Below, piece after piece: positions 1 to 57,984 of a DNA stretch of 57,984 nucleotides. The first letter of the stretch is position 1; every line of letters starts with the position of its first letter. The stretch comes from Clostridia bacterium (lineage in GTDB: Bacteria; Bacillota; Clostridia; Christensenellales; UBA1242). The DNA lies in NCBI GenBank assembly GCA_017467895.1, contig JAFUKB010000012.1, forward strand, positions 1-57,984. The letters run 5' to 3'. Under the pieces are notes generated by a model. It was not told the origin of the DNA, did not search any database, and saw only the letters and a program-made list of their open reading frames with translations. The position numbers and the translations under genes were made by a program.

Positions 1-262
1 AGAGAATTTCCAAGCCAAGCGCAAAGCCAAAATGCCACGGCCCGCAAAAAGGCAAGAGAGCAAAGGAAAGGAAACCCCAACCAAGAAACACCTTTTTTAT
101 GTTTCTTCTCCTACATTTTAGCAAACGTATCGGGGATGGGTCAAACAAAATTATACAATTTATACTAAAATTTTTTATTTTTTCAAATTTTGCAATTTAT
201 CACAAACTCAAATTGAGCATATCAAAGGTTAAACATGCTTAAAAGCACCTAAAGCAAAAGCA

Positions 263-302
263 AAAAGCACAAAAGACATAAGTTGCCTTTTGTGCTTTTT
301 TA
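263..302 (-). terminator. intrinsic terminator hairpin downstream of the giant ORF (bidirectional shape)
   Basis: Inverted repeat aaaagcacaaaag (263-275) / cttttgtgctttt (287-299). It has an A-run on one side and a T-run on the other, about 60 nt past the TAG stop at 362-364. Confidence 0.7.
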
Positions 303-361
303 ATAAACCAATAATTTCGCATGTTGTAAACAAACCTTAAAGCAATGCCCTCTTTGCCTGC

Positions 362-3300
362 CTAGTTTCCGCTTGGTTTTTTAGGCACTTTTGGTTTTTG
401 TTCCACACTTAAGGGCGCCTCTATTATTGGCTTTTGTTTTGGAGTTTGAGGTTTTGGTGGTTGTTCCACTTTTGCCTCTGGTTTTGTTTTTGGCTTTGGC
501 AATGGCTTTGCAGAACTTTGCGCTTTTGGCTTTGGAGCAACTTTTTTTGCCTCAGTTTGCGTTGGCGCTTGTTTCTTTTCTGCCTCTGGTTTTGCCTTTG
601 GTTTTTTAATTGGTTGTTTAACCTCTGCTTGTTCTGCTTGTTTTACTTCAACCTTTGGTTGTTTCTTTGGTTGAGGTTTTGGTTTTTGGGCAGGCTTAAT
701 TTCTTCAACCTCTTGTTTTAATGTTTGTTTTGCTGGGTTTTTAGGGGTTGCTGATTTTGGCTTTGCCTTTGTTGCAGTTTGACGCTTTTTAGGTTTAGGC
801 GGTGCCTTTTCCACAGGCGTCACAAGCGCAGAGTTGTTTGCCTGATTAGTTGTTGCTTCCGACAATTCTTGCTTTGTTAAAGGTTTAACATTTGTCAACT
901 CGTCAGGTTTTGCTTTTAATGTTTCTTGTGCTTTTTCGTCTGATTGCGTTGATGATTGTTGCTTTGGCTGTTCGTTTAAAGTCTGCTCTTTTAAATTTGT
1001 TGCAGAATCAAAAGGCAACTGTTCATCTTGAACTTGTGTTTCTGGTAAGTTTGTCAATGCATCCGGGTCGGTTTTAACCGCCTCTTTTAATGCAATTCTG
1101 TTAGATAGCCTTTTAATTTTGTTTTGTCGTTTAAACACAACAAGCCAAATAACCACACCCACAGCAATTATGAATATTATGCTACCAGCAATCAAAAGAA
1201 TGATTGGAAGTTTTGAAATGCTAAAAATTAACTCAGCATCGGCAGTTACATAACCAAACACTCCAAAGAGTTTTTCTTGCCATGAAAGCACTTCATAAGT
1301 TACATCTGGGTCAAGCATTACTCCCTTAATTTGGTGGTCATTTAAAATGAACACGCCATTAAATGGATTTTCTAGCGTTCCTATTGGAATCCAGAATTTT
1401 TCGGTAAGGTCTAGGTCTTTCATTAGTTTATAATAGATTTTTCTCTCATATTGATTAATTATTCCATTATTAACCAAGTTAGCCATATATGCCAAATGCT
1501 CGGCACTTTCAATTAAGTATGGGTTTTCTTCAGTTCCCTCGCCGGCAAACTCTGCTGGACTATTAAACCAATAAATTTTTTGGAACATAAATTCAACAGT
1601 GTTATCGCCGTCTTCAATAAAGAATGTATTTGTTGAAACTGTTAACACAAAGTTATCTAAGTCATAACTTGTTTGGTCTTTAACCAAAGTGCCATTAACT
1701 TTTACTCCAACAAGTTGATATCTAACATTTGCTGTTGGTTTTACTCGCAAGTTCATAAAGAAGTTATAAGCCCCCATAGCATTTGTTAAATCTTGCTCGT
1801 TAACTGTTATTGTGCCCGCATCTTCAAGTGAAGTTACAAACGAGATATAAATCGACTTAGTTGCAAGCACTGCCCCAACATTTATTGTTCCCGCCTCAAC
1901 ATCTTCAACGGTTACCTCGTAGTAATAATATAATCCATCGTCGCTTAATGTAAACATGTTTGGCGCGTTATCTAGCATAAGTGCAACAATCAAGAAGCCC
2001 GGAGTTAAATCGCTTAGCGTTACAATAAGTTTTTCGCCTATTGCAAGTGTTGTGTTTTCTACATTAATTTTTACATTAGGATTTTGTTCAACAACAACAT
2101 TAACCGTTTTAGAAGCAAACACTGCTGTGTAATGAGTGTCGCCCGTTGCAACAACAGTTGCAGTTTCTGGCAAGGTGTAATCAATTACTCCGTTTACCTT
2201 CCAATATGCAAATTTATAGCCTCTTCCTGCGATTGCAACAAGTTCAACCGCCTCGCCCGAAACAGAATCAACATATGTAGAACTGCCGTTTACTGTTGCA
2301 CCGTTAACGCCAACCACAGGTTCTTCTACGCTAACCGAAATCCTAAACGCATAATAAAGTACAATAGTTACTTCATTTTTTGGCATTGTGAATATACTTG
2401 TACTATGCAAAATATCTGTGCCCGAGTCTTTTATTTGCCAGCCATAATAGTTATAGCCATCAAACTTAGGAGCAACGACTTTAACTCTTGTGCCAACAAC
2501 AAACTCAACATAGTCGCAAACTCGTGGGTCGGTGTCAGAGTAATGAGGATACATTCCACTGTTGCCACCAAACAAGTTTTTGGCGTCTTGAGTGTAAGTT
2601 ATGTTAAATGGTTTAAACTCAACATTAACAATATATTTATCAAAAGCCCATGTGCCATAAAGGTAAGCATCAATAGCGCCATCAGTAATTTGGTTGTTAA
2701 GGTCATATTCAAATCCATAAACTTTTTGGTCATCAATTATTCGATAAATTTTGCCAGTAGAATCAATAAAGTAAGTATATTTGCCCATGCCAAAAGCGTT
2801 TGTGTTCCAGCCAACAAACAAGCATGCTTCACTTGCCGTGCTTTGTGGGTCAATTAGTCCCACAGGCAGGGTTGCCACTTCGCCACTTTTTGTAGTAAAG
2901 GTGCTTTCGCCATGATTGATATAATAAGTATATGTTCCTGTTATTGTGCCCTGCTTGTCTAAATAATTAAAGTCAAACACAACTCTATATCTAGCCGATG
3001 TAAACGCCAACATAACTTCTACATTAGACATTACATTAATCATGCTTGCCATGCCAGAATCTTCAAAGTTGAATTCTCGCTTGTTTTCAGGCTGTGTGGT
3101 TTCGTCATATCTATAAGTTGCTCCACCAAACATAAATCCGTTTGCAAAGTTAAATTTTATTGCAAGAGAGCCACCATATTCAACAATAAACGATACAAAT
3201 TTATTATCAACAATGTCAACCTCTCCGCCAACATAGCCAAGGCTGTCTGCCAAAATAACCGTCATGTCGCTTATTGCCGAAAGTTGTTCAGTTTTTAATG

Positions 3301-6300
3301 TAATTGTAAATTGTTTAACCTGCAAATTAATTGTTATATCAACAAACAATTCATCTTGGTTTTCATAAATTTGTGTTAATGACTCAATTAAAATTGTATT
3401 TTCATTTAATGTCGCCCCACCAACACTCTTAACAACAAACCATTCAGGAAGTGCAATTTGTGTTTCAAATGCGTCATAATCATGCAAATTAGAGACAACA
3501 AAACTAATAACTTGCTCGCCTGTTGTTGTGTCAGAAATTGGAGTTGATGCGGTAATTCCATCAGCAAATGTAAACAATGTTGCAAGTGCCTCATCTTCAA
3601 TAAACAAGTTGTTGCGCTTTGTGTTGGTGTTCATTATTACATTAACAGTAATTTGTTTTCCTAAGAATCTTGCCTCATAGGTTGCATCATATGCCACACT
3701 CAACGGTTTAAATTCAGCCAAGGTTGAAACAAGTTGGTCTCCATAATACCAGCCAACAAACTCTGCATATTCATAGCCAACTGCGGTTGCACCAAGTGCA
3801 TCGCGACCATAATATACAACTTCTTCAAACGATGTAAACAACTCATTTTTAAAGTCTTTTACCTCGCCAAGTGAGCCTGCAGTGTATTTAATTGTGTATT
3901 GTTGTCTTTGAACTACAAGGCGCAAGGTTATTGCCGAATAAACAGCAAACTCAATGTCTTGCCCTTTTAGTTTTTCGGTTTCTGTTACATAGCCATCATC
4001 GGTTTTTGCTTGCCACAACATATACATAAAGCCTGTTGTAACATGGTCAACCTTTAATGTCATTTGAGTCATATATTCATAAGCATAAGTACCAAAATCT
4101 AACTCAACTCCATTTATTACAAGTTGTGCCATTGGAGAATTGCCTGCTTCAATTTCGCCTGTTATTTCGTTATATTCGCCATATTCAACTGTTATGTTAA
4201 ACAAAGAAATATTAATGTCAAACACCAAGGTTCCGCTTGAAGTAAAGTTTTCAAACACATAAGAATATGTGTCGCCGTCTTGACTTAATGTAAGTTTGCC
4301 AGCATTGATTGAAGGCTCTGCAGGAACAAACGAAAGTGTATTAAACTCATAACCATAATCAACAACAAATGCAAATTCTACTTTGGTATCAACAAGCACA
4401 GTTGTTGCAAAGTCGCTTGTGTAAACCGCCCCACCATATGTTAAGGCAAGATTTACAAATTCAAACACAATTTCAACTTCTATTGGTTCAAAGTCTAATG
4501 TAATGCTTAAATCACAAGAAAGGTTTTCAACTGTAAATTCAATTCCGCCTTCAATTTCTTTTTGAGTTATTACAAAAGTCTCGTTATTGGCTTTTGCCGA
4601 GTAATCAACAAACCTATAACCCTCGTTTGCATATGCAACAAACACGAATGTTTGGTCGGTTTTCTCAACAAATTGAATGCTTGCGCCACTTAACGCCTCT
4701 TTTTCATACTCAGCATAACCATAGCGCTCGTCATTTACATTAATGATAATGGTATTATCATTTGCCGTAATGTTGGCTGTTAAACTTGTGTCGCCAGTAA
4801 AGCCGTTAAATGTTGCAACATTTTGTTCTGCACTACCACTTGCAAGTGGGTCAAACACAAAGCCTGCAAGTGTGTAACCAACTTTTGCTATAACCACAAC
4901 CTCAACTTTAAGTGAGGTAGAAACCTCAAACACAAGTTCGCCATTTTCGCCCACCGTTGCAAGAATTGCACCGCGATATTCATCGCCAAGGAAAGCGTTT
5001 GCTTCAACAAGGTCAGCATGCTCAGCATAAACGGTTAAGTAATATATGTTATCAATGTAAGTTGCAACCAATTCAATGTCTTCTAGCATTGTCCAAGTTG
5101 CTCCTTCTTCAAACTCAAAAGCAATGTCGTTTAATGCATAACCATTAAATGTATAATAATCTTTGCTAGGAGTTAAAAGTGCTGGAACAAGTGTGTCATA
5201 GGTAACCTTAATAGTTACTTTATCTTGATTTTCATCAACATATGACCAACCACCACCAAGTTCAAATGTTCCGCCGTTTGCATTGAGCGTTAAGTTAAAT
5301 GTTAACGCTTCAAACACTGCATCAAATGTTGCGTCGCCAGCAACGGCATAGTTAACAAAGTAATCGCTAGCAAAAACATTGCTTCCGTCACTATAACCCT
5401 TAAATGCATAACCAACTTTGTTAAGCGTAATAAGGTTTTCAAAATTTGCATCTAATTCGCCAAGTTTTTGACCATAATATGCAGTTATGACAGCAATTTG
5501 ATAATTACTTAAATATGTAAACAGGTTTTCGTTCCTGCTTGCAAAAGCAACTTCAGAAGCAAATGTTACTGTGTATTTGTTAAGGTCATAAACCAATATT
5601 AATGAAACATCATTATCAATTATTTGCGTTGTTTGGCTTGAAAGTTCGTCCACGGAGTTAATTCCAAAGCCAAGATAAGTGTAATTTTCTAATTCTGTAA
5701 TATATGTTTGCAAATCAAACTCAGTGCCATAAGGCGCTGTTGTTTCAACTGCTGTAAAGTTAACGTCTGCAATATATGTTTGAGTTGCTAGGTCATAAAC
5801 ATACCTATCTACCCTTACATTATATATATGAATTTCCCAAATAGCATAAAGGGTAACTTCTTCGGCATAGGTAATTACTTCGTTTAATGGTTTTTCAAAA
5901 TCAATGGCTATGGTAGCACCATCTACAGTTGCCCAACCACTAAATGTGTAACCATCATATTTATGCCCTGCCGTTGGAATGTCGGTTGCTATTTCGTAAT
6001 AATCATAGGCTTTTGCAATAAGTCCTCCAACAATATCTGCCTCTTTTGGACCATTAGTAGAAACATATTCAAAGTTAAGTGTTATAAATTTAGCCAAAAT
6101 GCTTCCAAATAGGTCTAAGCAATTATAGTTGTTTATATCTTGCCCAGAAAGGGTGACAACAAGAGGAATTTGGTCGCCCTTTAATGCGCTTGAATATTCC
6201 ACGCTTGCAACAGCCACACCGTCGCCCGCCATAACGCCAAACACTTCAAATGTTTCGCCGTTTGGGCAAAGCACATTAGTTGTGCCGTCTTGTTGCTTGC

Positions 6301-9300
6301 TAATTGCCACATTATAACCACTTGCATCTACAAGTGCCACTGTTATGTCTTTTTTAACAATTTCAAGCATGCTTGGAGCGGCAACAATGTTCAAGTTGTC
6401 GCTTTTATATGAAATAGCATATTCGCCAACATTTAAGTAGCCACCAAGTGACAACTTATCTGCCGACAAGCCAACAATGCTAACAGTTAAATATTGTTTA
6501 AAACCATCAAGCGATTCGCCCGAGCCACCAACAAGCGTTGCAACCGCAGTTATGTCTAGCGTTTCTTCCGTGCTTGCATAAGTGCCATAAACTACGCTTT
6601 CTGGCAGGGTTATTATAGCGTCAAGTTTAAATATTTCACCCGTTGCATTTGCATTGTCTTTATATGCAATTATATAGTTTTTGCCTGCGTCGTTTACAAG
6701 ATGTTGAACCCCGGCGTTTGCACTTTCATATGAAATGCCAATTTCGCTAAAGATTTCAATATCTTCAAGAGTGAACCCGTCTGCTAGTTCAGCATTAGTA
6801 AGCACAGGAGCAAATGTATATTGTTTGTTAAATGCAACCGTGCCATCAAATGTTTTGTCATATGTTTCGCCTTCGGCAAGAGTAACCTCTGCTGTTCTTT
6901 GTGCAATGGCAAGTTTAAGAGTTGTTTCAACTTTAATATTTACATAAACGCTTGTTAGGTCAAACGAGTTCATGCTGTAGCCACTAGCGTTTACATCACC
7001 AGAATTAAACAACACGGTTCCTTGCAAGTTCAAAATTGCAAGTTCGCTAGCAATTAAAGTTCTATCTCCAACTTGGCAAGTATATTCAAAGTCAGAAATA
7101 TTAAACAAACCTATATCTTTTAAGCCAAATGTTCGCTCAAATGTGCCTTTTGCATAGTTATTTAGTGTTATAACCAGCACTTTTGTTGCACTTGCTTGAA
7201 TAAACAATGCGCTTTTAAGAACTTCATCACTGCAAATTACTTTAATGTTTGCATTATCACACTCGCCCTTAAAGCACAAGTCATGCAAGCCAATACGAGA
7301 GTAATCAGCAGAACTTGGGTCTTCGGTGCGCTCAAAGGTTACAAGTGCATAAACGCTTGTATCCTCTTTAACCTCAACCATATAATCTTGCCTTAATGCC
7401 TCATTTAAGTTGTCTTCATTAATCACAAAATAAGGAGCATTGTCGGCAGTGATTGTAAACTCAAACTGCTCAATTACAAATTCAAGTTCGGTTGCATTGT
7501 CGGCAGTTGCAACAAGCACATAATTGCCCTCTTCAAACATTGCTTTTGCCAAATACGAACCAGCCTCGGTTGGTGCAAAACTTGTTTGCGTGTTAGTTGA
7601 ATCTATGTAAACAATTTCTACTAAATCACGCAACTGCTCAATTTCTGCATCTGTCAGGTCGTCAACCTCAACAATGCTTAATGAAACAGGTTTTTCTTCT
7701 GTGTTATAAACAAGGTTGTCACTTGGTTTAAGACTAACTGCGAATTGCCTTGCAAAAATATCTATTTTGCCAACATAAGCAAATGTATAGCAATGAGTTA
7801 CATCAATTCTGTTTGCGTTTTGAATTTCAAATGTGTTTGAAGTTATGTCTGCAATGTCAATATTTAAACCAACACCAGCAGTTGCAAACACAAGTTGTTT
7901 GCTTGAAGCAATAACCACATCGCCTTCGGCAAGGTCAAGCGTGCCATCATATACATAAACATATGTTTCGGTTGCAAAGTAGACAAACCTTGCGTTGTTT
8001 GTTAATTCAACAGTAACATTTTTTGCCAAAATTTCGCCAGTTGTATAAGCAACATTAAGCACATAGTTATCTGCATGTGTGCCAGCAAGAGCAAAGTTAA
8101 TGCCAGTTACTCCAACATAAATGCTTGCATAGTTGCCAAGAGCATAAACATCGTCGCCATCAGCAAACTCGTCGCTTGTTAAGTTGGTTTGTGCGCCACT
8201 GTAAACAACTGTTGTGCCATCATAAGTTTTGTTTGCATCATAAACTATTGTGGTAATAGTTTTTGGCAACACCGCAACAGCAACTTTTGCAAAAACACCA
8301 TCTGTCAAGAATGCTTTAACATAGTAGTTTTCGCTTGGGTTAACAAATGTAATTGCTCGTGCATCAAATTTGGCAAGAGTTAATGATTCGCCATTATATG
8401 AAATTGCAATTTTGTTAAACAAATCAACTGTTGCACCCTCATAAATAGGGTTAGTTATTTCAAAGAGCGAATGGTCGGCAGTAAGCGTCAAATCGCCAGT
8501 GATTGTAATATTATAGTTTGTTTCAAGGTTTGCACTTGAAGTAATTGCAAGTTGGCTAAGTGCCGAGTCCGCGTTATATGTGTATTTTGTGTCAATGTTG
8601 GCATCGCCAATAACTGTAACTTTAAGTTGTTGCAAATATTGTTTGTCTGATTCAAAAATTCCATAAGCACTTGTTTCGGTTATAACATATCCGCCATTTG
8701 CATGATATGTATTAAATTCAATTTGAGAACCTTCAAATGCTATTGTAAGTGCAACTTTTTTAATTGTTACAAAGTTAGCCGAAGCATTTACGCTAAATGT
8801 AAAGTTGTTTGCTTCTAGACTAGCGTTATTAATTGAAATCACATAAGTTCCAGCATTTATTACTTCTTCTACACTTTCGCCATTTAAAGCAAAGGCAAGA
8901 ATCTCACCCACACCAACTTGTAGTGCTGTTAAAATTTCTTCTTTTTGTTCTGGAGGCGCAACAGGAATTGCAAGCAATGCAATGTTTCCTCTTTGGTCTG
9001 CAGAGTTATAATCAGTACTTGCTCCCGTCCAAGAAAGTTCAACCAAAAGTTTCTCAACAGTTACAACCGCGGTTTCGGCAATAGTAACAACACAGTTATT
9101 AGAATCAACCCTTTCGCCACCGTTTAGAACATAAAGCCCTTCTAAGCCAAAGATTGAATACTCACCCACATTGCTAACCGCAACGGTAATAAATCCAGCA
9201 AGCATATGACCGTCAATTAATCCATATTCGCCAACAACGACAAAATCGGTTGCTGTTATTTGTTTGTTTTGCGCGCCCGCGTATGTATATATAATAGGTT

Positions 9301-12300
9301 GTTTTAAATCTACAACAATTTCTCTTAGAGTTATTGTTCCGCTAAGTTGTGTCAACTCATAGTTGCCATACACATCGCCCGAGATGGTTATTTCTTTAAG
9401 AGTTGCGCCTACGTTTGCTGAGGTGTAATTTGCTGTTAAAGTTATAACTCCAATGTCACATGCACAAACATATTGAGAATCAATAATATATGTTTTTAAG
9501 CCGTCATAAACCTTGTTGCCATCAAACAAATCGGTTGTGCCTTGAACATAATAATCTAAAATAACTCGTTTCTCGACAAAAATCGTCACAAATCTATATT
9601 CCGCCCTGTCAGCAAGATGAATATAGCCATAATATCTGCCTTGATTTTTAACCTCATCAATTTGGTCAAGCGAAATATCAGCATAAGCATACATGCCAAT
9701 AAAGATATCGCTGTCGCTTAAGTCAACCACTTGACTTGTGTATTCATTGTTGCCAATGCCTGTTCTAATTTCAACTTGAACCGCTGAAAGTTGGTTTTCT
9801 CCGTTATATGTTAATGTTCCATATTGAATAACAATAACTTCGCCCGCTTCTAAGTGTTCACGAATCAAAATTGTGGCGTCAACTGTAATGTTATAGTTAT
9901 TTAATGCTTTAGAGTCTGCAATAATAACACCACGATCATAAACTTTTTCGCCTGCGATGCTTAAGTTATAAATTAAAATTGAGTTATCTTCTGCTCCAGT
10001 TAAATATGAATAAGTGCCAAGTTGATAGCCCAAAGTTCTAAACTCGCCCACAAGGCTATGTGTTGTTGGGTCTGTCTCTTCAGGAACATCTGCTGTTGAT
10101 AGCATGTAATTAAAGTAGCCAATAAACGAATATTCACGGTCATATGGGAACGATTTATCAATTATGATTTTATAATCGCGTTTTAAAATAGTCAAAATGT
10201 TATTTTCAAACGCCGAATTGTTATATTCATAATTGCCGTTTGCCGACATAACCAAAATAGAATATTTACCCGCGTCAACCGCTTCAAGCAATGTATTTGC
10301 ATTAGAATCAACATATTTTGCAGTTAAAATATTCTTTTCTTCGCCGTCAACAATAACGCCCTTGCCGTCAACAATTTCGGCAGTAAGTGTTACAGTGTGA
10401 CCTGCGCCATCATAAGTGACCTCATAGTTTTCTACATTTGCAACTTTTACAACCGCCCTGTTTATTACTACTGTCCCAGTAAATGCAAAACTATAGTAAT
10501 CTACTTGGCTTCCGCTTACGATTAAGTTGTTTTCAAATATGCTATTGTCTTTTGAAATTTCTGCAAGGTTATAACTGCCTGCATTTATTATTGCATTTGT
10601 CCATGCAACACTGCCTGCAAAATTCTCGCCAACTAATCCGCCAGAAATATCAAACCAGCCAACAAGAAGTTCATGATTTGCTCCTGTGTAATATAACCCG
10701 TCAGGATTTTTTTCTTGGTTATAAGCAAAGGTTACCAAACGCTGTGTAATTTCGCCATAGCCAACATAAGTAATGTTATACGAGTCTATAACAAGTTGAG
10801 CAAGTGTCTCGTCAGCCCCGCCTAATGGTACAAGTTCAAAGGTTATTTGGCTTTGACCAAACACTTTTGCATAAGTTCCAACAAATTTGACTTTTTTAAG
10901 AGCCTCGTTTGAAATGTCGTTTGCAAAAACATCAGCAGAAGTAATCTCGCCCACAACAGTTAGTGTTCCGTCATATGGCTTGTTTGCTGTGTAATTGATT
11001 TGAGTAACTTCTTTTTTAGCCATTTCTACGCTATGTGTTACCGCAACAAAGTTGTTATAAACAGAAGATACTTTAACCGAGTAAACGCCTGCATACATAA
11101 ACGAAATGTCTGAGCCAGACTCGCCGTTGAATGCTGTTATCTCAAGAACAAACTCTTTGTCCTCTACGCCACCAACTTTAACAATAGCGTTTAATTTTTG
11201 AATTGTTGAGTTATAAACATATTCGCCAAAGATTATTTCTGCTTCGGCAACAGTAATAACAAGCGCGCCCTCAAATGCAACATTATAGTTTGCAGAGGTT
11301 TCGGTTGTACCTTTTGCAATGCTATAAACAATTATCACATCGGTTCCGCCGTTTAAGTTGTTGCTTGCAACATTATAAGAGCCAACATTTTTGCTAACCG
11401 AAGTAATTGTTCCTGTTAATGTTTGACCATCACAAAGTGCACCCGAAGCAATTTCATCGCCTGCTAGCGTATAAACAAATTCGCTAACATCATATTCTTT
11501 TGTTTGCTCGCCAATGTTTATAACAAGGTCAACGCGTGTAATAACAAAGCGTTTTTCAACTGCTGAAACATCACTTTCAAAAGTGTAATTAACTGCATCT
11601 TTTAATGTAAACCTTGCAGTATAGAACTCGCCGTCGGCATTTGCGTTAACTGCATATGCGTTGTCCACTCTAACAAAACTTAAAGGCTCGGCAGTTAAAA
11701 CAGGCGTGCCTGCCTTGTCGGTTATTGTAAGCGAATAAACAAGTTCAACCTCTTTGCCTGTGTACTGATAAGAATCCACAAAACTTGCAACATTAATTAT
11801 TGCCTTATTAATTTGGTACTGACCAATAATGCCTAAAATATTATAGTTATAAAGCACATTATTAACGCCTAAATTTGCGTCATAAGCATAGTCAGCAAAA
11901 TCAAACTCGCCATCGCCTGCGTTATCTTTATATAATCCTGCTGTTTTTGCATAAATGGTTATTTCGCCTGACAAGGCCTCGCCTAAAACGGCATTTGTAA
12001 TTGTTGCAGGAGTTGTAATGTCTAACCCGTCATAATATTTGTTGCCATTAACTTGCAAATATGTGTCACGAGCGGTTATTTGACCATAAAGGTCGTCTTC
12101 AAGTTCAAGAACAAAGTTTGCAAAATTGCTTGCGTTGGTAATGCTAATTATCCATTCGCCAACATCTTGCCCCGCAAACTCAAACTCTGGAACTATTGCA
12201 CGAATTTCGTCGTCCAAAATTGTAGCAAGAGTTTGGTTGCTTTCTGTTTCAAGCAAACTGTAGTCAAAAGTAATTGCCTTTGTTCCATCATAAACCTTGC

Positions 12301-15300
12301 TTATTAAAGCATCATCGGCATAAATTGTTACACCAAGAGGAGAAATAACAAAATCGAACTCTTCGGTTACTGGCTCCCAGAAATGGGTAGTAACTAAGTA
12401 TGTTAATTTATATGTACCCGCATTGGTTTCGCCAACAAAATCCTCGCCGGTTTGGGTGTAAGTTAATTTTAAATTAAACTCAACCTCTTCATATTCGTTG
12501 GTGTTAATGTCTATAACATTATACACACGGAAATCATCGGCGCTAAGAGTGTGCTCTAAGCCATTATATATAACCGAACTGTTGTCAATTCTTACATTAA
12601 TACCTTCATTTGAAAGAGCAATAATTCTAAATGCTCTTTTTAAATACTGCTCAGGAATGGTTACATTAATGTTTGCGTTGTCACAAACACCTTCGTAATA
12701 CAAATCATAATAGTTAACATATTCGCTTTGTGGCAAGTTAACTTCACGAGCAAGCGTGATAACAAAGTCAATTTCGCCGTTTAATTCTATGCTTAAACTA
12801 ACTTTAAACTCTGGGTCTGGTTCAAGAGCCAATTTGCTAAAGAACAATTTTGTTTTATCAACCACGCCAGTGTCTTCATCAACTTCGAAGTTGTTTGAAG
12901 TTACATGGTCAAGATTTAAGGTGTATTCATAAGGAATAATCTCATAATCATAAGACGCCTGTCCAACAATTTTAAAGTTTGCCGAATTGCATGTAACAAG
13001 TGCAGTATAAGTTCCAACCAATTTTTGAGGAGTTAGTCTGCCAGAGTAAGTAATTACAAGAGAATTTGTAATTTCAGTTAAATGTCTGTTAAATGTCTCT
13101 TCGGTTGTATTACCCGCTTTAACTGGAGCAAAGGTTATTTCTTGCCCCAAATTGTTAAACATTGTTTGGTCGTTTTCAAACTTGTTATAAACAATGCCAA
13201 TTTCAATAGGATTAACTGTTAATGTTCCATCAACGACTATTTCATAGCAATTAGTAACCGCAAGTGCGTCATGGTGCACCGCATAAGACAAACTCCAGTT
13301 AAGCCCGCTTATTAATGCATTTGAGCAAACCTCTGCAACCTCAAATGTAATATTAACAACATTATTATAAAGTGTGTCGCCATCGGCAAGCCAGTCTGCA
13401 CTTGTATCGGTGTGAACATAATCATATTCTCCACCTTTGTCATACATAAACGAAATTGCACCAAGGTTAATTTCTACTTTGCGTTTTTCAATAGTTCCAA
13501 CAATGTCGCTAAGCAAAATATAGTTATCGACCTTGTTAAATCCAGTACCCAAATAACTTGGGTCATTTATTGCAAAGGTAATGCGATTGTTTTCATCAAT
13601 TAAGAATGCATCAGCAAAGGTCGCCGTCACACAAACGCCGTCTACAAACTCTGCCAAGGTGGTTCCACCTAGCGAGTTATAAACATTAACCGTTGCGTCA
13701 TATTGTCTTATTGTAACAATGTCTAAATCAGAAATTAAAATCTTTCTCTTTTCAACTTCTGCAAACGCTGGGTAGTAAGCATTGCCTACTTTAACAGCAA
13801 GTTCATAAACGCCAACATTAATTATCTCTTGAGCAATAATGTCAGAAAGCGGAACTTGTGTTGGAGTTGTTGCGCCTATGTTTACATATGTGATAACCAG
13901 ACTGCCAAAAAGGTCAACGCCCGTATATGTTAATTTTTCAACATCAAAATCATAATCTTCGGCAACAAGCACAAGCGAACCCACAATAGAGTTAACTACA
14001 TAGTTTGCATTGGCTTTGTTGTAAGTTACGCTAATCTCACTTTCTGATGCTGTTTGACTATAAACATAAACCTCATTTGCATATGGAGGGTTGTTTTTTG
14101 TTACTGCAAATTTAAAACCACTAAAGAATGCAGGGTCATTTGCAAAAGTCTCGGCGCTTACGCCACTAACAATATTTAAAACATCTCCATTTGTGTTTTC
14201 CCATGTGTAAGCAAGAATAAATCCGGAATTGATTAAATATTCTTCATATAAAATCTCTGCACCAGTAAAATCAATATTTAAAGTAGCAGGAATAATTCTT
14301 ACCGAGTAATGAGTTGAAGCAACTTTAAATTCAAAGTTACTGCCGGCTGAAGCAGTTGCCACCAAAGCATAAGTTCCAACATTTTTAACTTCTGAGTCGT
14401 TATATAATGTTAACGAATCTTTGATTTGAGCAATAAATTCTGCCTTAATGTTGTTTCCATTTAAAATGCTTTCAGCATTTGCATAATTGGTTGCAGTTGC
14501 TGTGTATGTTAACGCATTTTCAATGTCTGCCTTGCGGTCAAATGAATTATAAACAAGGTCGCCAGCATTCCAAGACACTACAATTTCACGAGCGTTTACA
14601 ACATATTTTGCATTTGGGTCAACCGTTATTTCATAGTTTGAAGTAACATCAAAGTTGCTAGAGTCTTTAATTGTTGCAGGAGTTTTTGGTGTTACATTTT
14701 TAAGCAAATATTCTCCCACATTTTCAATTACAAACTCAAAGTAATAAGAAGTAAGGTCATGTCCGTCTGCAAGGGTATATCCGCTTGCAAGTTGCAAGTT
14801 GCTAACGCCAAGCATAATTGTGTGCTTGCCATCATAAACAAACTGTGTTTGTTCTGTAGTTTTAAGCGTGTATACAACTTGTCTTGGTGTGATTTTGCCT
14901 TTTAATGCAACAAAATCGTAGTTGTTTGCCAAATATTCATAACCAGCACTTGTTTTAATGCTTATTACAACATCATAAGAATCGTTGCTTACCGCACTAA
15001 CCGGCAAACCACTTGCATAATATGTTGCCACCAAAGCAGTAATTGGCTTAACTCCGCTAGCGTCATTGGTTATGTCTGGCGTGCAAAGTACATTAGAATC
15101 TAATTCAATCTCGCTTGTTGCATCATAAACCTTGTCGCCATTAAACTGCACACCGTTCACAGTGTAACCAGATACAACTTTTTTAGTTATTTCAACAGCA
15201 ACAACAAACGGATATGCCTGTTTTGGCGAACTGTTTATTGTGATATATACGCGAGCATAATAAGTGCCTGCGTTTTTAATTTCACTTAAAGCATAAACCA

Positions 15301-18300
15301 AATCAACATCTGCAAAGAAGTTTGCACCTAATATAGCCACAACATCGGTTGCCGTTTCGCCAAGTATAACATTAAATACAACATCTTCTGTGCGGTTATA
15401 TCCGTTATATTCAAGGCTTTGCGCTTCAATATAGAACTCGTCTTTGCCCAATGTTTCAGATATGGTAAGTGTAATATCGTAACTAACATTATAGTTATCG
15501 GTTACATTATAAGCCCCTGCAACAATCGCAAAAGTATCAACAACAACCTTGCCTTGGCTATATTTGTAAACGCCAATAGCAGAATCGGTTGTTTTTGCAA
15601 TGCTTATGTTTGCAATAGAATGCCCTTCAACCAAGCCGGTTTCGGCTGTTGCCACCACAGCATCGCTGTTAGAAAGAACATATTCATAACATGTTCTGCC
15701 AAGCAATTTCCCATAATAAATGCTCTTATCTACAATAATGCTTAAATTGCGTTTGTTAATAATAAGTTTTGTAGCAAGTGAGTCGCCCTCGGTTGCATAT
15801 GCATAGTTGTGTGCAAATGTTGCCGAAATTTCTGGGTAAATGGTATATTCGCCCGCTTCCACCGCGTCATATGCCTTGCCTGCGTCTTTTTGATATTTTG
15901 CAATAATTATTGCCTTTTCATCACCAGCAGTAACCGCACCTTTGCCATCAAAAATTACTGCAGTAAACTCTGCCATGTGCGCAGTTGCGTCATAAGTGTA
16001 TATGTTGTTTTGAATTAAACCAACAATAACAACCGCCTTGTTAACTTTTAATGTTCCAGAAAATTCTATTGAGTAATACATTAAATTAGAAGATACTTCT
16101 AATAAGCCAAAATCTATATTAAGTAGCAGTTGCTCAGAAAGGTTATAACTTCCGGCATTAACAATAGATTTAAAGGTAATTTGTCCGTCAAAGGCTTCGG
16201 CAATTCCAAACACTTCACTGCCCTTGTCTACAACTTTAAAGTTGTTTGTAAGAGATAGTGTAATGCCATCGCCAATATAATATTTGTCGTCAGCGCCAAC
16301 ATATTTAAACACAACTTCGCGCTCAGAAATGTTGCCAGTAATGTTTGAGTTTTTAAGTTTATAAGAATTGAAAGTTCTTTCTGCAATTACAGCCTGTGGA
16401 GTTTCAACATTGTAAACTTTTTTGTTTATTGCAAAAGTAATAGAGAGAGATTCCCCAAACAGACCGCTGTAAGTTCCCGTCAAATAAATGTATTCATAAT
16501 CGGTATTTGCGCCCGCAGTGCCATAAACATCGTCGCCATAAATGCCACCATAGCCATTTGCATTGTTTTTTGCTCTATTGATATCGCCAAATTTATTATC
16601 AACCAACACATTGGTTGTGGCGTCATATTGCTTGTTTGCTTTAAAGTTGTAAATGTTTTTAACATCTATCTCTTTTTGCTCTATTGTTACAAGCAGACTT
16701 GCCATGTCAAAGTTTTTAGAATATATGTAAGCCCTATAAGTGCCTGCATATTTAAACGCCAACCCGCCCTCATCACGAGAGTAGTTTTCATCGCCGTCAG
16801 AATCAAATGTAACAGAATAAAGTCTAATTATTTCACTTGCGCCCGTAAGAATATTGTTAACATACTCTTGGTTAGTGCCGGCGTTTGCTGTTATCCAAAG
16901 AGCAGCAGCGTCGTCGGCGCTTTGGCTATATTCATAAACAACTGTGTCGCCACTGTTTAAATCTAGTGTAATGGCAAGGTTTTGAACTTCGCCGTTATAA
17001 ATAAACTCTTCGGTTACATAAATGTTAACAACTTGAACTGGAATAATTTCCAAATAACCAGAGTAAGTAATTTCATAGTTATTTCTTAAGTTTTCTGAAG
17101 TGTTTCCACTTGCATAAATAACAATTTCGCTATGATTTGTTGTGTTTGTATCATTAATGTAATATTTTCCAATATCGGTGCCATTTGTAGATATTGTTGC
17201 ACTATTACCTAAATAATGCCCAATGCACAAACCTTCTAAATCTTCTGTTTTAAGATTATATGTTAAAACAGTGTCTTTTTTCCATGCTCTTTCAGCATAA
17301 ACATTAATGGTTAACGCTTTTTTAACTATTTTAAATGGAAGACTATCATCGCCTTGTTCAAGCGTATAGTTTGTTGAATCAACAAGGGTAAATTTAGCAA
17401 AATAGTTTCCAACATTTTTCGCCTCGCTAATGCCTGTGCCGTCAGCCTTGGCAAAACCAAAACTTACATAGGTTAATGCTTGAGCCGAGGTTTCATAAGT
17501 TTTTTCGCCGTCGTTGGTTATAACTGAAACAACATATCTCAAAGCAACATTTTGCCCAGTATATGTATAACCAATGCCCTCGCCAACATAACCGTTTTCA
17601 CTTAAAAGTGCAACCCTAATGTTTGCCGAAAGCAATTTAAGAGTTCCCTTATACCCCACAACTTTATAGTTTCTTGTTAAAATGTCGCCCGAATCAAAAG
17701 TAATTGTGCTTATGTTAAAATTTGTTAGTTCAAAGGTAGAAACATCGTGCGTGCCAACATTAAGGTTTTGTTTGTAGGCAATAAGCACATTTCCGCCATT
17801 AAGGCTGTCGCCAAAAGCATTTTTTAAAGTCCCAACACCAATCACATCACCAGAAGTGTTTTCAAGTGTTAGTTGATCATAGTTAACAACATAACCTGCC
17901 CTGTCATAGAACCTTGTAGCCGTTCCAATATTAATTACAACTGTTGCTTGGGTAATGTTGCCAACAAAACTACCACCAGTATACATTATTGTAATATTAT
18001 TGTAAGCATTATCCAATTTGCTGAATGAAATTGGAATGTTTGTGTTTACATTTTTGTCACTAAACTTAAAGGCAAAATTGTTTGCAATTTCGGTTTTTAT
18101 TACTGTTTGGTCAGCAATTTCAACTGCTTTGCCGTCTGAGCCCGTGTAAGACTTAATGATATAATGTTCGTCAACAACAAGCAATGCCTGTGTTGTTCCG
18201 TTATATTCACGAGAGAATGTTCCCTGTTGCTCAATTTTTACATAAAGCGATTTAATTTTAAATGTAACCAAACGCTCGTAAGTAAAATAAAGGTCAGATT

Positions 18301-21300
18301 CAATTACAATTTTTAAAGCATAGTTTCCACAATCTTTTGCACCTGCAAATGCCGAACCGTCAGCCCTAAGCACTGTAAGCGTTGCTTTGTGCAAAGGATA
18401 ACCCTCATCGCCGGAAGCAAGCCCAAATGACAACCAATATTCGGTGGTTTCTGCGTTTGGCAATGTAATATCAGATGTTAAAATTGTTTGTCTTTGACCG
18501 TTATAAACTTTTTCAAGAGAAACTTTAACCTCACTGTCTTTTAAATGACGCTTGGTTATCTCAATATAACCAGTGATTTCAAAGTCAAAATTTTTGTTTG
18601 TATCAACATAATTTCCGTCCGTGTCCATTACTGCAACAATAATGTCAAGATTTGCACTTGTATATTTTTTAATTTCACTGCTGTTTGTAATAATATATAA
18701 AACTGTAAACTTAAATGCAGTTTCTGCAAATGCAAAAGTCTTTATTTCTGTACCATTTGCAGAGGTATAGTTTGGCCTGTAAGTTTTGCCTGCTCCACTG
18801 TTGTCAACAACAGTTGTTACTTGCGCGGTAATCTTTTCGCCGGTGTATTCCTTTGGTACATTGCCAATGGTTAAACCAACTTGGCGTTTTTGTATTGTGC
18901 CAGCCGTGTTAGAAGCAACAACGGAATAGTTTTTCATAATTTCGTCGCCAGCCTCAACGCTTATAATGTTTGCACCAACTTGAGAAGATGAATAGGTTAT
19001 AATAACTTCTCTCCCTGTTAAGTCATCATGAACTTGTGATGCAGTATAATCGCTTGCAGTTAGTGTATATGTGTAAGTGTCATATGCGTCATATGCTTTG
19101 TTAATAGCATTTTTTAAAACTAGCGTTTTTGGAGTAATTGCCACATCAAACACTTGATAAGGTGCGTTTGAGTTGCTTGCATGATATAAAATTGATGTGT
19201 ATGCCTTAGAACCATCTAAAAGCACATATTCGACATATGCCGACACAGTTAAAGCAAAGCCATATTTGCCATTGTCTACAACATTGCGAATTAACAACTT
19301 GTTTTCGTTTAACAATGCTTCGTCAACAACAGCCCAAGACACATTACCCGCCTTAAGCCAAGCAACTGTTACTGCAACCGCTTCTGGCACAGCGGTAAAG
19401 TTTGGAGTTACTTCGGTTGTAACACCATTATATGTGCGTGAAATATTGCTTCCTGAATTGCTTGCACCTGCTGAGTATGACCACTGAGCATATAACACTA
19501 TCTTTGGCTCTTTAATGCCCCAAATGTCAGCAACAATGCTGGTTTTGTTGTTAATTTGAGTTCCCCAACCAACAAAGGTAAAGCCTGTGCGATTAAGTGT
19601 GCCAAATGTATCTTTTACACTATGGCCATAAATAATGCTTTCAACTCTGCGAGCAACACCGTCAATGGTTTCGCCAACCGCCAATGAATAGTCTAATGTA
19701 ACCTCACAAGTTTTGGTAAACATTATTTCAACGGCATAATGGTTTTCGCCCGTCATGGTAAATGTAATTTCATATGTGGTTGCGTTGGCTGAGTATGTTG
19801 CATAAGCAATAAAATCGCCATCAGTACTGCTAACTTTAATTTCTTTTATCCAATAATTTTTTAAATCATATGTTCCAGTTTTGTTAATCTCTAAACTAAA
19901 TGTAACCTCTTTTCCACCAACGCAGTTGTTGCGAATTACACTTAATTTGTTATTTACAAAACGGCTTTGATAATAATCATCAGATTCTGCATTGTTTAAG
20001 TCAATGGTTAACCAGTTGGTTAAATCGTCGTCTTTTTGTGCGGTAAAAATAAATTCTTTTTGATTTTCGCCAAGTTCTCTAATTTCAAACACACCAACAA
20101 TGTTAAGTTTAAAGTTTGTGCTTGCTTTTGCAATAGATGCCCCGTCATAAGTTGCTGTTAAATTGCTTGTAACAATTACATAATCACGATTAGTTGCTGA
20201 ATACGAAGCAATTACGCCACTGTTTGTGCTAATTGCAAACGATAAGAACAAGTGGTCTTTTAAAAGTTCCCATGCTTTTGCGTTGTTAGAACCAGCCGAG
20301 CCAAAGTAAATGTTGTTAACATATGGGCTGGTTACATAAGCACCCATTTTGTCTTTGGTTAGCGCCAAGCCACCATTTTTGTTGACTTGTATTTTTGCAA
20401 TTTCAACTGGCGGTTCGCTTTCGTCGTAAATATGCACCGAATATGAGCCGTCTTTTATGTAAGCGATTATTTCAAATGGGTTAATTACGCCGGTTGCGAC
20501 TTCTGGGTCTAAATAACTTGCGCCCATTGCAGATGGATATTCTCCAACCCTTGTATAAACTATTGCAATTTCATTAGACGCATCACTTGAAACATATGAA
20601 GCAATAACTCCAAAATTGAATGTGCTTGCATCAATTTCAAATATACCTGCAACAGTTTGATTTACAACTTTTGTGCCATCATAAACTTTTTCTATATTGG
20701 CAATAGTTAATTGTTTTGGAGTAATGGTTATGTTAGATTTTGCTAGTTCTGTGTCGCCATCTGAGTAGTTGTTGATGTAGTTTTTTGAAGCAAGGCCGGT
20801 ATCGGTTAAGTCGGTAAGTTTGTAGGTATAAGTAACCTTTAAACTAGCACTATCTGGGACATATTTAAACATGCCCGAAACAATCCAAACATTGCCCTCT
20901 CTAACAATGGTATATCTGCTTGCGTCAAAATCAACATAACTTGTGCCGTTTGAGCCAAGCATTTGAACTTTTATGTCGTTTGTCATGCTGTCGATATGAT
21001 TAAACTTTGCAAGTTCAAAAGTTTGTGTTTCGGCGTTATATTCGCGAGTTATGTTTTGCTCGGCTGTTGGAGAAATAAGTGCGTCAATAACTTTCCAATA
21101 AGGATACATTTCAAGTTTTGGCACTTCTTCAAACGAAGTTGTTGTTATGTTAACCGTGGTTGTTTTGCCATGATTAACCGTTGTGCCATTGCCTGTTACA
21201 TAGATGTAATAAGCCTTGCCTTTGTATGTTGCTTTCCAATAATCAAAAGTGTAGCCTATGCGATGAAGGTCTGGCACTTTAACATAATCTGTTGTGCCAA

Positions 21301-24300
21301 ATTTAACCGTGGTTGTAGTGTTTTTGTTTGTGCCCGTAAGCCATGTGCTTATGGTTTTAAACTCAACACTAATAATTGGGTAACATGCCGTTAATGTAAT
21401 GGTGTATTCAAGTTTTCCGCTATCGTAGTCATATTCGTCGCTAGTAAACTTAGCGTATGTTCTAGAAAGTCCGACAGTACTATCGTAATAGGTTTTTGTT
21501 AAACTTGAACTTATTTTTCGTTTTGCAGTTAAAAGTTGATAACCTTTGTCGTCAAATTCATCAATTAAATCTTCAATATAAGAATATAAATCAACCTCTT
21601 GCCCAAATATGATAGAAGCATCAGAGTATTCCCACTTGGTTGCAGTTGAACCAGAGCCATAGACAAACACAAATGTTACAGGCTTGCCCTCATAATTTAC
21701 ATAAAGGGTAAATTCTTCTGGCTCAGCACTTCCTCCTTGTGCCATGGCATAAATAAAGTCCTTAATTTTTACATATGCAGTGCCGTTAACAGTTCTGTCT
21801 GCACTTGGGGCTTCGGTGCTAAAGCAGCCACGCTCGTTTATTCCAGGAGCATAAAAACCCGGTGCATCTAAAACCGTAGTATCGGCGGTGCACAAAATTA
21901 AATTAACCAAATTGTTTTTGTCTAAGTAATTTGTTGTGACGGTAACACTAGTAAATCCACCAGCCTCGGTGTAAACAACTTCGCTTCCGTCGAGATATTT
22001 TGATTTTTGAGTTACATTTTCGGCACTCTTAAATGTTATGTTAAAGTCAAGCGCGTCATAAACCGCATGAATAATAACCGTATCGCCATTTGTGTAAGGA
22101 TAATCTGCACTTATTGAAAGCGTAGATTCCACCCCGTTTGCAATGAGGTTAAATTGATAAATAACATACTCAACACTTGCGTTGGTTATGGTGTCCAAAC
22201 TAACAAAAGTGCCGTTTGAAATATTTTTAATTTCAAAATGCGAGAATTTAAAGAATCTATAAAGATCGCTATTTGCCTCTAGTTTTACAGCACTAGCCAA
22301 AAGCGAGCCACTGCCTGTTGAAAGATATTTGCGTTCTAACACATAATCTTCAGCATTTGCCTTGTTTGCGGCAATATATGCCGAGTCAACAGTTTCGGTT
22401 TGCACAAACCCAACAATGTTCACATTGTAAATTATTTCGGTGAACTCAATGCTTGCCTGTTTGTGCCCATCAATAATTGCGGCAGAAGTTATTTCGGTTG
22501 GACTTGCCATAATTGATATTATGCCAATATAAGAGTTTTCGGTAAGTCTATAATTGCTGTGAAGAGCGTCAAATATAACTGTTTGAGTTGCGTCAGTTAA
22601 CGAGTTTACAACAACCAACTCAACCTGTGTTTGAGTTTTGTTTCTAATATAAAATTTGTCTAAATAAGTAAACTTAATTTCTGCAACCGTAGTCTTGTCA
22701 GCAAATGTATGCTCGGCATCGGTCACATAACCGTTTGTAACAGTTGCTGTTGTTGTGTATTCTTGCTCGGTTACATAAATCTCAAAATATACTCCTGCAG
22801 GATAATAGTTGTATGTTACAGGAGTAACGGTAATTTTAGTAACATCTTCACTGGTTAGGCTTGTTTTGTTTGCAATGTTCTGAATGTTAAACACTGCGCT
22901 TAAACCACCGCCAAAACCACTTAGTGCCACTGCCGTGCCGTTTGTGATTGAAGCAAGCGCAAGTTCACTTACACATTTACGCTTGGCTGTGTTTACTGTT
23001 CCATTGTCATTTAAGTCATATGTATAAGCAACTACTTTTGCAAAGTTTAAGAATTTTGCTTCAATTTGTGCGGAATATGCAATTTTGTAATGTTGATTTT
23101 TTGAATAAGAATCAAACTCTTCCTCAGTGCTTTCTTTAATGTCAATAACTTGAGGACTAATAAATGTGTTTTGCTCGTTGTCTAAGTCAAAAAAGTCAAA
23201 TATATACTCGTTTTCTTGCGCAACAAACTTGATAATTAGCGTAAGAGTTGCATTTGTTCCGCCAATATACATAACCTCAAACTGTGCTTGAGAGTTATAA
23301 TTTTGTGCCGTTGTTTGAGTAACCGTGTTAACTTGAGAGTCGTTATCACATTCGCAAATTAAACTAATTTCAAAAATCTTGGTCGCCCCAGAAGATTTTG
23401 TCCATTTTAAAGAATTTAGCGAGCCAACAGGAATTTGAGTGTCTTCAACAACAAATGCTCCAACTTCTGAGTTGAAAGCACGGTTATATGAGTTGTTAAA
23501 AATATACTCAGTTTCATATGCTCCAAGCAGGTTATAAAGATATTCATAAAGGGTTGCCATTTGCAACTTTTCTTTTACCTTGCTTGTGGAATCTAGAAGA
23601 GTGTCGCCGTCATAAATTTTTAAATTTACTGTGCTTATTATTTTTTTATGCTCAGTTATTTCATATTCAACATGGTTTGCAAGAGCACAAACTTGCAAAA
23701 CCGAATAGTAATTATAACTTGTTAAACTTCCGCCAGCATAAACAGGAACCGGCGCGTAGCAAAGATGGTCGCCGTCAACATAATATCTTGCATTTTTAGA
23801 ATCACCATCATAAAACATGTCTCGAGCATAAAAGATTAAGTTTGCTGGAGCAGTGACATTTGCATTGTTAGATTGTGTTACAGTTATTTCTCCATCACCA
23901 TCTCCCAATGCTTTTAGGTAATATGAAGTGGGCTCGGAATTTGTTGCAAGCGAGTTGGCATCATAAACCCTTAAGACTTCGGTGTAATACATTTCCGCAA
24001 TCTGATTGCCCGAAAAACCAACTGCAGTGTCAATATCTCTATATTTTGACTCAATAACAAATTTTAAATTTGCTTTTTGGGTGCTGTTTTTAATTTGATA
24101 TGTAACCGCTTTAACACCCCACCAACAATAAAGCGTGGTTGGCGTTGCGACGGAAGTGCTTTGAAGTGTTGCAAGCAAATTTGTTGCAAAAGCAGTATAA
24201 TTAACCGCCGAACCATTTGCATGCTTTGCCTTTAAAACATTAATCTTGTTAGAAGCACTGCCTGTGTATGGAATGGTTGATGTGTTTTGTGCAAAATATA

Positions 24301-26323
24301 CTTCAACCATGTGTGTATTTTCATAAGCGCGGTTGTTTAAAATTATCTGATTTTTGTAGTAATCCCTTAAAGTAAGCCTATATGCATACGCTCCGCTTAT
24401 GTCTTTTACCTGAAAATATTGTTGAGTTACTTCAGATTTTACATATTCTAAACCCGCATTTTTTAAAGTGTATTGTTGAATGTTAAAAACAAACAAATCA
24501 ACATCATTAGCAACAACATTGTTACCTTCTGTTTCACCCGTAAGCACAACTTTGCCATTTGCTCCTGCAGTAACAAAAGTTCCGTCAGTTTTAGAGCCCG
24601 AAGCGGTAATTGTTCCACCGCCACCTTTAACTGCTAAGTGCCTAACCTGATACGTTGCTCCACCACCAATAGAAATTTTTACTGGTGAGTTATATCTATA
24701 CATTGGCTCAGTGTCGCCATCGTTGTCGCTGTCGGCAAGAACATAGTTGTCATTTTTGTTGTCTTTGTCTTCGTCTTCAAACACTGCTTCATAAACAATA
24801 TATGGTTTGCCACTGCCCGAAGTAAAATAGCCGCTGTAACCCGACGCTTTAGAGTCGGTAAACACAATTCTGTCTTTCCATTCTTCGCTAACATCTTCAA
24901 ATGCTTTGGTTTCAAGCGTGCTATCTATTTTTGTTGCGTCATAAACAGTGTTATCCAAATTAACCGACGCATTAGTAATTGATGTTGTTCTAAAATATGC
25001 ATTATCGGTTATTTTAATTGACTCATCAAGCAAACTTGTTTTAAGAGCATTTATGCTGATAGTTGGAACATAATATTTGTAGTTTACATCTATGATGATT
25101 CTAACCCTATGTTGCCTTGTTGCGTCAACATAAACCTGAAGTTTGCTATTTTCATGATTATCTGTTTTTGTGTCAAAAACATAGCCATTGCCATCATCAA
25201 CTGTGTCGGTTGTTGGATATTTTCTAAACTTGGTGGTGTCATTTCCCGTTTGAGTGATTTGAAGTTTGGAGTACATGCACAACTGGTCTTCTTTGTCAAT
25301 ATCAACCTTTACCTGCTCCACCCATTCATCTTTAAAACCAGTAAGTGAGGCGTTTTCATAACCATAGTTCCATTGCTCAACTTTAAATCCCGTAACCGTG
25401 CCATAGTTTTTTAAGTCGGTGTCCAAAAGAGAGGTTAAAGCAATTAGCCCAGCCTCGCCAGAAATTGCCCTTTGGTCTTTATTGTATGTTTTTATAATTG
25501 GAGTAACACTGTCTATTGAATCGCTAGAAGAACTGCCCGTGCCCCTGAATTTTTTCGTTCTTTCGTCATACAAATAAATTTCATAACGGAATTCATTCGT
25601 GCCCTTAGATGACGATGCTGTCGAACCCGTGCAGTTTGACGCCGAACCAACTTTCCCATAACTGCCGGCACAACCCCACAGTTTGGCAGTTCCGCCGGAA
25701 ACCAAATCATAAACAGTTTTGCCAGACAACCCCACAACTGTAGGTTTTTCAACAATAAGGTCACAAATGGTTCCAGTGCAGTAGCCAAACAAGCCATAAT
25801 AACCAACAGTTATTGTGTTATCAAACATTATGTTGCTAACCTTATGACCATTGCCAAAAAACTTACCCTTGAATGGGTTTGTTGTCTTAGTTCCAATGGG
25901 CGTCCAAATTCTGCCAGACAAGTCTATGTCAGCCATTAAATAAACATCAGCAGAAGCATATGGTGCCGTTCCTGCATTTACATGTTTGGCGAACTCAGCG
26001 AGGTCTTTTGCAGAGTTTATTAATATACCTTGAGAATTATTGTTATTACCCGTGCCCTTGCTTGACGACAGCAAAAACGAAGCCCCTGAGGACTCGAGTT
26101 CTTGCTCTATGTAATCTTCCCAATGCTCCAGCGTGCCACTTTCAAAATCAGCAGAAGAATCCCCCGCGTCGGAGTTGGAGTTTTCGACCTGCTCGGCATA
26201 AATGGTTTGAGCGTTATATGCTAAATTTTTAACCGCACCACCACCAAAAACACAAAGCAAAGTTGCAAAAACTAAGCAAAGTGGTGCAAAAAATTTAATA
26301 AATTTGCTTACAAAAGGCTTCAT
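362..26323 (-). CDS. giant membrane-anchored surface protein (8,653 aa): signal peptide, cap module, beta-rich N-terminal region, dozens of YDG/MBG-like repeats, Listeria-Bacteroides (Flg_new) repeat block, second cap module, TM helix, K/P-rich tail
   Basis: Single uninterrupted frame. The start is moved from the track's 26365 to the ATG at 26323, which follows GGGGGA and opens a classic signal peptide (MKPFVSKFIKFFAPLCLVFATLLCVFGGGAV). The upstream 'MWYN...' codons overlap the -10 box. Recurrent K.YDGT / K.YDAT motifs and GY.F.GW...LYA.W motifs are visible in the translation. Stop is TAG at 362-364. Confidence 0.9.
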   Translation of the reverse strand: MKPFVSKFIKFFAPLCLVFATLLCVFGGGAVKNLAYNAQTIYAEQVENSNSDAGDSSADFESGTLEHWEDYIEQELESSGASFLLSSSKGTGNNNNSQGILINSAKDLAEFAKHVNAGTAPYASADVYLMADIDLSGRIWTPIGTKTTNPFKGKFFGNGHKVSNIMFDNTITVGYYGLFGYCTGTICDLIVEKPTVVGLSGKTVYDLVSGGTAKLWGCAGSYGKVGSASNCTGSTASSSKGTNEFRYEIYLYDERTKKFRGTGSSSSDSIDSVTPIIKTYNKDQRAISGEAGLIALTSLLDTDLKNYGTVTGFKVEQWNYGYENASLTGFKDEWVEQVKVDIDKEDQLCMYSKLQITQTGNDTTKFRKYPTTDTVDDGNGYVFDTKTDNHENSKLQVYVDATRQHRVRIIIDVNYKYYVPTISINALKTSLLDESIKITDNAYFRTTSITNASVNLDNTVYDATKIDSTLETKAFEDVSEEWKDRIVFTDSKASGYSGYFTSGSGKPYIVYEAVFEDEDKDNKNDNYVLADSDNDGDTEPMYRYNSPVKISIGGGATYQVRHLAVKGGGGTITASGSKTDGTFVTAGANGKVVLTGETEGNNVVANDVDLFVFNIQQYTLKNAGLEYVKSEVTQQYFQVKDISGAYAYRLTLRDYYKNQIILNNRAYENTHMVEVYFAQNTSTIPYTGSASNKINVLKAKHANGSAVNYTAFATNLLATLQSTSVATPTTLYCWWGVKAVTYQIKNSTQKANLKFVIESKYRDIDTAVGFSGNQIAEMYYTEVLRVYDANSLATNSEPTSYYLKALGDGDGEITVTQSNNANVTAPANLIFYARDMFYDGDSKNARYYVDGDHLCYAPVPVYAGGSLTSYNYYSVLQVCALANHVEYEITEHKKIISTVNLKIYDGDTLLDSTSKVKEKLQMATLYEYLYNLLGAYETEYIFNNSYNRAFNSEVGAFVVEDTQIPVGSLNSLKWTKSSGATKIFEISLICECDNDSQVNTVTQTTAQNYNSQAQFEVMYIGGTNATLTLIIKFVAQENEYIFDFFDLDNEQNTFISPQVIDIKESTEEEFDSYSKNQHYKIAYSAQIEAKFLNFAKVVAYTYDLNDNGTVNTAKRKCVSELALASITNGTAVALSGFGGGLSAVFNIQNIANKTSLTSEDVTKITVTPVTYNYYPAGVYFEIYVTEQEYTTTATVTNGYVTDAEHTFADKTTVAEIKFTYLDKFYIRNKTQTQVELVVVNSLTDATQTVIFDALHSNYRLTENSYIGIISIMASPTEITSAAIIDGHKQASIEFTEIIYNVNIVGFVQTETVDSAYIAANKANAEDYVLERKYLSTGSGSLLASAVKLEANSDLYRFFKFSHFEIKNISNGTFVSLDTITNASVEYVIYQFNLIANGVESTLSISADYPYTNGDTVIIHAVYDALDFNITFKSAENVTQKSKYLDGSEVVYTEAGGFTSVTVTTNYLDKNNLVNLILCTADTTVLDAPGFYAPGINERGCFSTEAPSADRTVNGTAYVKIKDFIYAMAQGGSAEPEEFTLYVNYEGKPVTFVFVYGSGSTATKWEYSDASIIFGQEVDLYSYIEDLIDEFDDKGYQLLTAKRKISSSLTKTYYDSTVGLSRTYAKFTSDEYDYDSGKLEYTITLTACYPIISVEFKTISTWLTGTNKNTTTTVKFGTTDYVKVPDLHRIGYTFDYWKATYKGKAYYIYVTGNGTTVNHGKTTTVNITTTSFEEVPKLEMYPYWKVIDALISPTAEQNITREYNAETQTFELAKFNHIDSMTNDIKVQMLGSNGTSYVDFDASRYTIVREGNVWIVSGMFKYVPDSASLKVTYTYKLTDLTDTGLASKNYINNYSDGDTELAKSNITITPKQLTIANIEKVYDGTKVVNQTVAGIFEIDASTFNFGVIASYVSSDASNEIAIVYTRVGEYPSAMGASYLDPEVATGVINPFEIIAYIKDGSYSVHIYDESEPPVEIAKIQVNKNGGLALTKDKMGAYVTSPYVNNIYFGSAGSNNAKAWELLKDHLFLSFAISTNSGVIASYSATNRDYVIVTSNLTATYDGASIAKASTNFKLNIVGVFEIRELGENQKEFIFTAQKDDDLTNWLTIDLNNAESDDYYQSRFVNNKLSVIRNNCVGGKEVTFSLEINKTGTYDLKNYWIKEIKVSSTDGDFIAYATYSANATTYEITFTMTGENHYAVEIMFTKTCEVTLDYSLAVGETIDGVARRVESIIYGHSVKDTFGTLNRTGFTFVGWGTQINNKTSIVADIWGIKEPKIVLYAQWSYSAGASNSGSNISRTYNGVTTEVTPNFTAVPEAVAVTVAWLKAGNVSWAVVDEALLNENKLLIRNVVDNGKYGFALTVSAYVEYVLLDGSKAYTSILYHASNSNAPYQVFDVAITPKTLVLKNAINKAYDAYDTYTYTLTASDYTASQVHDDLTGREVIITYSSSQVGANIISVEAGDEIMKNYSVVASNTAGTIQKRQVGLTIGNVPKEYTGEKITAQVTTVVDNSGAGKTYRPNYTSANGTEIKTFAFAETAFKFTVLYIITNSSEIKKYTSANLDIIVAVMDTDGNYVDTNKNFDFEITGYIEITKRHLKDSEVKVSLEKVYNGQRQTILTSDITLPNAETTEYWLSFGLASGDEGYPLHKATLTVLRADGSAFAGAKDCGNYALKIVIESDLYFTYERLVTFKIKSLYVKIEQQGTFSREYNGTTQALLVVDEHYIIKSYTGSDGKAVEIADQTVIKTEIANNFAFKFSDKNVNTNIPISFSKLDNAYNNITIMYTGGSFVGNITQATVVINIGTATRFYDRAGYVVNYDQLTLENTSGDVIGVGTLKNAFGDSLNGGNVLIAYKQNLNVGTHDVSTFELTNFNISTITFDSGDILTRNYKVVGYKGTLKLLSANIRVALLSENGYVGEGIGYTYTGQNVALRYVVSVITNDGEKTYETSAQALTYVSFGFAKADGTGISEAKNVGNYFAKFTLVDSTNYTLEQGDDSLPFKIVKKALTINVYAERAWKKDTVLTYNLKTEDLEGLCIGHYLGNSATISTNGTDIGKYYINDTNTTNHSEIVIYASGNTSENLRNNYEITYSGYLEIIPVQVVNIYVTEEFIYNGEVQNLAITLDLNSGDTVVYEYSQSADDAAALWITANAGTNQEYVNNILTGASEIIRLYSVTFDSDGDENYSRDEGGLAFKYAGTYRAYIYSKNFDMASLLVTIEQKEIDVKNIYNFKANKQYDATTNVLVDNKFGDINRAKNNANGYGGIYGDDVYGTAGANTDYEYIYLTGTYSGLFGESLSITFAINKKVYNVETPQAVIAERTFNSYKLKNSNITGNISEREVVFKYVGADDKYYIGDGITLSLTNNFKVVDKGSEVFGIAEAFDGQITFKSIVNAGSYNLSEQLLLNIDFGLLEVSSNLMYYSIEFSGTLKVNKAVVIVGLIQNNIYTYDATAHMAEFTAVIFDGKGAVTAGDEKAIIIAKYQKDAGKAYDAVEAGEYTIYPEISATFAHNYAYATEGDSLATKLIINKRNLSIIVDKSIYYGKLLGRTCYEYVLSNSDAVVATAETGLVEGHSIANISIAKTTDSAIGVYKYSQGKVVVDTFAIVAGAYNVTDNYNVSYDITLTISETLGKDEFYIEAQSLEYNGYNRTEDVVFNVILGETATDVVAILGANFFADVDLVYALSEIKNAGTYYARVYITINSSPKQAYPFVVAVEITKKVVSGYTVNGVQFNGDKVYDATSEIELDSNVLCTPDITNDASGVKPITALVATYYASGLPVSAVSNDSYDVVISIKTSAGYEYLANNYDFVALKGKITPRQVVYTLKTTEQTQFVYDGKHTIMLGVSNLQLASGYTLADGHDLTSYYFEFVIENVGEYLLKNVTPKTPATIKDSSNFDVTSNYEITVDPNAKYVVNAREIVVSWNAGDLVYNSFDRKADIENALTYTATATNYANAESILNGNNIKAEFIAQIKDSLTLYNDSEVKNVGTYALVATASAGSNFEFKVASTHYSVRIIPATLNIDFTGAEILYEEYLINSGFILAYTWENTNGDVLNIVSGVSAETFANDPAFFSGFKFAVTKNNPPYANEVYVYSQTASESEISVTYNKANANYVVNSIVGSLVLVAEDYDFDVEKLTYTGVDLFGSLVITYVNIGATTPTQVPLSDIIAQEIINVGVYELAVKVGNAYYPAFAEVEKRKILISDLDIVTIRQYDATVNVYNSLGGTTLAEFVDGVCVTATFADAFLIDENNRITFAINDPSYLGTGFNKVDNYILLSDIVGTIEKRKVEINLGAISFMYDKGGEYDYVHTDTSADWLADGDTLYNNVVNITFEVAEVCSNALISGLNWSLSYAVHHDALAVTNCYEIVVDGTLTVNPIEIGIVYNKFENDQTMFNNLGQEITFAPVKAGNTTEETFNRHLTEITNSLVITYSGRLTPQKLVGTYTALVTCNSANFKIVGQASYDYEIIPYEYTLNLDHVTSNNFEVDEDTGVVDKTKLFFSKLALEPDPEFKVSLSIELNGEIDFVITLAREVNLPQSEYVNYYDLYYEGVCDNANINVTIPEQYLKRAFRIIALSNEGINVRIDNSSVIYNGLEHTLSADDFRVYNVIDINTNEYEEVEFNLKLTYTQTGEDFVGETNAGTYKLTYLVTTHFWEPVTEEFDFVISPLGVTIYADDALISKVYDGTKAITFDYSLLETESNQTLATILDDEIRAIVPEFEFAGQDVGEWIISITNASNFANFVLELEDDLYGQITARDTYLQVNGNKYYDGLDITTPATITNAVLGEALSGEITIYAKTAGLYKDNAGDGEFDFADYAYDANLGVNNVLYNYNILGIIGQYQINKAIINVASFVDSYQYTGKEVELVYSLTITDKAGTPVLTAEPLSFVRVDNAYAVNANADGEFYTARFTLKDAVNYTFESDVSAVEKRFVITRVDLVINIGEQTKEYDVSEFVYTLAGDEIASGALCDGQTLTGTITSVSKNVGSYNVASNNLNGGTDVIIVYSIAKGTTETSANYNVAFEGALVITVAEAEIIFGEYVYNSTIQKLNAIVKVGGVEDKEFVLEITAFNGESGSDISFMYAGVYSVKVSSVYNNFVAVTHSVEMAKKEVTQINYTANKPYDGTLTVVGEITSADVFANDISNEALKKVKFVGTYAKVFGQSQITFELVPLGGADETLAQLVIDSYNITYVGYGEITQRLVTFAYNQEKNPDGLYYTGANHELLVGWFDISGGLVGENFAGSVAWTNAIINAGSYNLAEISKDNSIFENNLIVSGSQVDYYSFAFTGTVVINRAVVKVANVENYEVTYDGAGHTVTLTAEIVDGKGVIVDGEEKNILTAKYVDSNANTLLEAVDAGKYSILVMSANGNYEYNNSAFENNILTILKRDYKIIIDKSFPYDREYSFIGYFNYMLSTADVPEETDPTTHSLVGEFRTLGYQLGTYSYLTGAEDNSILIYNLSIAGEKVYDRGVIIADSKALNNYNITVDATILIREHLEAGEVIVIQYGTLTYNGENQLSAVQVEIRTGIGNNEYTSQVVDLSDSDIFIGMYAYADISLDQIDEVKNQGRYYGYIHLADRAEYRFVTIFVEKRVILDYYVQGTTDLFDGNKVYDGLKTYIIDSQYVCACDIGVITLTANYTSANVGATLKEITISGDVYGNYELTQLSGTITLREIVVDLKQPIIYTYAGAQNKQITATDFVVVGEYGLIDGHMLAGFITVAVSNVGEYSIFGLEGLYVLNGGERVDSNNCVVTIAETAVVTVEKLLVELSWTGASTDYNSADQRGNIALLAIPVAPPEQKEEILTALQVGVGEILAFALNGESVEEVINAGTYVISINNASLEANNFTFSVNASANFVTIKKVALTIAFEGSQIEFNTYHANGGYVITETSAYGIFESDKQYLQQLKVTVIGDANIDTKYTYNADSALSQLAITSSANLETNYNITITGDLTLTADHSLFEITNPIYEGATVDLFNKIAISYNGESLTLAKFDARAITFVNPSENYYVKAFLTDGVFAKVAVAVLPKTITTIVYDANKTYDGTTVVYSGAQTNLTSDEFADGDDVYALGNYASIYVGVTGINFALAGTHADNYVLNVAYTTGEILAKNVTVELTNNARFVYFATETYVYVYDGTLDLAEGDVVIASSKQLVFATAGVGLNIDIADITSNTFEIQNANRIDVTHCYTFAYVGKIDIFARQFAVSLKPSDNLVYNTEEKPVSLSIVEVDDLTDAEIEQLRDLVEIVYIDSTNTQTSFAPTEAGSYLAKAMFEEGNYVLVATADNATELEFVIEQFEFTITADNAPYFVINEDNLNEALRQDYMVEVKEDTSVYALVTFERTEDPSSADYSRIGLHDLCFKGECDNANIKVICSDEVLKSALFIQASATKVLVITLNNYAKGTFERTFGLKDIGLFNISDFEYTCQVGDRTLIASELAILNLQGTVLFNSGDVNASGYSMNSFDLTSVYVNIKVETTLKLAIAQRTAEVTLAEGETYDKTFDGTVAFNKQYTFAPVLTNAELADGFTLEDIEIFSEIGISYESANAGVQHLVNDAGKNYIIAYKDNANATGEIFKLDAIITLPESVVYGTYASTEETLDITAVATLVGGSGESLDGFKQYLTVSIVGLSADKLSLGGYLNVGEYAISYKSDNLNIVAAPSMLEIVKKDITVALVDASGYNVAISKQQDGTTNVLCPNGETFEVFGVMAGDGVAVASVEYSSALKGDQIPLVVTLSGQDINNYNCLDLFGSILAKFITLNFEYVSTNGPKEADIVGGLIAKAYDYYEIATDIPTAGHKYDGYTFSGWATVDGATIAIDFEKPLNEVITYAEEVTLYAIWEIHIYNVRVDRYVYDLATQTYIADVNFTAVETTAPYGTEFDLQTYITELENYTYLGFGINSVDELSSQTTQIIDNDVSLILVYDLNKYTVTFASEVAFASRNENLFTYLSNYQIAVITAYYGQKLGELDANFENLITLNKVGYAFKGYSDGSNVFASDYFVNYAVAGDATFDAVFEALTFNLTLNANGGTFELGGGWSYVDENQDKVTIKVTYDTLVPALLTPSKDYYTFNGYALNDIAFEFEEGATWTMLEDIELVATYIDNIYYLTVYAEHADLVEANAFLGDEYRGAILATVGENGELVFEVSTSLKVEVVVIAKVGYTLAGFVFDPLASGSAEQNVATFNGFTGDTSLTANITANDNTIIINVNDERYGYAEYEKEALSGASIQFVEKTDQTFVFVAYANEGYRFVDYSAKANNETFVITQKEIEGGIEFTVENLSCDLSITLDFEPIEVEIVFEFVNLALTYGGAVYTSDFATTVLVDTKVEFAFVVDYGYEFNTLSFVPAEPSINAGKLTLSQDGDTYSYVFENFTSSGTLVFDINISLFNITVEYGEYNEITGEIEAGNSPMAQLVINGVELDFGTYAYEYMTQMTLKVDHVTTGFMYMLWQAKTDDGYVTETEKLKGQDIEFAVYSAITLRLVVQRQQYTIKYTAGSLGEVKDFKNELFTSFEEVVYYGRDALGATAVGYEYAEFVGWYYGDQLVSTLAEFKPLSVAYDATYEARFLGKQITVNVIMNTNTKRNNLFIEDEALATLFTFADGITASTPISDTTTGEQVISFVVSNLHDYDAFETQIALPEWFVVKSVGGATLNENTILIESLTQIYENQDELFVDITINLQVKQFTITLKTEQLSAISDMTVILADSLGYVGGEVDIVDNKFVSFIVEYGGSLAIKFNFANGFMFGGATYRYDETTQPENKREFNFEDSGMASMINVMSNVEVMLAFTSARYRVVFDFNYLDKQGTITGTYTYYINHGESTFTTKSGEVATLPVGLIDPQSTASEACLFVGWNTNAFGMGKYTYFIDSTGKIYRIIDDQKVYGFEYDLNNQITDGAIDAYLYGTWAFDKYIVNVEFKPFNITYTQDAKNLFGGNSGMYPHYSDTDPRVCDYVEFVVGTRVKVVAPKFDGYNYYGWQIKDSGTDILHSTSIFTMPKNEVTIVLYYAFRISVSVEEPVVGVNGATVNGSSTYVDSVSGEAVELVAIAGRGYKFAYWKVNGVIDYTLPETATVVATGDTHYTAVFASKTVNVVVEQNPNVKINVENTTLAIGEKLIVTLSDLTPGFLIVALMLDNAPNMFTLSDDGLYYYYEVTVEDVEAGTINVGAVLATKSIYISFVTSLEDAGTITVNEQDLTNAMGAYNFFMNLRVKPTANVRYQLVGVKVNGTLVKDQTSYDLDNFVLTVSTNTFFIEDGDNTVEFMFQKIYWFNSPAEFAGEGTEENPYLIESAEHLAYMANLVNNGIINQYERKIYYKLMKDLDLTEKFWIPIGTLENPFNGVFILNDHQIKGVMLDPDVTYEVLSWQEKLFGVFGYVTADAELIFSISKLPIILLIAGSIIFIIAVGVVIWLVVFKRQNKIKRLSNRIALKEAVKTDPDALTNLPETQVQDEQLPFDSATNLKEQTLNEQPKQQSSTQSDEKAQETLKAKPDELTNVKPLTKQELSEATTNQANNSALVTPVEKAPPKPKKRQTATKAKPKSATPKNPAKQTLKQEVEEIKPAQKPKPQPKKQPKVEVKQAEQAEVKQPIKKPKAKPEAEKKQAPTQTEAKKVAPKPKAQSSAKPLPKPKTKPEAKVEQPPKPQTPKQKPIIEAPLSVEQKPKVPKKPSGN
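365..1132 (-). other. C-terminal 256-aa low-complexity Lys/Pro/Ala/Glu/Gln-rich tail of the giant protein (predicted cytoplasmic)
   Basis: Translation KRQNKIKRLS...KPKPQPKKQPKVEVKQAEQAEVKQPIKKPKAKPEAEKK...KPKVPKKPSGN immediately follows the TM helix. The + strand here is a G/T-rich quasi-periodic tract. Confidence 0.8.
1133..1210 (-). other. single C-terminal transmembrane helix of the giant protein
   Basis: 26 hydrophobic residues LPIILLIAGSIIFIIAVGVVIWLVVF followed by KRQNKIKR (positive-inside). There is no LPXTG before it. Confidence 0.8.
1320..1530 (-). other. membrane-proximal 'cap' module of the giant protein (copy 2)
   Basis: NPYLIESAEHLAYMANLVNNGIINQYERKIYYKLMKDLDLTEKFWIPIGTLENPFNGVFILNDHQIKGV. 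It shares the pattern of the N-terminal copy at 25830-26040. Confidence 0.6.
2100..6100 (-). repeat. block of Listeria-Bacteroides-type (Flg_new-like) repeats inside the giant ORF (approximate bounds)
   Basis: Repeated G(Y/F).F.GW......(L)YA.W-type motifs, e.g. HKYDGYTFSGWATVDG...VTLYAIW, KVGYAFKGYSDG, YYTFNGYALND, YAEFVGWYYGD, GYNYYGWQIKD, GYKFAYWKVNG. Confidence 0.6.
6100..20730 (-). repeat. array of ~80-100-aa YDG/MBG-like beta repeats inside the giant ORF (approximate bounds)
   Basis: Dozens of occurrences of (K/R).YD(G/A)T..., ...NAG.Y... and ...NY.(I/V)...G.L.I motifs, e.g. ITPKQLTIANIEKVYDGTKVV at about 20641-20730. Repeats are diverged at the DNA level. Confidence 0.6.
25830..26040 (-). 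other. N-terminal 'cap' module of the giant protein (copy 1)
   Basis: GILINSAKDLAEFAKHVNAGTAPYASADVYLMADIDLSGRIWTPIGTKTTNPFKGKFFGNGHKVSNI. Confidence 0.6.
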
Positions 26324-26337
26324 AAATCCCCCAAGGC

Positions 26338-26358
26338 ATAATATCTTGCAGATATTAT
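26338..26358. promoter_or_regulatory. perfect 9-3-9 palindrome (candidate operator) overlapping the -10 box and start-site region of the giant gene
   Basis: ataatatct tgc agatattat. The left arm (26338-26346) is the exact reverse complement of the right arm (26350-26358). Confidence 0.6.
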
Positions 26359-26362
26359 ACCA
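26354..26362 (-). promoter_or_regulatory. extended -10 promoter element TGGTATAAT of the giant gene
   Basis: The minus strand reads ATGTGGTATAATATCTGCAAGATATTATGCCTTGGGGGATTTATG. A TTGTTT-like -35 lies about 17-18 nt upstream. Confidence 0.65.
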
Positions 26363-26692
26363 CATTTTTGTAGATAAAACAACTTTATTCGCGCGCGTGC
26401 GCGTGAAAATTCAATGCCTTTTACATTGAAAATCTGACCGTTTTATTTGTTTAGCAAGACATAGGAATTTATGTAACGATTTAACTTTAAACCACACAAA
26501 AACATAATTTCCTCTTTTTTTGTTTTAATTTGTGTAAACTCTTTAAAATTTATTTAAAAAAGATTTTTAATTTAAAAAAAAATGTTGTATACTAACAGTG
26601 AATCTTGTAATTTTTTTAATCATATTTAAAAAAAATTATCAATTTACAAAAACAGTAAAAATTGTTCAAAATACCAAAAAATCGAGGTTTTT

Positions 26693-27838
26693 ATGAAAAA
26701 ATTTAACATTTTTTTATTACTTTTGCTTGTTTTTTCGTGTTTTTTAGTTTTAGGCAACACCTCCACAAAAGCCGAGGAAGCATACACAATCAAAATTTCC
26801 ACCCCCGCAGTTTGCAATGCCGACAAAACAAATTTAGACAAATATTTGTTTTGCGCCGACTACACTGCCAACGAACAAATTTCATTTACAGCAACATTAA
26901 CAAACAGCGCTGGCGACGCAAACCTTTCTGGGCTTACTTATAAATGGGAAAAGATTATAGACTCCAACAATTCAGTCACCTTAACCAACATAAGCACATT
27001 AACACTTGACAAAAACTACTCAGAATCAGGCAATAATTTAATTTATGTTGGCAAAGACCAACACTATAAAGTTACAATATCAGGCGATGGCATTTCCGCC
27101 GAAGCAATCCTAACAGTTATAATTGAAGAAACAACTCCTCAACTTATTGTTACAAGTTTAAGTTCGGCACTAGGCATGAACCCATCAGGTGCATATGTAA
27201 TAAATAAAGACACACAACCATTTGCCATTCGCTCAATTCTTTCAAGAATTAATGTAGACAGCACAACAAACTGGTACTTAAAAACACCAAATTCAAGTTC
27301 TTATGATTTATTTTATTCCGGCAACATTTGTCCAATAACACCAACTTCATTAATATCGGCACAAAACGGATTTGGCGAATACAAAATTTATGCAGGTGCA
27401 CAATCTTCTTCAATTTTGTATACATCACCAATAATAATTTTTAAAGCAACAGCAAACGAACTCAATCTTGAAGACAACTATCACATCATAAGCCGTGTAA
27501 TAAACAACACAAAAGCCGAGGTTGAAGCATTTACATTTACTCTTGAAAACGCAAGCGCAAATGGAATCGACACAACAAAAATACTTTGGTACATAAACGG
27601 AATCCGCCACGGCAAAGGCGAAACCTTTACATACGAGCCAACAAACAACGAAACTTTTGTTGTTGAAGCAAAATACAAAGGCGCGTCACTAACATTGCTC
27701 AGCACTCTTTCAACCACACCAAAATCAACCGGTACATTAAAAATGGTTTTAATAATTGCTGGCTCGGTTGCCGTGTTATCGCTAATATTTGGGCTTACTG
27801 TTAGAGCCTTTAACAAACGCAGAGATAATGTTTGGTGA
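26693..27838 (+). CDS. type-I membrane-anchored surface protein (381 aa), unknown function
   Basis: N-terminal signal peptide MKKFNIFLLLLLVFSCFLVLGNTSTKA. C-terminal TM helix MVLIIAGSVAVLSLIFGLTV followed by RAFNKRRDNVW. Weak GAGG RBS; divergent from the giant gene. Confidence 0.8.
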   Translation: MKKFNIFLLLLLVFSCFLVLGNTSTKAEEAYTIKISTPAVCNADKTNLDKYLFCADYTANEQISFTATLTNSAGDANLSGLTYKWEKIIDSNNSVTLTNISTLTLDKNYSESGNNLIYVGKDQHYKVTISGDGISAEAILTVIIEETTPQLIVTSLSSALGMNPSGAYVINKDTQPFAIRSILSRINVDSTTNWYLKTPNSSSYDLFYSGNICPITPTSLISAQNGFGEYKIYAGAQSSSILYTSPIIIFKATANELNLEDNYHIISRVINNTKAEVEAFTFTLENASANGIDTTKILWYINGIRHGKGETFTYEPTNNETFVVEAKYKGASLTLLSTLSTTPKSTGTLKMVLIIAGSVAVLSLIFGLTVRAFNKRRDNVW

Positions 27839-27920
27839 TAACAAACCAAAGTTGATAATTTAAAACAAAATCCACTAACTCACATTTTCATTTTTTAAAA
27901 AATAACACAAAATAAACAAA

Positions 27921-27956
27921 AAAATATCAATTTGTCAGGCAAATTGATATTTTTTA
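27921..27956 (+). terminator. intrinsic terminator (bidirectional hairpin) between the 381-aa gene and helD
   Basis: atatcaattt (27924-27933) / aaattgatat (27941-27950) with flanking A-run and T-run. Confidence 0.7.
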
Positions 27957-28053
27957 ATCTTAATTATGGGTTTTTACCAACCAATTAATCTTTTATTTAT
28001 CTTAATTATTTTGTCAATAAATCAAACAATTAAATGCAAATTTTACACATTTT

Positions 28054-30048
28054 TTATTTCGTTTTCAAAAGACATAATTTATGTAATGCCCTAGTGCAAG
28101 AAACATAAAGCAAATTTTTCTCTAAAACAGAACAATAATTTTCGCCTTGAGCATTGGCAACAATTACCATATCAAACTCTAAGCCCTTTGCCATATATGA
28201 CGGCATTATGCAAACTTTTCCAACCTGACTTTCATAATCCACATTCAAGGTTACGCCATCAAGTTGTCCAAGTTCAACAAATAACTCTCTTGCTTCATTT
28301 TTATCTTTTGTCAAAATTGCCACCGAACCATATTGCGAATTTTGTGCAACCAGTTGTTCAATTTTGCAAGCAACATCTTTTTCCAAAATTTCTTGAACTG
28401 CATCGCCCGCTCTTGCCACACAAGAACATTTAACACACTTTAAATTATTTGCAAACTCAGTTATTTGTTTGGTGCTTCTATATGCTTTATTTAACTCAAC
28501 ATATTCAGCATTTAACATTTCTTTTAGTTTTTTCAAATCATCATAAGTCATTATTTTTTCTATGCACTGATTAATGTCGCCCAATACAGTTTTATTACAA
28601 TCAAAAATTTGATTAAACACTGCATAAGCAACAAACGAGTAATCTTGCATTTCGTCAATAATTAAATATTTAACCTCGCTATGTTTATTTAGCCCCAAAA
28701 AGTAGTTGGCAATATATAACAATGGCGCAAAATCATCATAACGAATTTGCTCAAGACCATTAAAACTAAAACACATGCCAATGTTTGTCAAAAAATCCGC
28801 ATAAATTTTAATAATATTTGTTTGCTCAAAAAATGGATACAACATTAACTTTATTTTTTTGCTAATTTCAACAATCTCTTCGTTAATTTCCAACTTGTCT
28901 AAAATGTAATCAACAAGCCAGTCAACTCTAACCGCCGGAGTTTTGCTTTTATAGGTATTATAATAAAGATTTTCAAGTTCTTTGGCAGTTATAACCTGCT
29001 CGCCAAAACGCATGTCTTTGGGCTTAAAAATAAGGTTAAAATACTCACTGCAAAATTGTTGCAAACTTTCATAAAAATCATATGTGTGTTTATATGCTAC
29101 CTCATTAAGCCTTTTAGAATCTTTCAACAATTCATCAATGTTATCTTCTCGTTTTTCAAAATCAAACCCCAAAAACTTGAGTTCTGTTTGCACCAAGCGA
29201 TAAAAAGACATTTGCGACATGTTTTCCTCGCCAAGTTCAGGAAGCACTCCGGCAATATACTCGCTAAACAATTTGTTTGGCGACAAAATTAATACATCTT
29301 CAGCCTTTAATGTGTTCTTATGTTGATAAAGCAAATATGCCACTCTATGAAGTGCAATGGTTGTCTTACCTGACCCAGCAACACCCTGCACAAGCATATT
29401 TTTATTAGCATTATATCTAATAACCCTGTTTTGCTCTTTTTGAATTGTACTAACAACATTTTTCATTTTTGAAGATGCGTTTTTTGAAAGAACATCTTTT
29501 AAAATTTCATCGCCTATGGTTAATGAACTATCAAACGCCTTAACTAAATTGCCATCTTTAATCTCATATTGCCTTTTTAAAGATATTTTTCCATTAAATT
29601 CGCCATCTGGAGCAACATAAGAAGCATCTCCCAACTCATAATCATAAAAAAGCGAACAAATTGGAGCACGCCAATCACAAACCATCGGCTTTAACTTTCC
29701 ATCACTCACCAAATTATTTACGCCCACATAATAAGGCTCTGCTTTTTTAGTGCCATTTTCTTGCCAATCTATTCTTCCAAAATAAGGAGAATACTCTTGC
29801 CTGTTAAGCCTTGAAATATTATCTTCAGTATATTTTATTATTGTGTCAAACTCGGCAAGTCTAGCGCCCTCGCCAACTGCTTCTTCGTCATCCATATAAT
29901 AAAAATCGTCGGCATATAATTTAGACAAATCACTTTTTTGTTTTTCTAAACTATTTAACTGTTCTGCATAATGCTCTTTTTGATTTTTTATTTCTTTTTT
30001 TACTTTATTCAAATATCTTCTTTCTTTAATTAATTCTTCTTTAAGCAT
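28054..30048 (-). CDS. helD: HelD-type UvrD-like helicase (RNA polymerase recycling ATPase)
   Basis: N-terminal coiled coil, SPYFGRIDW...CDWRAPICSLFYDY block as in Bacillus HelD, Walker A VQGVAGSGKTT, DEMQD box LIIDEMQDYS, C-terminal YVSCTRALHKL. GGAG RBS 8 nt upstream of the ATG. Confidence 0.85.
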   Translation of the reverse strand: MLKEELIKERRYLNKVKKEIKNQKEHYAEQLNSLEKQKSDLSKLYADDFYYMDDEEAVGEGARLAEFDTIIKYTEDNISRLNRQEYSPYFGRIDWQENGTKKAEPYYVGVNNLVSDGKLKPMVCDWRAPICSLFYDYELGDASYVAPDGEFNGKISLKRQYEIKDGNLVKAFDSSLTIGDEILKDVLSKNASSKMKNVVSTIQKEQNRVIRYNANKNMLVQGVAGSGKTTIALHRVAYLLYQHKNTLKAEDVLILSPNKLFSEYIAGVLPELGEENMSQMSFYRLVQTELKFLGFDFEKREDNIDELLKDSKRLNEVAYKHTYDFYESLQQFCSEYFNLIFKPKDMRFGEQVITAKELENLYYNTYKSKTPAVRVDWLVDYILDKLEINEEIVEISKKIKLMLYPFFEQTNIIKIYADFLTNIGMCFSFNGLEQIRYDDFAPLLYIANYFLGLNKHSEVKYLIIDEMQDYSFVAYAVFNQIFDCNKTVLGDINQCIEKIMTYDDLKKLKEMLNAEYVELNKAYRSTKQITEFANNLKCVKCSCVARAGDAVQEILEKDVACKIEQLVAQNSQYGSVAILTKDKNEARELFVELGQLDGVTLNVDYESQVGKVCIMPSYMAKGLEFDMVIVANAQGENYCSVLEKNLLYVSCTRALHKLCLLKTK

Positions 30049-30100
30049 TCATCAAACTCCCATAAATGTAACAAAAGTCACAAATAATATTTAAAATTGC

Positions 30101-30141
30101 CACAAAAAACGCAAAAAGTCACTTAAAAAGCGACTTTTTTG
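30101..30141 (-). terminator. intrinsic terminator after the lipoprotein gene
   Basis: 7-bp stem aaaagtc/gactttt with an 11-nt loop and a T-rich tail on the minus strand. Confidence 0.5.
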
Positions 30142-30143
30142 TT

Positions 30144-31154
30144 TTATTCACTCAAACCATATGGCGAGCAAATTATTCTTGAAGCAACCGTATCATCTCG
30201 CAGGTCATACTCAAAAGCATAGCCAATATCGTCGCTTGAGTTAACCTTTGCCAATTTATCTTCTGGCATGGTTTCCATGCTTATCATTCCAGCCTCGTCT
30301 TTCACAGCCCCAACTTTTAATCGCTTATAAAAGTCTGTTTCCATTTGCTCATAAACAATAACCGATTTATTACCTGTGTTGTTTTTTGTTATAACTCTTA
30401 TGCCAACCGTACCATTAGAATATAAATATATGGATTTATTAAATTCTACTTCTGCCTTATTTGTGCCCAAATAAGTTTTAACAGTATAGTTTAAACTGCC
30501 CTTTTCGGCACTATATGTTGCGCTTGCCGAACAATTTGTTGCATATTTTAAACTAAAAGTGTTTGTTTGAACATTATGCCCAGTTTGAACGAAAGTGTAA
30601 GTATAATGAGCGTTTTGTGCATTTGCTTGAAGTTCAGCAACTTCATAATTTAAAAGAGTGTCCATATAAAACAAGTATGCAGTAATTTCAAGACTAGAAG
30701 TTTTATCCGCACGCTCAAGCAAAATAACAGCCTTTGTGTTTTGATAATTTTCAGCCATTTCGTGAGTTGATGCAAGCAAATCAAGTTCAGCCCTTAAAAC
30801 ATTTTTATATTCAAACGGTTTAACTTTTGATTTTTGCTGGTCAGCACTGCTCATAGAATTAATTTCACACAAATAACTAAGCACAGATATTAAGCACCTT
30901 TCTTGAGGTAACAACTCATACAAATTTTTTGTGTAAGCAGAATATGCAACTCTGTCGGTTTGTGAATTTATTACCGAAGAATCTCCGCCAACATGTGCAA
31001 AGGTTTCTAACCCAACAACATTGCAGTTATTAAAAAACGACGCAGCCGACATTGAAGTTGGTGCGGTTTTTAAATAGCCACCAGAGCCTGCGCAACCAGC
31101 AAACACCATAACAGCCGACAAAAAAAGCAACAGGCAAATATTTATCTTTTTCAT
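30144..31154 (-). CDS. lipoprotein, unknown function (336 aa)
   Basis: Signal plus lipobox MKKINICLLLFLSAVMVFAGC. AGAGG RBS. Confidence 0.8.
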   Translation of the reverse strand: MKKINICLLLFLSAVMVFAGCAGSGGYLKTAPTSMSAASFFNNCNVVGLETFAHVGGDSSVINSQTDRVAYSAYTKNLYELLPQERCLISVLSYLCEINSMSSADQQKSKVKPFEYKNVLRAELDLLASTHEMAENYQNTKAVILLERADKTSSLEITAYLFYMDTLLNYEVAELQANAQNAHYTYTFVQTGHNVQTNTFSLKYATNCSASATYSAEKGSLNYTVKTYLGTNKAEVEFNKSIYLYSNGTVGIRVITKNNTGNKSVIVYEQMETDFYKRLKVGAVKDEAGMISMETMPEDKLAKVNSSDDIGYAFEYDLRDDTVASRIICSPYGLSE

Positions 31155-31220
31155 AATTTAACCTCTTGCTTTTATTTTAACTTATTTTTTTAGTTTTAAC
31201 AACCATTTAACGCAACATGA

Positions 31221-31733
31221 TTATTTCTTTTTGCTCTTTTTTACGCGTTCTTTTAAAATACGCTTCAAAGATTCAGCCGAACCCTCGGCATATCTTGCCG
31301 TTTTTGAAACAATTAATGTTTGTTTATTGTTTAAATATAAAAAGAAATTATTTTTATTTTCTTTAAATTTTGTAATATCTTGATAGTTTAAATTCATTAA
31401 ACCTTGTTTTTTGCCCTTTACATAAACTGTAACCGAGAAAAATCTTGGGTCAAAGCGATATTCATATTCAATTTTTTTGCTACCAAAGTTATTTTGCTTA
31501 ATTGCACTGTTGCGAACAATAAAATACATAGCAATCAACAATACATCAAATAATCCACCAACAACCGTTAGCACAATGCCCAGCCATTTAATTAAGTTTA
31601 AACATATAAGCACAATGCCTGCAGCCAAAACAACGGTGCCTATTGCAAATCTAATTGCCATTGGCTTAATTATTTGAGAATTAACATTGCCGTTTATGTC
31701 TTTTTCAGTAATCTCATTTTTTACTCTAATCAT
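31221..31733 (-). CDS. YcxB-like small membrane protein (two TM helices plus C-terminal soluble domain)
   Basis: Start moved to the ATG at 31733 (MIRVKNEI...), preceded by AGGAGA. The track's upstream 'MWYN' codons are the promoter TGGTACAAT. The family call is a weak visual match. Confidence 0.6.
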   Translation of the reverse strand: MIRVKNEITEKDINGNVNSQIIKPMAIRFAIGTVVLAAGIVLICLNLIKWLGIVLTVVGGLFDVLLIAMYFIVRNSAIKQNNFGSKKIEYEYRFDPRFFSVTVYVKGKKQGLMNLNYQDITKFKENKNNFFLYLNNKQTLIVSKTARYAEGSAESLKRILKERVKKSKKK

Positions 31734-31766
31734 GAACAAATCTCCTAATAAAATTTTTACCAAGAG

Positions 31767-31775
31767 ATTGTACCA
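31767..31775 (-). promoter_or_regulatory. extended -10 element TGGTACAAT of the ycxB-like gene
   Basis: The minus strand reads ATGTGGTACAATCTCTTGG...AGGAGATTTGTTCATG. Confidence 0.55.
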
Positions 31776-31846
31776 CATGAGAAATTTATTTGCAAAGATT
31801 TTTTAACATTATTCAAATTTCGTCAACAAAACCAATTAGCCATCTT

Positions 31847-32824
31847 TCATTTCTTGCCTTTTAGGCGCTCTAATCCTTGCACAATCTGCACCGCATTTAG
31901 TGCCGCACCCTTCCTTATATTGTCAAAGCAAATAAACATATTAATTGCCCTTTTGTTAGAGATGTCTTTCCTTATTCTTCCAACAAACACTTCATCTTTT
32001 CCATTTGCCTCACTTGGCATTGGATAAATGTTATTTTTTAAGTTGTCGCACATACACACGCCCTGCGCCCCACTTAAAATCTTTCGCAAATCTCGAATGT
32101 TTGGCTCATTTTCAAACTCTATGTTTATGCTTTCGCTATGGCAATTCAAAATGGGAACTCTTACACAAGTTGCACAAACTTTTAAAAATCTATTTTGCAG
32201 TATCTTTTTTAGTTCAAAACTCATCTTATCTTCCTCAAATGTATATCCATTTGCAAGCAGAGAGTCTATTTGAGGAATTAAATTGTTTGCAATTTGATAA
32301 GCAAACTTTTTATTTGTTCCATTTTGCAAATCCTCAATCCCCTTTTGCCCGGCACCACTCACTGCCTGATAAGTTGAAACAACAACCCTCTTAATTGAAT
32401 GTTGCTTGCTTAAATAATAAAGAGGTAAACTCACACCAATAGTTGAACAGTTGGGGTTTGCAATAAGTTTTGCCCCAACAGCCAACTGCAAATTAATTTC
32501 TGGCACAATCAACGGGACATTTTTGCTTCGCCTAAATGCACTAGAATTATCTATCACAACCGCACCCTTGTTTATGAATGTTTGTGCATATTCCAGAGCC
32601 ACATTTTTGCCAGCGCAAAAAAATACATAGTCGAATTTTTTAATCGTCCTCTTGTTTAATTCCAAAATCTCAAACTCATGTTTTTCAAACAAAACAAGCA
32701 TGCCCGCACTGCTTTTTGACGCATAAAGAGTTAAATCATCTTTTTCAACAACATTGTTATCTAATAATATTTTAACCACCTCACGACCAACCAGCCCAGT
32801 TGCTCCAACAACAGCAATCTTCAA
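31847..32824 (-). CDS. asd: aspartate-semialdehyde dehydrogenase
   Basis: KIAVVGATGLVGRE Rossmann motif and active-site IANPNCSTI. Probable TTG start at 32824, 5 nt after GGGAGGAG (the track start at 32839 lies inside the RBS). Confidence 0.9.
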   Translation of the reverse strand: MKIAVVGATGLVGREVVKILLDNNVVEKDDLTLYASKSSAGMLVLFEKHEFEILELNKRTIKKFDYVFFCAGKNVALEYAQTFINKGAVVIDNSSAFRRSKNVPLIVPEINLQLAVGAKLIANPNCSTIGVSLPLYYLSKQHSIKRVVVSTYQAVSGAGQKGIEDLQNGTNKKFAYQIANNLIPQIDSLLANGYTFEEDKMSFELKKILQNRFLKVCATCVRVPILNCHSESINIEFENEPNIRDLRKILSGAQGVCMCDNLKNNIYPMPSEANGKDEVFVGRIRKDISNKRAINMFICFDNIRKGAALNAVQIVQGLERLKGKK

Positions 32825-32910
32825 ATTTACTCCTCCCAATTACAAAAGAATTTTTAAATTATTTAACAATTTATACATATGCAAAAATATTTTTTTTGTT
32901 TAAAACATAA

Positions 32911-32950
32911 GAAAACACTCATTGCATTCGTATTGTTCTTGCATTCTTAA
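32911..32950 (+). repeat. 40-nt dispersed intergenic repeat, copy A1
   Basis: GAAAACACTCATTGCATTCGTATTGTTCTTGCATTCTTAA. Confidence 0.85.
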
Positions 32951-32951
32951 A

Positions 32952-32982
32952 GAAAACACTCATTGCATTCGTATTGTTCTTG
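32952..32982 (+). repeat. dispersed intergenic repeat, copy A2 (tandem, 3' end diverged)
   Basis: GAAAACACTCATTGCATTCGTATTGTTCTTG, identical to A1 over 31 nt and followed directly by a terminator hairpin. Confidence 0.85.
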
Positions 32983-32989
32983 AATCTAT

Positions 32990-33020
32990 AAAAAAAACTC
33001 GAAAGATTCGAGTTTTTTTA
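32990..33020 (-). terminator. intrinsic terminator of the SGNH/repeat surface protein gene (bidirectional)
   Basis: ctcgaa aga ttcgag flanked by A7 and T7 runs. Confidence 0.75.
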
Positions 33021-33065
33021 ATTATTAATGCAAAATTACACCAATTTTAATATTTTGTTTAAATT

Positions 33066-35810
33066 TTAAACTGACGCTTTATTTCTACGATAACTAACAA
33101 CAGTGCCAATAACAATTATAGCAATAACCAAAACAGTTAAAATAATTGCAACCAAAGTTGTAGTATCAATATGATTATCAACCGAAACATTTACGATATT
33201 TGAGGTTATGCAAACGGTATCACTTGGGTTTGACAAATATTTAACACAAATTTTACAATCGGAAGCAAAAGTATATTCAAGCACAAAGCCCCTACCTATT
33301 TCTTCACTAAAATCGTCGCTATATAAACCATCGGTTTTAAACCAAACAAATTTACTTTCGTCATAATACATTTTATTGTCAACTTCCAAAACATAAGTCT
33401 TTTTGTCAACAACCTTATCTAAATTAATAAGCAAGTCCGTTGGAACGCTGTAGTTTAATTGAATGGTTTTTCCATTTACCACTCCGCCATCAACAATACA
33501 AGATATTGTATAAGTTCCAACACCAAATTGCTCTGGAACAAATTCCCATGGTGCACCAGTGCTAGATACCACAGTTTGAGGTTCGCAAACAGGAGCGCCA
33601 TTAACTTGCCAAATAACAACACTGCCAACCCTTGCATCAATTATCCAGTCAATATTTTTAGAAATTGGTGAAAAGTTTTGAGTTAACGAATCCTCGTTGT
33701 TGCAAGTTAATGTAACCCACTTAACATAAAGTCTTAAGCCATCTTGAAGAACATAATCATCTTCAAACTCATTTTCAAATGCAGGGTCTTTAAACCAACC
33801 ATAGAACACTGTTCCTTCACGGGTTGGAATTGTAAGTTCACCAACAGTTGAATCTTTTGCAACCTTCCATGTTGGGGTTGAGTCACCTCTAACAATAATC
33901 ACATTTATTCCATAAGCCCAAAAAGCATATAGGGTCATGTCTGATGATATAACAGTATTTTCAAAATCAAACGCAACGCTTGAGTCTATTTCGTACCAAT
34001 ATTTAAACACATAGCCAGTATATTTTATATCTGCGCCTGATGGAGCAAGCATTTTGTCGCCTTTTGCAACCTTTACAACTTGGCTAGTAGCACCAGCAAT
34101 GTTGCCACCGTTATAGTTTAATGTTACATACCAAACAGTGCGTTCCCATTTTGCGTAAAGAATTGTGTCTGCGGTTATTGTGTCGGTTTCAAAGTTCCAT
34201 TCATTTGTCAATTCAACATCTTTAAACCAACCAACAAGTGCATGGTCTAAATATACAGGCATATTTTCGCCAGCTGGCTTGGTTAATAATTGATTTTTAT
34301 CTACAACAATAGTTTTAGAATGTTCGTCGTTTAATGTGCCATTGCCATAGTCAAATGTTACATCAAACGCGGTTTGTTCCCACTTTGCATAAAGCGTTAT
34401 ATCTTTTGTGATTGGTGTTGAGAAATCAAAAGGAGTGTTGCTAGAAAGGTCTTCAAACCAACCAACAAAAGCATGTTTTTCAAGGGTTGGTTCGTCTTGA
34501 CCAACCAAGGCATCAGCCGTGCACCCCTCCATTACCTCTTGCTTTGCAAAACTAAGGTCATGTGCACTGCCACCATTAAAATTAAATATAACATTAAAAG
34601 TGATTGCCTTCCATTTTGCATATAATTTTAAGTTGGTTGTTACATCTTGTGCAAAATCATAAGCAGTTTCATTTTGCAAATCTGTAAACCAGCCATCAAA
34701 GGTATAATGTTCAATAGAAGGGTTTGTTGCAGGTGCTGAGATTGTTTTATTTTTAAGCACAACACTTTTATCATCAGTTTTGTTTGAAACGGTTGCACCG
34801 TTATAATCAAATGTTACAAAAGCAAGGTTTTGAGCGAACTCGTCTTGCAACTCTCTTGCCAAGATTTGATGACCAAGTGCCGTTGGGTGTGGATCCAAAT
34901 ATTCAAATATTTTTGCACTAATTTGTGCCGAAGAGGCCGCCTCAACCGTAATGCTCGGTTGTTTTGTTAAATTGGCGTTTGCAACATCAATATATTCTCC
35001 AGCATATGAGTCAAACGCTGTTTTTGAATCAGCCAAATAACAATTTGTTGCTGTTGCAATTTTCTCTGCCATTATTTGATTCATGCCTTTAATGCCAAGA
35101 CTTGAGTTGCCAGCAATATAATCTTCGGTCATTTGACCAAACTCATTCATTGTTGCACCAGTTAGAGTTGTTGTAATAATAGGAATATTAGACATTGTTG
35201 CAGTTAATTTTATTTCTTGAGAAGCGGGAGCATCTAACAATGACTTATATGGGTTAAACACATTAGTAAAAACAATTTTTGCATTTGGATTAATTGCTGA
35301 AAATTCTGCCAAAATGTCAGCAAACACGGTTTCAAAATTTGTAAGGGCGGTTGCCATTGATGATTTTAGTGCGTCATAATTACCCTCTACAAAGCAAGAA
35401 ACTATGTGAGTTTTTGCAGGGCCAAGGAGGTCATTTCCTCCAATGCTTACTGTAACAACATCTGCGTTTTGAATGCTTGCACGAGCCGACTGATTAGATT
35501 GCAAAATTGAAAGCAAGTTAGAAGCCGTGTGCCCATCAACAGCATAAGATGTTGCATTAACATGTGTAACCACATTTGCTATGTAAGTTTTAAACAATGT
35601 TTCATAACTGCCATCAATAAAATCAGCATCGGCACTATAACCATCTAGCCCATAGCCAGTAGCAATGCTGTCACCAAAAGAAACATAATTTATGTAATCT
35701 GCCGAACTTTCGGCATAAACAACTTTAGGTGTATTTTTAACACACCCACATATAACCAAGGCAAACGCAAGCGCGATGCCCAATAACTTTTTAAAAAATT
35801 TCGCTCTCAT
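33066..35810 (-). CDS. surface-anchored SGNH/GDSL hydrolase fused to Listeria-Bacteroides repeats, a C-terminal Ig-like region and a TM anchor (914 aa)
   Basis: Start moved to the ATG at 35810 (MRAKFFKKLLGIALAFALVICGC, signal/lipobox-like). GDS block YVSFGDSIATGYG, GxND block SIGGNDL, DxxH block DPHPTALGH. At least five repeats of type F.GWF.D.....FDF......L.LYAKW. C-terminal TM helix LVAIILTVLVIAIIVIGTVV followed by SYRRNKASV. Confidence 0.85.
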   Translation of the reverse strand: MRAKFFKKLLGIALAFALVICGCVKNTPKVVYAESSADYINYVSFGDSIATGYGLDGYSADADFIDGSYETLFKTYIANVVTHVNATSYAVDGHTASNLLSILQSNQSARASIQNADVVTVSIGGNDLLGPAKTHIVSCFVEGNYDALKSSMATALTNFETVFADILAEFSAINPNAKIVFTNVFNPYKSLLDAPASQEIKLTATMSNIPIITTTLTGATMNEFGQMTEDYIAGNSSLGIKGMNQIMAEKIATATNCYLADSKTAFDSYAGEYIDVANANLTKQPSITVEAASSAQISAKIFEYLDPHPTALGHQILARELQDEFAQNLAFVTFDYNGATVSNKTDDKSVVLKNKTISAPATNPSIEHYTFDGWFTDLQNETAYDFAQDVTTNLKLYAKWKAITFNVIFNFNGGSAHDLSFAKQEVMEGCTADALVGQDEPTLEKHAFVGWFEDLSSNTPFDFSTPITKDITLYAKWEQTAFDVTFDYGNGTLNDEHSKTIVVDKNQLLTKPAGENMPVYLDHALVGWFKDVELTNEWNFETDTITADTILYAKWERTVWYVTLNYNGGNIAGATSQVVKVAKGDKMLAPSGADIKYTGYVFKYWYEIDSSVAFDFENTVISSDMTLYAFWAYGINVIIVRGDSTPTWKVAKDSTVGELTIPTREGTVFYGWFKDPAFENEFEDDYVLQDGLRLYVKWVTLTCNNEDSLTQNFSPISKNIDWIIDARVGSVVIWQVNGAPVCEPQTVVSSTGAPWEFVPEQFGVGTYTISCIVDGGVVNGKTIQLNYSVPTDLLINLDKVVDKKTYVLEVDNKMYYDESKFVWFKTDGLYSDDFSEEIGRGFVLEYTFASDCKICVKYLSNPSDTVCITSNIVNVSVDNHIDTTTLVAIILTVLVIAIIVIGTVVSYRRNKASV

Positions 35811-35987
35811 ACACAATAAGTTTACCACAACAAAAACTAAATTACCATAATTTTTTAGCATTTTTTAGATTTATTTTTTTAATTAACAAAATAAAGGCTA
35901 CTTTTTTTGCAAAAAGTAACCCCTGCTACTAAAATTTGAATATAAAAAGATTAATTTTCAATAAAATTGAAAACCGTCGTTTAATCA

Positions 35988-36016
35988 TTGACAAATTTTT
36001 TTTGCAAATATATAAT
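35988..36016 (+). promoter_or_regulatory. sigma-A type promoter of the ileS leader
   Basis: TTGACA (35988-35993), 17-nt spacer, TATAAT (36011-36016). Confidence 0.75.
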
Positions 36017-36022
36017 AACCAA

Positions 36023-36310
36023 GTCAAAACTTAATACAAATGCGTTATTAGTTGGGACACGCTTTAATTGTTATGGGGTAGCACTAAATTAAAAAGAGAT
36101 GCCATGGTTGGTGCAAATGGCAGGTGCAAACATTAAGGTATCACCCAGCGATGCAGGTGGCTGAACGGTTTTCTCTATTAAGCCCACCCGGGTATTCCCG
36201 TTATAGAAGAATTGTATCACAACTGCTTTTGTTGCGGTTAGTACAAAATGTTGTAAATGGTAAACTTATGCCCCGTAGGCTGTTTTTTACAACAGGCTAC
36301 GGGCTTTTTG
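36023..36310 (+). promoter_or_regulatory. T-box leader (Ile specifier) with terminator
   Basis: Elements occur in the order expected for Stem I: AGAGA (36095-36099), distal loop GGTGCAA (36110-36116) on stem tgccat/atggca, then ATC followed by A (36140-36143). A degenerate T-box aaaTGGTAaac at about 36256-36266 overlaps the 5' side of terminator 36270-36304, which is followed by TTTTT. Confidence 0.7.
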
Positions 36311-36326
36311 TTTAAAAGGAGTTTTC

Positions 36327-39300
36327 ATGAAAAAAGAATTAGACCGCTTGCCAGACATTGGCAAGGTTCAAGAAGAAGTTTTGAAGTTTTGGAAAGAAGA
36401 TAAGACATTTGAAAAATCAGTTGCAAAAGAGGGGGCAAAAGAGGTTGTTTTTTATGACGGCCCACCATTCCCAACAGGCAAACCACACCACGGCACCGTG
36501 CTTGTTTCGTTTATTAAAGATATGGTTGCTCGCTATCACACCATGCAGGGGTATTCGGTGCCTCGTCAATGGGGGTGGGACTGCCACGGTCTTCCTATTG
36601 AGGTTCAAGTAGAAAATGCCATGGGCATAACCAACAAAACCGACATAGAAAACAAAATTGGCGTAGCCGAGTTCAACAACAAATGTTACGAACGCGTATC
36701 ACAAAACAACGACGCTTGGCGCGAATATGTTGAACAAATGGCTCGCTGGGTAGATTACGACAACGCTTACAAAACCATGAATACCGACTTTATGGAAAGC
36801 GTTATTTGGGCATTTAAAGAATTATATAACAAGGGGCTAATATATAAAGACTATCGCGTTACCCCATACTGCCACAGGTGCGAAACTGCACTTTCTATCT
36901 CCGAAACGCGCGAATCTGACTCTACTCGTCCTCGTCAAGACCGTTGGACTATTGCAAAGTTTAAAACAAATGAACAACTAGACGGCATGCCTGTTTATAT
37001 GCTTGCATGGACAACCACACCATGGACTCTTCCATCAAACATGGCACTTGCTGTTGGCGAAAACATTGAATATGCATATGCTCAAGTTGGCGAGCAAGTT
37101 TATGTTGCTGCCAAAAATGCTCTTGGTGCATATAAAAGCGTATTTGGCGACGAACCAAAAGTGTTAAAAACTGTTAAGGGTGCAGACCTTGTTGGCAAAA
37201 CTTACACTCCTCTTTTTGATTTTTTTGCAAATTTAAAAGACGAGGGTGCGTTTAAAGTTATTTCTGCCGACTTTGTTGCCGAGGACGAAGGTATTGCCAT
37301 TGTTCACATTGCCCCTGCTTTTGGCGAAGACGACTATTGGGCATGCAAGAAAAACAACGTTCCACTCGTTTGCCCTGTTAACGAAAAAGGTAAGTTTACC
37401 GAACAAGTTCCAATGTTTGAAGGCAAAAATGTTTTTGAAACCAACACAGATGTTGTTCGTTATTTAAAAGAACGCGACCTTTATGTTGCCGACGGCAGTC
37501 TTGTTCACAACTACCCTCACTGCTGGCGCTGTGGCGAACCGCTAATTTACAAAGCAATGGAGGCATGGTATGTTTCTATTGATAAATTAAAAGATAGGCT
37601 GGTTGAACAAAATGAAAAAGTTAACTGGGTGCCAGAATATATTAAAACAGGTCGTTTTGGAAACTGGCTTGCCAACGCTCGTGATTGGAATATCTCTCGT
37701 AATCGTTACTGGAGCACTCCAATTCCTGTTTGGGAATGTGAATGCTGTGGCAAACGAAAAGTTGCGGGCTCTATTGCCGAAATTGAACAACTCTCCGGCA
37801 AAAAGGTTGATAACTTGCATAAGCAATATTTAGATGAAATTCAGTTCAAGTGCGAGTGCGGTCACACTATGAAGCGCGTAAGCGAAGTATTGGACTGCTG
37901 GTTTGAGTCTGGAAGCGTTCCGTTTGCTCGTTTGCATTATCCATTTGAAAACAAGGCATGGTTTGAAGAACACTCTCCATCTGACTTTGTTGTTGAATAC
38001 ACTGGTCAAATTAGATGCTGGTTCTATTATTTACATGTGCTTTCTGTTGCACTGTTTGACAAGCCTGCTTACAAAAATTGCGTTGTTCACGGAACCGTTC
38101 TTGCCAAAGACGGCAAAAAACTCTCAAAAAAATCCAAAAACTACACCGACCCAATGGAACTTATGAAATCGTTTGGCACCGACGCGTTTAGATTGTATAT
38201 GTATGATTCAAACGCAATGCTTGTAAACGATATGCAGTTTGACGAGGCTGGACTAAAAGACAGTTTGCAACAAATTGTTTTACCTTTCTGGAACTGTGCT
38301 TACTTTTATCAAAGTTATTCTCAAATAGATAACTTTGTTGGCAACATCAACCACACTCCAAACCCAAGCAACAAGTTAGATAAGTGGATTTTATCAAAAC
38401 TTTATGCAACAGCAAAAACAATTAAAGACAGCATGGATAATTACCGCGTTGACGAGTATATTAAACCTATTATATCTTTAATAGACGGGCTTTCTAACTG
38501 GTACATTCGTCGTAGCCGTCGCAGATTCTGGGCAAGCGGACTAGACAAAGACAAACAAGACGCATACGAAACACTTTATTATGTTTTAATTAACACTGCA
38601 AAACTTCTTGCTCCTGTTGCGCCAATCGTTTCTGAAAAAGTATTTAAAAGTTTAACCAACAAAGACAGTGTTCACTTAGAACTTTGGCCAAATGTTCCAA
38701 AAGAGTTTAATAATCAAGCATTGTTAGAGCAAATTGACTCAGTTCAAGATGTTATTCACCTTGCAAGAGGCATTAGAAACAAACAAAATATTAAAAATCG
38801 TCAACCTCTTTCATTGCTTCAAGTTGCCTTTGCAAACCCTGCCGACAAAACTGCCCTTGAAGAATATAAAACCATTATTGCCGAAGAACTTAATGTTAAA
38901 AACATTGAATTTATTGACAATGTAAACGAAATCGCAACAGTAAATTACAAAGTAAATTTTGCAACGGTTGGCAAAACAATGGGCAACAAAATTCCAGTTA
39001 TTACAAAAGCAATAAAAACTGGCAACATTAAACTTGACGGCGGAAAATATTACATTGACGGCGACGAACAACTTGTTTTAAACAAAGAGGACATTTTGGT
39101 GACCTATGTTGCAAAAAGCGACAAGCCTGTTGCAAGCGACGAACGCATTGTTGTTGCACTTGACCTCAACATAACACCAGAACTTAAAAACGAAGGAGTT
39201 GCTCGCGAAATTGTCCGCAATATTCAAGACGCCCGCAAAACACTTGAACTTAACATTACTGACCGCATTCAACTTTGTTTAAGCGAGAATTGCCCTGCTG

Positions 39301-39416
39301 TGTTTGTTGACTATATTTGCAAAGAAACACTTGCCGACTTAACTTCTCTCACAGCAAATCAAGCAGACTTTAGCCTTGAAACCGAAGGCGTGCAAGTTTT
39401 AATTAAAAAGTATTAA
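36327..39416 (+). CDS. ileS: isoleucine--tRNA ligase (long, probably type-2 form)
   Basis: PPFPTGKPHHGT (HIGH region) and KLSKKSKN (KMSKS region) in a 1,029-aa protein. AAGGAG RBS. Confidence 0.95.
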   Translation: MKKELDRLPDIGKVQEEVLKFWKEDKTFEKSVAKEGAKEVVFYDGPPFPTGKPHHGTVLVSFIKDMVARYHTMQGYSVPRQWGWDCHGLPIEVQVENAMGITNKTDIENKIGVAEFNNKCYERVSQNNDAWREYVEQMARWVDYDNAYKTMNTDFMESVIWAFKELYNKGLIYKDYRVTPYCHRCETALSISETRESDSTRPRQDRWTIAKFKTNEQLDGMPVYMLAWTTTPWTLPSNMALAVGENIEYAYAQVGEQVYVAAKNALGAYKSVFGDEPKVLKTVKGADLVGKTYTPLFDFFANLKDEGAFKVISADFVAEDEGIAIVHIAPAFGEDDYWACKKNNVPLVCPVNEKGKFTEQVPMFEGKNVFETNTDVVRYLKERDLYVADGSLVHNYPHCWRCGEPLIYKAMEAWYVSIDKLKDRLVEQNEKVNWVPEYIKTGRFGNWLANARDWNISRNRYWSTPIPVWECECCGKRKVAGSIAEIEQLSGKKVDNLHKQYLDEIQFKCECGHTMKRVSEVLDCWFESGSVPFARLHYPFENKAWFEEHSPSDFVVEYTGQIRCWFYYLHVLSVALFDKPAYKNCVVHGTVLAKDGKKLSKKSKNYTDPMELMKSFGTDAFRLYMYDSNAMLVNDMQFDEAGLKDSLQQIVLPFWNCAYFYQSYSQIDNFVGNINHTPNPSNKLDKWILSKLYATAKTIKDSMDNYRVDEYIKPIISLIDGLSNWYIRRSRRRFWASGLDKDKQDAYETLYYVLINTAKLLAPVAPIVSEKVFKSLTNKDSVHLELWPNVPKEFNNQALLEQIDSVQDVIHLARGIRNKQNIKNRQPLSLLQVAFANPADKTALEEYKTIIAEELNVKNIEFIDNVNEIATVNYKVNFATVGKTMGNKIPVITKAIKTGNIKLDGGKYYIDGDEQLVLNKEDILVTYVAKSDKPVASDERIVVALDLNITPELKNEGVAREIVRNIQDARKTLELNITDRIQLCLSENCPAVFVDYICKETLADLTSLTANQADFSLETEGVQVLIKKY

Positions 39417-39435
39417 AACATAACAAAAAAAGTTA

Positions 39436-39466
39436 AAAAAACAGCAATTTTGCTGTTTTTTTATTT
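39436..39466 (+). terminator. ileS intrinsic terminator
   Basis: aaacagcaa ttt tgctgttt followed by T7. Confidence 0.8.
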
Positions 39467-39471
39467 GTTTT

Positions 39472-39511
39472 TTAAGAATGCAAGAACAACACGAATGCAA
39501 TATGTATTTTC
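39472..39511 (-). repeat. 40-nt dispersed intergenic repeat, copy B (inverted orientation)
   Basis: The reverse complement reads GAAAATACATATTGCATTCGTGTTGTTCTTGCATTCTTAA. Confidence 0.8.
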
Positions 39512-39622
39512 TTTTTATGCTTTTTTGCCTGTTATTAAAAAATCTTTTTTATTAATTGTTGGATGTTTAGCATATTTTTATAACATTTACCCATACTAGC
39601 GTTAGCGAAAGGAGAATAATTT

Positions 39623-40336
39623 ATGAAAAAAAGAATTTTTAGCATTATGCTTATGTTTTGTTTTGCAGTTGGAGTAATTGCGTTGTTTGGCGGTTGCGAT
39701 AATAGCATGTGTGTTTATGCAGGCAAAGATTTAACTCTTGCTGAGGCAATTCAAAATGTTAATGATGGCGGAACAATTAAGTTAGACGCTAATATAACAT
39801 TAGACGAGCAAGTTATTGTTAACAAAACACTAACACTCGACCTTGGCGGTTATGCCATTAATAATACAAGTGACATTTGGAACGACTCAGAAGGCGTTAA
39901 AACATGGTCGCTTATTTCTGTGCAAGAAGGCGGAAATTTAACTATTAAAAACGGTTCACTTCTTGCAAAAGAAAATGACTGTTATGCACTTGATGTGCGT
40001 GATGGCGCCAGCCTTACCATTGAGGATGGCAATTATGTTGGAAATGTAACAGTTGTATATGTGCATACTGGCAATGCAGTAATAAATGGCGGAAATTTTA
40101 AATTGTTGCAATTAGACAACAACTTTGGCGACCATCGACATTTAATTAACTGCCTTGACGCAAATTGGCAAAATGGCACAGCCAGTATTACTGTTAAAGG
40201 TGGAACATTTGAAAATTATGACCCATCTAACAATCAGAGCCTAGAACATAACTTTGTTGAAGATGGCTATACTGTAACCGAATCAACACAAAATGGCAAC
40301 ACTTATTATTCTGTAAACAACTCTAACCAAATTTAA
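39623..40336 (+). CDS. secreted lipoprotein, beta-helix-like, unknown function (237 aa)
   Basis: Signal plus lipobox MKKRIFSIMLMFCFAVGVIALFGGC. AGGAG RBS. Repetitive G-N-rich strands (TIKLDANITLDEQVIVNKTLTLDLGG). Confidence 0.75.
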   Translation: MKKRIFSIMLMFCFAVGVIALFGGCDNSMCVYAGKDLTLAEAIQNVNDGGTIKLDANITLDEQVIVNKTLTLDLGGYAINNTSDIWNDSEGVKTWSLISVQEGGNLTIKNGSLLAKENDCYALDVRDGASLTIEDGNYVGNVTVVYVHTGNAVINGGNFKLLQLDNNFGDHRHLINCLDANWQNGTASITVKGGTFENYDPSNNQSLEHNFVEDGYTVTESTQNGNTYYSVNNSNQI

Positions 40337-40351
40337 TCCATGTATTCCATT

Positions 40352-40387
40352 AAAAAAACTTGCTGTAACAATAGGCAAGTTTTTTTG
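40352..40387 (+). terminator. intrinsic terminator (bidirectional)
   Basis: aacttgc (40357-40363) / gcaagtt (40375-40381) with flanking A7 and T7. Confidence 0.7.
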
Positions 40388-40445
40388 CATTATTTGATTT
40401 TACAAAACGCAAATATTATTTTAATTAATTACCAATTATTTGAAA

Positions 40446-40763
40446 TTATGTTCTTTCCAATACTTGAATTGTTTTATTATAGCGTTCTTTCATTTTTTGG
40501 ATAAATTCTTCTAATGTGTTAATTATTTTTTCCTTTGGTAATCTATCAACACTTTCAACACTTGTAAGCATCACATAATATTTTATGCCTTCACTTTTGT
40601 GTGCCAAGGTTAATTTCTTCGCTATTTCCCTTGCAACAGCCTCATTTAAAAAGTAAAACTCTAATTGCCCAGATGGAGCATGCTTAACCGTTGCTCTGTT
40701 TAGCAAAATTGGCTTTTCGTTATACCTATTTACTGGCCCATATGAAATTCTGCAAACCCTCAT
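40446..40763 (-). CDS. hypothetical protein (105 aa)
   Basis: GGGGGA RBS 7 nt before the ATG. No recognisable motif. Confidence 0.55.
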   Translation of the reverse strand: MRVCRISYGPVNRYNEKPILLNRATVKHAPSGQLEFYFLNEAVAREIAKKLTLAHKSEGIKYYVMLTSVESVDRLPKEKIINTLEEFIQKMKERYNKTIQVLERT

Positions 40764-40905
40764 TCTTTAATCCCCCAATATATCTTTTTTTAGTATATCT
40801 TAGGATTTTAAAAGTTGTCAATATGCAATTATTCAAATTAACACAAAAAAATTAGTAAGTTTTTATAGGCTTCAATTTAACTTCCCGTTTCCCTTATTGC
40901 TAACT

Positions 40906-41811
40906 TTAAAACTTTAACTTGCTTGTTATTTCTTTAACAATTTTAACCGAAGCATTAAACTCTTCTTTTTCTTGTTCGGTCATGTCAAGTTTTAACACTT
41001 CTCTAACACCCTCACGATTAATTATGGTTGGCATACCAATGCAAGTTTTAAGTGAATTATGATAAGACGAAACTGTAAAAATAGAATTTGAGTTATTAAA
41101 AATGGCGTCAGTTATATTTCTTAAACACATGCCAATACCATAAGCAGTGTTGCCTTTTTTGTTAATAATTTCATAAGCACTGCTCTTTACCTGTTTTGCA
41201 ATTCGCTTTTGCGCTGAAACGCTAATAAAGTTATTAACATTACTCAGCCCAATTCGTGCACTGCTCCATGGCACAACTTCACTGTCGCCATGCTCGCCAA
41301 CAACATAGGCATGAATGTTGGTTGGATTTACATCAACCTCTTTGCTAATTAAATATCTTAACCTTGCCGTATCAAGTGTGGTGCCACTGCCAATTACTCT
41401 GCCTTTTGCAAACCCAGAAAGTTTTAGCGTTACAAAAGTCATAACATCTAGCGGGTTGGTTGCAATAAGATAGATTCCATTAAACCCAGTTTTGTTTATT
41501 TCAGAAATTATAGATTTAAAAACCTGAATGTTTTTATCAATTAAATCCAGCCTAGATTCACCCTTTTCTTGATTTCTGCCCGCAGCAATGCAAACTATGT
41601 CAGCATTGTTACAATCTGCATAATCCCCCGCCTTGATTTCAATTTTTCTTTTAGAACAACTCGACGCATGCAACAAGTCCATTGCCTCGCCAAGCGCCTT
41701 TTGCTTGTTTACATCAATTAAAACAAGTTCGTCAACCTTGCTCTCATTAATTAAACAATAAGCATAACTCATGCCAACATTTCCACAGCCAACTAAAACA
41801 ACTTTGTTCAT
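40906..41811 (-). CDS. ldh: L-lactate dehydrogenase
   Basis: VVLVGCGNVGMSYAY and GEHGDSEV motifs. AAGRNQEKGESRLDL carries Gln at the LDH-versus-MDH specificity position. AGGAG RBS. Confidence 0.9.
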   Translation of the reverse strand: MNKVVLVGCGNVGMSYAYCLINESKVDELVLIDVNKQKALGEAMDLLHASSCSKRKIEIKAGDYADCNNADIVCIAAGRNQEKGESRLDLIDKNIQVFKSIISEINKTGFNGIYLIATNPLDVMTFVTLKLSGFAKGRVIGSGTTLDTARLRYLISKEVDVNPTNIHAYVVGEHGDSEVVPWSSARIGLSNVNNFISVSAQKRIAKQVKSSAYEIINKKGNTAYGIGMCLRNITDAIFNNSNSIFTVSSYHNSLKTCIGMPTIINREGVREVLKLDMTEQEKEEFNASVKIVKEITSKLKF

Positions 41812-41981
41812 AAAAACTCCTTTAAAAATATTTTTAACAAATTAAAATATTTTTTTCAAATGTATTAACTCTGAATAATGGGAGAAAGTGTAATTTTATT
41901 TTTTTACATCTAATCCTCCAAACATTAAAATGGGATTAGCCAAAACACGACTTAAATGACATTATGCTTGTAAAATACTTT

Positions 41982-42779
41982 CTAATTTTTTTGAGACTTT
42001 ACATTATTATTAACACTGGCATAAAAATCTTTTATAATTCTTTTAAATTTATGTGGCAGTTTAGATATTGCATTTTCTTTTAACTCCTCGTTAATTCCAA
42101 ACATCGCTTCTGCCATACTTCCAACAATACAAGCATTTGTGTCAGTGTCTCCACCAAAAGAAATTGCAAGTTTAATGCTTTCTTCAAAACTGTTCAAATT
42201 AAATAAAGAATAAAGACATAAATCTATTGTTGTTGAACAAGTATAATTGAATTCTGATAAATTAGGTTGCTTAAATTTTAAATCTAGTTTTGTAATTATT
42301 TCTTGTTTACTTAATCCATTCCTTGCATAAAAAATAATTAATGAAATAATTTTAGCAGATTTAATTGCTTCTTCACTATTATGTGATGGAATTGTTGCCA
42401 GTAATGCGTTTTCTATAACTTCTTCTTCGGTATTAAATAAATACCCTACAGGCGAAACCCTCATCATAGCACCATTTCCCGCACTTTCTCCTTGAAAATT
42501 TCCCTTCGCCCATTTTGTAAAACTAGGCGAAAACATTGTTTTAAAATAAGGAATCCCATGAGGTATTTCTTTATCATAAGCCAAGGCGTATTCTTTTAAT
42601 TTTGTTTCATAATCCACATTATTTAATATTGCATCTGCTATAGATACAGTTAAGATAGTGTCATCACTAAAAAAAGACTTTTCTTCTATAATATTACCCA
42701 CTTTTATGGGATGACAATTTTTTATCTGTTCAAACTCATAAATTGAACCTGCCAAATCGCCTATAATTGCACCAAGCAT
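41982..42779 (-). CDS. ADP-ribosylglycohydrolase family protein
   Basis: N-terminal GAIIGDLAGSIYEF and C-terminal GGDTDTNACIVGSMAEA metal-site motifs. AGGAGA RBS. Confidence 0.8.
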   Translation of the reverse strand: MLGAIIGDLAGSIYEFEQIKNCHPIKVGNIIEEKSFFSDDTILTVSIADAILNNVDYETKLKEYALAYDKEIPHGIPYFKTMFSPSFTKWAKGNFQGESAGNGAMMRVSPVGYLFNTEEEVIENALLATIPSHNSEEAIKSAKIISLIIFYARNGLSKQEIITKLDLKFKQPNLSEFNYTCSTTIDLCLYSLFNLNSFEESIKLAISFGGDTDTNACIVGSMAEAMFGINEELKENAISKLPHKFKRIIKDFYASVNNNVKSQKN

Positions 42780-42841
42780 TTAATCTCTCCTTAGTTTTTG
42801 TTATATCATATTTAAAGAAAATTTCAAAATAATCCCTTAAA

Positions 42842-42877
42842 TAAAAAAGTACGCACCCCTTAATTTAGGGCTCGTAC
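42842..42877 (-). terminator. terminator of the tRNA transcription unit
   Basis: Nested stems gtacg/cgtac and ccct/aggg, followed by T6 on the minus strand. Confidence 0.6.
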
Positions 42878-42887
42878 AAATTGCTCA

Positions 42888-42962
42888 TGGTGCACCCACC
42901 AAGACTCGAACTCGGCATAATCGTTCCGAAGACGATTGTGATATCCACTTCACTATGGGTGC
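42888..42962 (-). tRNA. tRNA-Arg (anticodon TCG), CCA encoded
   Basis: Hand-folded cloverleaf: GCACCCA TA GTGA AGTGGATA TCAC A ATCGT CTTCGGA ACGAT TATG CCGAG TTCGAGT CTTGG TGGGTGC A CCA. Confidence 0.85.
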
Positions 42963-42989
42963 AAAAAGTGACAATTTTTATAAGGGAAC

Positions 42990-43048
42990 TATCGCCCCCG
43001 TCGGTTTACTTCAAAGACCGATGCTCTATCCTGTTGAACTACGGGAGC
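42990..43048 (-). ncRNA. tRNA-like element lacking a T arm (Gln-like TTG in an 11-nt loop); pseudo-tRNA or novel small RNA
   Basis: GCTCCCG TA GTTC AACAGGATA GAGC A TCGGT CTTTGAAGTAA ACCGA CGGGGGC. Acceptor, D arm and anticodon stem all pair. There is no variable or T arm and no CCA. Confidence 0.4.
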
Positions 43049-43319
43049 AAAATACATTAGCAGTTTAATGCTTTGGTTACAATTTTGTCAAATTAAATAC
43101 ATTTTTAACCCATTTAAAAAGTAAGCACTTTTTGTCAAATTGGGTCTTGAATAATAAAATTTTGTGTGTTACAATTTTTATGCAATATAACACACATTTT
43201 TGTTTGCAGTGAAAAATCTAAAAATTTACTAATCAAATTTGTTGTGCTTTAACTTAAATAAAACAAAATTTATTAACTTACATACAGTAATACAAAGATA
43301 CTTGAAAAAGCGAGGGCTT

Positions 43320-44831
43320 ATGGCAGTACAAAAAATTGTTGAACTAGAAAAAGGCGTAAAATTAGTTTATCAAAAACAAGGGTCTTTTAATGGCTACTCT
43401 TTTGCAATAGGTTTTAAAGGCGGTGCTCAACTAGACGGGCAATATAAAGGGCTTAGCCATCTGCTGGAGCACCTTTTGTTTAGAACACCAAACCCCCGCT
43501 CAACCAGCGTGCTTTTAGATAACATTTTAAAATACACAATTAATCAAAACGCTTACACAACGCAAGATTGCATTTGTGTACACTTTTCATGCACATATGG
43601 CAATGTTGAAAAAGCGCTAGAAAACTGCATGAGCAACATTATTGGCAGAACGCGCTTTACTCAAGCACAAATTGACCGAGAAATTGAAATTGTAAAACAT
43701 GAAATAAAAATGTATGAAGACCGATTGGCATTTGACCTACCTTCTGCGCTTGAATGTTTGCTTAGTGCAATGCAAATTGCTCCAGCCGACATGAGCACAT
43801 TCGACATTTTGGGCTCGGCAAAATCTTTGCATAAAATAACTCCCGAAATTTTAAAGACCTATGTAAAAAGATATTTTAATTCAGAAAATTTAATTATCTC
43901 GGTTACATCTAACAAACCTATTGAAAAAGTTATTGAACTTTGCAACACTTACATTTTGCCAAAGGTTAAACCAGCAACTAGCAAAAGATATATTATATGT
44001 CCCCCCCCCGCACCAATTTTCCATCAAAAAAACTTGCTTGTTGCAATGCCAAACGACATTTCGGAATCTGTTTCAATTTGCTTAATGCTTCGCGAGCGCA
44101 CGGGCAAGGCTGATGACATTAATCTTGAATATGCTTACGATATTGTTGAAGAATATTTAATGAACCATATGGGTGGCATGCTTTGGGATATATTGCGTCA
44201 AAAAAATCAACTTGTTTATGAATACTCATTAAGCAACTTAGACTTTGACACTGTAAAATTTAAAGCAATTAACTTAACCACAACCGCACCAAAAATGCGC
44301 AAAGCAATTTCTGAAGTTTGCAAGTTAATTTATAGCATTGCTCAAAATGGCATTCCAAAAGAAAAGTTTGATGCGGTTAAAAAAATGCTAACCGATGTTG
44401 AAAATGCAAACCTCAACAAATTTAAGCCATGCTCAGCAAACTCAAACTTTAAAGAATTTTTGCATGGTCAAGAATATGTAGATTACAAAAAAGTTAACTC
44501 ATATTTGCAAAACATGACCTATGAAGATTTTATTGAACACATAACCGGCATATACGCCCAAGGCAATGCCTCTTTGGCGGTTGAGGGCAAGTTTGACACT
44601 CGCAAGTGCTACACACTTATTGAAATAGAAAAAATGCTTGGCAACTACTCGCATGTTGAATCGGCATCAGAGATGAATGTTCCAAGAGTTGAAGAAACTC
44701 CTCTTGCTTCCACTATGACACTTGACTTATTAACTCTCATGCAAATGATGGGGCAAAGCGCAGAAAGCGAAGACGCTGAACAGCCAAAACAACCCGAGCC
44801 AGTAAATATGGACGGAGAAAAGATTAAATAA
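43320..44831 (+). CDS. M16-family (pitrilysin-like) zinc peptidase
   Basis: Inverted zincin motif HLLEHLLF. Start moved to the ATG at 43320 (MAVQKIVELEKG), which follows GAGGG. Confidence 0.85.
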   Translation: MAVQKIVELEKGVKLVYQKQGSFNGYSFAIGFKGGAQLDGQYKGLSHLLEHLLFRTPNPRSTSVLLDNILKYTINQNAYTTQDCICVHFSCTYGNVEKALENCMSNIIGRTRFTQAQIDREIEIVKHEIKMYEDRLAFDLPSALECLLSAMQIAPADMSTFDILGSAKSLHKITPEILKTYVKRYFNSENLIISVTSNKPIEKVIELCNTYILPKVKPATSKRYIICPPPAPIFHQKNLLVAMPNDISESVSICLMLRERTGKADDINLEYAYDIVEEYLMNHMGGMLWDILRQKNQLVYEYSLSNLDFDTVKFKAINLTTTAPKMRKAISEVCKLIYSIAQNGIPKEKFDAVKKMLTDVENANLNKFKPCSANSNFKEFLHGQEYVDYKKVNSYLQNMTYEDFIEHITGIYAQGNASLAVEGKFDTRKCYTLIEIEKMLGNYSHVESASEMNVPRVEETPLASTMTLDLLTLMQMMGQSAESEDAEQPKQPEPVNMDGEKIK

Positions 44832-44846
44832 CAAACCATGAAAAAT

Positions 44847-44885
44847 AAACCCACTCAGCATTAAAGGCACTGAGTGGGTTTTTAA
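44847..44885 (+). terminator. bidirectional intrinsic terminator
   Basis: aaacccactcag (44847-44858) / ctgagtgggttt (44870-44881) followed by a T-run. Confidence 0.8.
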
Positions 44886-44956
44886 TGTATTCAAAAATAA
44901 TAAGCCCATAGCATTTTTTATTTTAAAAATGTTAAATTGGCAATTATTGCAAAACA

Positions 44957-45670
44957 CTATTCTTCTATGCTTTCAACTGCAGAATCGCGCTTTCTAATTC
45001 TTTTAACCCTAAAAGTCTTTAAAAAGTTTTTATCAATTTTTAATGCAATTAGCACAAATCCAACGCCCATAAGCGCACCAGCAAAGTCAATAACTAAATC
45101 AACCATTGTGTCAATGAGTGCCTTTTGCCCAATAAGCAATGTGCCGTCATATGTCATATAGCGTTGAAATCCCGAATCGAATATTATATCAACAACAAAC
45201 TCGCCAATCTCCCACAAAACGCCAACAACAACGGAAAAGCATATCATAAACAAAACAGTAAAGCCTAAGTTATGTCTGCCAATATCTTTTTTGTAAACGG
45301 TTACATTTAAAATATAAATGCTCAGCACAGCAACAAGCATTCCCATTAAAAAATGCACCAAAATGTCCCACATTGCTATTTGAGCATAAAACCTTAGTTC
45401 AACGCCCAAAAACGCAGAAACAAACATATACAAATAAAAAACTATGCTTACTACAGGCGAAAAGTTTACTCTAAAAATTTTTTTAATAAAAAATGGCACG
45501 CAAACCAAAACATTGAAAAGCAAACTGTAAATTAATACGCTAACCTCAATGCTTCCCACAATAAAATTTTTTATTGCCAAGATGCTTGCAACAAAAAAGC
45601 AACAAAAAACCGAGTAAAAAATGACTAAATTGAATATATCCCAAAAATGATATTTGTGTTTTGCTTTCAT
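44957..45670 (-). CDS. multi-pass integral membrane protein, unknown function
   Basis: About 6 hydrophobic segments. GAGG RBS. Confidence 0.7.
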   Translation of the reverse strand: MKAKHKYHFWDIFNLVIFYSVFCCFFVASILAIKNFIVGSIEVSVLIYSLLFNVLVCVPFFIKKIFRVNFSPVVSIVFYLYMFVSAFLGVELRFYAQIAMWDILVHFLMGMLVAVLSIYILNVTVYKKDIGRHNLGFTVLFMICFSVVVGVLWEIGEFVVDIIFDSGFQRYMTYDGTLLIGQKALIDTMVDLVIDFAGALMGVGFVLIALKIDKNFLKTFRVKRIRKRDSAVESIEE

Positions 45671-45743
45671 AAAACCTCAGAGACATATTAACACAACCGA
45701 GGCCAAATTAGCAAATGTTTGCCCATGCGACATATACTGAAAT

Positions 45744-46244
45744 ATGTTAAAAATTAGTAAATATAATCGACAAAATGCCGTAAATTACGCTCTTGAATAT
45801 GCTCTTAAGCGAAATCCAAAATACCATGACTATTCAAATGAGGGCGGAAATTGCGCCAATTATATATCGCAATGCATTCTTGCTGGTGCGCCTCAAATGA
45901 ATACTTCTCAAAATGGCTGGTTTTATTTTTCGCCAGCCAACACATCAATTTCTTGGGCTAATGTTGAACCATTTTTCAATTTTGCAACCACAAATTTGGG
46001 CGAGGGCTTTTTTGCCAGCAAAAGCACACTTGAAGCATGCGAGATTGGCGATATTATTCAACTAAAGTTTAAAAATAAGCCCAATTTTTCACATTCGTTA
46101 ATTATAACAAAAATAAACACTCGAACGCCTAACGGAATTATTGTTTGTGCCAACACCAACGACACGCTAAACAAACCCCTTTCACATTATCTATACGCAC
46201 AAATGCGGGTTTTACACATTTTGGGTTATCGAACACAAATTTAA
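45744..46244 (+). CDS. putative amidase-domain protein (Amidase_6-like)
   Basis: YNRQNAVNYALEYALKRNPKYHDYSNEGGNCANYISQCILAGAPQMN...GWFY matches the family signature with its catalytic Cys. Confidence 0.7.
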   Translation: MLKISKYNRQNAVNYALEYALKRNPKYHDYSNEGGNCANYISQCILAGAPQMNTSQNGWFYFSPANTSISWANVEPFFNFATTNLGEGFFASKSTLEACEIGDIIQLKFKNKPNFSHSLIITKINTRTPNGIIVCANTNDTLNKPLSHYLYAQMRVLHILGYRTQI

Positions 46245-46294
46245 CTTGTAAACAATCTTGCTTTTTGTTATAATAACAAAAAAGCGAGGTGCTT

Positions 46295-46618
46295 ATGACA
46301 AAAGTTTCACAATTTGGCAAACCAGACTCCCTTGCCTTGGGCGAAGTTTTAATTCCTCTTGTTGTTTTAAAACAAAATCAAAATGTAGAATCTTATGCAG
46401 GGTTTATTCCAGGCTTTGTTATGAAAAACATTGTTGAAGAGTCCGCCCCATCTTGTTTAGAAAAACTAAAAAAATACCTTATGCAAAAACTAGACATTAT
46501 GACCAAACAAAATCAAGAGTTTCCGTTTTTTCCTACCCGCGCCGAAATTATGGCTGATTTTCAAAATGTTTATAGCATTGACTTTGTTAAAGTTAAGTCA
46601 GCAAAACGCTCAAATTAA
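46295..46618 (+). CDS. hypothetical small protein (107 aa)
   Basis: ATG follows GAGG. The segment ESYAGFIPGFVMKNIVEESAPSCLEKLKKYL is faintly HicB/UPF0150-like, which is too weak to name. Confidence 0.5.
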   Translation: MTKVSQFGKPDSLALGEVLIPLVVLKQNQNVESYAGFIPGFVMKNIVEESAPSCLEKLKKYLMQKLDIMTKQNQEFPFFPTRAEIMADFQNVYSIDFVKVKSAKRSN

Positions 46619-46684
46619 AACTTGCATAGGCTGTGCTATTATAAAAATAGTTGCAAAAATAATTTATTAACCAAAATTCATAAA

Positions 46685-46724
46685 GAAAACACTCATTGCA
46701 TTCGTGTTATTCTTGCATACTTAA
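46685..46724 (+). repeat. 40-nt dispersed intergenic repeat, copy C
   Basis: GAAAACACTCATTGCATTCGTGTTATTCTTGCATACTTAA, followed by A-run and terminator. Confidence 0.85.
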
Positions 46725-46726
46725 AA

Positions 46727-46757
46727 AAACGCACAAAACTGTGCGTTTTATTTTTTT
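46727..46757 (+). terminator. bidirectional terminator overlapping the ATP-grasp gene stop
   Basis: aaacgcac (46727-46734) / gtgcgttt (46741-46748) followed by a T-run. Confidence 0.7.
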
Positions 46758-47626
46758 AAGCAAAGTTTAATAAGCATTTCATAAATATCTACACCTGCAA
46801 CATTATAAAAATTGCTAATGTTTGCAGTTGTGTTAACCTCGCACACAAGCGAACCGGTTACACTTCTTAACATGTCTACCACGGCATAATCGCACCCCAT
46901 GACTTTTGTAGCCTCGGTTGCAAGTTTTGTTTCTACCACGGTTGGAATATATGGGGTCAACTTTCCGCCCAAGGTTGCGTTTGACCTAAAGTTGCCGTTT
47001 GCACTTTCACGCCTTAATGCACAAACAACTTTGCCACGAATAACAAACAAACGAACATCTGTGCCGGCAGATTCACCAATGTATTCTTGAAGTAAAATGT
47101 TCTCGCCTTTAAATTTGTCTATTACAGCAAAAACATCGTCTTTGCGCTTAACCAAAAATACGCCCTCGCCCGACACGCCGTACCAAGTTTTTATTACAAG
47201 TGGCAAACTCAACTCGTTAATTGCCTCGTTAACAAATTGCTCAATCCCCTCGCGCTTATATTGGTTTTGAGCAGGCAAAATAAATGTTTTAGGAATGCTA
47301 ATTGAGTTAGCAATTAATTCTTGATACATATTTGCCTTGTTTTCGCAAAGCAAAAACGAACGCGCACAATTTATAACCCTCATGCCAAGCATTTCAAGAT
47401 TTTTTGCAAGGTATGCGTCGTGGTCAAAAAACAAGCAACAATCGTAATTATATTTTCCACTAAAACTTCTAACCAAGTTGGTGTCTAAAAAAGTGTAAAT
47501 TTCGGAATTGCTTTTAAAAGTTACTGCAACATTATTCTTTTTTGCAACCTCAATTAAATGGGCATTTTTTTCTTTAAACACTTCATCTGGGATGGATTCA
47601 TTAAATACAACAAGTAAATTTTTCAT
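46748..47626 (-). CDS. ATP-grasp ligase, RimK/LysX family
   Basis: 292 aa. Typical RimK-like C-terminal half: LVIKTWYGVSGEGVFLV, LLQEYIGESAGTDVRLFVI, RSNATLGG, AVVDML. Confidence 0.75.
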   Translation of the reverse strand: MKNLLVVFNESIPDEVFKEKNAHLIEVAKKNNVAVTFKSNSEIYTFLDTNLVRSFSGKYNYDCCLFFDHDAYLAKNLEMLGMRVINCARSFLLCENKANMYQELIANSISIPKTFILPAQNQYKREGIEQFVNEAINELSLPLVIKTWYGVSGEGVFLVKRKDDVFAVIDKFKGENILLQEYIGESAGTDVRLFVIRGKVVCALRRESANGNFRSNATLGGKLTPYIPTVVETKLATEATKVMGCDYAVVDMLRSVTGSLVCEVNTTANISNFYNVAGVDIYEMLIKLCLKK

Positions 47627-47648
47627 GACAATATTTTATCATAAAGCA

Positions 47649-48884
47649 TTAATTTTGTAAATATTTGTTTATTACATTTAACACCTTATTATAATTCTCT
47701 TCTTTTGCCAAAATAACAAAATTATTTTCTTTTGCCAAAAATTCAGCCAAAACTACGCACTTTTTTAATTTTTTTGCAATAATATTTAATTTTTTTGCGT
47801 TTTTTCTTTCAATTTTGATATTGCTAAAAAACATAAATTTAACACAATCAAAACTTGCACAGTAATTTGGCTTCTGTTGCAACACTTTTTCGTCTATGTA
47901 AAGTTGCTCAAATATGACATAAAAAATGTCGGCGTGTTTAATAACTTGCTTTAATTCCCCGCTTGATTTTAACCATGCCAATTCCTTATCTTCTAGCCGG
48001 TAAAACAAAAATACTTTTGCAGAGTTTTTGCAAATATATAAATCATTAAATACATAGTTAGTGGGCACAACCACAGTTCCATACCCATTGCCCATTGTAT
48101 TTTTTACTACTAACATAGTTTGCGAGTTCTCAAGCATGCCAAGTGCACTTTTATGCACAACCTCATTTCCTGCGTCAGCCATTTTGTAGGCAGTTTTATA
48201 ACTTAAAATTGGCAAATTTTGTGCATGACTAAAAAGCCTAGGGTTTTTGTTATAAACCCCGTTTACATCGGTATAATTTTCATAGATTTCACAATTTAGC
48301 GCCTTTGCAATTACAGCACCAGTAATGTCTGAACCTCCTCGCGAAAATGTTTTTATTTCTCCTTTTAATGTAGCACCATAAAACCCACCAATGACATATA
48401 CTTTATTTTTGTTTAATGTTTTTAATCTGCGCGACGAGAGCAACAAATTAACATTGCCATTTTTGGAGTTAAAAATAATATAATCCTTAGCATCTAAAAA
48501 CTCGGCATTCAAAAACTTTGCAAAAAGTTTTGCCGACAAAAACTCCCCGCGTGAAACAATATATTCTTTTGTTGCCTGACATTTTCGGATTTTTTGCAAA
48601 ATTTGCGCGTATTCAAAATTAAAATCCAATTTAATATTTAATTCTTTTGCCAAATTATCATACCGCTCAATTACACTTTTTAACAGCGGAACATAATCTT
48701 CTCCGTCAGTCATTAAATAATAAATTTTAAATAAAATGTCGGTAATTTTTATTGTATGTGCCAAACTTTTGCCTATTGCCGAAACAACAACAAATGTGGG
48801 CCTTTTTGCTTTAACAATCTTTTTTATTTGCTGGGCACTGTCTAAAGTGGCAACACTTGTGCCTCCAAACTTAGCAACAATCAT
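47649..48884 (-). CDS. lysC: aspartate kinase
   Basis: MIVAKFGGTSVA at the N-terminus and SRGGSDITGA. Overlaps the dapA stop by 14 nt. Confidence 0.85.
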   Translation of the reverse strand: MIVAKFGGTSVATLDSAQQIKKIVKAKRPTFVVVSAIGKSLAHTIKITDILFKIYYLMTDGEDYVPLLKSVIERYDNLAKELNIKLDFNFEYAQILQKIRKCQATKEYIVSRGEFLSAKLFAKFLNAEFLDAKDYIIFNSKNGNVNLLLSSRRLKTLNKNKVYVIGGFYGATLKGEIKTFSRGGSDITGAVIAKALNCEIYENYTDVNGVYNKNPRLFSHAQNLPILSYKTAYKMADAGNEVVHKSALGMLENSQTMLVVKNTMGNGYGTVVVPTNYVFNDLYICKNSAKVFLFYRLEDKELAWLKSSGELKQVIKHADIFYVIFEQLYIDEKVLQQKPNYCASFDCVKFMFFSNIKIERKNAKKLNIIAKKLKKCVVLAEFLAKENNFVILAKEENYNKVLNVINKYLQN

Positions 48885-49767
48885 TTTCGAGTTCCATCAA
48901 TTTGTCTATTTCTGCTTTTAAGGTGTCAAAATTCTTATCAGTCATGTTTGTTAATGGAAGCCTAAGTTCATTTTTGCACATTCCCAAATACGCAAGTCCC
49001 GCTTTTGCTGGAATTGGATTAACTTCCAAAAACAACGCCCTTATTAAGGGTTGCATGTTCATTTGCAACTTATTCATTTCTTCCACACTTTTTTTGCTTA
49101 AATCACACACTTTTTTTACCAATGCTGGCACAATGTTTGATGCAACCGAAATTACTCCCGCCCCACCAAGCAACATAAAAATGCCATTAAGAGCGTCTTC
49201 ACCACAATAAATTGCAATTTTGTCACCCACTAACCTAAAATATTCCAGAATCTGACCTATGTTCCCACTAGCCTCTTTAACTCCACAAACATTTTTAATT
49301 TCGCAAAGTTTTTGCATTGTTTCGGGCAAAATGTTAACCCCTGTGCGCGCAGACACATTATAAACAATAATTGGCAAATCGCCAACCGCCGAAATTGCAG
49401 AATAATGCTCAATCAAACCTTCTTGAGTGCATTTGTTATAATATGGAGTTACAATCAGCGCACCATCAGCGCCTAACTTTTGAGCCATAACATAATGCTT
49501 TTGAGCAAGAGCAGTGTTGTTAGCCCCACAACCAACAATTACCTTGGCTTTTCCATTAACTTTTTTTATGGCATATGTAATTATTTGTTCGCGTTCAAAC
49601 TCACTCACTGTGCACGGCTCGCCTGTTGTTCCAAGCACAATAATGGCATCTGCCCCTGCCCTTATTTGTCGCTCAATTAATATCCCAAACGCAACATAAT
49701 CAACACACCCGCAATCAAAAGGCGTAATAATGGCAGTTCCAACCCCTTTAAAAACACAATTTTTCAT
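48871..49767 (-). CDS. dapA: 4-hydroxy-tetrahydrodipicolinate synthase
   Basis: GTAIITPF, LGTTGEP, and GVKEASGN with the Schiff-base Lys. The start is uncertain: ATG at 49767 is preferred over the track's GTG at 49818. Confidence 0.85.
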   Translation of the reverse strand: MKNCVFKGVGTAIITPFDCGCVDYVAFGILIERQIRAGADAIIVLGTTGEPCTVSEFEREQIITYAIKKVNGKAKVIVGCGANNTALAQKHYVMAQKLGADGALIVTPYYNKCTQEGLIEHYSAISAVGDLPIIVYNVSARTGVNILPETMQKLCEIKNVCGVKEASGNIGQILEYFRLVGDKIAIYCGEDALNGIFMLLGGAGVISVASNIVPALVKKVCDLSKKSVEEMNKLQMNMQPLIRALFLEVNPIPAKAGLAYLGMCKNELRLPLTNMTDKNFDTLKAEIDKLMELENDCC

Positions 49768-49873
49768 ATTGTTTTTTATGAAATAAATGTGTTTTTTGTG
49801 ATAAAAACCATAACACACCTTTAATGATTTTTATAAAAACATAAAAACACAATAATTTCCTTCTCTTGTTGCA

Positions 49874-49913
49874 AAGAACACTCATTACATTCGTGTTATT
49901 CTTGCATTATTAA
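49874..49913 (+). repeat. 40-nt dispersed intergenic repeat, copy D
   Basis: AAGAACACTCATTACATTCGTGTTATTCTTGCATTATTAA, followed by A-run and terminator. Confidence 0.8.
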
Positions 49914-49941
49914 AAAAACCAGCAAGGTTCTCACCTTGCTG
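49911..49941 (-). terminator. rubrerythrin gene terminator
   Basis: cagcaaggt (49920-49928) / accttgctg (49933-49941) followed by T7 on the minus strand. Confidence 0.75.
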
Positions 49942-49957
49942 AATTTACAAAAGTTAA

Positions 49958-50572
49958 TTATTCCTCCTCAGTTGGAATCATATAGTAGCCTTGTTCGTAA
50001 CCACACATTGGACAGATTTTTGGAGCATGTTTGTTAATGAGTTCAGTGCCACAGTTTGAGCATTTCCATTTAATTTCTTCAGGTGTTTTATACAGCGTGT
50101 TGTTGGTCATTTTGTCATAAATTTGCTTAAGTTGCAAATAGTGACAATGTTCAATTTGTACCGCATAATGGAATGCATCAGCAACCTCCTTAAAGCCTTC
50201 TTCAATGGCTATTTCGCGGAAAGTTTTATAAATATCATCACATTCATGAAGTTCAATCTGCCCCGTTATGTTAAGAGACTCGGGCAAAACATAATTAGTG
50301 TATGGCAAACCAGCACAAACATCAATATTCTCATAACCACAATCTTCACAGTCGGTTGCCCTGCCCGGTTTGCCTTTGTTTAAAATAAAATCATAAAAAA
50401 CTCTAGCATGTGCCATTTCGTTTTTTGCAATCATTTTTAACAAGTTTGAAATATATCCATAACCTTTTGCTTTGGCATCTTTTGCCATGAATTGATATCT
50501 TGCACCATCGGTACATTCAGCAACAAACGCCTTTGCCAAGTTTTCTTTTGTTTTGCTTTTATCAAAATTCAT
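49958..50572 (-). CDS. rbr: rubrerythrin
   Basis: Two ExxH di-iron motifs (NEMAH, QIEHCH) and a C-terminal rubredoxin-like CSNCG...CPMCG. AGGAG RBS. Confidence 0.85.
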   Translation of the reverse strand: MNFDKSKTKENLAKAFVAECTDGARYQFMAKDAKAKGYGYISNLLKMIAKNEMAHARVFYDFILNKGKPGRATDCEDCGYENIDVCAGLPYTNYVLPESLNITGQIELHECDDIYKTFREIAIEEGFKEVADAFHYAVQIEHCHYLQLKQIYDKMTNNTLYKTPEEIKWKCSNCGTELINKHAPKICPMCGYEQGYYMIPTEEE

Positions 50573-50645
50573 AAAAAACTCCTTTTAACAATTACATTTT
50601 GCCCAAAAAGCAAAAAATAATTCACAAAAGGAGGTTGTTTGCCAA

Positions 50646-51257
50646 CTATTTAATTAATTCTTCTAACTTTTTTTTTGTTCTTGAAATTGCATTGTCAACC
50701 GCCTTGGTTGTTTCTCCAAGTGCCGTGGCAATTTGCATATAAGACAAACCCTGCAAATAAAGCACCAAAACTTTTTTTTCTTTATTTGAAAGATTTTCGT
50801 TTATAACCTCATTAATTTCCCTTTTTCGCTCTTGTGCCAAAAGTGCGTCCTCTGGGTCAAGAGTTGAAGACGGCACATAAAGGCAAATATCTTCATTTTG
50901 ATCATCTTTGCCATCGGTTATAACCGTGCCTTGACTTGTAAGCGACAAACTCTCATTAAGCACCTTGTTTTTTAACCTGTTGGCTTTTTTTACCGCGGTT
51001 TGCACTGCACGAGTAATACAAAGTGAGGCAAACGGCTTAAATGTGCTTGTTTCCCCAAAGTCAAAAGTGCGACAAGCGCTATAAAGCCCAAGCATTGCCT
51101 CTTGCAACAAATCCTCACTTTCTGCACCAATCAAAAAGTAACTGCGAGCCTTTTTGCTGGCAAGAAGTTTATACTTATCCAGCAAAAAATCTAGCGCCCT
51201 CTCGTCGCCGTCTTTATACAACTTTAAAATTTGCTCGTCCGAAAGTTTTTTATACAA
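50646..51257 (-). CDS. sigH: RNA polymerase sigma-H factor
   Basis: KARSYFLIGAESEDLLQEAMLGLY...FKPFASLCITR...VLVLYLQGLSYMQIA...DNAISRTKKKL is collinear with Bacillus SigH. TTG start after AGAGGA. Confidence 0.85.
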   Translation of the reverse strand: MYKKLSDEQILKLYKDGDERALDFLLDKYKLLASKKARSYFLIGAESEDLLQEAMLGLYSACRTFDFGETSTFKPFASLCITRAVQTAVKKANRLKNKVLNESLSLTSQGTVITDGKDDQNEDICLYVPSSTLDPEDALLAQERKREINEVINENLSNKEKKVLVLYLQGLSYMQIATALGETTKAVDNAISRTKKKLEELIK

Positions 51258-51261
51258 TAAC

Positions 51262-51981
51262 TTATCCTCTTTGCCTTACAATTTCATATACAACAACAGC
51301 GGTTGCCACGCTGGCATTAAGGCTGTTAACCTTGCCTTTAAGTTTAATGGTAACAGTATCATCACAAAGTTCTTTTGTTAACCTGCTTACGCCTTTGCCC
51401 TCACTGCCCACCACAACAGCAATCGAGCCTTTTAGGTTTGCCGAGGTCATTTCTTTGCCTCCTGTTTCAAGGCAATAAACCCAAACCCCTTGCTTTTTTA
51501 AAATTTCGATTGTTGAATTAATGTTTCCAACTCTGGCAATTAACATATTTGCTGTTGCGCCCGCACTGGTTTTAACAACCGTGTCATTAACCGCGCATGC
51601 CCTATGCTCAGGAATAATTATTCCATGCACGCCCGCACATTCACAAGTTCTAATAATTGCACCAAAGTTGTGTGGGTCTTCAATGCCGTCTAAAATAACA
51701 ATAAAAGCGTCTTCGCCTTTGCTTGACGCAAGTGCCAAAATGTCTTCCACTTCACAATAAGAATAATCTGTTGTGTCACAAACAAAACCTTGATGTTTGT
51801 TTTTTGTTTTTTTATCTAAAACGCTTTTTGCAACAAAGTCAATTCTAATTCCCTTATCTTTTGCCATTTTAATAATTTGGTTACTCATGTTGTCACTTAA
51901 ATTATTTTGTACACTCAACTTATTAATTGTTACATTGTTTTTTAATGCCTCTAAAACGGCATTTTTACCTTCAATAATCAT
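51262..51981 (-). CDS. rlmB: TrmH/SpoU-family 23S rRNA 2'-O-methyltransferase (RlmB/YacO-like)
   Basis: DGIEDPHNFGAIIRT, VVGSEGKGVSRL and SLNASVATAVVVYE motifs. Conserved position between mrnC and sigH. Confidence 0.85.
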   Translation of the reverse strand: MIIEGKNAVLEALKNNVTINKLSVQNNLSDNMSNQIIKMAKDKGIRIDFVAKSVLDKKTKNKHQGFVCDTTDYSYCEVEDILALASSKGEDAFIVILDGIEDPHNFGAIIRTCECAGVHGIIIPEHRACAVNDTVVKTSAGATANMLIARVGNINSTIEILKKQGVWVYCLETGGKEMTSANLKGSIAVVVGSEGKGVSRLTKELCDDTVTIKLKGKVNSLNASVATAVVVYEIVRQRG

Positions 51982-51996
51982 ATATATTCTTTTCCT

Positions 51997-52389
51997 TTAA
52001 TATTTTAAAATTTCATTAAGCCTGTCGTAATCGCCCTTTAAATATAAATAGCCAACAAGCGCTTCAAATGAAGTTGCTTTTTTATATGTTTCAATATCTG
52101 AATTTTTTGCAATATTATGAGTTTTTGCATTACGCGCCCGCCTAACAATATCTTGCTCACAAGGCTTAAGGCTAGAAATCAACCTGTCAAGTTTTTGTGC
52201 TTGAGCCTTGGCGTTACATTGTCCAGCGCTTTTTTTGTGAAAGCCAACCACGCCCCCATTTTTAATAACGCTGTCGCGCACATGCATTGTGTGAACTCCG
52301 TCGCCAATAAATGCAAGTGCTAATGGACTCATCTCAATAATTTCTTGCTCAGAGCATGGGCTTGCAAATATGTTTTGTAGGTTTGTCAT
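51997..52389 (-). CDS. mrnC: mini-ribonuclease III
   Basis: LALAFIGDGVHTMHVRD signature. Start moved to the ATG at 52389, preceded by AAGGA. Confidence 0.8.
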   Translation of the reverse strand: MTNLQNIFASPCSEQEIIEMSPLALAFIGDGVHTMHVRDSVIKNGGVVGFHKKSAGQCNAKAQAQKLDRLISSLKPCEQDIVRRARNAKTHNIAKNSDIETYKKATSFEALVGYLYLKGDYDRLNEILKY

Positions 52390-52446
52390 ATTAATCCTTA
52401 TTCGGCAAAACAAGACATACATAAGTGGCTGTTTTGCATTTATGAT

Positions 52447-52475
52447 AGTATAGTGATTTTTTAAAAATTTTACAA
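52447..52475 (-). promoter_or_regulatory. candidate promoter of the mrnC-rlmB-sigH operon
   Basis: The minus strand reads TTGTAA, a 17-nt spacer, then TATACT. Confidence 0.5.
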
Positions 52476-52508
52476 TACATTTTTTACAAATTGCATAAAC
52501 AAAAACAT

Positions 52509-52540
52509 TTATGCATAAACACTAAATTGCTTATGCATAA
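52509..52540. promoter_or_regulatory. two perfect TTATGCATAA palindromes 22 bp apart (unknown regulator site)
   Basis: Perfect copies at 52509-52518 and 52531-52540. An imperfect copy attgcataaa lies at 52489-52498. Confidence 0.5.
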
Positions 52541-52637
52541 ACACTATCAAGCCAATTAAAGGTTGGTTTCACAAAAAAGTTCCCCTGCCCGCCCTAAAAC
52601 CAACCAAAATAAAGGAAATGCGGATAAGTTTCACAAG

Positions 52638-52646
52638 TTATCCACA
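52638..52646 (+). promoter_or_regulatory. perfect DnaA box TTATCCACA (cluster 1)
   Basis: Flanked by tgcggataa (52619-52627, 8/9, inverted) and atttccaca (52646-52654, 7/9). Confidence 0.65.
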
Positions 52647-52694
52647 TTTCCACACATAAATGTTTATTCATTTTAATTTATATTTATTCAAATT

Positions 52695-52704
52695 TTATGC
52701 ATAA
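52695..52704. promoter_or_regulatory. third perfect TTATGCATAA palindrome
   Basis: Lies between the two DnaA-box clusters in an AT-rich stretch. Confidence 0.5.
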
Positions 52705-52732
52705 AGGCATTTTGGGGGTAAAAGTGGAAAAG

Positions 52733-52741
52733 TTATCCACA
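52733..52741 (+). promoter_or_regulatory. perfect DnaA box TTATCCACA (cluster 2)
   Basis: Part of the 22-nt direct repeat AAGTTATCCACATTTCCACACA (52635-52656 and 52730-52751). Flanked by agtggaaaa (7/9, inverted). Confidence 0.65.
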
Positions 52742-52833
52742 TTTCCACACAAATATTTTTGAAAACTTTAAAATAGTAGTGTATTTTAGTTGACAACGCA
52801 ATATATTGTGGTTATTGTCACATTTTGCCCAAT

Positions 52834-53535
52834 TTAAGCAAGCGGTTTAAGCCTTGGCAGGTTTTTGCCTCGTGGATATTTGCTTGGGGTTTGTTTGACC
52901 TTTTTTATAACCAAGTTAGCGCGGATAGAATCGATTTCATCAACCTTTAGTTGCTGAACATTTTCCAAACTACCACCAAGTGTTGCAATGGCGTTTTTTG
53001 CCTCGGCAAGTTCTTGCTCATAGTTTGAACCCTTAAGGGCAACAAATAACCCGCCCATTTTTACAAAAGGCAAACAATATTCCGCCAAGGTGTTTAGGCT
53101 GGCAACAGCCCTAGCAACAGCAACATCAAAACCCTCCCTATGCAAAAGCGCATAATCCTCCGCCCTTGCATGAACAGCCATAATGTCAGAAAGTTTCAAC
53201 TCATTAACAGTATTGTTTAAAAAGTTAACCCTTTTATTTAAACTATCTAGCATTGTAACACTTAAGTCTGGGCGCAAAATTTTTAGCACAATGCTAGGAA
53301 ATCCCGCACCCGCACCAACATCTATAACCTTTGCATTTGCAGGCAAAAGCACAGCAGGAAGAGCGCAATCAAGAATGTGTTTTATTGCAAAATCATTTTT
53401 CTCGGTTATTGCAGTTAAGTTAAACTTTTTATTTTCTTCAACTACAATTTCATAAAACTTTGCCAGCAAGGCAATTTGCTCAGCCGAACATGCAATATTG
53501 TATTTTTCAAATAACAAAACAAGAAGTTGCTCCAT
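52834..53535 (-). CDS. rsmG: 16S rRNA (guanine527-N7)-methyltransferase
   Basis: SAM motif VIDVGAGAGFPSIVLKI. Directly downstream of mnmG. AGGAGA RBS. Confidence 0.9.
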   Translation of the reverse strand: MEQLLVLLFEKYNIACSAEQIALLAKFYEIVVEENKKFNLTAITEKNDFAIKHILDCALPAVLLPANAKVIDVGAGAGFPSIVLKILRPDLSVTMLDSLNKRVNFLNNTVNELKLSDIMAVHARAEDYALLHREGFDVAVARAVASLNTLAEYCLPFVKMGGLFVALKGSNYEQELAEAKNAIATLGGSLENVQQLKVDEIDSIRANLVIKKVKQTPSKYPRGKNLPRLKPLA

Positions 53536-53544
53536 ATTTCTCCT

Positions 53545-55416
53545 TTATTTTTCCGTTACACCATTTAACGATTTTAAGTAAATTAACAAAACTGAAATAT
53601 CCGCAGGGCTTACACCCGAAATGCGCGACGCCTGCCCCAAGTTTTGAGGACGAATTTTATCAAGTTTTTCACGCGCTTCCAGCCTAATTCCTTTAAGTGC
53701 CAAATAATCAATGTTATCAGGGATTTTTATGCTTTCCTGTTTTAGCAATTTTTCAATGTCCTCTTGTGCCTGAGCAATATATCCCTCATATTTAACCTGA
53801 GTGTTAACATATTCTAGCACTCTTAAATTAAAGCCATCAAAAATCCCATAGGTATTGTTAATGTCAAATATATTTATGTTGCTTCGCTTAATCGCCTTAT
53901 ATGCAGTCATGCCCGCAGTTGGCAAACTTTCGCCTTTGCTTTCAAACAAACCAAGCAAAGTTTGGTCAAGTTTTAATTTTGTTTGCAAAAGAAGAGTTGC
54001 CCTTTGCACACTTTTCTGCTTTTTTAAAAATTTATTATATCTTTTATCATCAACCAGCCCAACTTTTTTACCAACAGGCGTCAAGCGCACATCAGCGTTG
54101 TCTTGCCTTAAAACAAGCCTGTGCTCGGCGCGTGAAGTCATCATGCGGTATGGCTCGTTTGTTCCTTTTGTTACAAGGTCGTCAATTAACACACCAATGT
54201 ATGCCTCATTTCGCTTTAAAACAATTTCTTCTTTGCCTTCAAGTGCAAGGGCGGAATTTATGCCCGCAATAATACCTTGCGCCCCCGCCTCTTCATAGCC
54301 ACTTGTGCCGTTAACCTGCCCAGCAAAATATAGCCCTTTTACAAATTTGCTCTCTAGGGTTGGCTTTAACTCGGTTGAGTCTATTGCGTCATACTCAATG
54401 GCATAGGCGTCGCGCATAATCATGGCGTTTTCTAACCCAGCAATGCTTGCATACATTTGTTTTTGCACATCAACCGGAAGCGAGGTTGACACGCCCTGAA
54501 CATAAAACTCGTTTGTTCCCAACCCCTCTGGCTCCAAAAACAGTTGATGACGCTCTTTATCTGCAAAACGAACAATTTTGCTTTCTATGCTTGGGCAATA
54601 GCGTGGCCCAGTTGAGGAGATTTCGCCATTAAACATTGGCGCACGCTCTAAGTTTTTCAATATAACCTCATGCGTGCTTGAGTTTGTGTAAGTTAAATAA
54701 CACTTTGCCTTGTTTTTTGGCGTTTTGTCTGTCATGAAACTGAAACTTTGAATGTCACAGTCACCTGCCTGCTCTTCCATAACCTCAAAGTTAACCGTTC
54801 TGCCATTTAGCCTTGCAGGCGTGCCCGTTTTAAAACGAACAATGCTATGCCCAGCCTGCATGATGGACTCGGTTAAACTCTCGGCACGAGCAAACCCATT
54901 TGGCCCAACATTTTTAGAATATTCGCCAATAATAATACGGCTTTTTAAATAAACACCCGTAGCAACAACAACCTTTTTGGCAAAATATGTTTCTCCCTGC
55001 TCGGTTAACACGCCAACAATTTCGCCATTTTCAATTAGCAACTGCTTTGCTTCGGCTTGCTTAATATGCAAGTTTGGCTCATCTTCTAGCACGCGTTTCA
55101 TGCGATCGTGATAAGCCTGCTTGTCAACCTGCGCACGCAATGAATACACCGCCGGCCCCTTGCCTGCATTAAGCATTCTAATTTGAATGCTTGTTGCATC
55201 GGTGTTTTTGCCCATTTCGCCACCAAGCGCATCTATTTCACAAACCAAATGCCCTTTGGCAGTTCCACCAATAGATGGGTTGCATGCCAAAAAAGCAATA
55301 GCGTCAAGCGATATTGTTAAAAGTAAAGTTTTGTGCCCTTTTCGCGCAAGTGCCAAACAGGCCTCACAGCCTGCGTGCCCAGCGCCAATAACTATGGCGT
55401 CAAATTGAGTGTTCAT
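53545..55416 (-). CDS. mnmG: tRNA uridine 5-carboxymethylaminomethyl modification enzyme
   Basis: [18 protein letters not shown] motif in a 623-aa protein that is collinear with GidA throughout. GGAGA RBS. Confidence 0.95.
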
Positions 55417-55441
55417 GTGCTTTCTCCAAAAATTTCATAAA

Positions 55442-55450
55442 ATTGTAGCA
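55442..55450 (-). promoter_or_regulatory. extended -10 element TGCTACAAT of mnmG-rsmG
   Basis: The minus strand reads TTGTAA, an 18-nt spacer, then TACAAT preceded by TGc. Confidence 0.55.
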
Positions 55451-55481
55451 TATTTTGCCAAGCAATTACAATATAACATTG

Positions 55482-55508
55482 CAAAAAAAGAGAAGAATTT
55501 TTCTTCTC
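55482..55508 (-). terminator. terminator of the 87-aa zinc-ribbon gene
   Basis: gagaagaa (55490-55497) / ttcttctc (55501-55508) followed by T7 on the minus strand. Confidence 0.7.
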
Positions 55509-55605
55509 CATTAAAGTTGGCTATATATATTAATTTAACTTACCAATCCGCCTAAAAGTTTTTTGTTTGCAAAAATATGTTTGACGGCATGAATGGCCAC
55601 ATAAA

Positions 55606-55869
55606 CTAATCTTTAAATTTAATCAATGCGCCACAGTTTGGGCATTTGTCTTCACTTTTGTTGACTTTGCTCCCACAATATTCACATTGAACAGTTGTTG
55701 CCTCTTCTACTGAATCGTTAATTTTTGTAACAATGTTTTTAAGTGCATCAAACCCCTCATTGTCAAATATATTAGACGAATCCGAATGATTTTTGACATG
55801 CGATTTAACAACCGAAATAATGATTATTACAAACACAATAAAAAATAATGGTGGAACTATTAAAAACAT
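55606..55869 (-). CDS. small membrane protein with C-terminal zinc ribbon (87 aa)
   Basis: N-terminal TM helix FLIVPPLFFIVFVIIIISVV and CEYCG...CPNCG. GGGAG RBS. Confidence 0.65.
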   Translation of the reverse strand: MFLIVPPLFFIVFVIIIISVVKSHVKNHSDSSNIFDNEGFDALKNIVTKINDSVEEATTVQCEYCGSKVNKSEDKCPNCGALIKFKD

Positions 55870-55939
55870 ATTAATCTCCCAAATTTATTAATAGTTTAAC
55901 TTCTAGTTTGCAAATTTGCAAGTATTTTGCAAAACAATG

Positions 55940-55948
55940 TGATATAAT
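55940..55948 (+). promoter_or_regulatory. extended -10 element TGATATAAT directly upstream of tlyA
   Basis: Only 7 nt separate the TATAAT from the ATG at 55956. Confidence 0.55.
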
Positions 55949-55955
55949 GCATTAT

Positions 55956-56681
55956 ATGAAAAGATTAGATGTTTTATTGTCCGAAAAACAAATTTTTCCA
56001 ACTCGTGAAAAGGCAAAAGAAGCCATTGCAAGCGGAATAATCTACGCAAACGGCAAACTGTGCACAAAAGCAGGCGAAAAGTTTGATGAAAATGTTAACA
56101 TAGAAATTAAAGGCGATGTTTTAAAATATGTTTCTCGCGCAGGCCTTAAGTTAGAAAAAGCAACTAATGAATGGAACATATCTTTTGCCAACAAAACAGT
56201 TATAGATGTTGGTGCTTCAACTGGCGGATTTTCTGATTTTGCATTGCAAAATGGCGCCAAACATGTTTTTGCTGTTGATGTAGGTTTTGGTCAACTGCAC
56301 GAAAAAATTAAAAACAACCCAAAAGTAACCAATTTAGAAAAAACAGATTTTAGAACGCTCCCACCCCTGCCAGAAAAAATTGATATTGCCGTGTGCGACT
56401 GTTCCTTTATTTCTTTAAAACTTTTGCTTCCAAAATTTTGTCAAGTTTTGCCAACCAATGCCGAACTGGTTGTTTTAATAAAGCCTCAATTTGAATGCGG
56501 AAAACAAATAGCACAAAAAACACATGGCGTTATAAAAGACGAAAAGTTGCAACAAAAAGTTAAAACCGATATAATATCAACTTTTGAAGCAAACAACTTT
56601 AAATGCCTTGGTTCTTGCGAATCGCCAATTTTGGGCACTGCAGGCAACCGTGAGTTTTTGGCATACTTTGTTAAAAAATAA
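55956..56681 (+). CDS. tlyA: TlyA-family rRNA 2'-O-methyltransferase (S4 domain plus FtsJ-like)
   Basis: MKRLDVLLSEKQIFPTREKAKEAI..., YVSRAGLKLEKA, IDVGASTGGFSDFALQNGAKHVFAVDVGFGQL. The start could also be the in-frame ATG at 55947. Confidence 0.85.
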   Translation: MKRLDVLLSEKQIFPTREKAKEAIASGIIYANGKLCTKAGEKFDENVNIEIKGDVLKYVSRAGLKLEKATNEWNISFANKTVIDVGASTGGFSDFALQNGAKHVFAVDVGFGQLHEKIKNNPKVTNLEKTDFRTLPPLPEKIDIAVCDCSFISLKLLLPKFCQVLPTNAELVVLIKPQFECGKQIAQKTHGVIKDEKLQQKVKTDIISTFEANNFKCLGSCESPILGTAGNREFLAYFVKK

Positions 56682-56706
56682 GCAATGCAAGCAACCTAAA
56701 TTTATC

Positions 56707-56744
56707 AAAAAAATATCGAGTAACTAAACACCCGATATTTTTTA
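56707..56744 (+). terminator. tlyA intrinsic terminator
   Basis: aaatatcg (56711-56718) / cgatattt (56733-56740) followed by a T-run. Confidence 0.65.
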
Positions 56745-56779
56745 TGGTAATTTTTCTTTTGCAAAATTATGCTGCAATA

Positions 56780-56928
56780 GTTATTACGAGGAGCGAGAGA
56801 GAATGCGCAAACATGTTTGCAGGCATTCGAAATCGCGACGAAGTAAAATCGCGTAGCGTTATTACGAGGAGCGAAGAGCCAAGCGCGAAGCATTTGGCTA
56901 GACGCGACGAAGCCTAAAATCAATGCCA
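56780..56928 (+). repeat. tandem pair of ~78-nt GC-rich structured repeat units (candidate ncRNA body)
   Basis: Both units start GTTATTACGAGGAGCGA and end CGCGACGAAG..AAAATC. The central hairpin differs but stays paired: GAATGC/GCATTC in unit 1 and AGCCAA/TTGGCT in unit 2. Confidence 0.6.
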
Positions 56929-56950
56929 TAAACGCATGCTTATGCATGCA

Positions 56951-56992
56951 TTGGTGCAAAAGCACCAACTAATTTTGCTGAAACAAAATTAG
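56951..56992. terminator. two adjacent hairpins between the repeat region and the stop of the DUF6273-like gene
   Basis: ttggtgc aaaa gcaccaa (56951-56968) and ctaattttg ctgaaa caaaattag (56969-56992). Confidence 0.5.
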
Positions 56993-56994
56993 AT

Positions 56995-57984
56995 TTATGG
57001 CATTGTTATTTCAAAAGCCGCGCGAACGCCGTAGCTGCTATTCACAATGCCGTGGTCCAAATAGCCATCGCCTACCACATAGTGCGCTCCGCCAGCGTAG
57101 TTAGGGTTAGGAGAGCGCAACCACCAACTAGCAACACTGCCGTTGTAGTCGCCTGCCGTATTCCCTATGCCGCATACAAATAGGTCGCCCAGAAGAGCGG
57201 TTTCGGCTTCATTTAAGAGCCAGAGTTTTGACGAGAAAGCATTTTCTTGTGTGCCTGCAGTGCTATTGTAGTTTGTTATATATGTTTCATTTACTTCTCT
57301 TTTGGTTATGTCATAAAGCATTCCAGAGGTAATCCCTGTTGCTGCTTGATATGCATAACCTGAAAGATATTCGTGTATAACGCTTTGGTCATAGTCATTT
57401 CCATCACTCATTAATGCGTTGAACTTTTGACCTGTTATCAAACTCTTAAATTCAGTATCATTAGGGTCACCATGGTAACCACCTGCTGTTACATAGCGTT
57501 GAATGAACCAGAAAGTATGGTTCTTTGCGTTATCTAATGTCATTGTTGCACCTGTTAGGCTATACCATTTTTGTTCGCCTACTGTTACAACTGTTGAACT
57601 TGTTACAAAACTTGGTTTTGTGTATGTGTCGCCTTCGCCAAGCACTGCAAATGCAAACCATTCTATTTCTTCTTCATGTGGTGAATTTGCATATGTATAG
57701 TCGGCGTCAGTTCCATGACCCATGGTTGTTACCAATTCACCATCGTCATTTACTGTGAACTCTGGTGCTATGTATTTTGAGAAATCCATTGTTATGGTTA
57801 AGTTGTCATCGCTTGCTGGCATGTCTATTTTGTTATAAGCATTGCCTGTTTTTTCTAGGCTTAATGTTATTGTAAACTCTATGTTTTGTGCGCCTGTTTC
57901 AAGTTTGATTGGGTCACTGCCTGTTACTTTTACATTACTTGGTTTTGTTACCGCTCCCATGCTTGCAACTATTGGATATGCAGA
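56995..57984 (-). CDS. secreted/surface protein with C-terminal DUF6273-like domain, probably 5'-truncated by the window edge
   Basis: The C-terminus WWLRSPNPNYAGGAHYVVGDGYLDHGIVNSSYGVRAAFEI fits the WLRSP...GVRPA signature. The frame stays open upstream of the ATG at 57960, with no RBS or signal peptide there. Confidence 0.6.
   Translation of the reverse strand, partial: SAYPIVASMGAVTKPSNVKVTGSDPIKLETGAQNIEFTITLSLEKTGNAYNKIDMPASDDNLTITMDFSKYIAPEFTVNDDGELVTTMGHGTDADYTYANSPHEEEIEWFAFAVLGEGDTYTKPSFVTSSTVVTVGEQKWYSLTGATMTLDNAKNHTFWFIQRYVTAGGYHGDPNDTEFKSLITGQKFNALMSDGNDYDQSVIHEYLSGYAYQAATGITSGMLYDITKREVNETYITNYNSTAGTQENAFSSKLWLLNEAETALLGDLFVCGIGNTAGDYNGSVASWWLRSPNPNYAGGAHYVVGDGYLDHGIVNSSYGVRAAFEITMP

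Follow-up and report, generated by a model that had tools for sequence, protein, structure and literature searches.

The minus strand of a contig assigned to Christensenellales (JAFUKB010000012.1, assembly GCA_017467895.1) carries one intact gene for a giant protein of 8,653 aa, which is probably a type-I membrane surface protein forming a fibrillar-adhesin-like fibre of uncultured gut or rumen Clostridia. The stretch of DNA analysed here, referred to below as the window, comprises 57,984 nucleotides. Christensenellales and the uncultured Clostridia related to them are gut taxa that are heritable and associated with health, and to our knowledge surface attachment by these bacteria is essentially undescribed. 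Since 26 kb are kept under strong purifying selection for one surface protein, this protein is a prime candidate for mediating the contacts of the organism, for example with mucus, plant particles or partner cells.

Reading frame and putative regulatory signals

A single open frame without internal stop codons spans positions 362..26365 of the minus strand and would encode 8,667 aa from its first ATG. Gene callers run on independent ENA and Logan assemblies choose the ATG at 26323 instead, giving products of 8,653 and 8,656 aa; in the window, the resulting coding sequence (362..26323, minus strand) is 25,962 nt long, with the TAG stop at 362-364 counted in. The ATG further upstream, at 26365, is an unlikely start codon because it sits within the extended -10 element ATGTGGTATAAT (26354-26365). 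Direct reading of the upstream sequence gives a Shine-Dalgarno-like GGGGGA (26327..26332, minus strand) located 3 nt 5' of the ATG at 26321-26323, followed further upstream by a promoter-like segment (26338..26362, minus strand). The latter contains an extended -10 of the form TGnTATAAT (TGGTATAAT, 26354-26362) and, as found with an inverted-repeat scan, a perfect 9-3-9 palindrome, ATAATATCT-GCA-AGATATTAT (26338-26358), which overlaps the -10 and may serve as an operator or as a hairpin in the 5'-UTR. Promoter function is only presumed for this segment because a consensus promoter scan called no -35/-10 pair at 26338..26362. A hairpin with a T-run, resembling an intrinsic terminator (262..300, minus strand), begins 62 nt past the stop codon, and an Rfam scan gave no match near the gene. 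A preliminary description of this DNA had listed a Shine-Dalgarno-preceded ATG, an extended -10, a perfect palindrome and a terminator, all of which were located directly in the sequence, and had proposed one intact giant gene; this proposal is supported, and the gene is apparently monocistronic.

Authenticity of the giant gene

A frame of this length could in principle result from mis-joined repeats in an assembly, be a decaying pseudogene or be open by chance, and it fits such a reading that the source is a short-read metagenome assembly and that the exact protein sequence is absent from the protein collection searched. However, the internal repeats are merely ~20-40% identical at the protein level and so cannot collapse; the array consists of ancient nested duplications at ~30% identity, and repeat collapse is therefore not a concern. 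The gene is intact in two independent assemblies (L004 and L006), that is, in at least two other samples, and its first 9.6 kb are identical in one other sample and differ by a single base in another. A third, unrelated run contains a ~1%-divergent allele, called as 8,656 aa, that has no stops in the 9.6 kb compared. Over codons 1-3210, which correspond to these 9.6 kb, the two alleles differ at 97 sites (74.5 synonymous and 22.5 non-synonymous), giving a dN/dS of 0.083, and selection is uniformly strong across these 3,210 residues and reveals no hypervariable tip. The giant ORF is real and under purifying selection, neither a chance frame nor an artefact; the artefact or pseudogene reading is effectively refuted already and deserves next to no credence.

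Export, membrane anchoring and the C-terminal tail

Along the whole protein, a hydropathy scan finds two hydrophobic segments only, aa 8-30 and aa 8371-8397. The former is the core of a signal peptide region (aa 1-~45; 26189..26323, minus strand) that has a Lys-rich n-region, continues after the core with GGGAVKNLAYNAQ and is devoid of a lipobox; it was read from hydropathy and sequence and has the features expected for export by a signal peptide. The latter is the single TM helix (1133..1213, minus strand; hydropathy maximum 3.2), LPIILLIAGSIIFIIAVGVVIWLVVF, which is followed by KRQNKIKRLSNR. The remaining 256 aa (aa 8398-8653; 365..1132, minus strand) form a low-complexity tail rich in Lys, Pro, Gln, Ala and Glu (K52, P37, Q28), with a net charge of +26 overall and +27 within the last 146 aa and with short stretches that recur within it at distances of 36-57 aa. 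This basic tail contrasts with a strongly acidic ectodomain (D+E 1054 vs K+R 548, net about -500). It is predicted to be disordered and, because the positive-inside rule applies to the charges after the TM helix, cytoplasmic. The signal peptide, the one TM helix and the 256-aa Lys/Pro-rich tail had all been noted before and are confirmed by hydropathy and composition. The sole database echo of the tail, NCBIfam AuxB, was rejected as compositional (23.8 bits vs a cut-off of 300).

A motif search found no LPXTG-type signal near the C-terminus (within ~50 aa); a lone internal LPETA, at aa 8051, is separated from the TM helix by 320 aa and from the protein end by ~600 aa. Pfam searches of the giant protein gave no match to Gram_pos_anchor, SLH, LysM, choline-binding or autotransporter families. 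The earlier statement that no known wall-anchoring signal is present thus stands for the LPXTG, SLH, LysM, choline-binding and autotransporter types, but the situation is not unusual at this locus. The two surface proteins encoded next to the giant gene in the window, of 931 aa and 381 aa, combine a signal peptide with a C-terminal TM helix and are free of LPXTG, as are many relatives bearing the cap modules described below (e.g. P0009, P0013 and P0027). A C-terminal TM anchor not accompanied by LPXTG is therefore the local norm. The giant protein still stands out by the basic tail of 256 aa that follows its TM helix, by a truncated cap placed directly at the membrane and by its extremely divergent sequence.

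Cap modules

The preliminary description had placed a cap module at each end of the protein. The N-terminal cap (aa ~95-245; 25589..26041, minus strand) was delimited with a homologue search and profile A4, and the C-terminal cap (aa ~8255-8368; 1220..1561, minus strand), also a member of this profile, was recognised by its 35-39% identity to the N cap. The N cap contains a single GLFG rung motif plus a few further rungs; the C cap is more truncated and runs directly into the TM helix. Within aa 1-1200, only a ~100-aa stretch of the N cap finds homologues (7-14% query coverage), which bear Pfam Glug and Peptidase_M26_N, and the two caps are 28-37% identical to the cap segments of proteins with these annotations. 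In a PDB search, profile A4, in which both window caps are included, matches 3n6z_A with an E-value of 2.4e-12 and the S. pneumoniae IgA1 protease with 0.002, and both caps have the helix-plus-first-rungs signature of GLUG/M26_N domains (IgA1 protease structures 6xja and 7jgj; 3n6z), namely NPY.I...L..LA..VN.G, DIDL, W.PIG, F.G.F.GNGH.I and GLFG. Scanned alone, the N cap has no Pfam match, and the window caps fall below the Pfam Glug threshold.

By these affinities, the caps evidently correspond to the truncated start, ~100-150 aa long, of the GLUG / IgA1-protease N-terminal beta-helix domain, a common domain rather than the special bookend device that had been suggested. Many surface proteins of Clostridia contain this domain repeatedly, at intervals of 300-400 aa; the giant protein differs in having just the first ~100-150 aa, in one copy per end. 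Many secreted Clostridia proteins with the cap family end in LPXTG, dockerin, SLH or a C-terminal TM helix. The giant protein also differs from the M26 IgA1 proteases, since it has no M26 catalytic domain: no HExxH motif occurs in its 8,653 aa, and no match to Peptidase_M26_C was found.

The orphan N-terminal region

The N cap is followed by a region of ~1,600 aa (aa ~246-1860; 20744..25588, minus strand), defined by domain and homologue searches, that is acidic, non-repetitive and rich in Asn, Thr, Ser and Tyr. It has no Pfam or NCBIfam match, which bears out the earlier remark on a long non-repetitive N-terminal stretch with no motif that could be named; no internal repeats were detected, and one Flg_new-like motif, GYTFDYW, is present at aa 1690. 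When aa 201-1400 were compared by HMMER with 1.84 billion representatives, one real match emerged, a 595-aa fragment from another sample (P0139), which is 61% identical to the region in the search and 63% identical in a pairwise alignment (A2). The fragment says nothing about the length of an orthologue because its short contig (2.3 kb) looks chimeric, with a truncated Gfo/Idh/MocA gene abutting and a stop codon just upstream. This orphan region is presumed to be the membrane-distal head of the protein.

The stalk array

The next ~4,900 aa had been described as a repeat array, and alignment indeed recovers units of ~95 aa, ~50 in number (aa ~1861-6780; 5984..20743, minus strand). The array was characterised with two unit alignments (A3, 22 units; A5, 10 YDG-like units), Pfam and a PDB profile search; 31 units are individually recognised, within aa 1879-6663, and the units are ~20% identical to one another. 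Self-alignment reveals two copies of a super-repeat, A (aa ~2850-4600; 12524..17776, minus strand) and B (aa ~4800-6400; 7124..11926, minus strand), which align end to end with 30% identity. Within the super-repeat hhalign finds an inner period of ~535 aa, and the array is likely organised as pentads of ~480-535 aa. Other routes to the units were less productive: simple regex segmentation gave none, overlapping two-unit windows misaligned, single-sequence and pentad-level HMM iterations did not link the units, and the array scanned as a single 4,990-aa piece had no MBG and no YDG match.

Comparison of single units with the MBG and YDG families (Pfam PF17883, PF18676, PF18887 and PF18657) gave recurrent matches at or below the cut-offs. 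Six of the ten A5 units match YDG (best 24.8 bits vs a cut-off of 25), and seven of the 22 A3 units match YDG, MBG, MBG_2 or MBG_3 (MBG_2 best 18.5 vs 25); every unrelated Pfam family matches at most one A3 unit, and no other family recurs. The units thus appear to be very divergent MBG and YDG stalk domains. For the earlier label "YDG/MBG-like" this means that it is backed by recurrent family-specific matches and one modest PDB match, none of the Pfam matches being above cut-off.

The PDB match in question, the best one for the A3 profile, is 4ng0_A, a repeat of CmbA/LAR_0958 (E 0.0025, over the full domain length). In hhalign the units match 4ng0 with a probability of 37%, the match being confined to the C-terminal half of the domain, and the A5 YDG-unit profile has spurious PDB matches only. 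An AF2 model of one unit is all-beta (pLDDT 73), and Foldseek found no significant match of this model in PDB, 4ng0 included (best E 0.27). With an E-value of 0.0025, an hhalign probability of 37% and no Foldseek support, the kinship of the array units to the CmbA repeat is statistically weak. An AF2 run on 901 aa with a two-row alignment reached a pLDDT of 27, which makes it unusable for rod-like geometry.

The Flg_new block

The membrane-proximal part of the ectodomain (aa ~6781-8250; 1574..5983, minus strand) is a block of Flg_new / Flg_new_2 repeats (Listeria-Bacteroides, InlB B-repeat-like), identified with Pfam and motifs. Pfam scanning of aa 6701-8400 gave 52.7 bits for Flg_new_2 (cut-off 23.6; best stretch aa 8006-8072) and 34.7 bits for Flg_new (cut-off 27), each family being above cut-off for two stretches. 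An Flg_new-like block had been proposed before; the proposal is borne out by family matches for ~4 of the ~12 motif-defined units, while the others are seen by the G[YF]xFxGW-type motif alone. Like the internalin B-repeat and Listeria-Bacteroides proteins, the giant protein thus has a membrane-proximal stretch (~1,470 aa) with Flg_new_2 and Flg_new matches; unlike them, it has no LRR or GW module. A neighbouring gene encodes a GDSL esterase that is joined to Flg_new repeats and shares the design of signal peptide plus C-terminal TM anchor. Its repeats are canonical (172.7 bits, 5 repeats), and those of the giant protein are far more divergent.

Distribution

The giant gene is narrowly distributed. 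No match was found in a protein homologue search with aa 2900-4050 or, even at E<=10, with a two-paralogue profile (A1); because these searches require shared 5-mers and scale E-values to 5.8 billion sequences, such negatives cannot exclude distant domain-level relatives. A genome-contig search with aa 1-1200 and metagenome-contig searches with A1 and A2 were likewise negative, and a PDB sequence search yielded 0 matches for either half of the protein. At the ileS loci of related MAGs (best IleRS identity 74%), an orthologue of the giant gene was not found; two of these loci (L029 and L034) have unrelated GLUG beta-helix proteins of >2,900 aa upstream of ileS. A close, functionally described full-length homologue, named in the preliminary description as an observation that would refute its reading, did not emerge from the protein and contig searches. 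Some 95% of the residues of the giant protein have no above-threshold Pfam match. Standard annotation is nearly blind here, and alignments of the protein's own paralogous units still recover domain families.

Comparison with known surface proteins

Fibrillar-adhesin-like proteins of Firmicutes are defined by an N-terminal distal region, a stalk of tandem beta domains and a C-terminal anchor; about half of them lack a known anchor, and TM helices are present in 20% of these anchor-less ones (PMC8286594). The giant protein has a signal peptide, a tandem-repeat stalk and a TM anchor, which is not a listed classical anchor, and its architecture, earlier considered unassignable to a described class, fits this definition. 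It is most likely best read as fibrillar-adhesin-like, i.e. as a far-diverged sequence in a known class. As in the proteins analysed by Monzon et al. in 2021 (PMC8286594), the protein appears to be secreted, a long stalk of small beta domains separates a non-repetitive N-terminus from the C-terminal anchor, and the sequence is fast-diverging and lineage-specific. In contrast to them, it has no recognised adhesive domain (searches of the N-terminal ~1,600 aa against Pfam, NCBIfam and PDB found no adhesive or ligand-binding domain at the distal end), its stalk domains are too divergent to reach Pfam cut-offs, its TM helix is succeeded by a basic tail of 256 aa, and its ~8,650 aa place it at the very top of the range of sizes.

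Among individual proteins, the mucus adhesin CmbA/LAR_0958 of Limosilactobacillus reuteri (4ng0) is also the product of a gut commensal with a stalk of tandem ~80-100 aa repeats, and shares the motifs YDG ... aGxY ... NY ... I with the array units. However, CmbA is a far smaller protein that is attached to the wall by the LPXTG/sortase route, and its repeats are described as near-identical and as an intragenic macrosatellite (PMC13339910), as opposed to the ~20% identity of the giant-protein units. The giants of Omnitrophota ("Archaeovorins", dockerin-type; 10.1101/2023.11.21.568195) are similarly metagenome-derived, built of divergent domains and largely invisible to HMMs; the dockerin-type ones also combine a long extracellular N-terminal part with a C-terminal TM and intracellular regions (10.1101/2023.11.21.568195). 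They belong to another phylum, exceed 30k aa as compared with 8.7k aa here, and, in the case of the Archaeovorins, have numerous TM regions and a divergent SecA-DEAD domain, whereas the giant protein has one TM anchor and no Pfam match to SecA-DEAD, dockerin or peptidase domains.

Proposed mode of action and alternatives

If the protein is a fibrillar-adhesin-like fibre, its N-terminal signal peptide would direct the chain through Sec, and the single C-terminal helix would halt transfer and anchor the protein in the cytoplasmic membrane, leaving the basic Lys/Pro-rich tail of 256 aa in the cytoplasm. From the membrane outwards, the chain would consist of the truncated GLUG-type cap, ~12 Flg_new-type domains and ~50 beta domains of a divergent MBG/YDG type; jointly these would form a long acidic stalk, which may cross the wall and project perhaps 0.2-0.3 micrometres. 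The stalk would display the orphan N-terminal ~1,800 aa (the GLUG-type cap and the ~1,600 aa beyond it) as the ligand-contacting end.

The absence of a recognised adhesive domain in the searches, the extremely acidic ectodomain (net about -500), the selection on residues 1-3210, which is uniformly strong and leaves no tip hypervariable, and the other TM-anchored surface proteins adjoining the gene would also suit a structural envelope component, that is, a brush of acidic membrane-tethered fibres with no specific ligand-binding head. Such a brush might act as a spacer, a protective coat or a cell-cell cohesion matrix (a glycocalyx or S-layer substitute). We consider this rather unlikely: arrays of MBG, YDG and Flg_new domains are typically stalks of adhesins such as CmbA (PMC5339304), and the 63% conservation of the non-repetitive N-terminal 1,600 aa in a second species suggests that they serve a specific function and are not filler. 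As another alternative, a protease, glycosidase or lyase might reside in the orphan region, which would make the protein a cell-tethered extracellular enzyme on a long stalk. Cap homologues do include Peptidase_M26 proteins, one heparinase II/III protein and dockerin proteins, the cap profile matches IgA1 protease structures, and the neighbouring GDSL esterase sits on Flg_new repeats with the same anchor. An enzyme is nevertheless improbable, given that HExxH occurs nowhere in the giant protein, no catalytic family was found in Pfam or NCBIfam, lax E-values included, and neither half of the protein has a PDB sequence match.

Giant surface proteins are sometimes processed, and the product might be a polyprotein precursor that is cleaved after export into shed or wall-associated pieces, so that the 8,653-aa form would never be the functional unit. 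The two caps could delimit separate modules, and processing has been raised as a possibility for the Omnitrophota giants (10.1101/2023.11.21.568195). But no protease domain and no known cleavage motif were found, and the continuous array with its nested duplications resembles a single stalk; a precursor of this kind seems very doubtful. It is unlikely that the orphan head has new folds, binding or catalytic, and that the membrane-proximal cap, the TM helix and the polybasic tail jointly provide a new means of anchoring or coupling. In that case a fibre of sub-micrometre length would be held by the cell interior (anionic membrane lipids, the nucleoid or a cytoskeletal element) and not by the wall, through a transmembrane tether not described for Gram-positive adhesins.

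Nothing in the adhesin reading explains a cytoplasmic tail of 256 aa. That a surface fibre should have so long a polybasic tail on the cytoplasmic side is a minor but testable oddity.

Integrity and boundaries of the giant gene

One uninterrupted ORF on the minus strand runs from 26365 to 362 and encodes 8,667 aa when counted from its first ATG. That ATG, at 26365, falls within the extended -10 element ATGTGGTATAAT (26354-26365), whereas the ATG at 26321-26323 is preceded by GGGGGA (26327-26332) and yields 8,653 aa (25,962 nt, counting its TAG at 362-364); since gene-caller products in independent assemblies are 8,653 and 8,656 aa long, the latter start, already proposed in the preliminary description, is favored. 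A perfect 9-3-9 palindrome, ATAATATCT-GCA-AGATATTAT (26338-26358), overlaps the -10 element, and 62 nt past the stop comes a hairpin with a T-run (300-262). A generic promoter scan called no -35/-10 pair upstream of the gene. The -10 element, palindrome and terminator-like hairpin described earlier are all present, but the monocistronic unit deduced from them is best called plausible, given the T-run hairpin and the divergent orientation of the upstream neighbor (26693-27838). The very AT-rich intergenic region of 369 nt upstream of the gene is 100% identical in L006, an assembly carrying a 1%-divergent allele, and contains a 16-nt GC tract of alternating purines and pyrimidines (26390-26405; minus-strand sequence CACGCGCACGCGCGCG), which lies some 30 nt upstream of the -10 element.

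Other contigs with this locus were retrieved using the neighboring 381-aa gene as a query. Across its first 9,631 nt, the giant gene is identical or one base different in two more ENA samples of the same series, and shows 97 differences and no stops in the unrelated Logan run SRR27608106. Over these 3,210 codons, a Nei-Gojobori count gives 74.5 synonymous versus 22.5 non-synonymous differences (dS 0.036, dN 0.003, dN/dS 0.083), which, together with the conserved frame, effectively excludes an artefact or pseudogene over the part compared, its initial 37%; beyond that, support comes from the full product lengths called in other assemblies. Repeat collapse or mis-joining, a concern raised in the preliminary description, is not realistic, because self-comparison of the protein by BLASTP, phmmer and ungapped dot-plot revealed no near-identical internal repeats, the top similarities being only about 30-40% identical. 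That the ORF as a whole is an artefact or a pseudogene is therefore extremely improbable.

Domain organization of the giant protein

The signal peptide, two caps, single TM helix and Lys/Pro-rich tail reported previously were each located in the sequence. In the signal peptide, a Lys-rich n-region precedes the hydrophobic core (aa 8-30); a lipobox is lacking. Next comes the N cap (aa ~95-245), which accounts for all 146 matches, each spanning only 5-14% of the query, obtained with aa 1-1200 against 5.8 billion protein clusters. In homologues, the cap module occurs every 300-400 aa ahead of GLUG-type rungs, and these proteins end variously in LPXTG, dockerin, SLH or a C-terminal TM helix. A cap profile (A4) comprising both caps and 23 homologous segments matched the PDB entry 3n6z (“putative IgA1 protease”, E 2.4e-12) and the N-terminal domain region of the Streptococcus pneumoniae IgA1 protease (E 0.002); these matches and the presence of Pfam Glug and Peptidase_M26_N in homologues identify the cap, at the sequence level, as the truncated start of a common beta-helix domain. 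The C cap (aa ~8255-8368) shares 35-39% identity with the N cap and is cut shorter, stopping at the membrane.

The orphan region (aa ~246-1860) has no match in Pfam or NCBIfam even with lax thresholds and no sequence match in PDB. When aa 201-1400 were searched with full HMMER against 1.84 billion representatives, one real match emerged, a 595-aa fragment 61-63% identical, so that the region appears essentially lineage-restricted, yet conserved where a second species is visible. This sole cross-species homologue is borne by L087, a 2.3-kb contig (ENA ERZ28018841 k141_1502371, 1-2282) in which the homologous segment adjoins a truncated Gfo/Idh/MocA gene and has a stop codon directly upstream; this contig is probably chimeric, a product of assembly.

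The repeat array (aa ~1861-6780) would comprise about 50 units, as implied by their spacing. Single-sequence HMMs fail to connect these units. Residues ~2850-4600 and ~4800-6400 align end to end at 30% identity, and profile self-comparison detects a sub-period of about 535 aa, seen by eye as a pentad of units, which indicates that the array arose by ancient nested duplications. An alignment of 22 units anchored on a recurrent [NA][AV]GxY motif (A3) has the conserved pattern Y.Y.G ... N.G.Y ... NY ... I.K..L.I, and 10 K.YDGT units were aligned separately. When units were scanned individually against Pfam, YDG was matched by 6 of these 10, and YDG, MBG, MBG_2 or MBG_3 by 7 of the 22; no unrelated family recurs across the latter. 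The YDG/MBG-like character proposed earlier is partly supported by this recurrence; the best score among the 10 units, 24.8 bits, is under the YDG cut-off of 25. The top match of the A3 profile among PDB sequences is 4ng0, a repeat of LAR_0958/CmbA from Limosilactobacillus reuteri (E 0.0025, whole domain), a mucus adhesin that has been studied experimentally (PMC5339304). By hhalign, the probability of a match to the 4ng0 sequence was only 37%. For one unit, AlphaFold2 with the paralogue alignment predicted an all-beta fold (pLDDT 73, pTM 0.61); Foldseek found no significant match to this model in PDB. The units are likely very divergent stalk domains of the MBG/YDG type.

The Flg_new block reported earlier is supported at aa ~6781-8250 by about 12 G[YF]xFxGW-type motifs and by matches to Flg_new_2 and Flg_new, which at 52.7 and 34.7 bits, respectively, are both over the Pfam cut-offs. 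The TM helix (aa 8371-8397) is followed by KRQNKIKR and the 256-aa tail (365-1132, minus strand; K52, P37, Q28, A26, E24; net charge +26), which contains short internal repeats. The sole database echo of helix and tail is NCBIfam AuxB (E 1.9e-5); at 23.8 bits against a cut-off of 300, this match is probably compositional, and AuxB identity was rejected. Judged from the aligned part of the model, AuxB, a lipoteichoic-acid stability factor of Staphylococcus aureus, appears to have a TM helix and then a long charged region, as does the giant protein.

Topology, proposed role and relation to known proteins

The N-terminal signal, cleaved or not, and the C-terminal helix followed by positive charges would, by the positive-inside rule, place the large domain outside and the tail inside the cell. 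The ectodomain is strongly acidic (D+E 1054, K+R 548). From the anchor outwards, the Flg_new domains would be followed by the MBG/YDG domains and the non-repetitive N-terminus, the order also seen in fibrillar-adhesin-like (FA-like) proteins of Firmicutes (PMC8286594); the earlier view that the architecture could not be assigned to a described adhesin class is thus not supported. Bacterial proteins of at least 5,000 aa are uncommon, but they are well documented, surface proteins and NRPS/PKS synthetases being the two main classes (PMC11573180), and giants over 30,000 aa exist (bioRxiv 10.1101/2023.11.21.568195). Like the two neighboring surface proteins, many cap-bearing relatives have a C-terminal TM helix and short basic tail without LPXTG, so that the missing wall-anchoring signal noted previously reflects a local habit of TM anchoring rather than an anomaly; in the FA-like survey, about half of the proteins had no known anchor, and 20% of those had TM helices (PMC8286594).

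We consider the giant protein to be, with reasonable likelihood, a membrane-tethered surface fibre with an adhesive or contact role, which at about 4 nm per domain would extend an estimated 0.2-0.3 micrometres. Its domain families and overall design are already known, and none of the defining features of FA-like proteins is contradicted, although searches of Pfam, NCBIfam and PDB sequences recognized no adhesive domain; we therefore place it within this known class. A non-adhesive structural coat is an unlikely reading, and a processed polyprotein still less probable. Just as doubtful is a stalk-mounted enzyme residing in the orphan region, against which stands the absence of an HExxH motif and of any match to a catalytic family in Pfam or NCBIfam. 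A sortase substrate, an M26 protease and an Omnitrophota-type giant were each ruled out by hydrophobic-segment and motif scans. The protein stands out for its size and extreme divergence (Pfam sees nothing in about 95% of its residues), for duplications that are both ancient and hierarchical, for a truncated cap at either end and for the polybasic, predicted-cytoplasmic tail, which, as a guess, might bind anionic lipids or nucleic acids or position the protein.

Genomic locus and neighboring genes

The giant gene is flanked by housekeeping genes (HelD, asd, ileS, ldh, tRNA-Arg). Identity of the IleRS to those of GTDB species representatives peaks at 74%; the best matches, from rabbit, rumen and gut samples, belong to MAGs that bear the label uncultured Clostridia or Christensenella/Christensenellales. 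The giant gene was found in no GTDB species representative upon scanning their contigs with aa 1-1200, and a syntenic orthologue is absent from the related ileS loci compared. In two related Clostridia MAGs with IleRS 71-72% identical to that of the window, a protein of more than 2,900 aa is encoded directly upstream of ileS (L029 2-8830, L034 3-8873); both have many GLUG-type beta-helix rungs and cap-like starts, and no homology to the giant protein by BLAST. Big surface-protein genes seem to recur close to ileS in this lineage.

The 381-aa protein (26693-27838, plus strand), which has a signal peptide and, at its C-terminus, a TM helix, matches nothing in Pfam or NCBIfam; its gene is kept with the locus in all other assemblies retrieved, and the protein may have a functional link with the giant gene. 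The 931-aa protein (33066-35861, minus strand) has an N-terminal GDSL esterase/lipase domain and five Flg_new repeats of canonical type (172.7 bits). With its C-terminal TM helix and short basic tail, it is predicted to be a cell-tethered esterase anchored in the same style as the giant protein. The canonical form of its repeats shows that the divergence is peculiar to the giant gene rather than characteristic of the taxon. A short stretch of the 931-aa protein weakly matches an NCBIfam model of a Treponema neuraminidase. No T-box or other leader was found with Rfam gathering thresholds in the 465-nt gap upstream of ileS (35862-36326). The IleRS (36327-39416, plus strand) scores high against the MupA/MupB models of mupirocin-resistant (type 2) IleRS, though far under their cut-offs. 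Finally, a cluster at 45744-48884 encodes a putative amidase (Amidase_6), a RimK-like ATP-grasp ligase and an amino-acid kinase family protein, and may constitute a module that modifies peptides or poly-amino acids.
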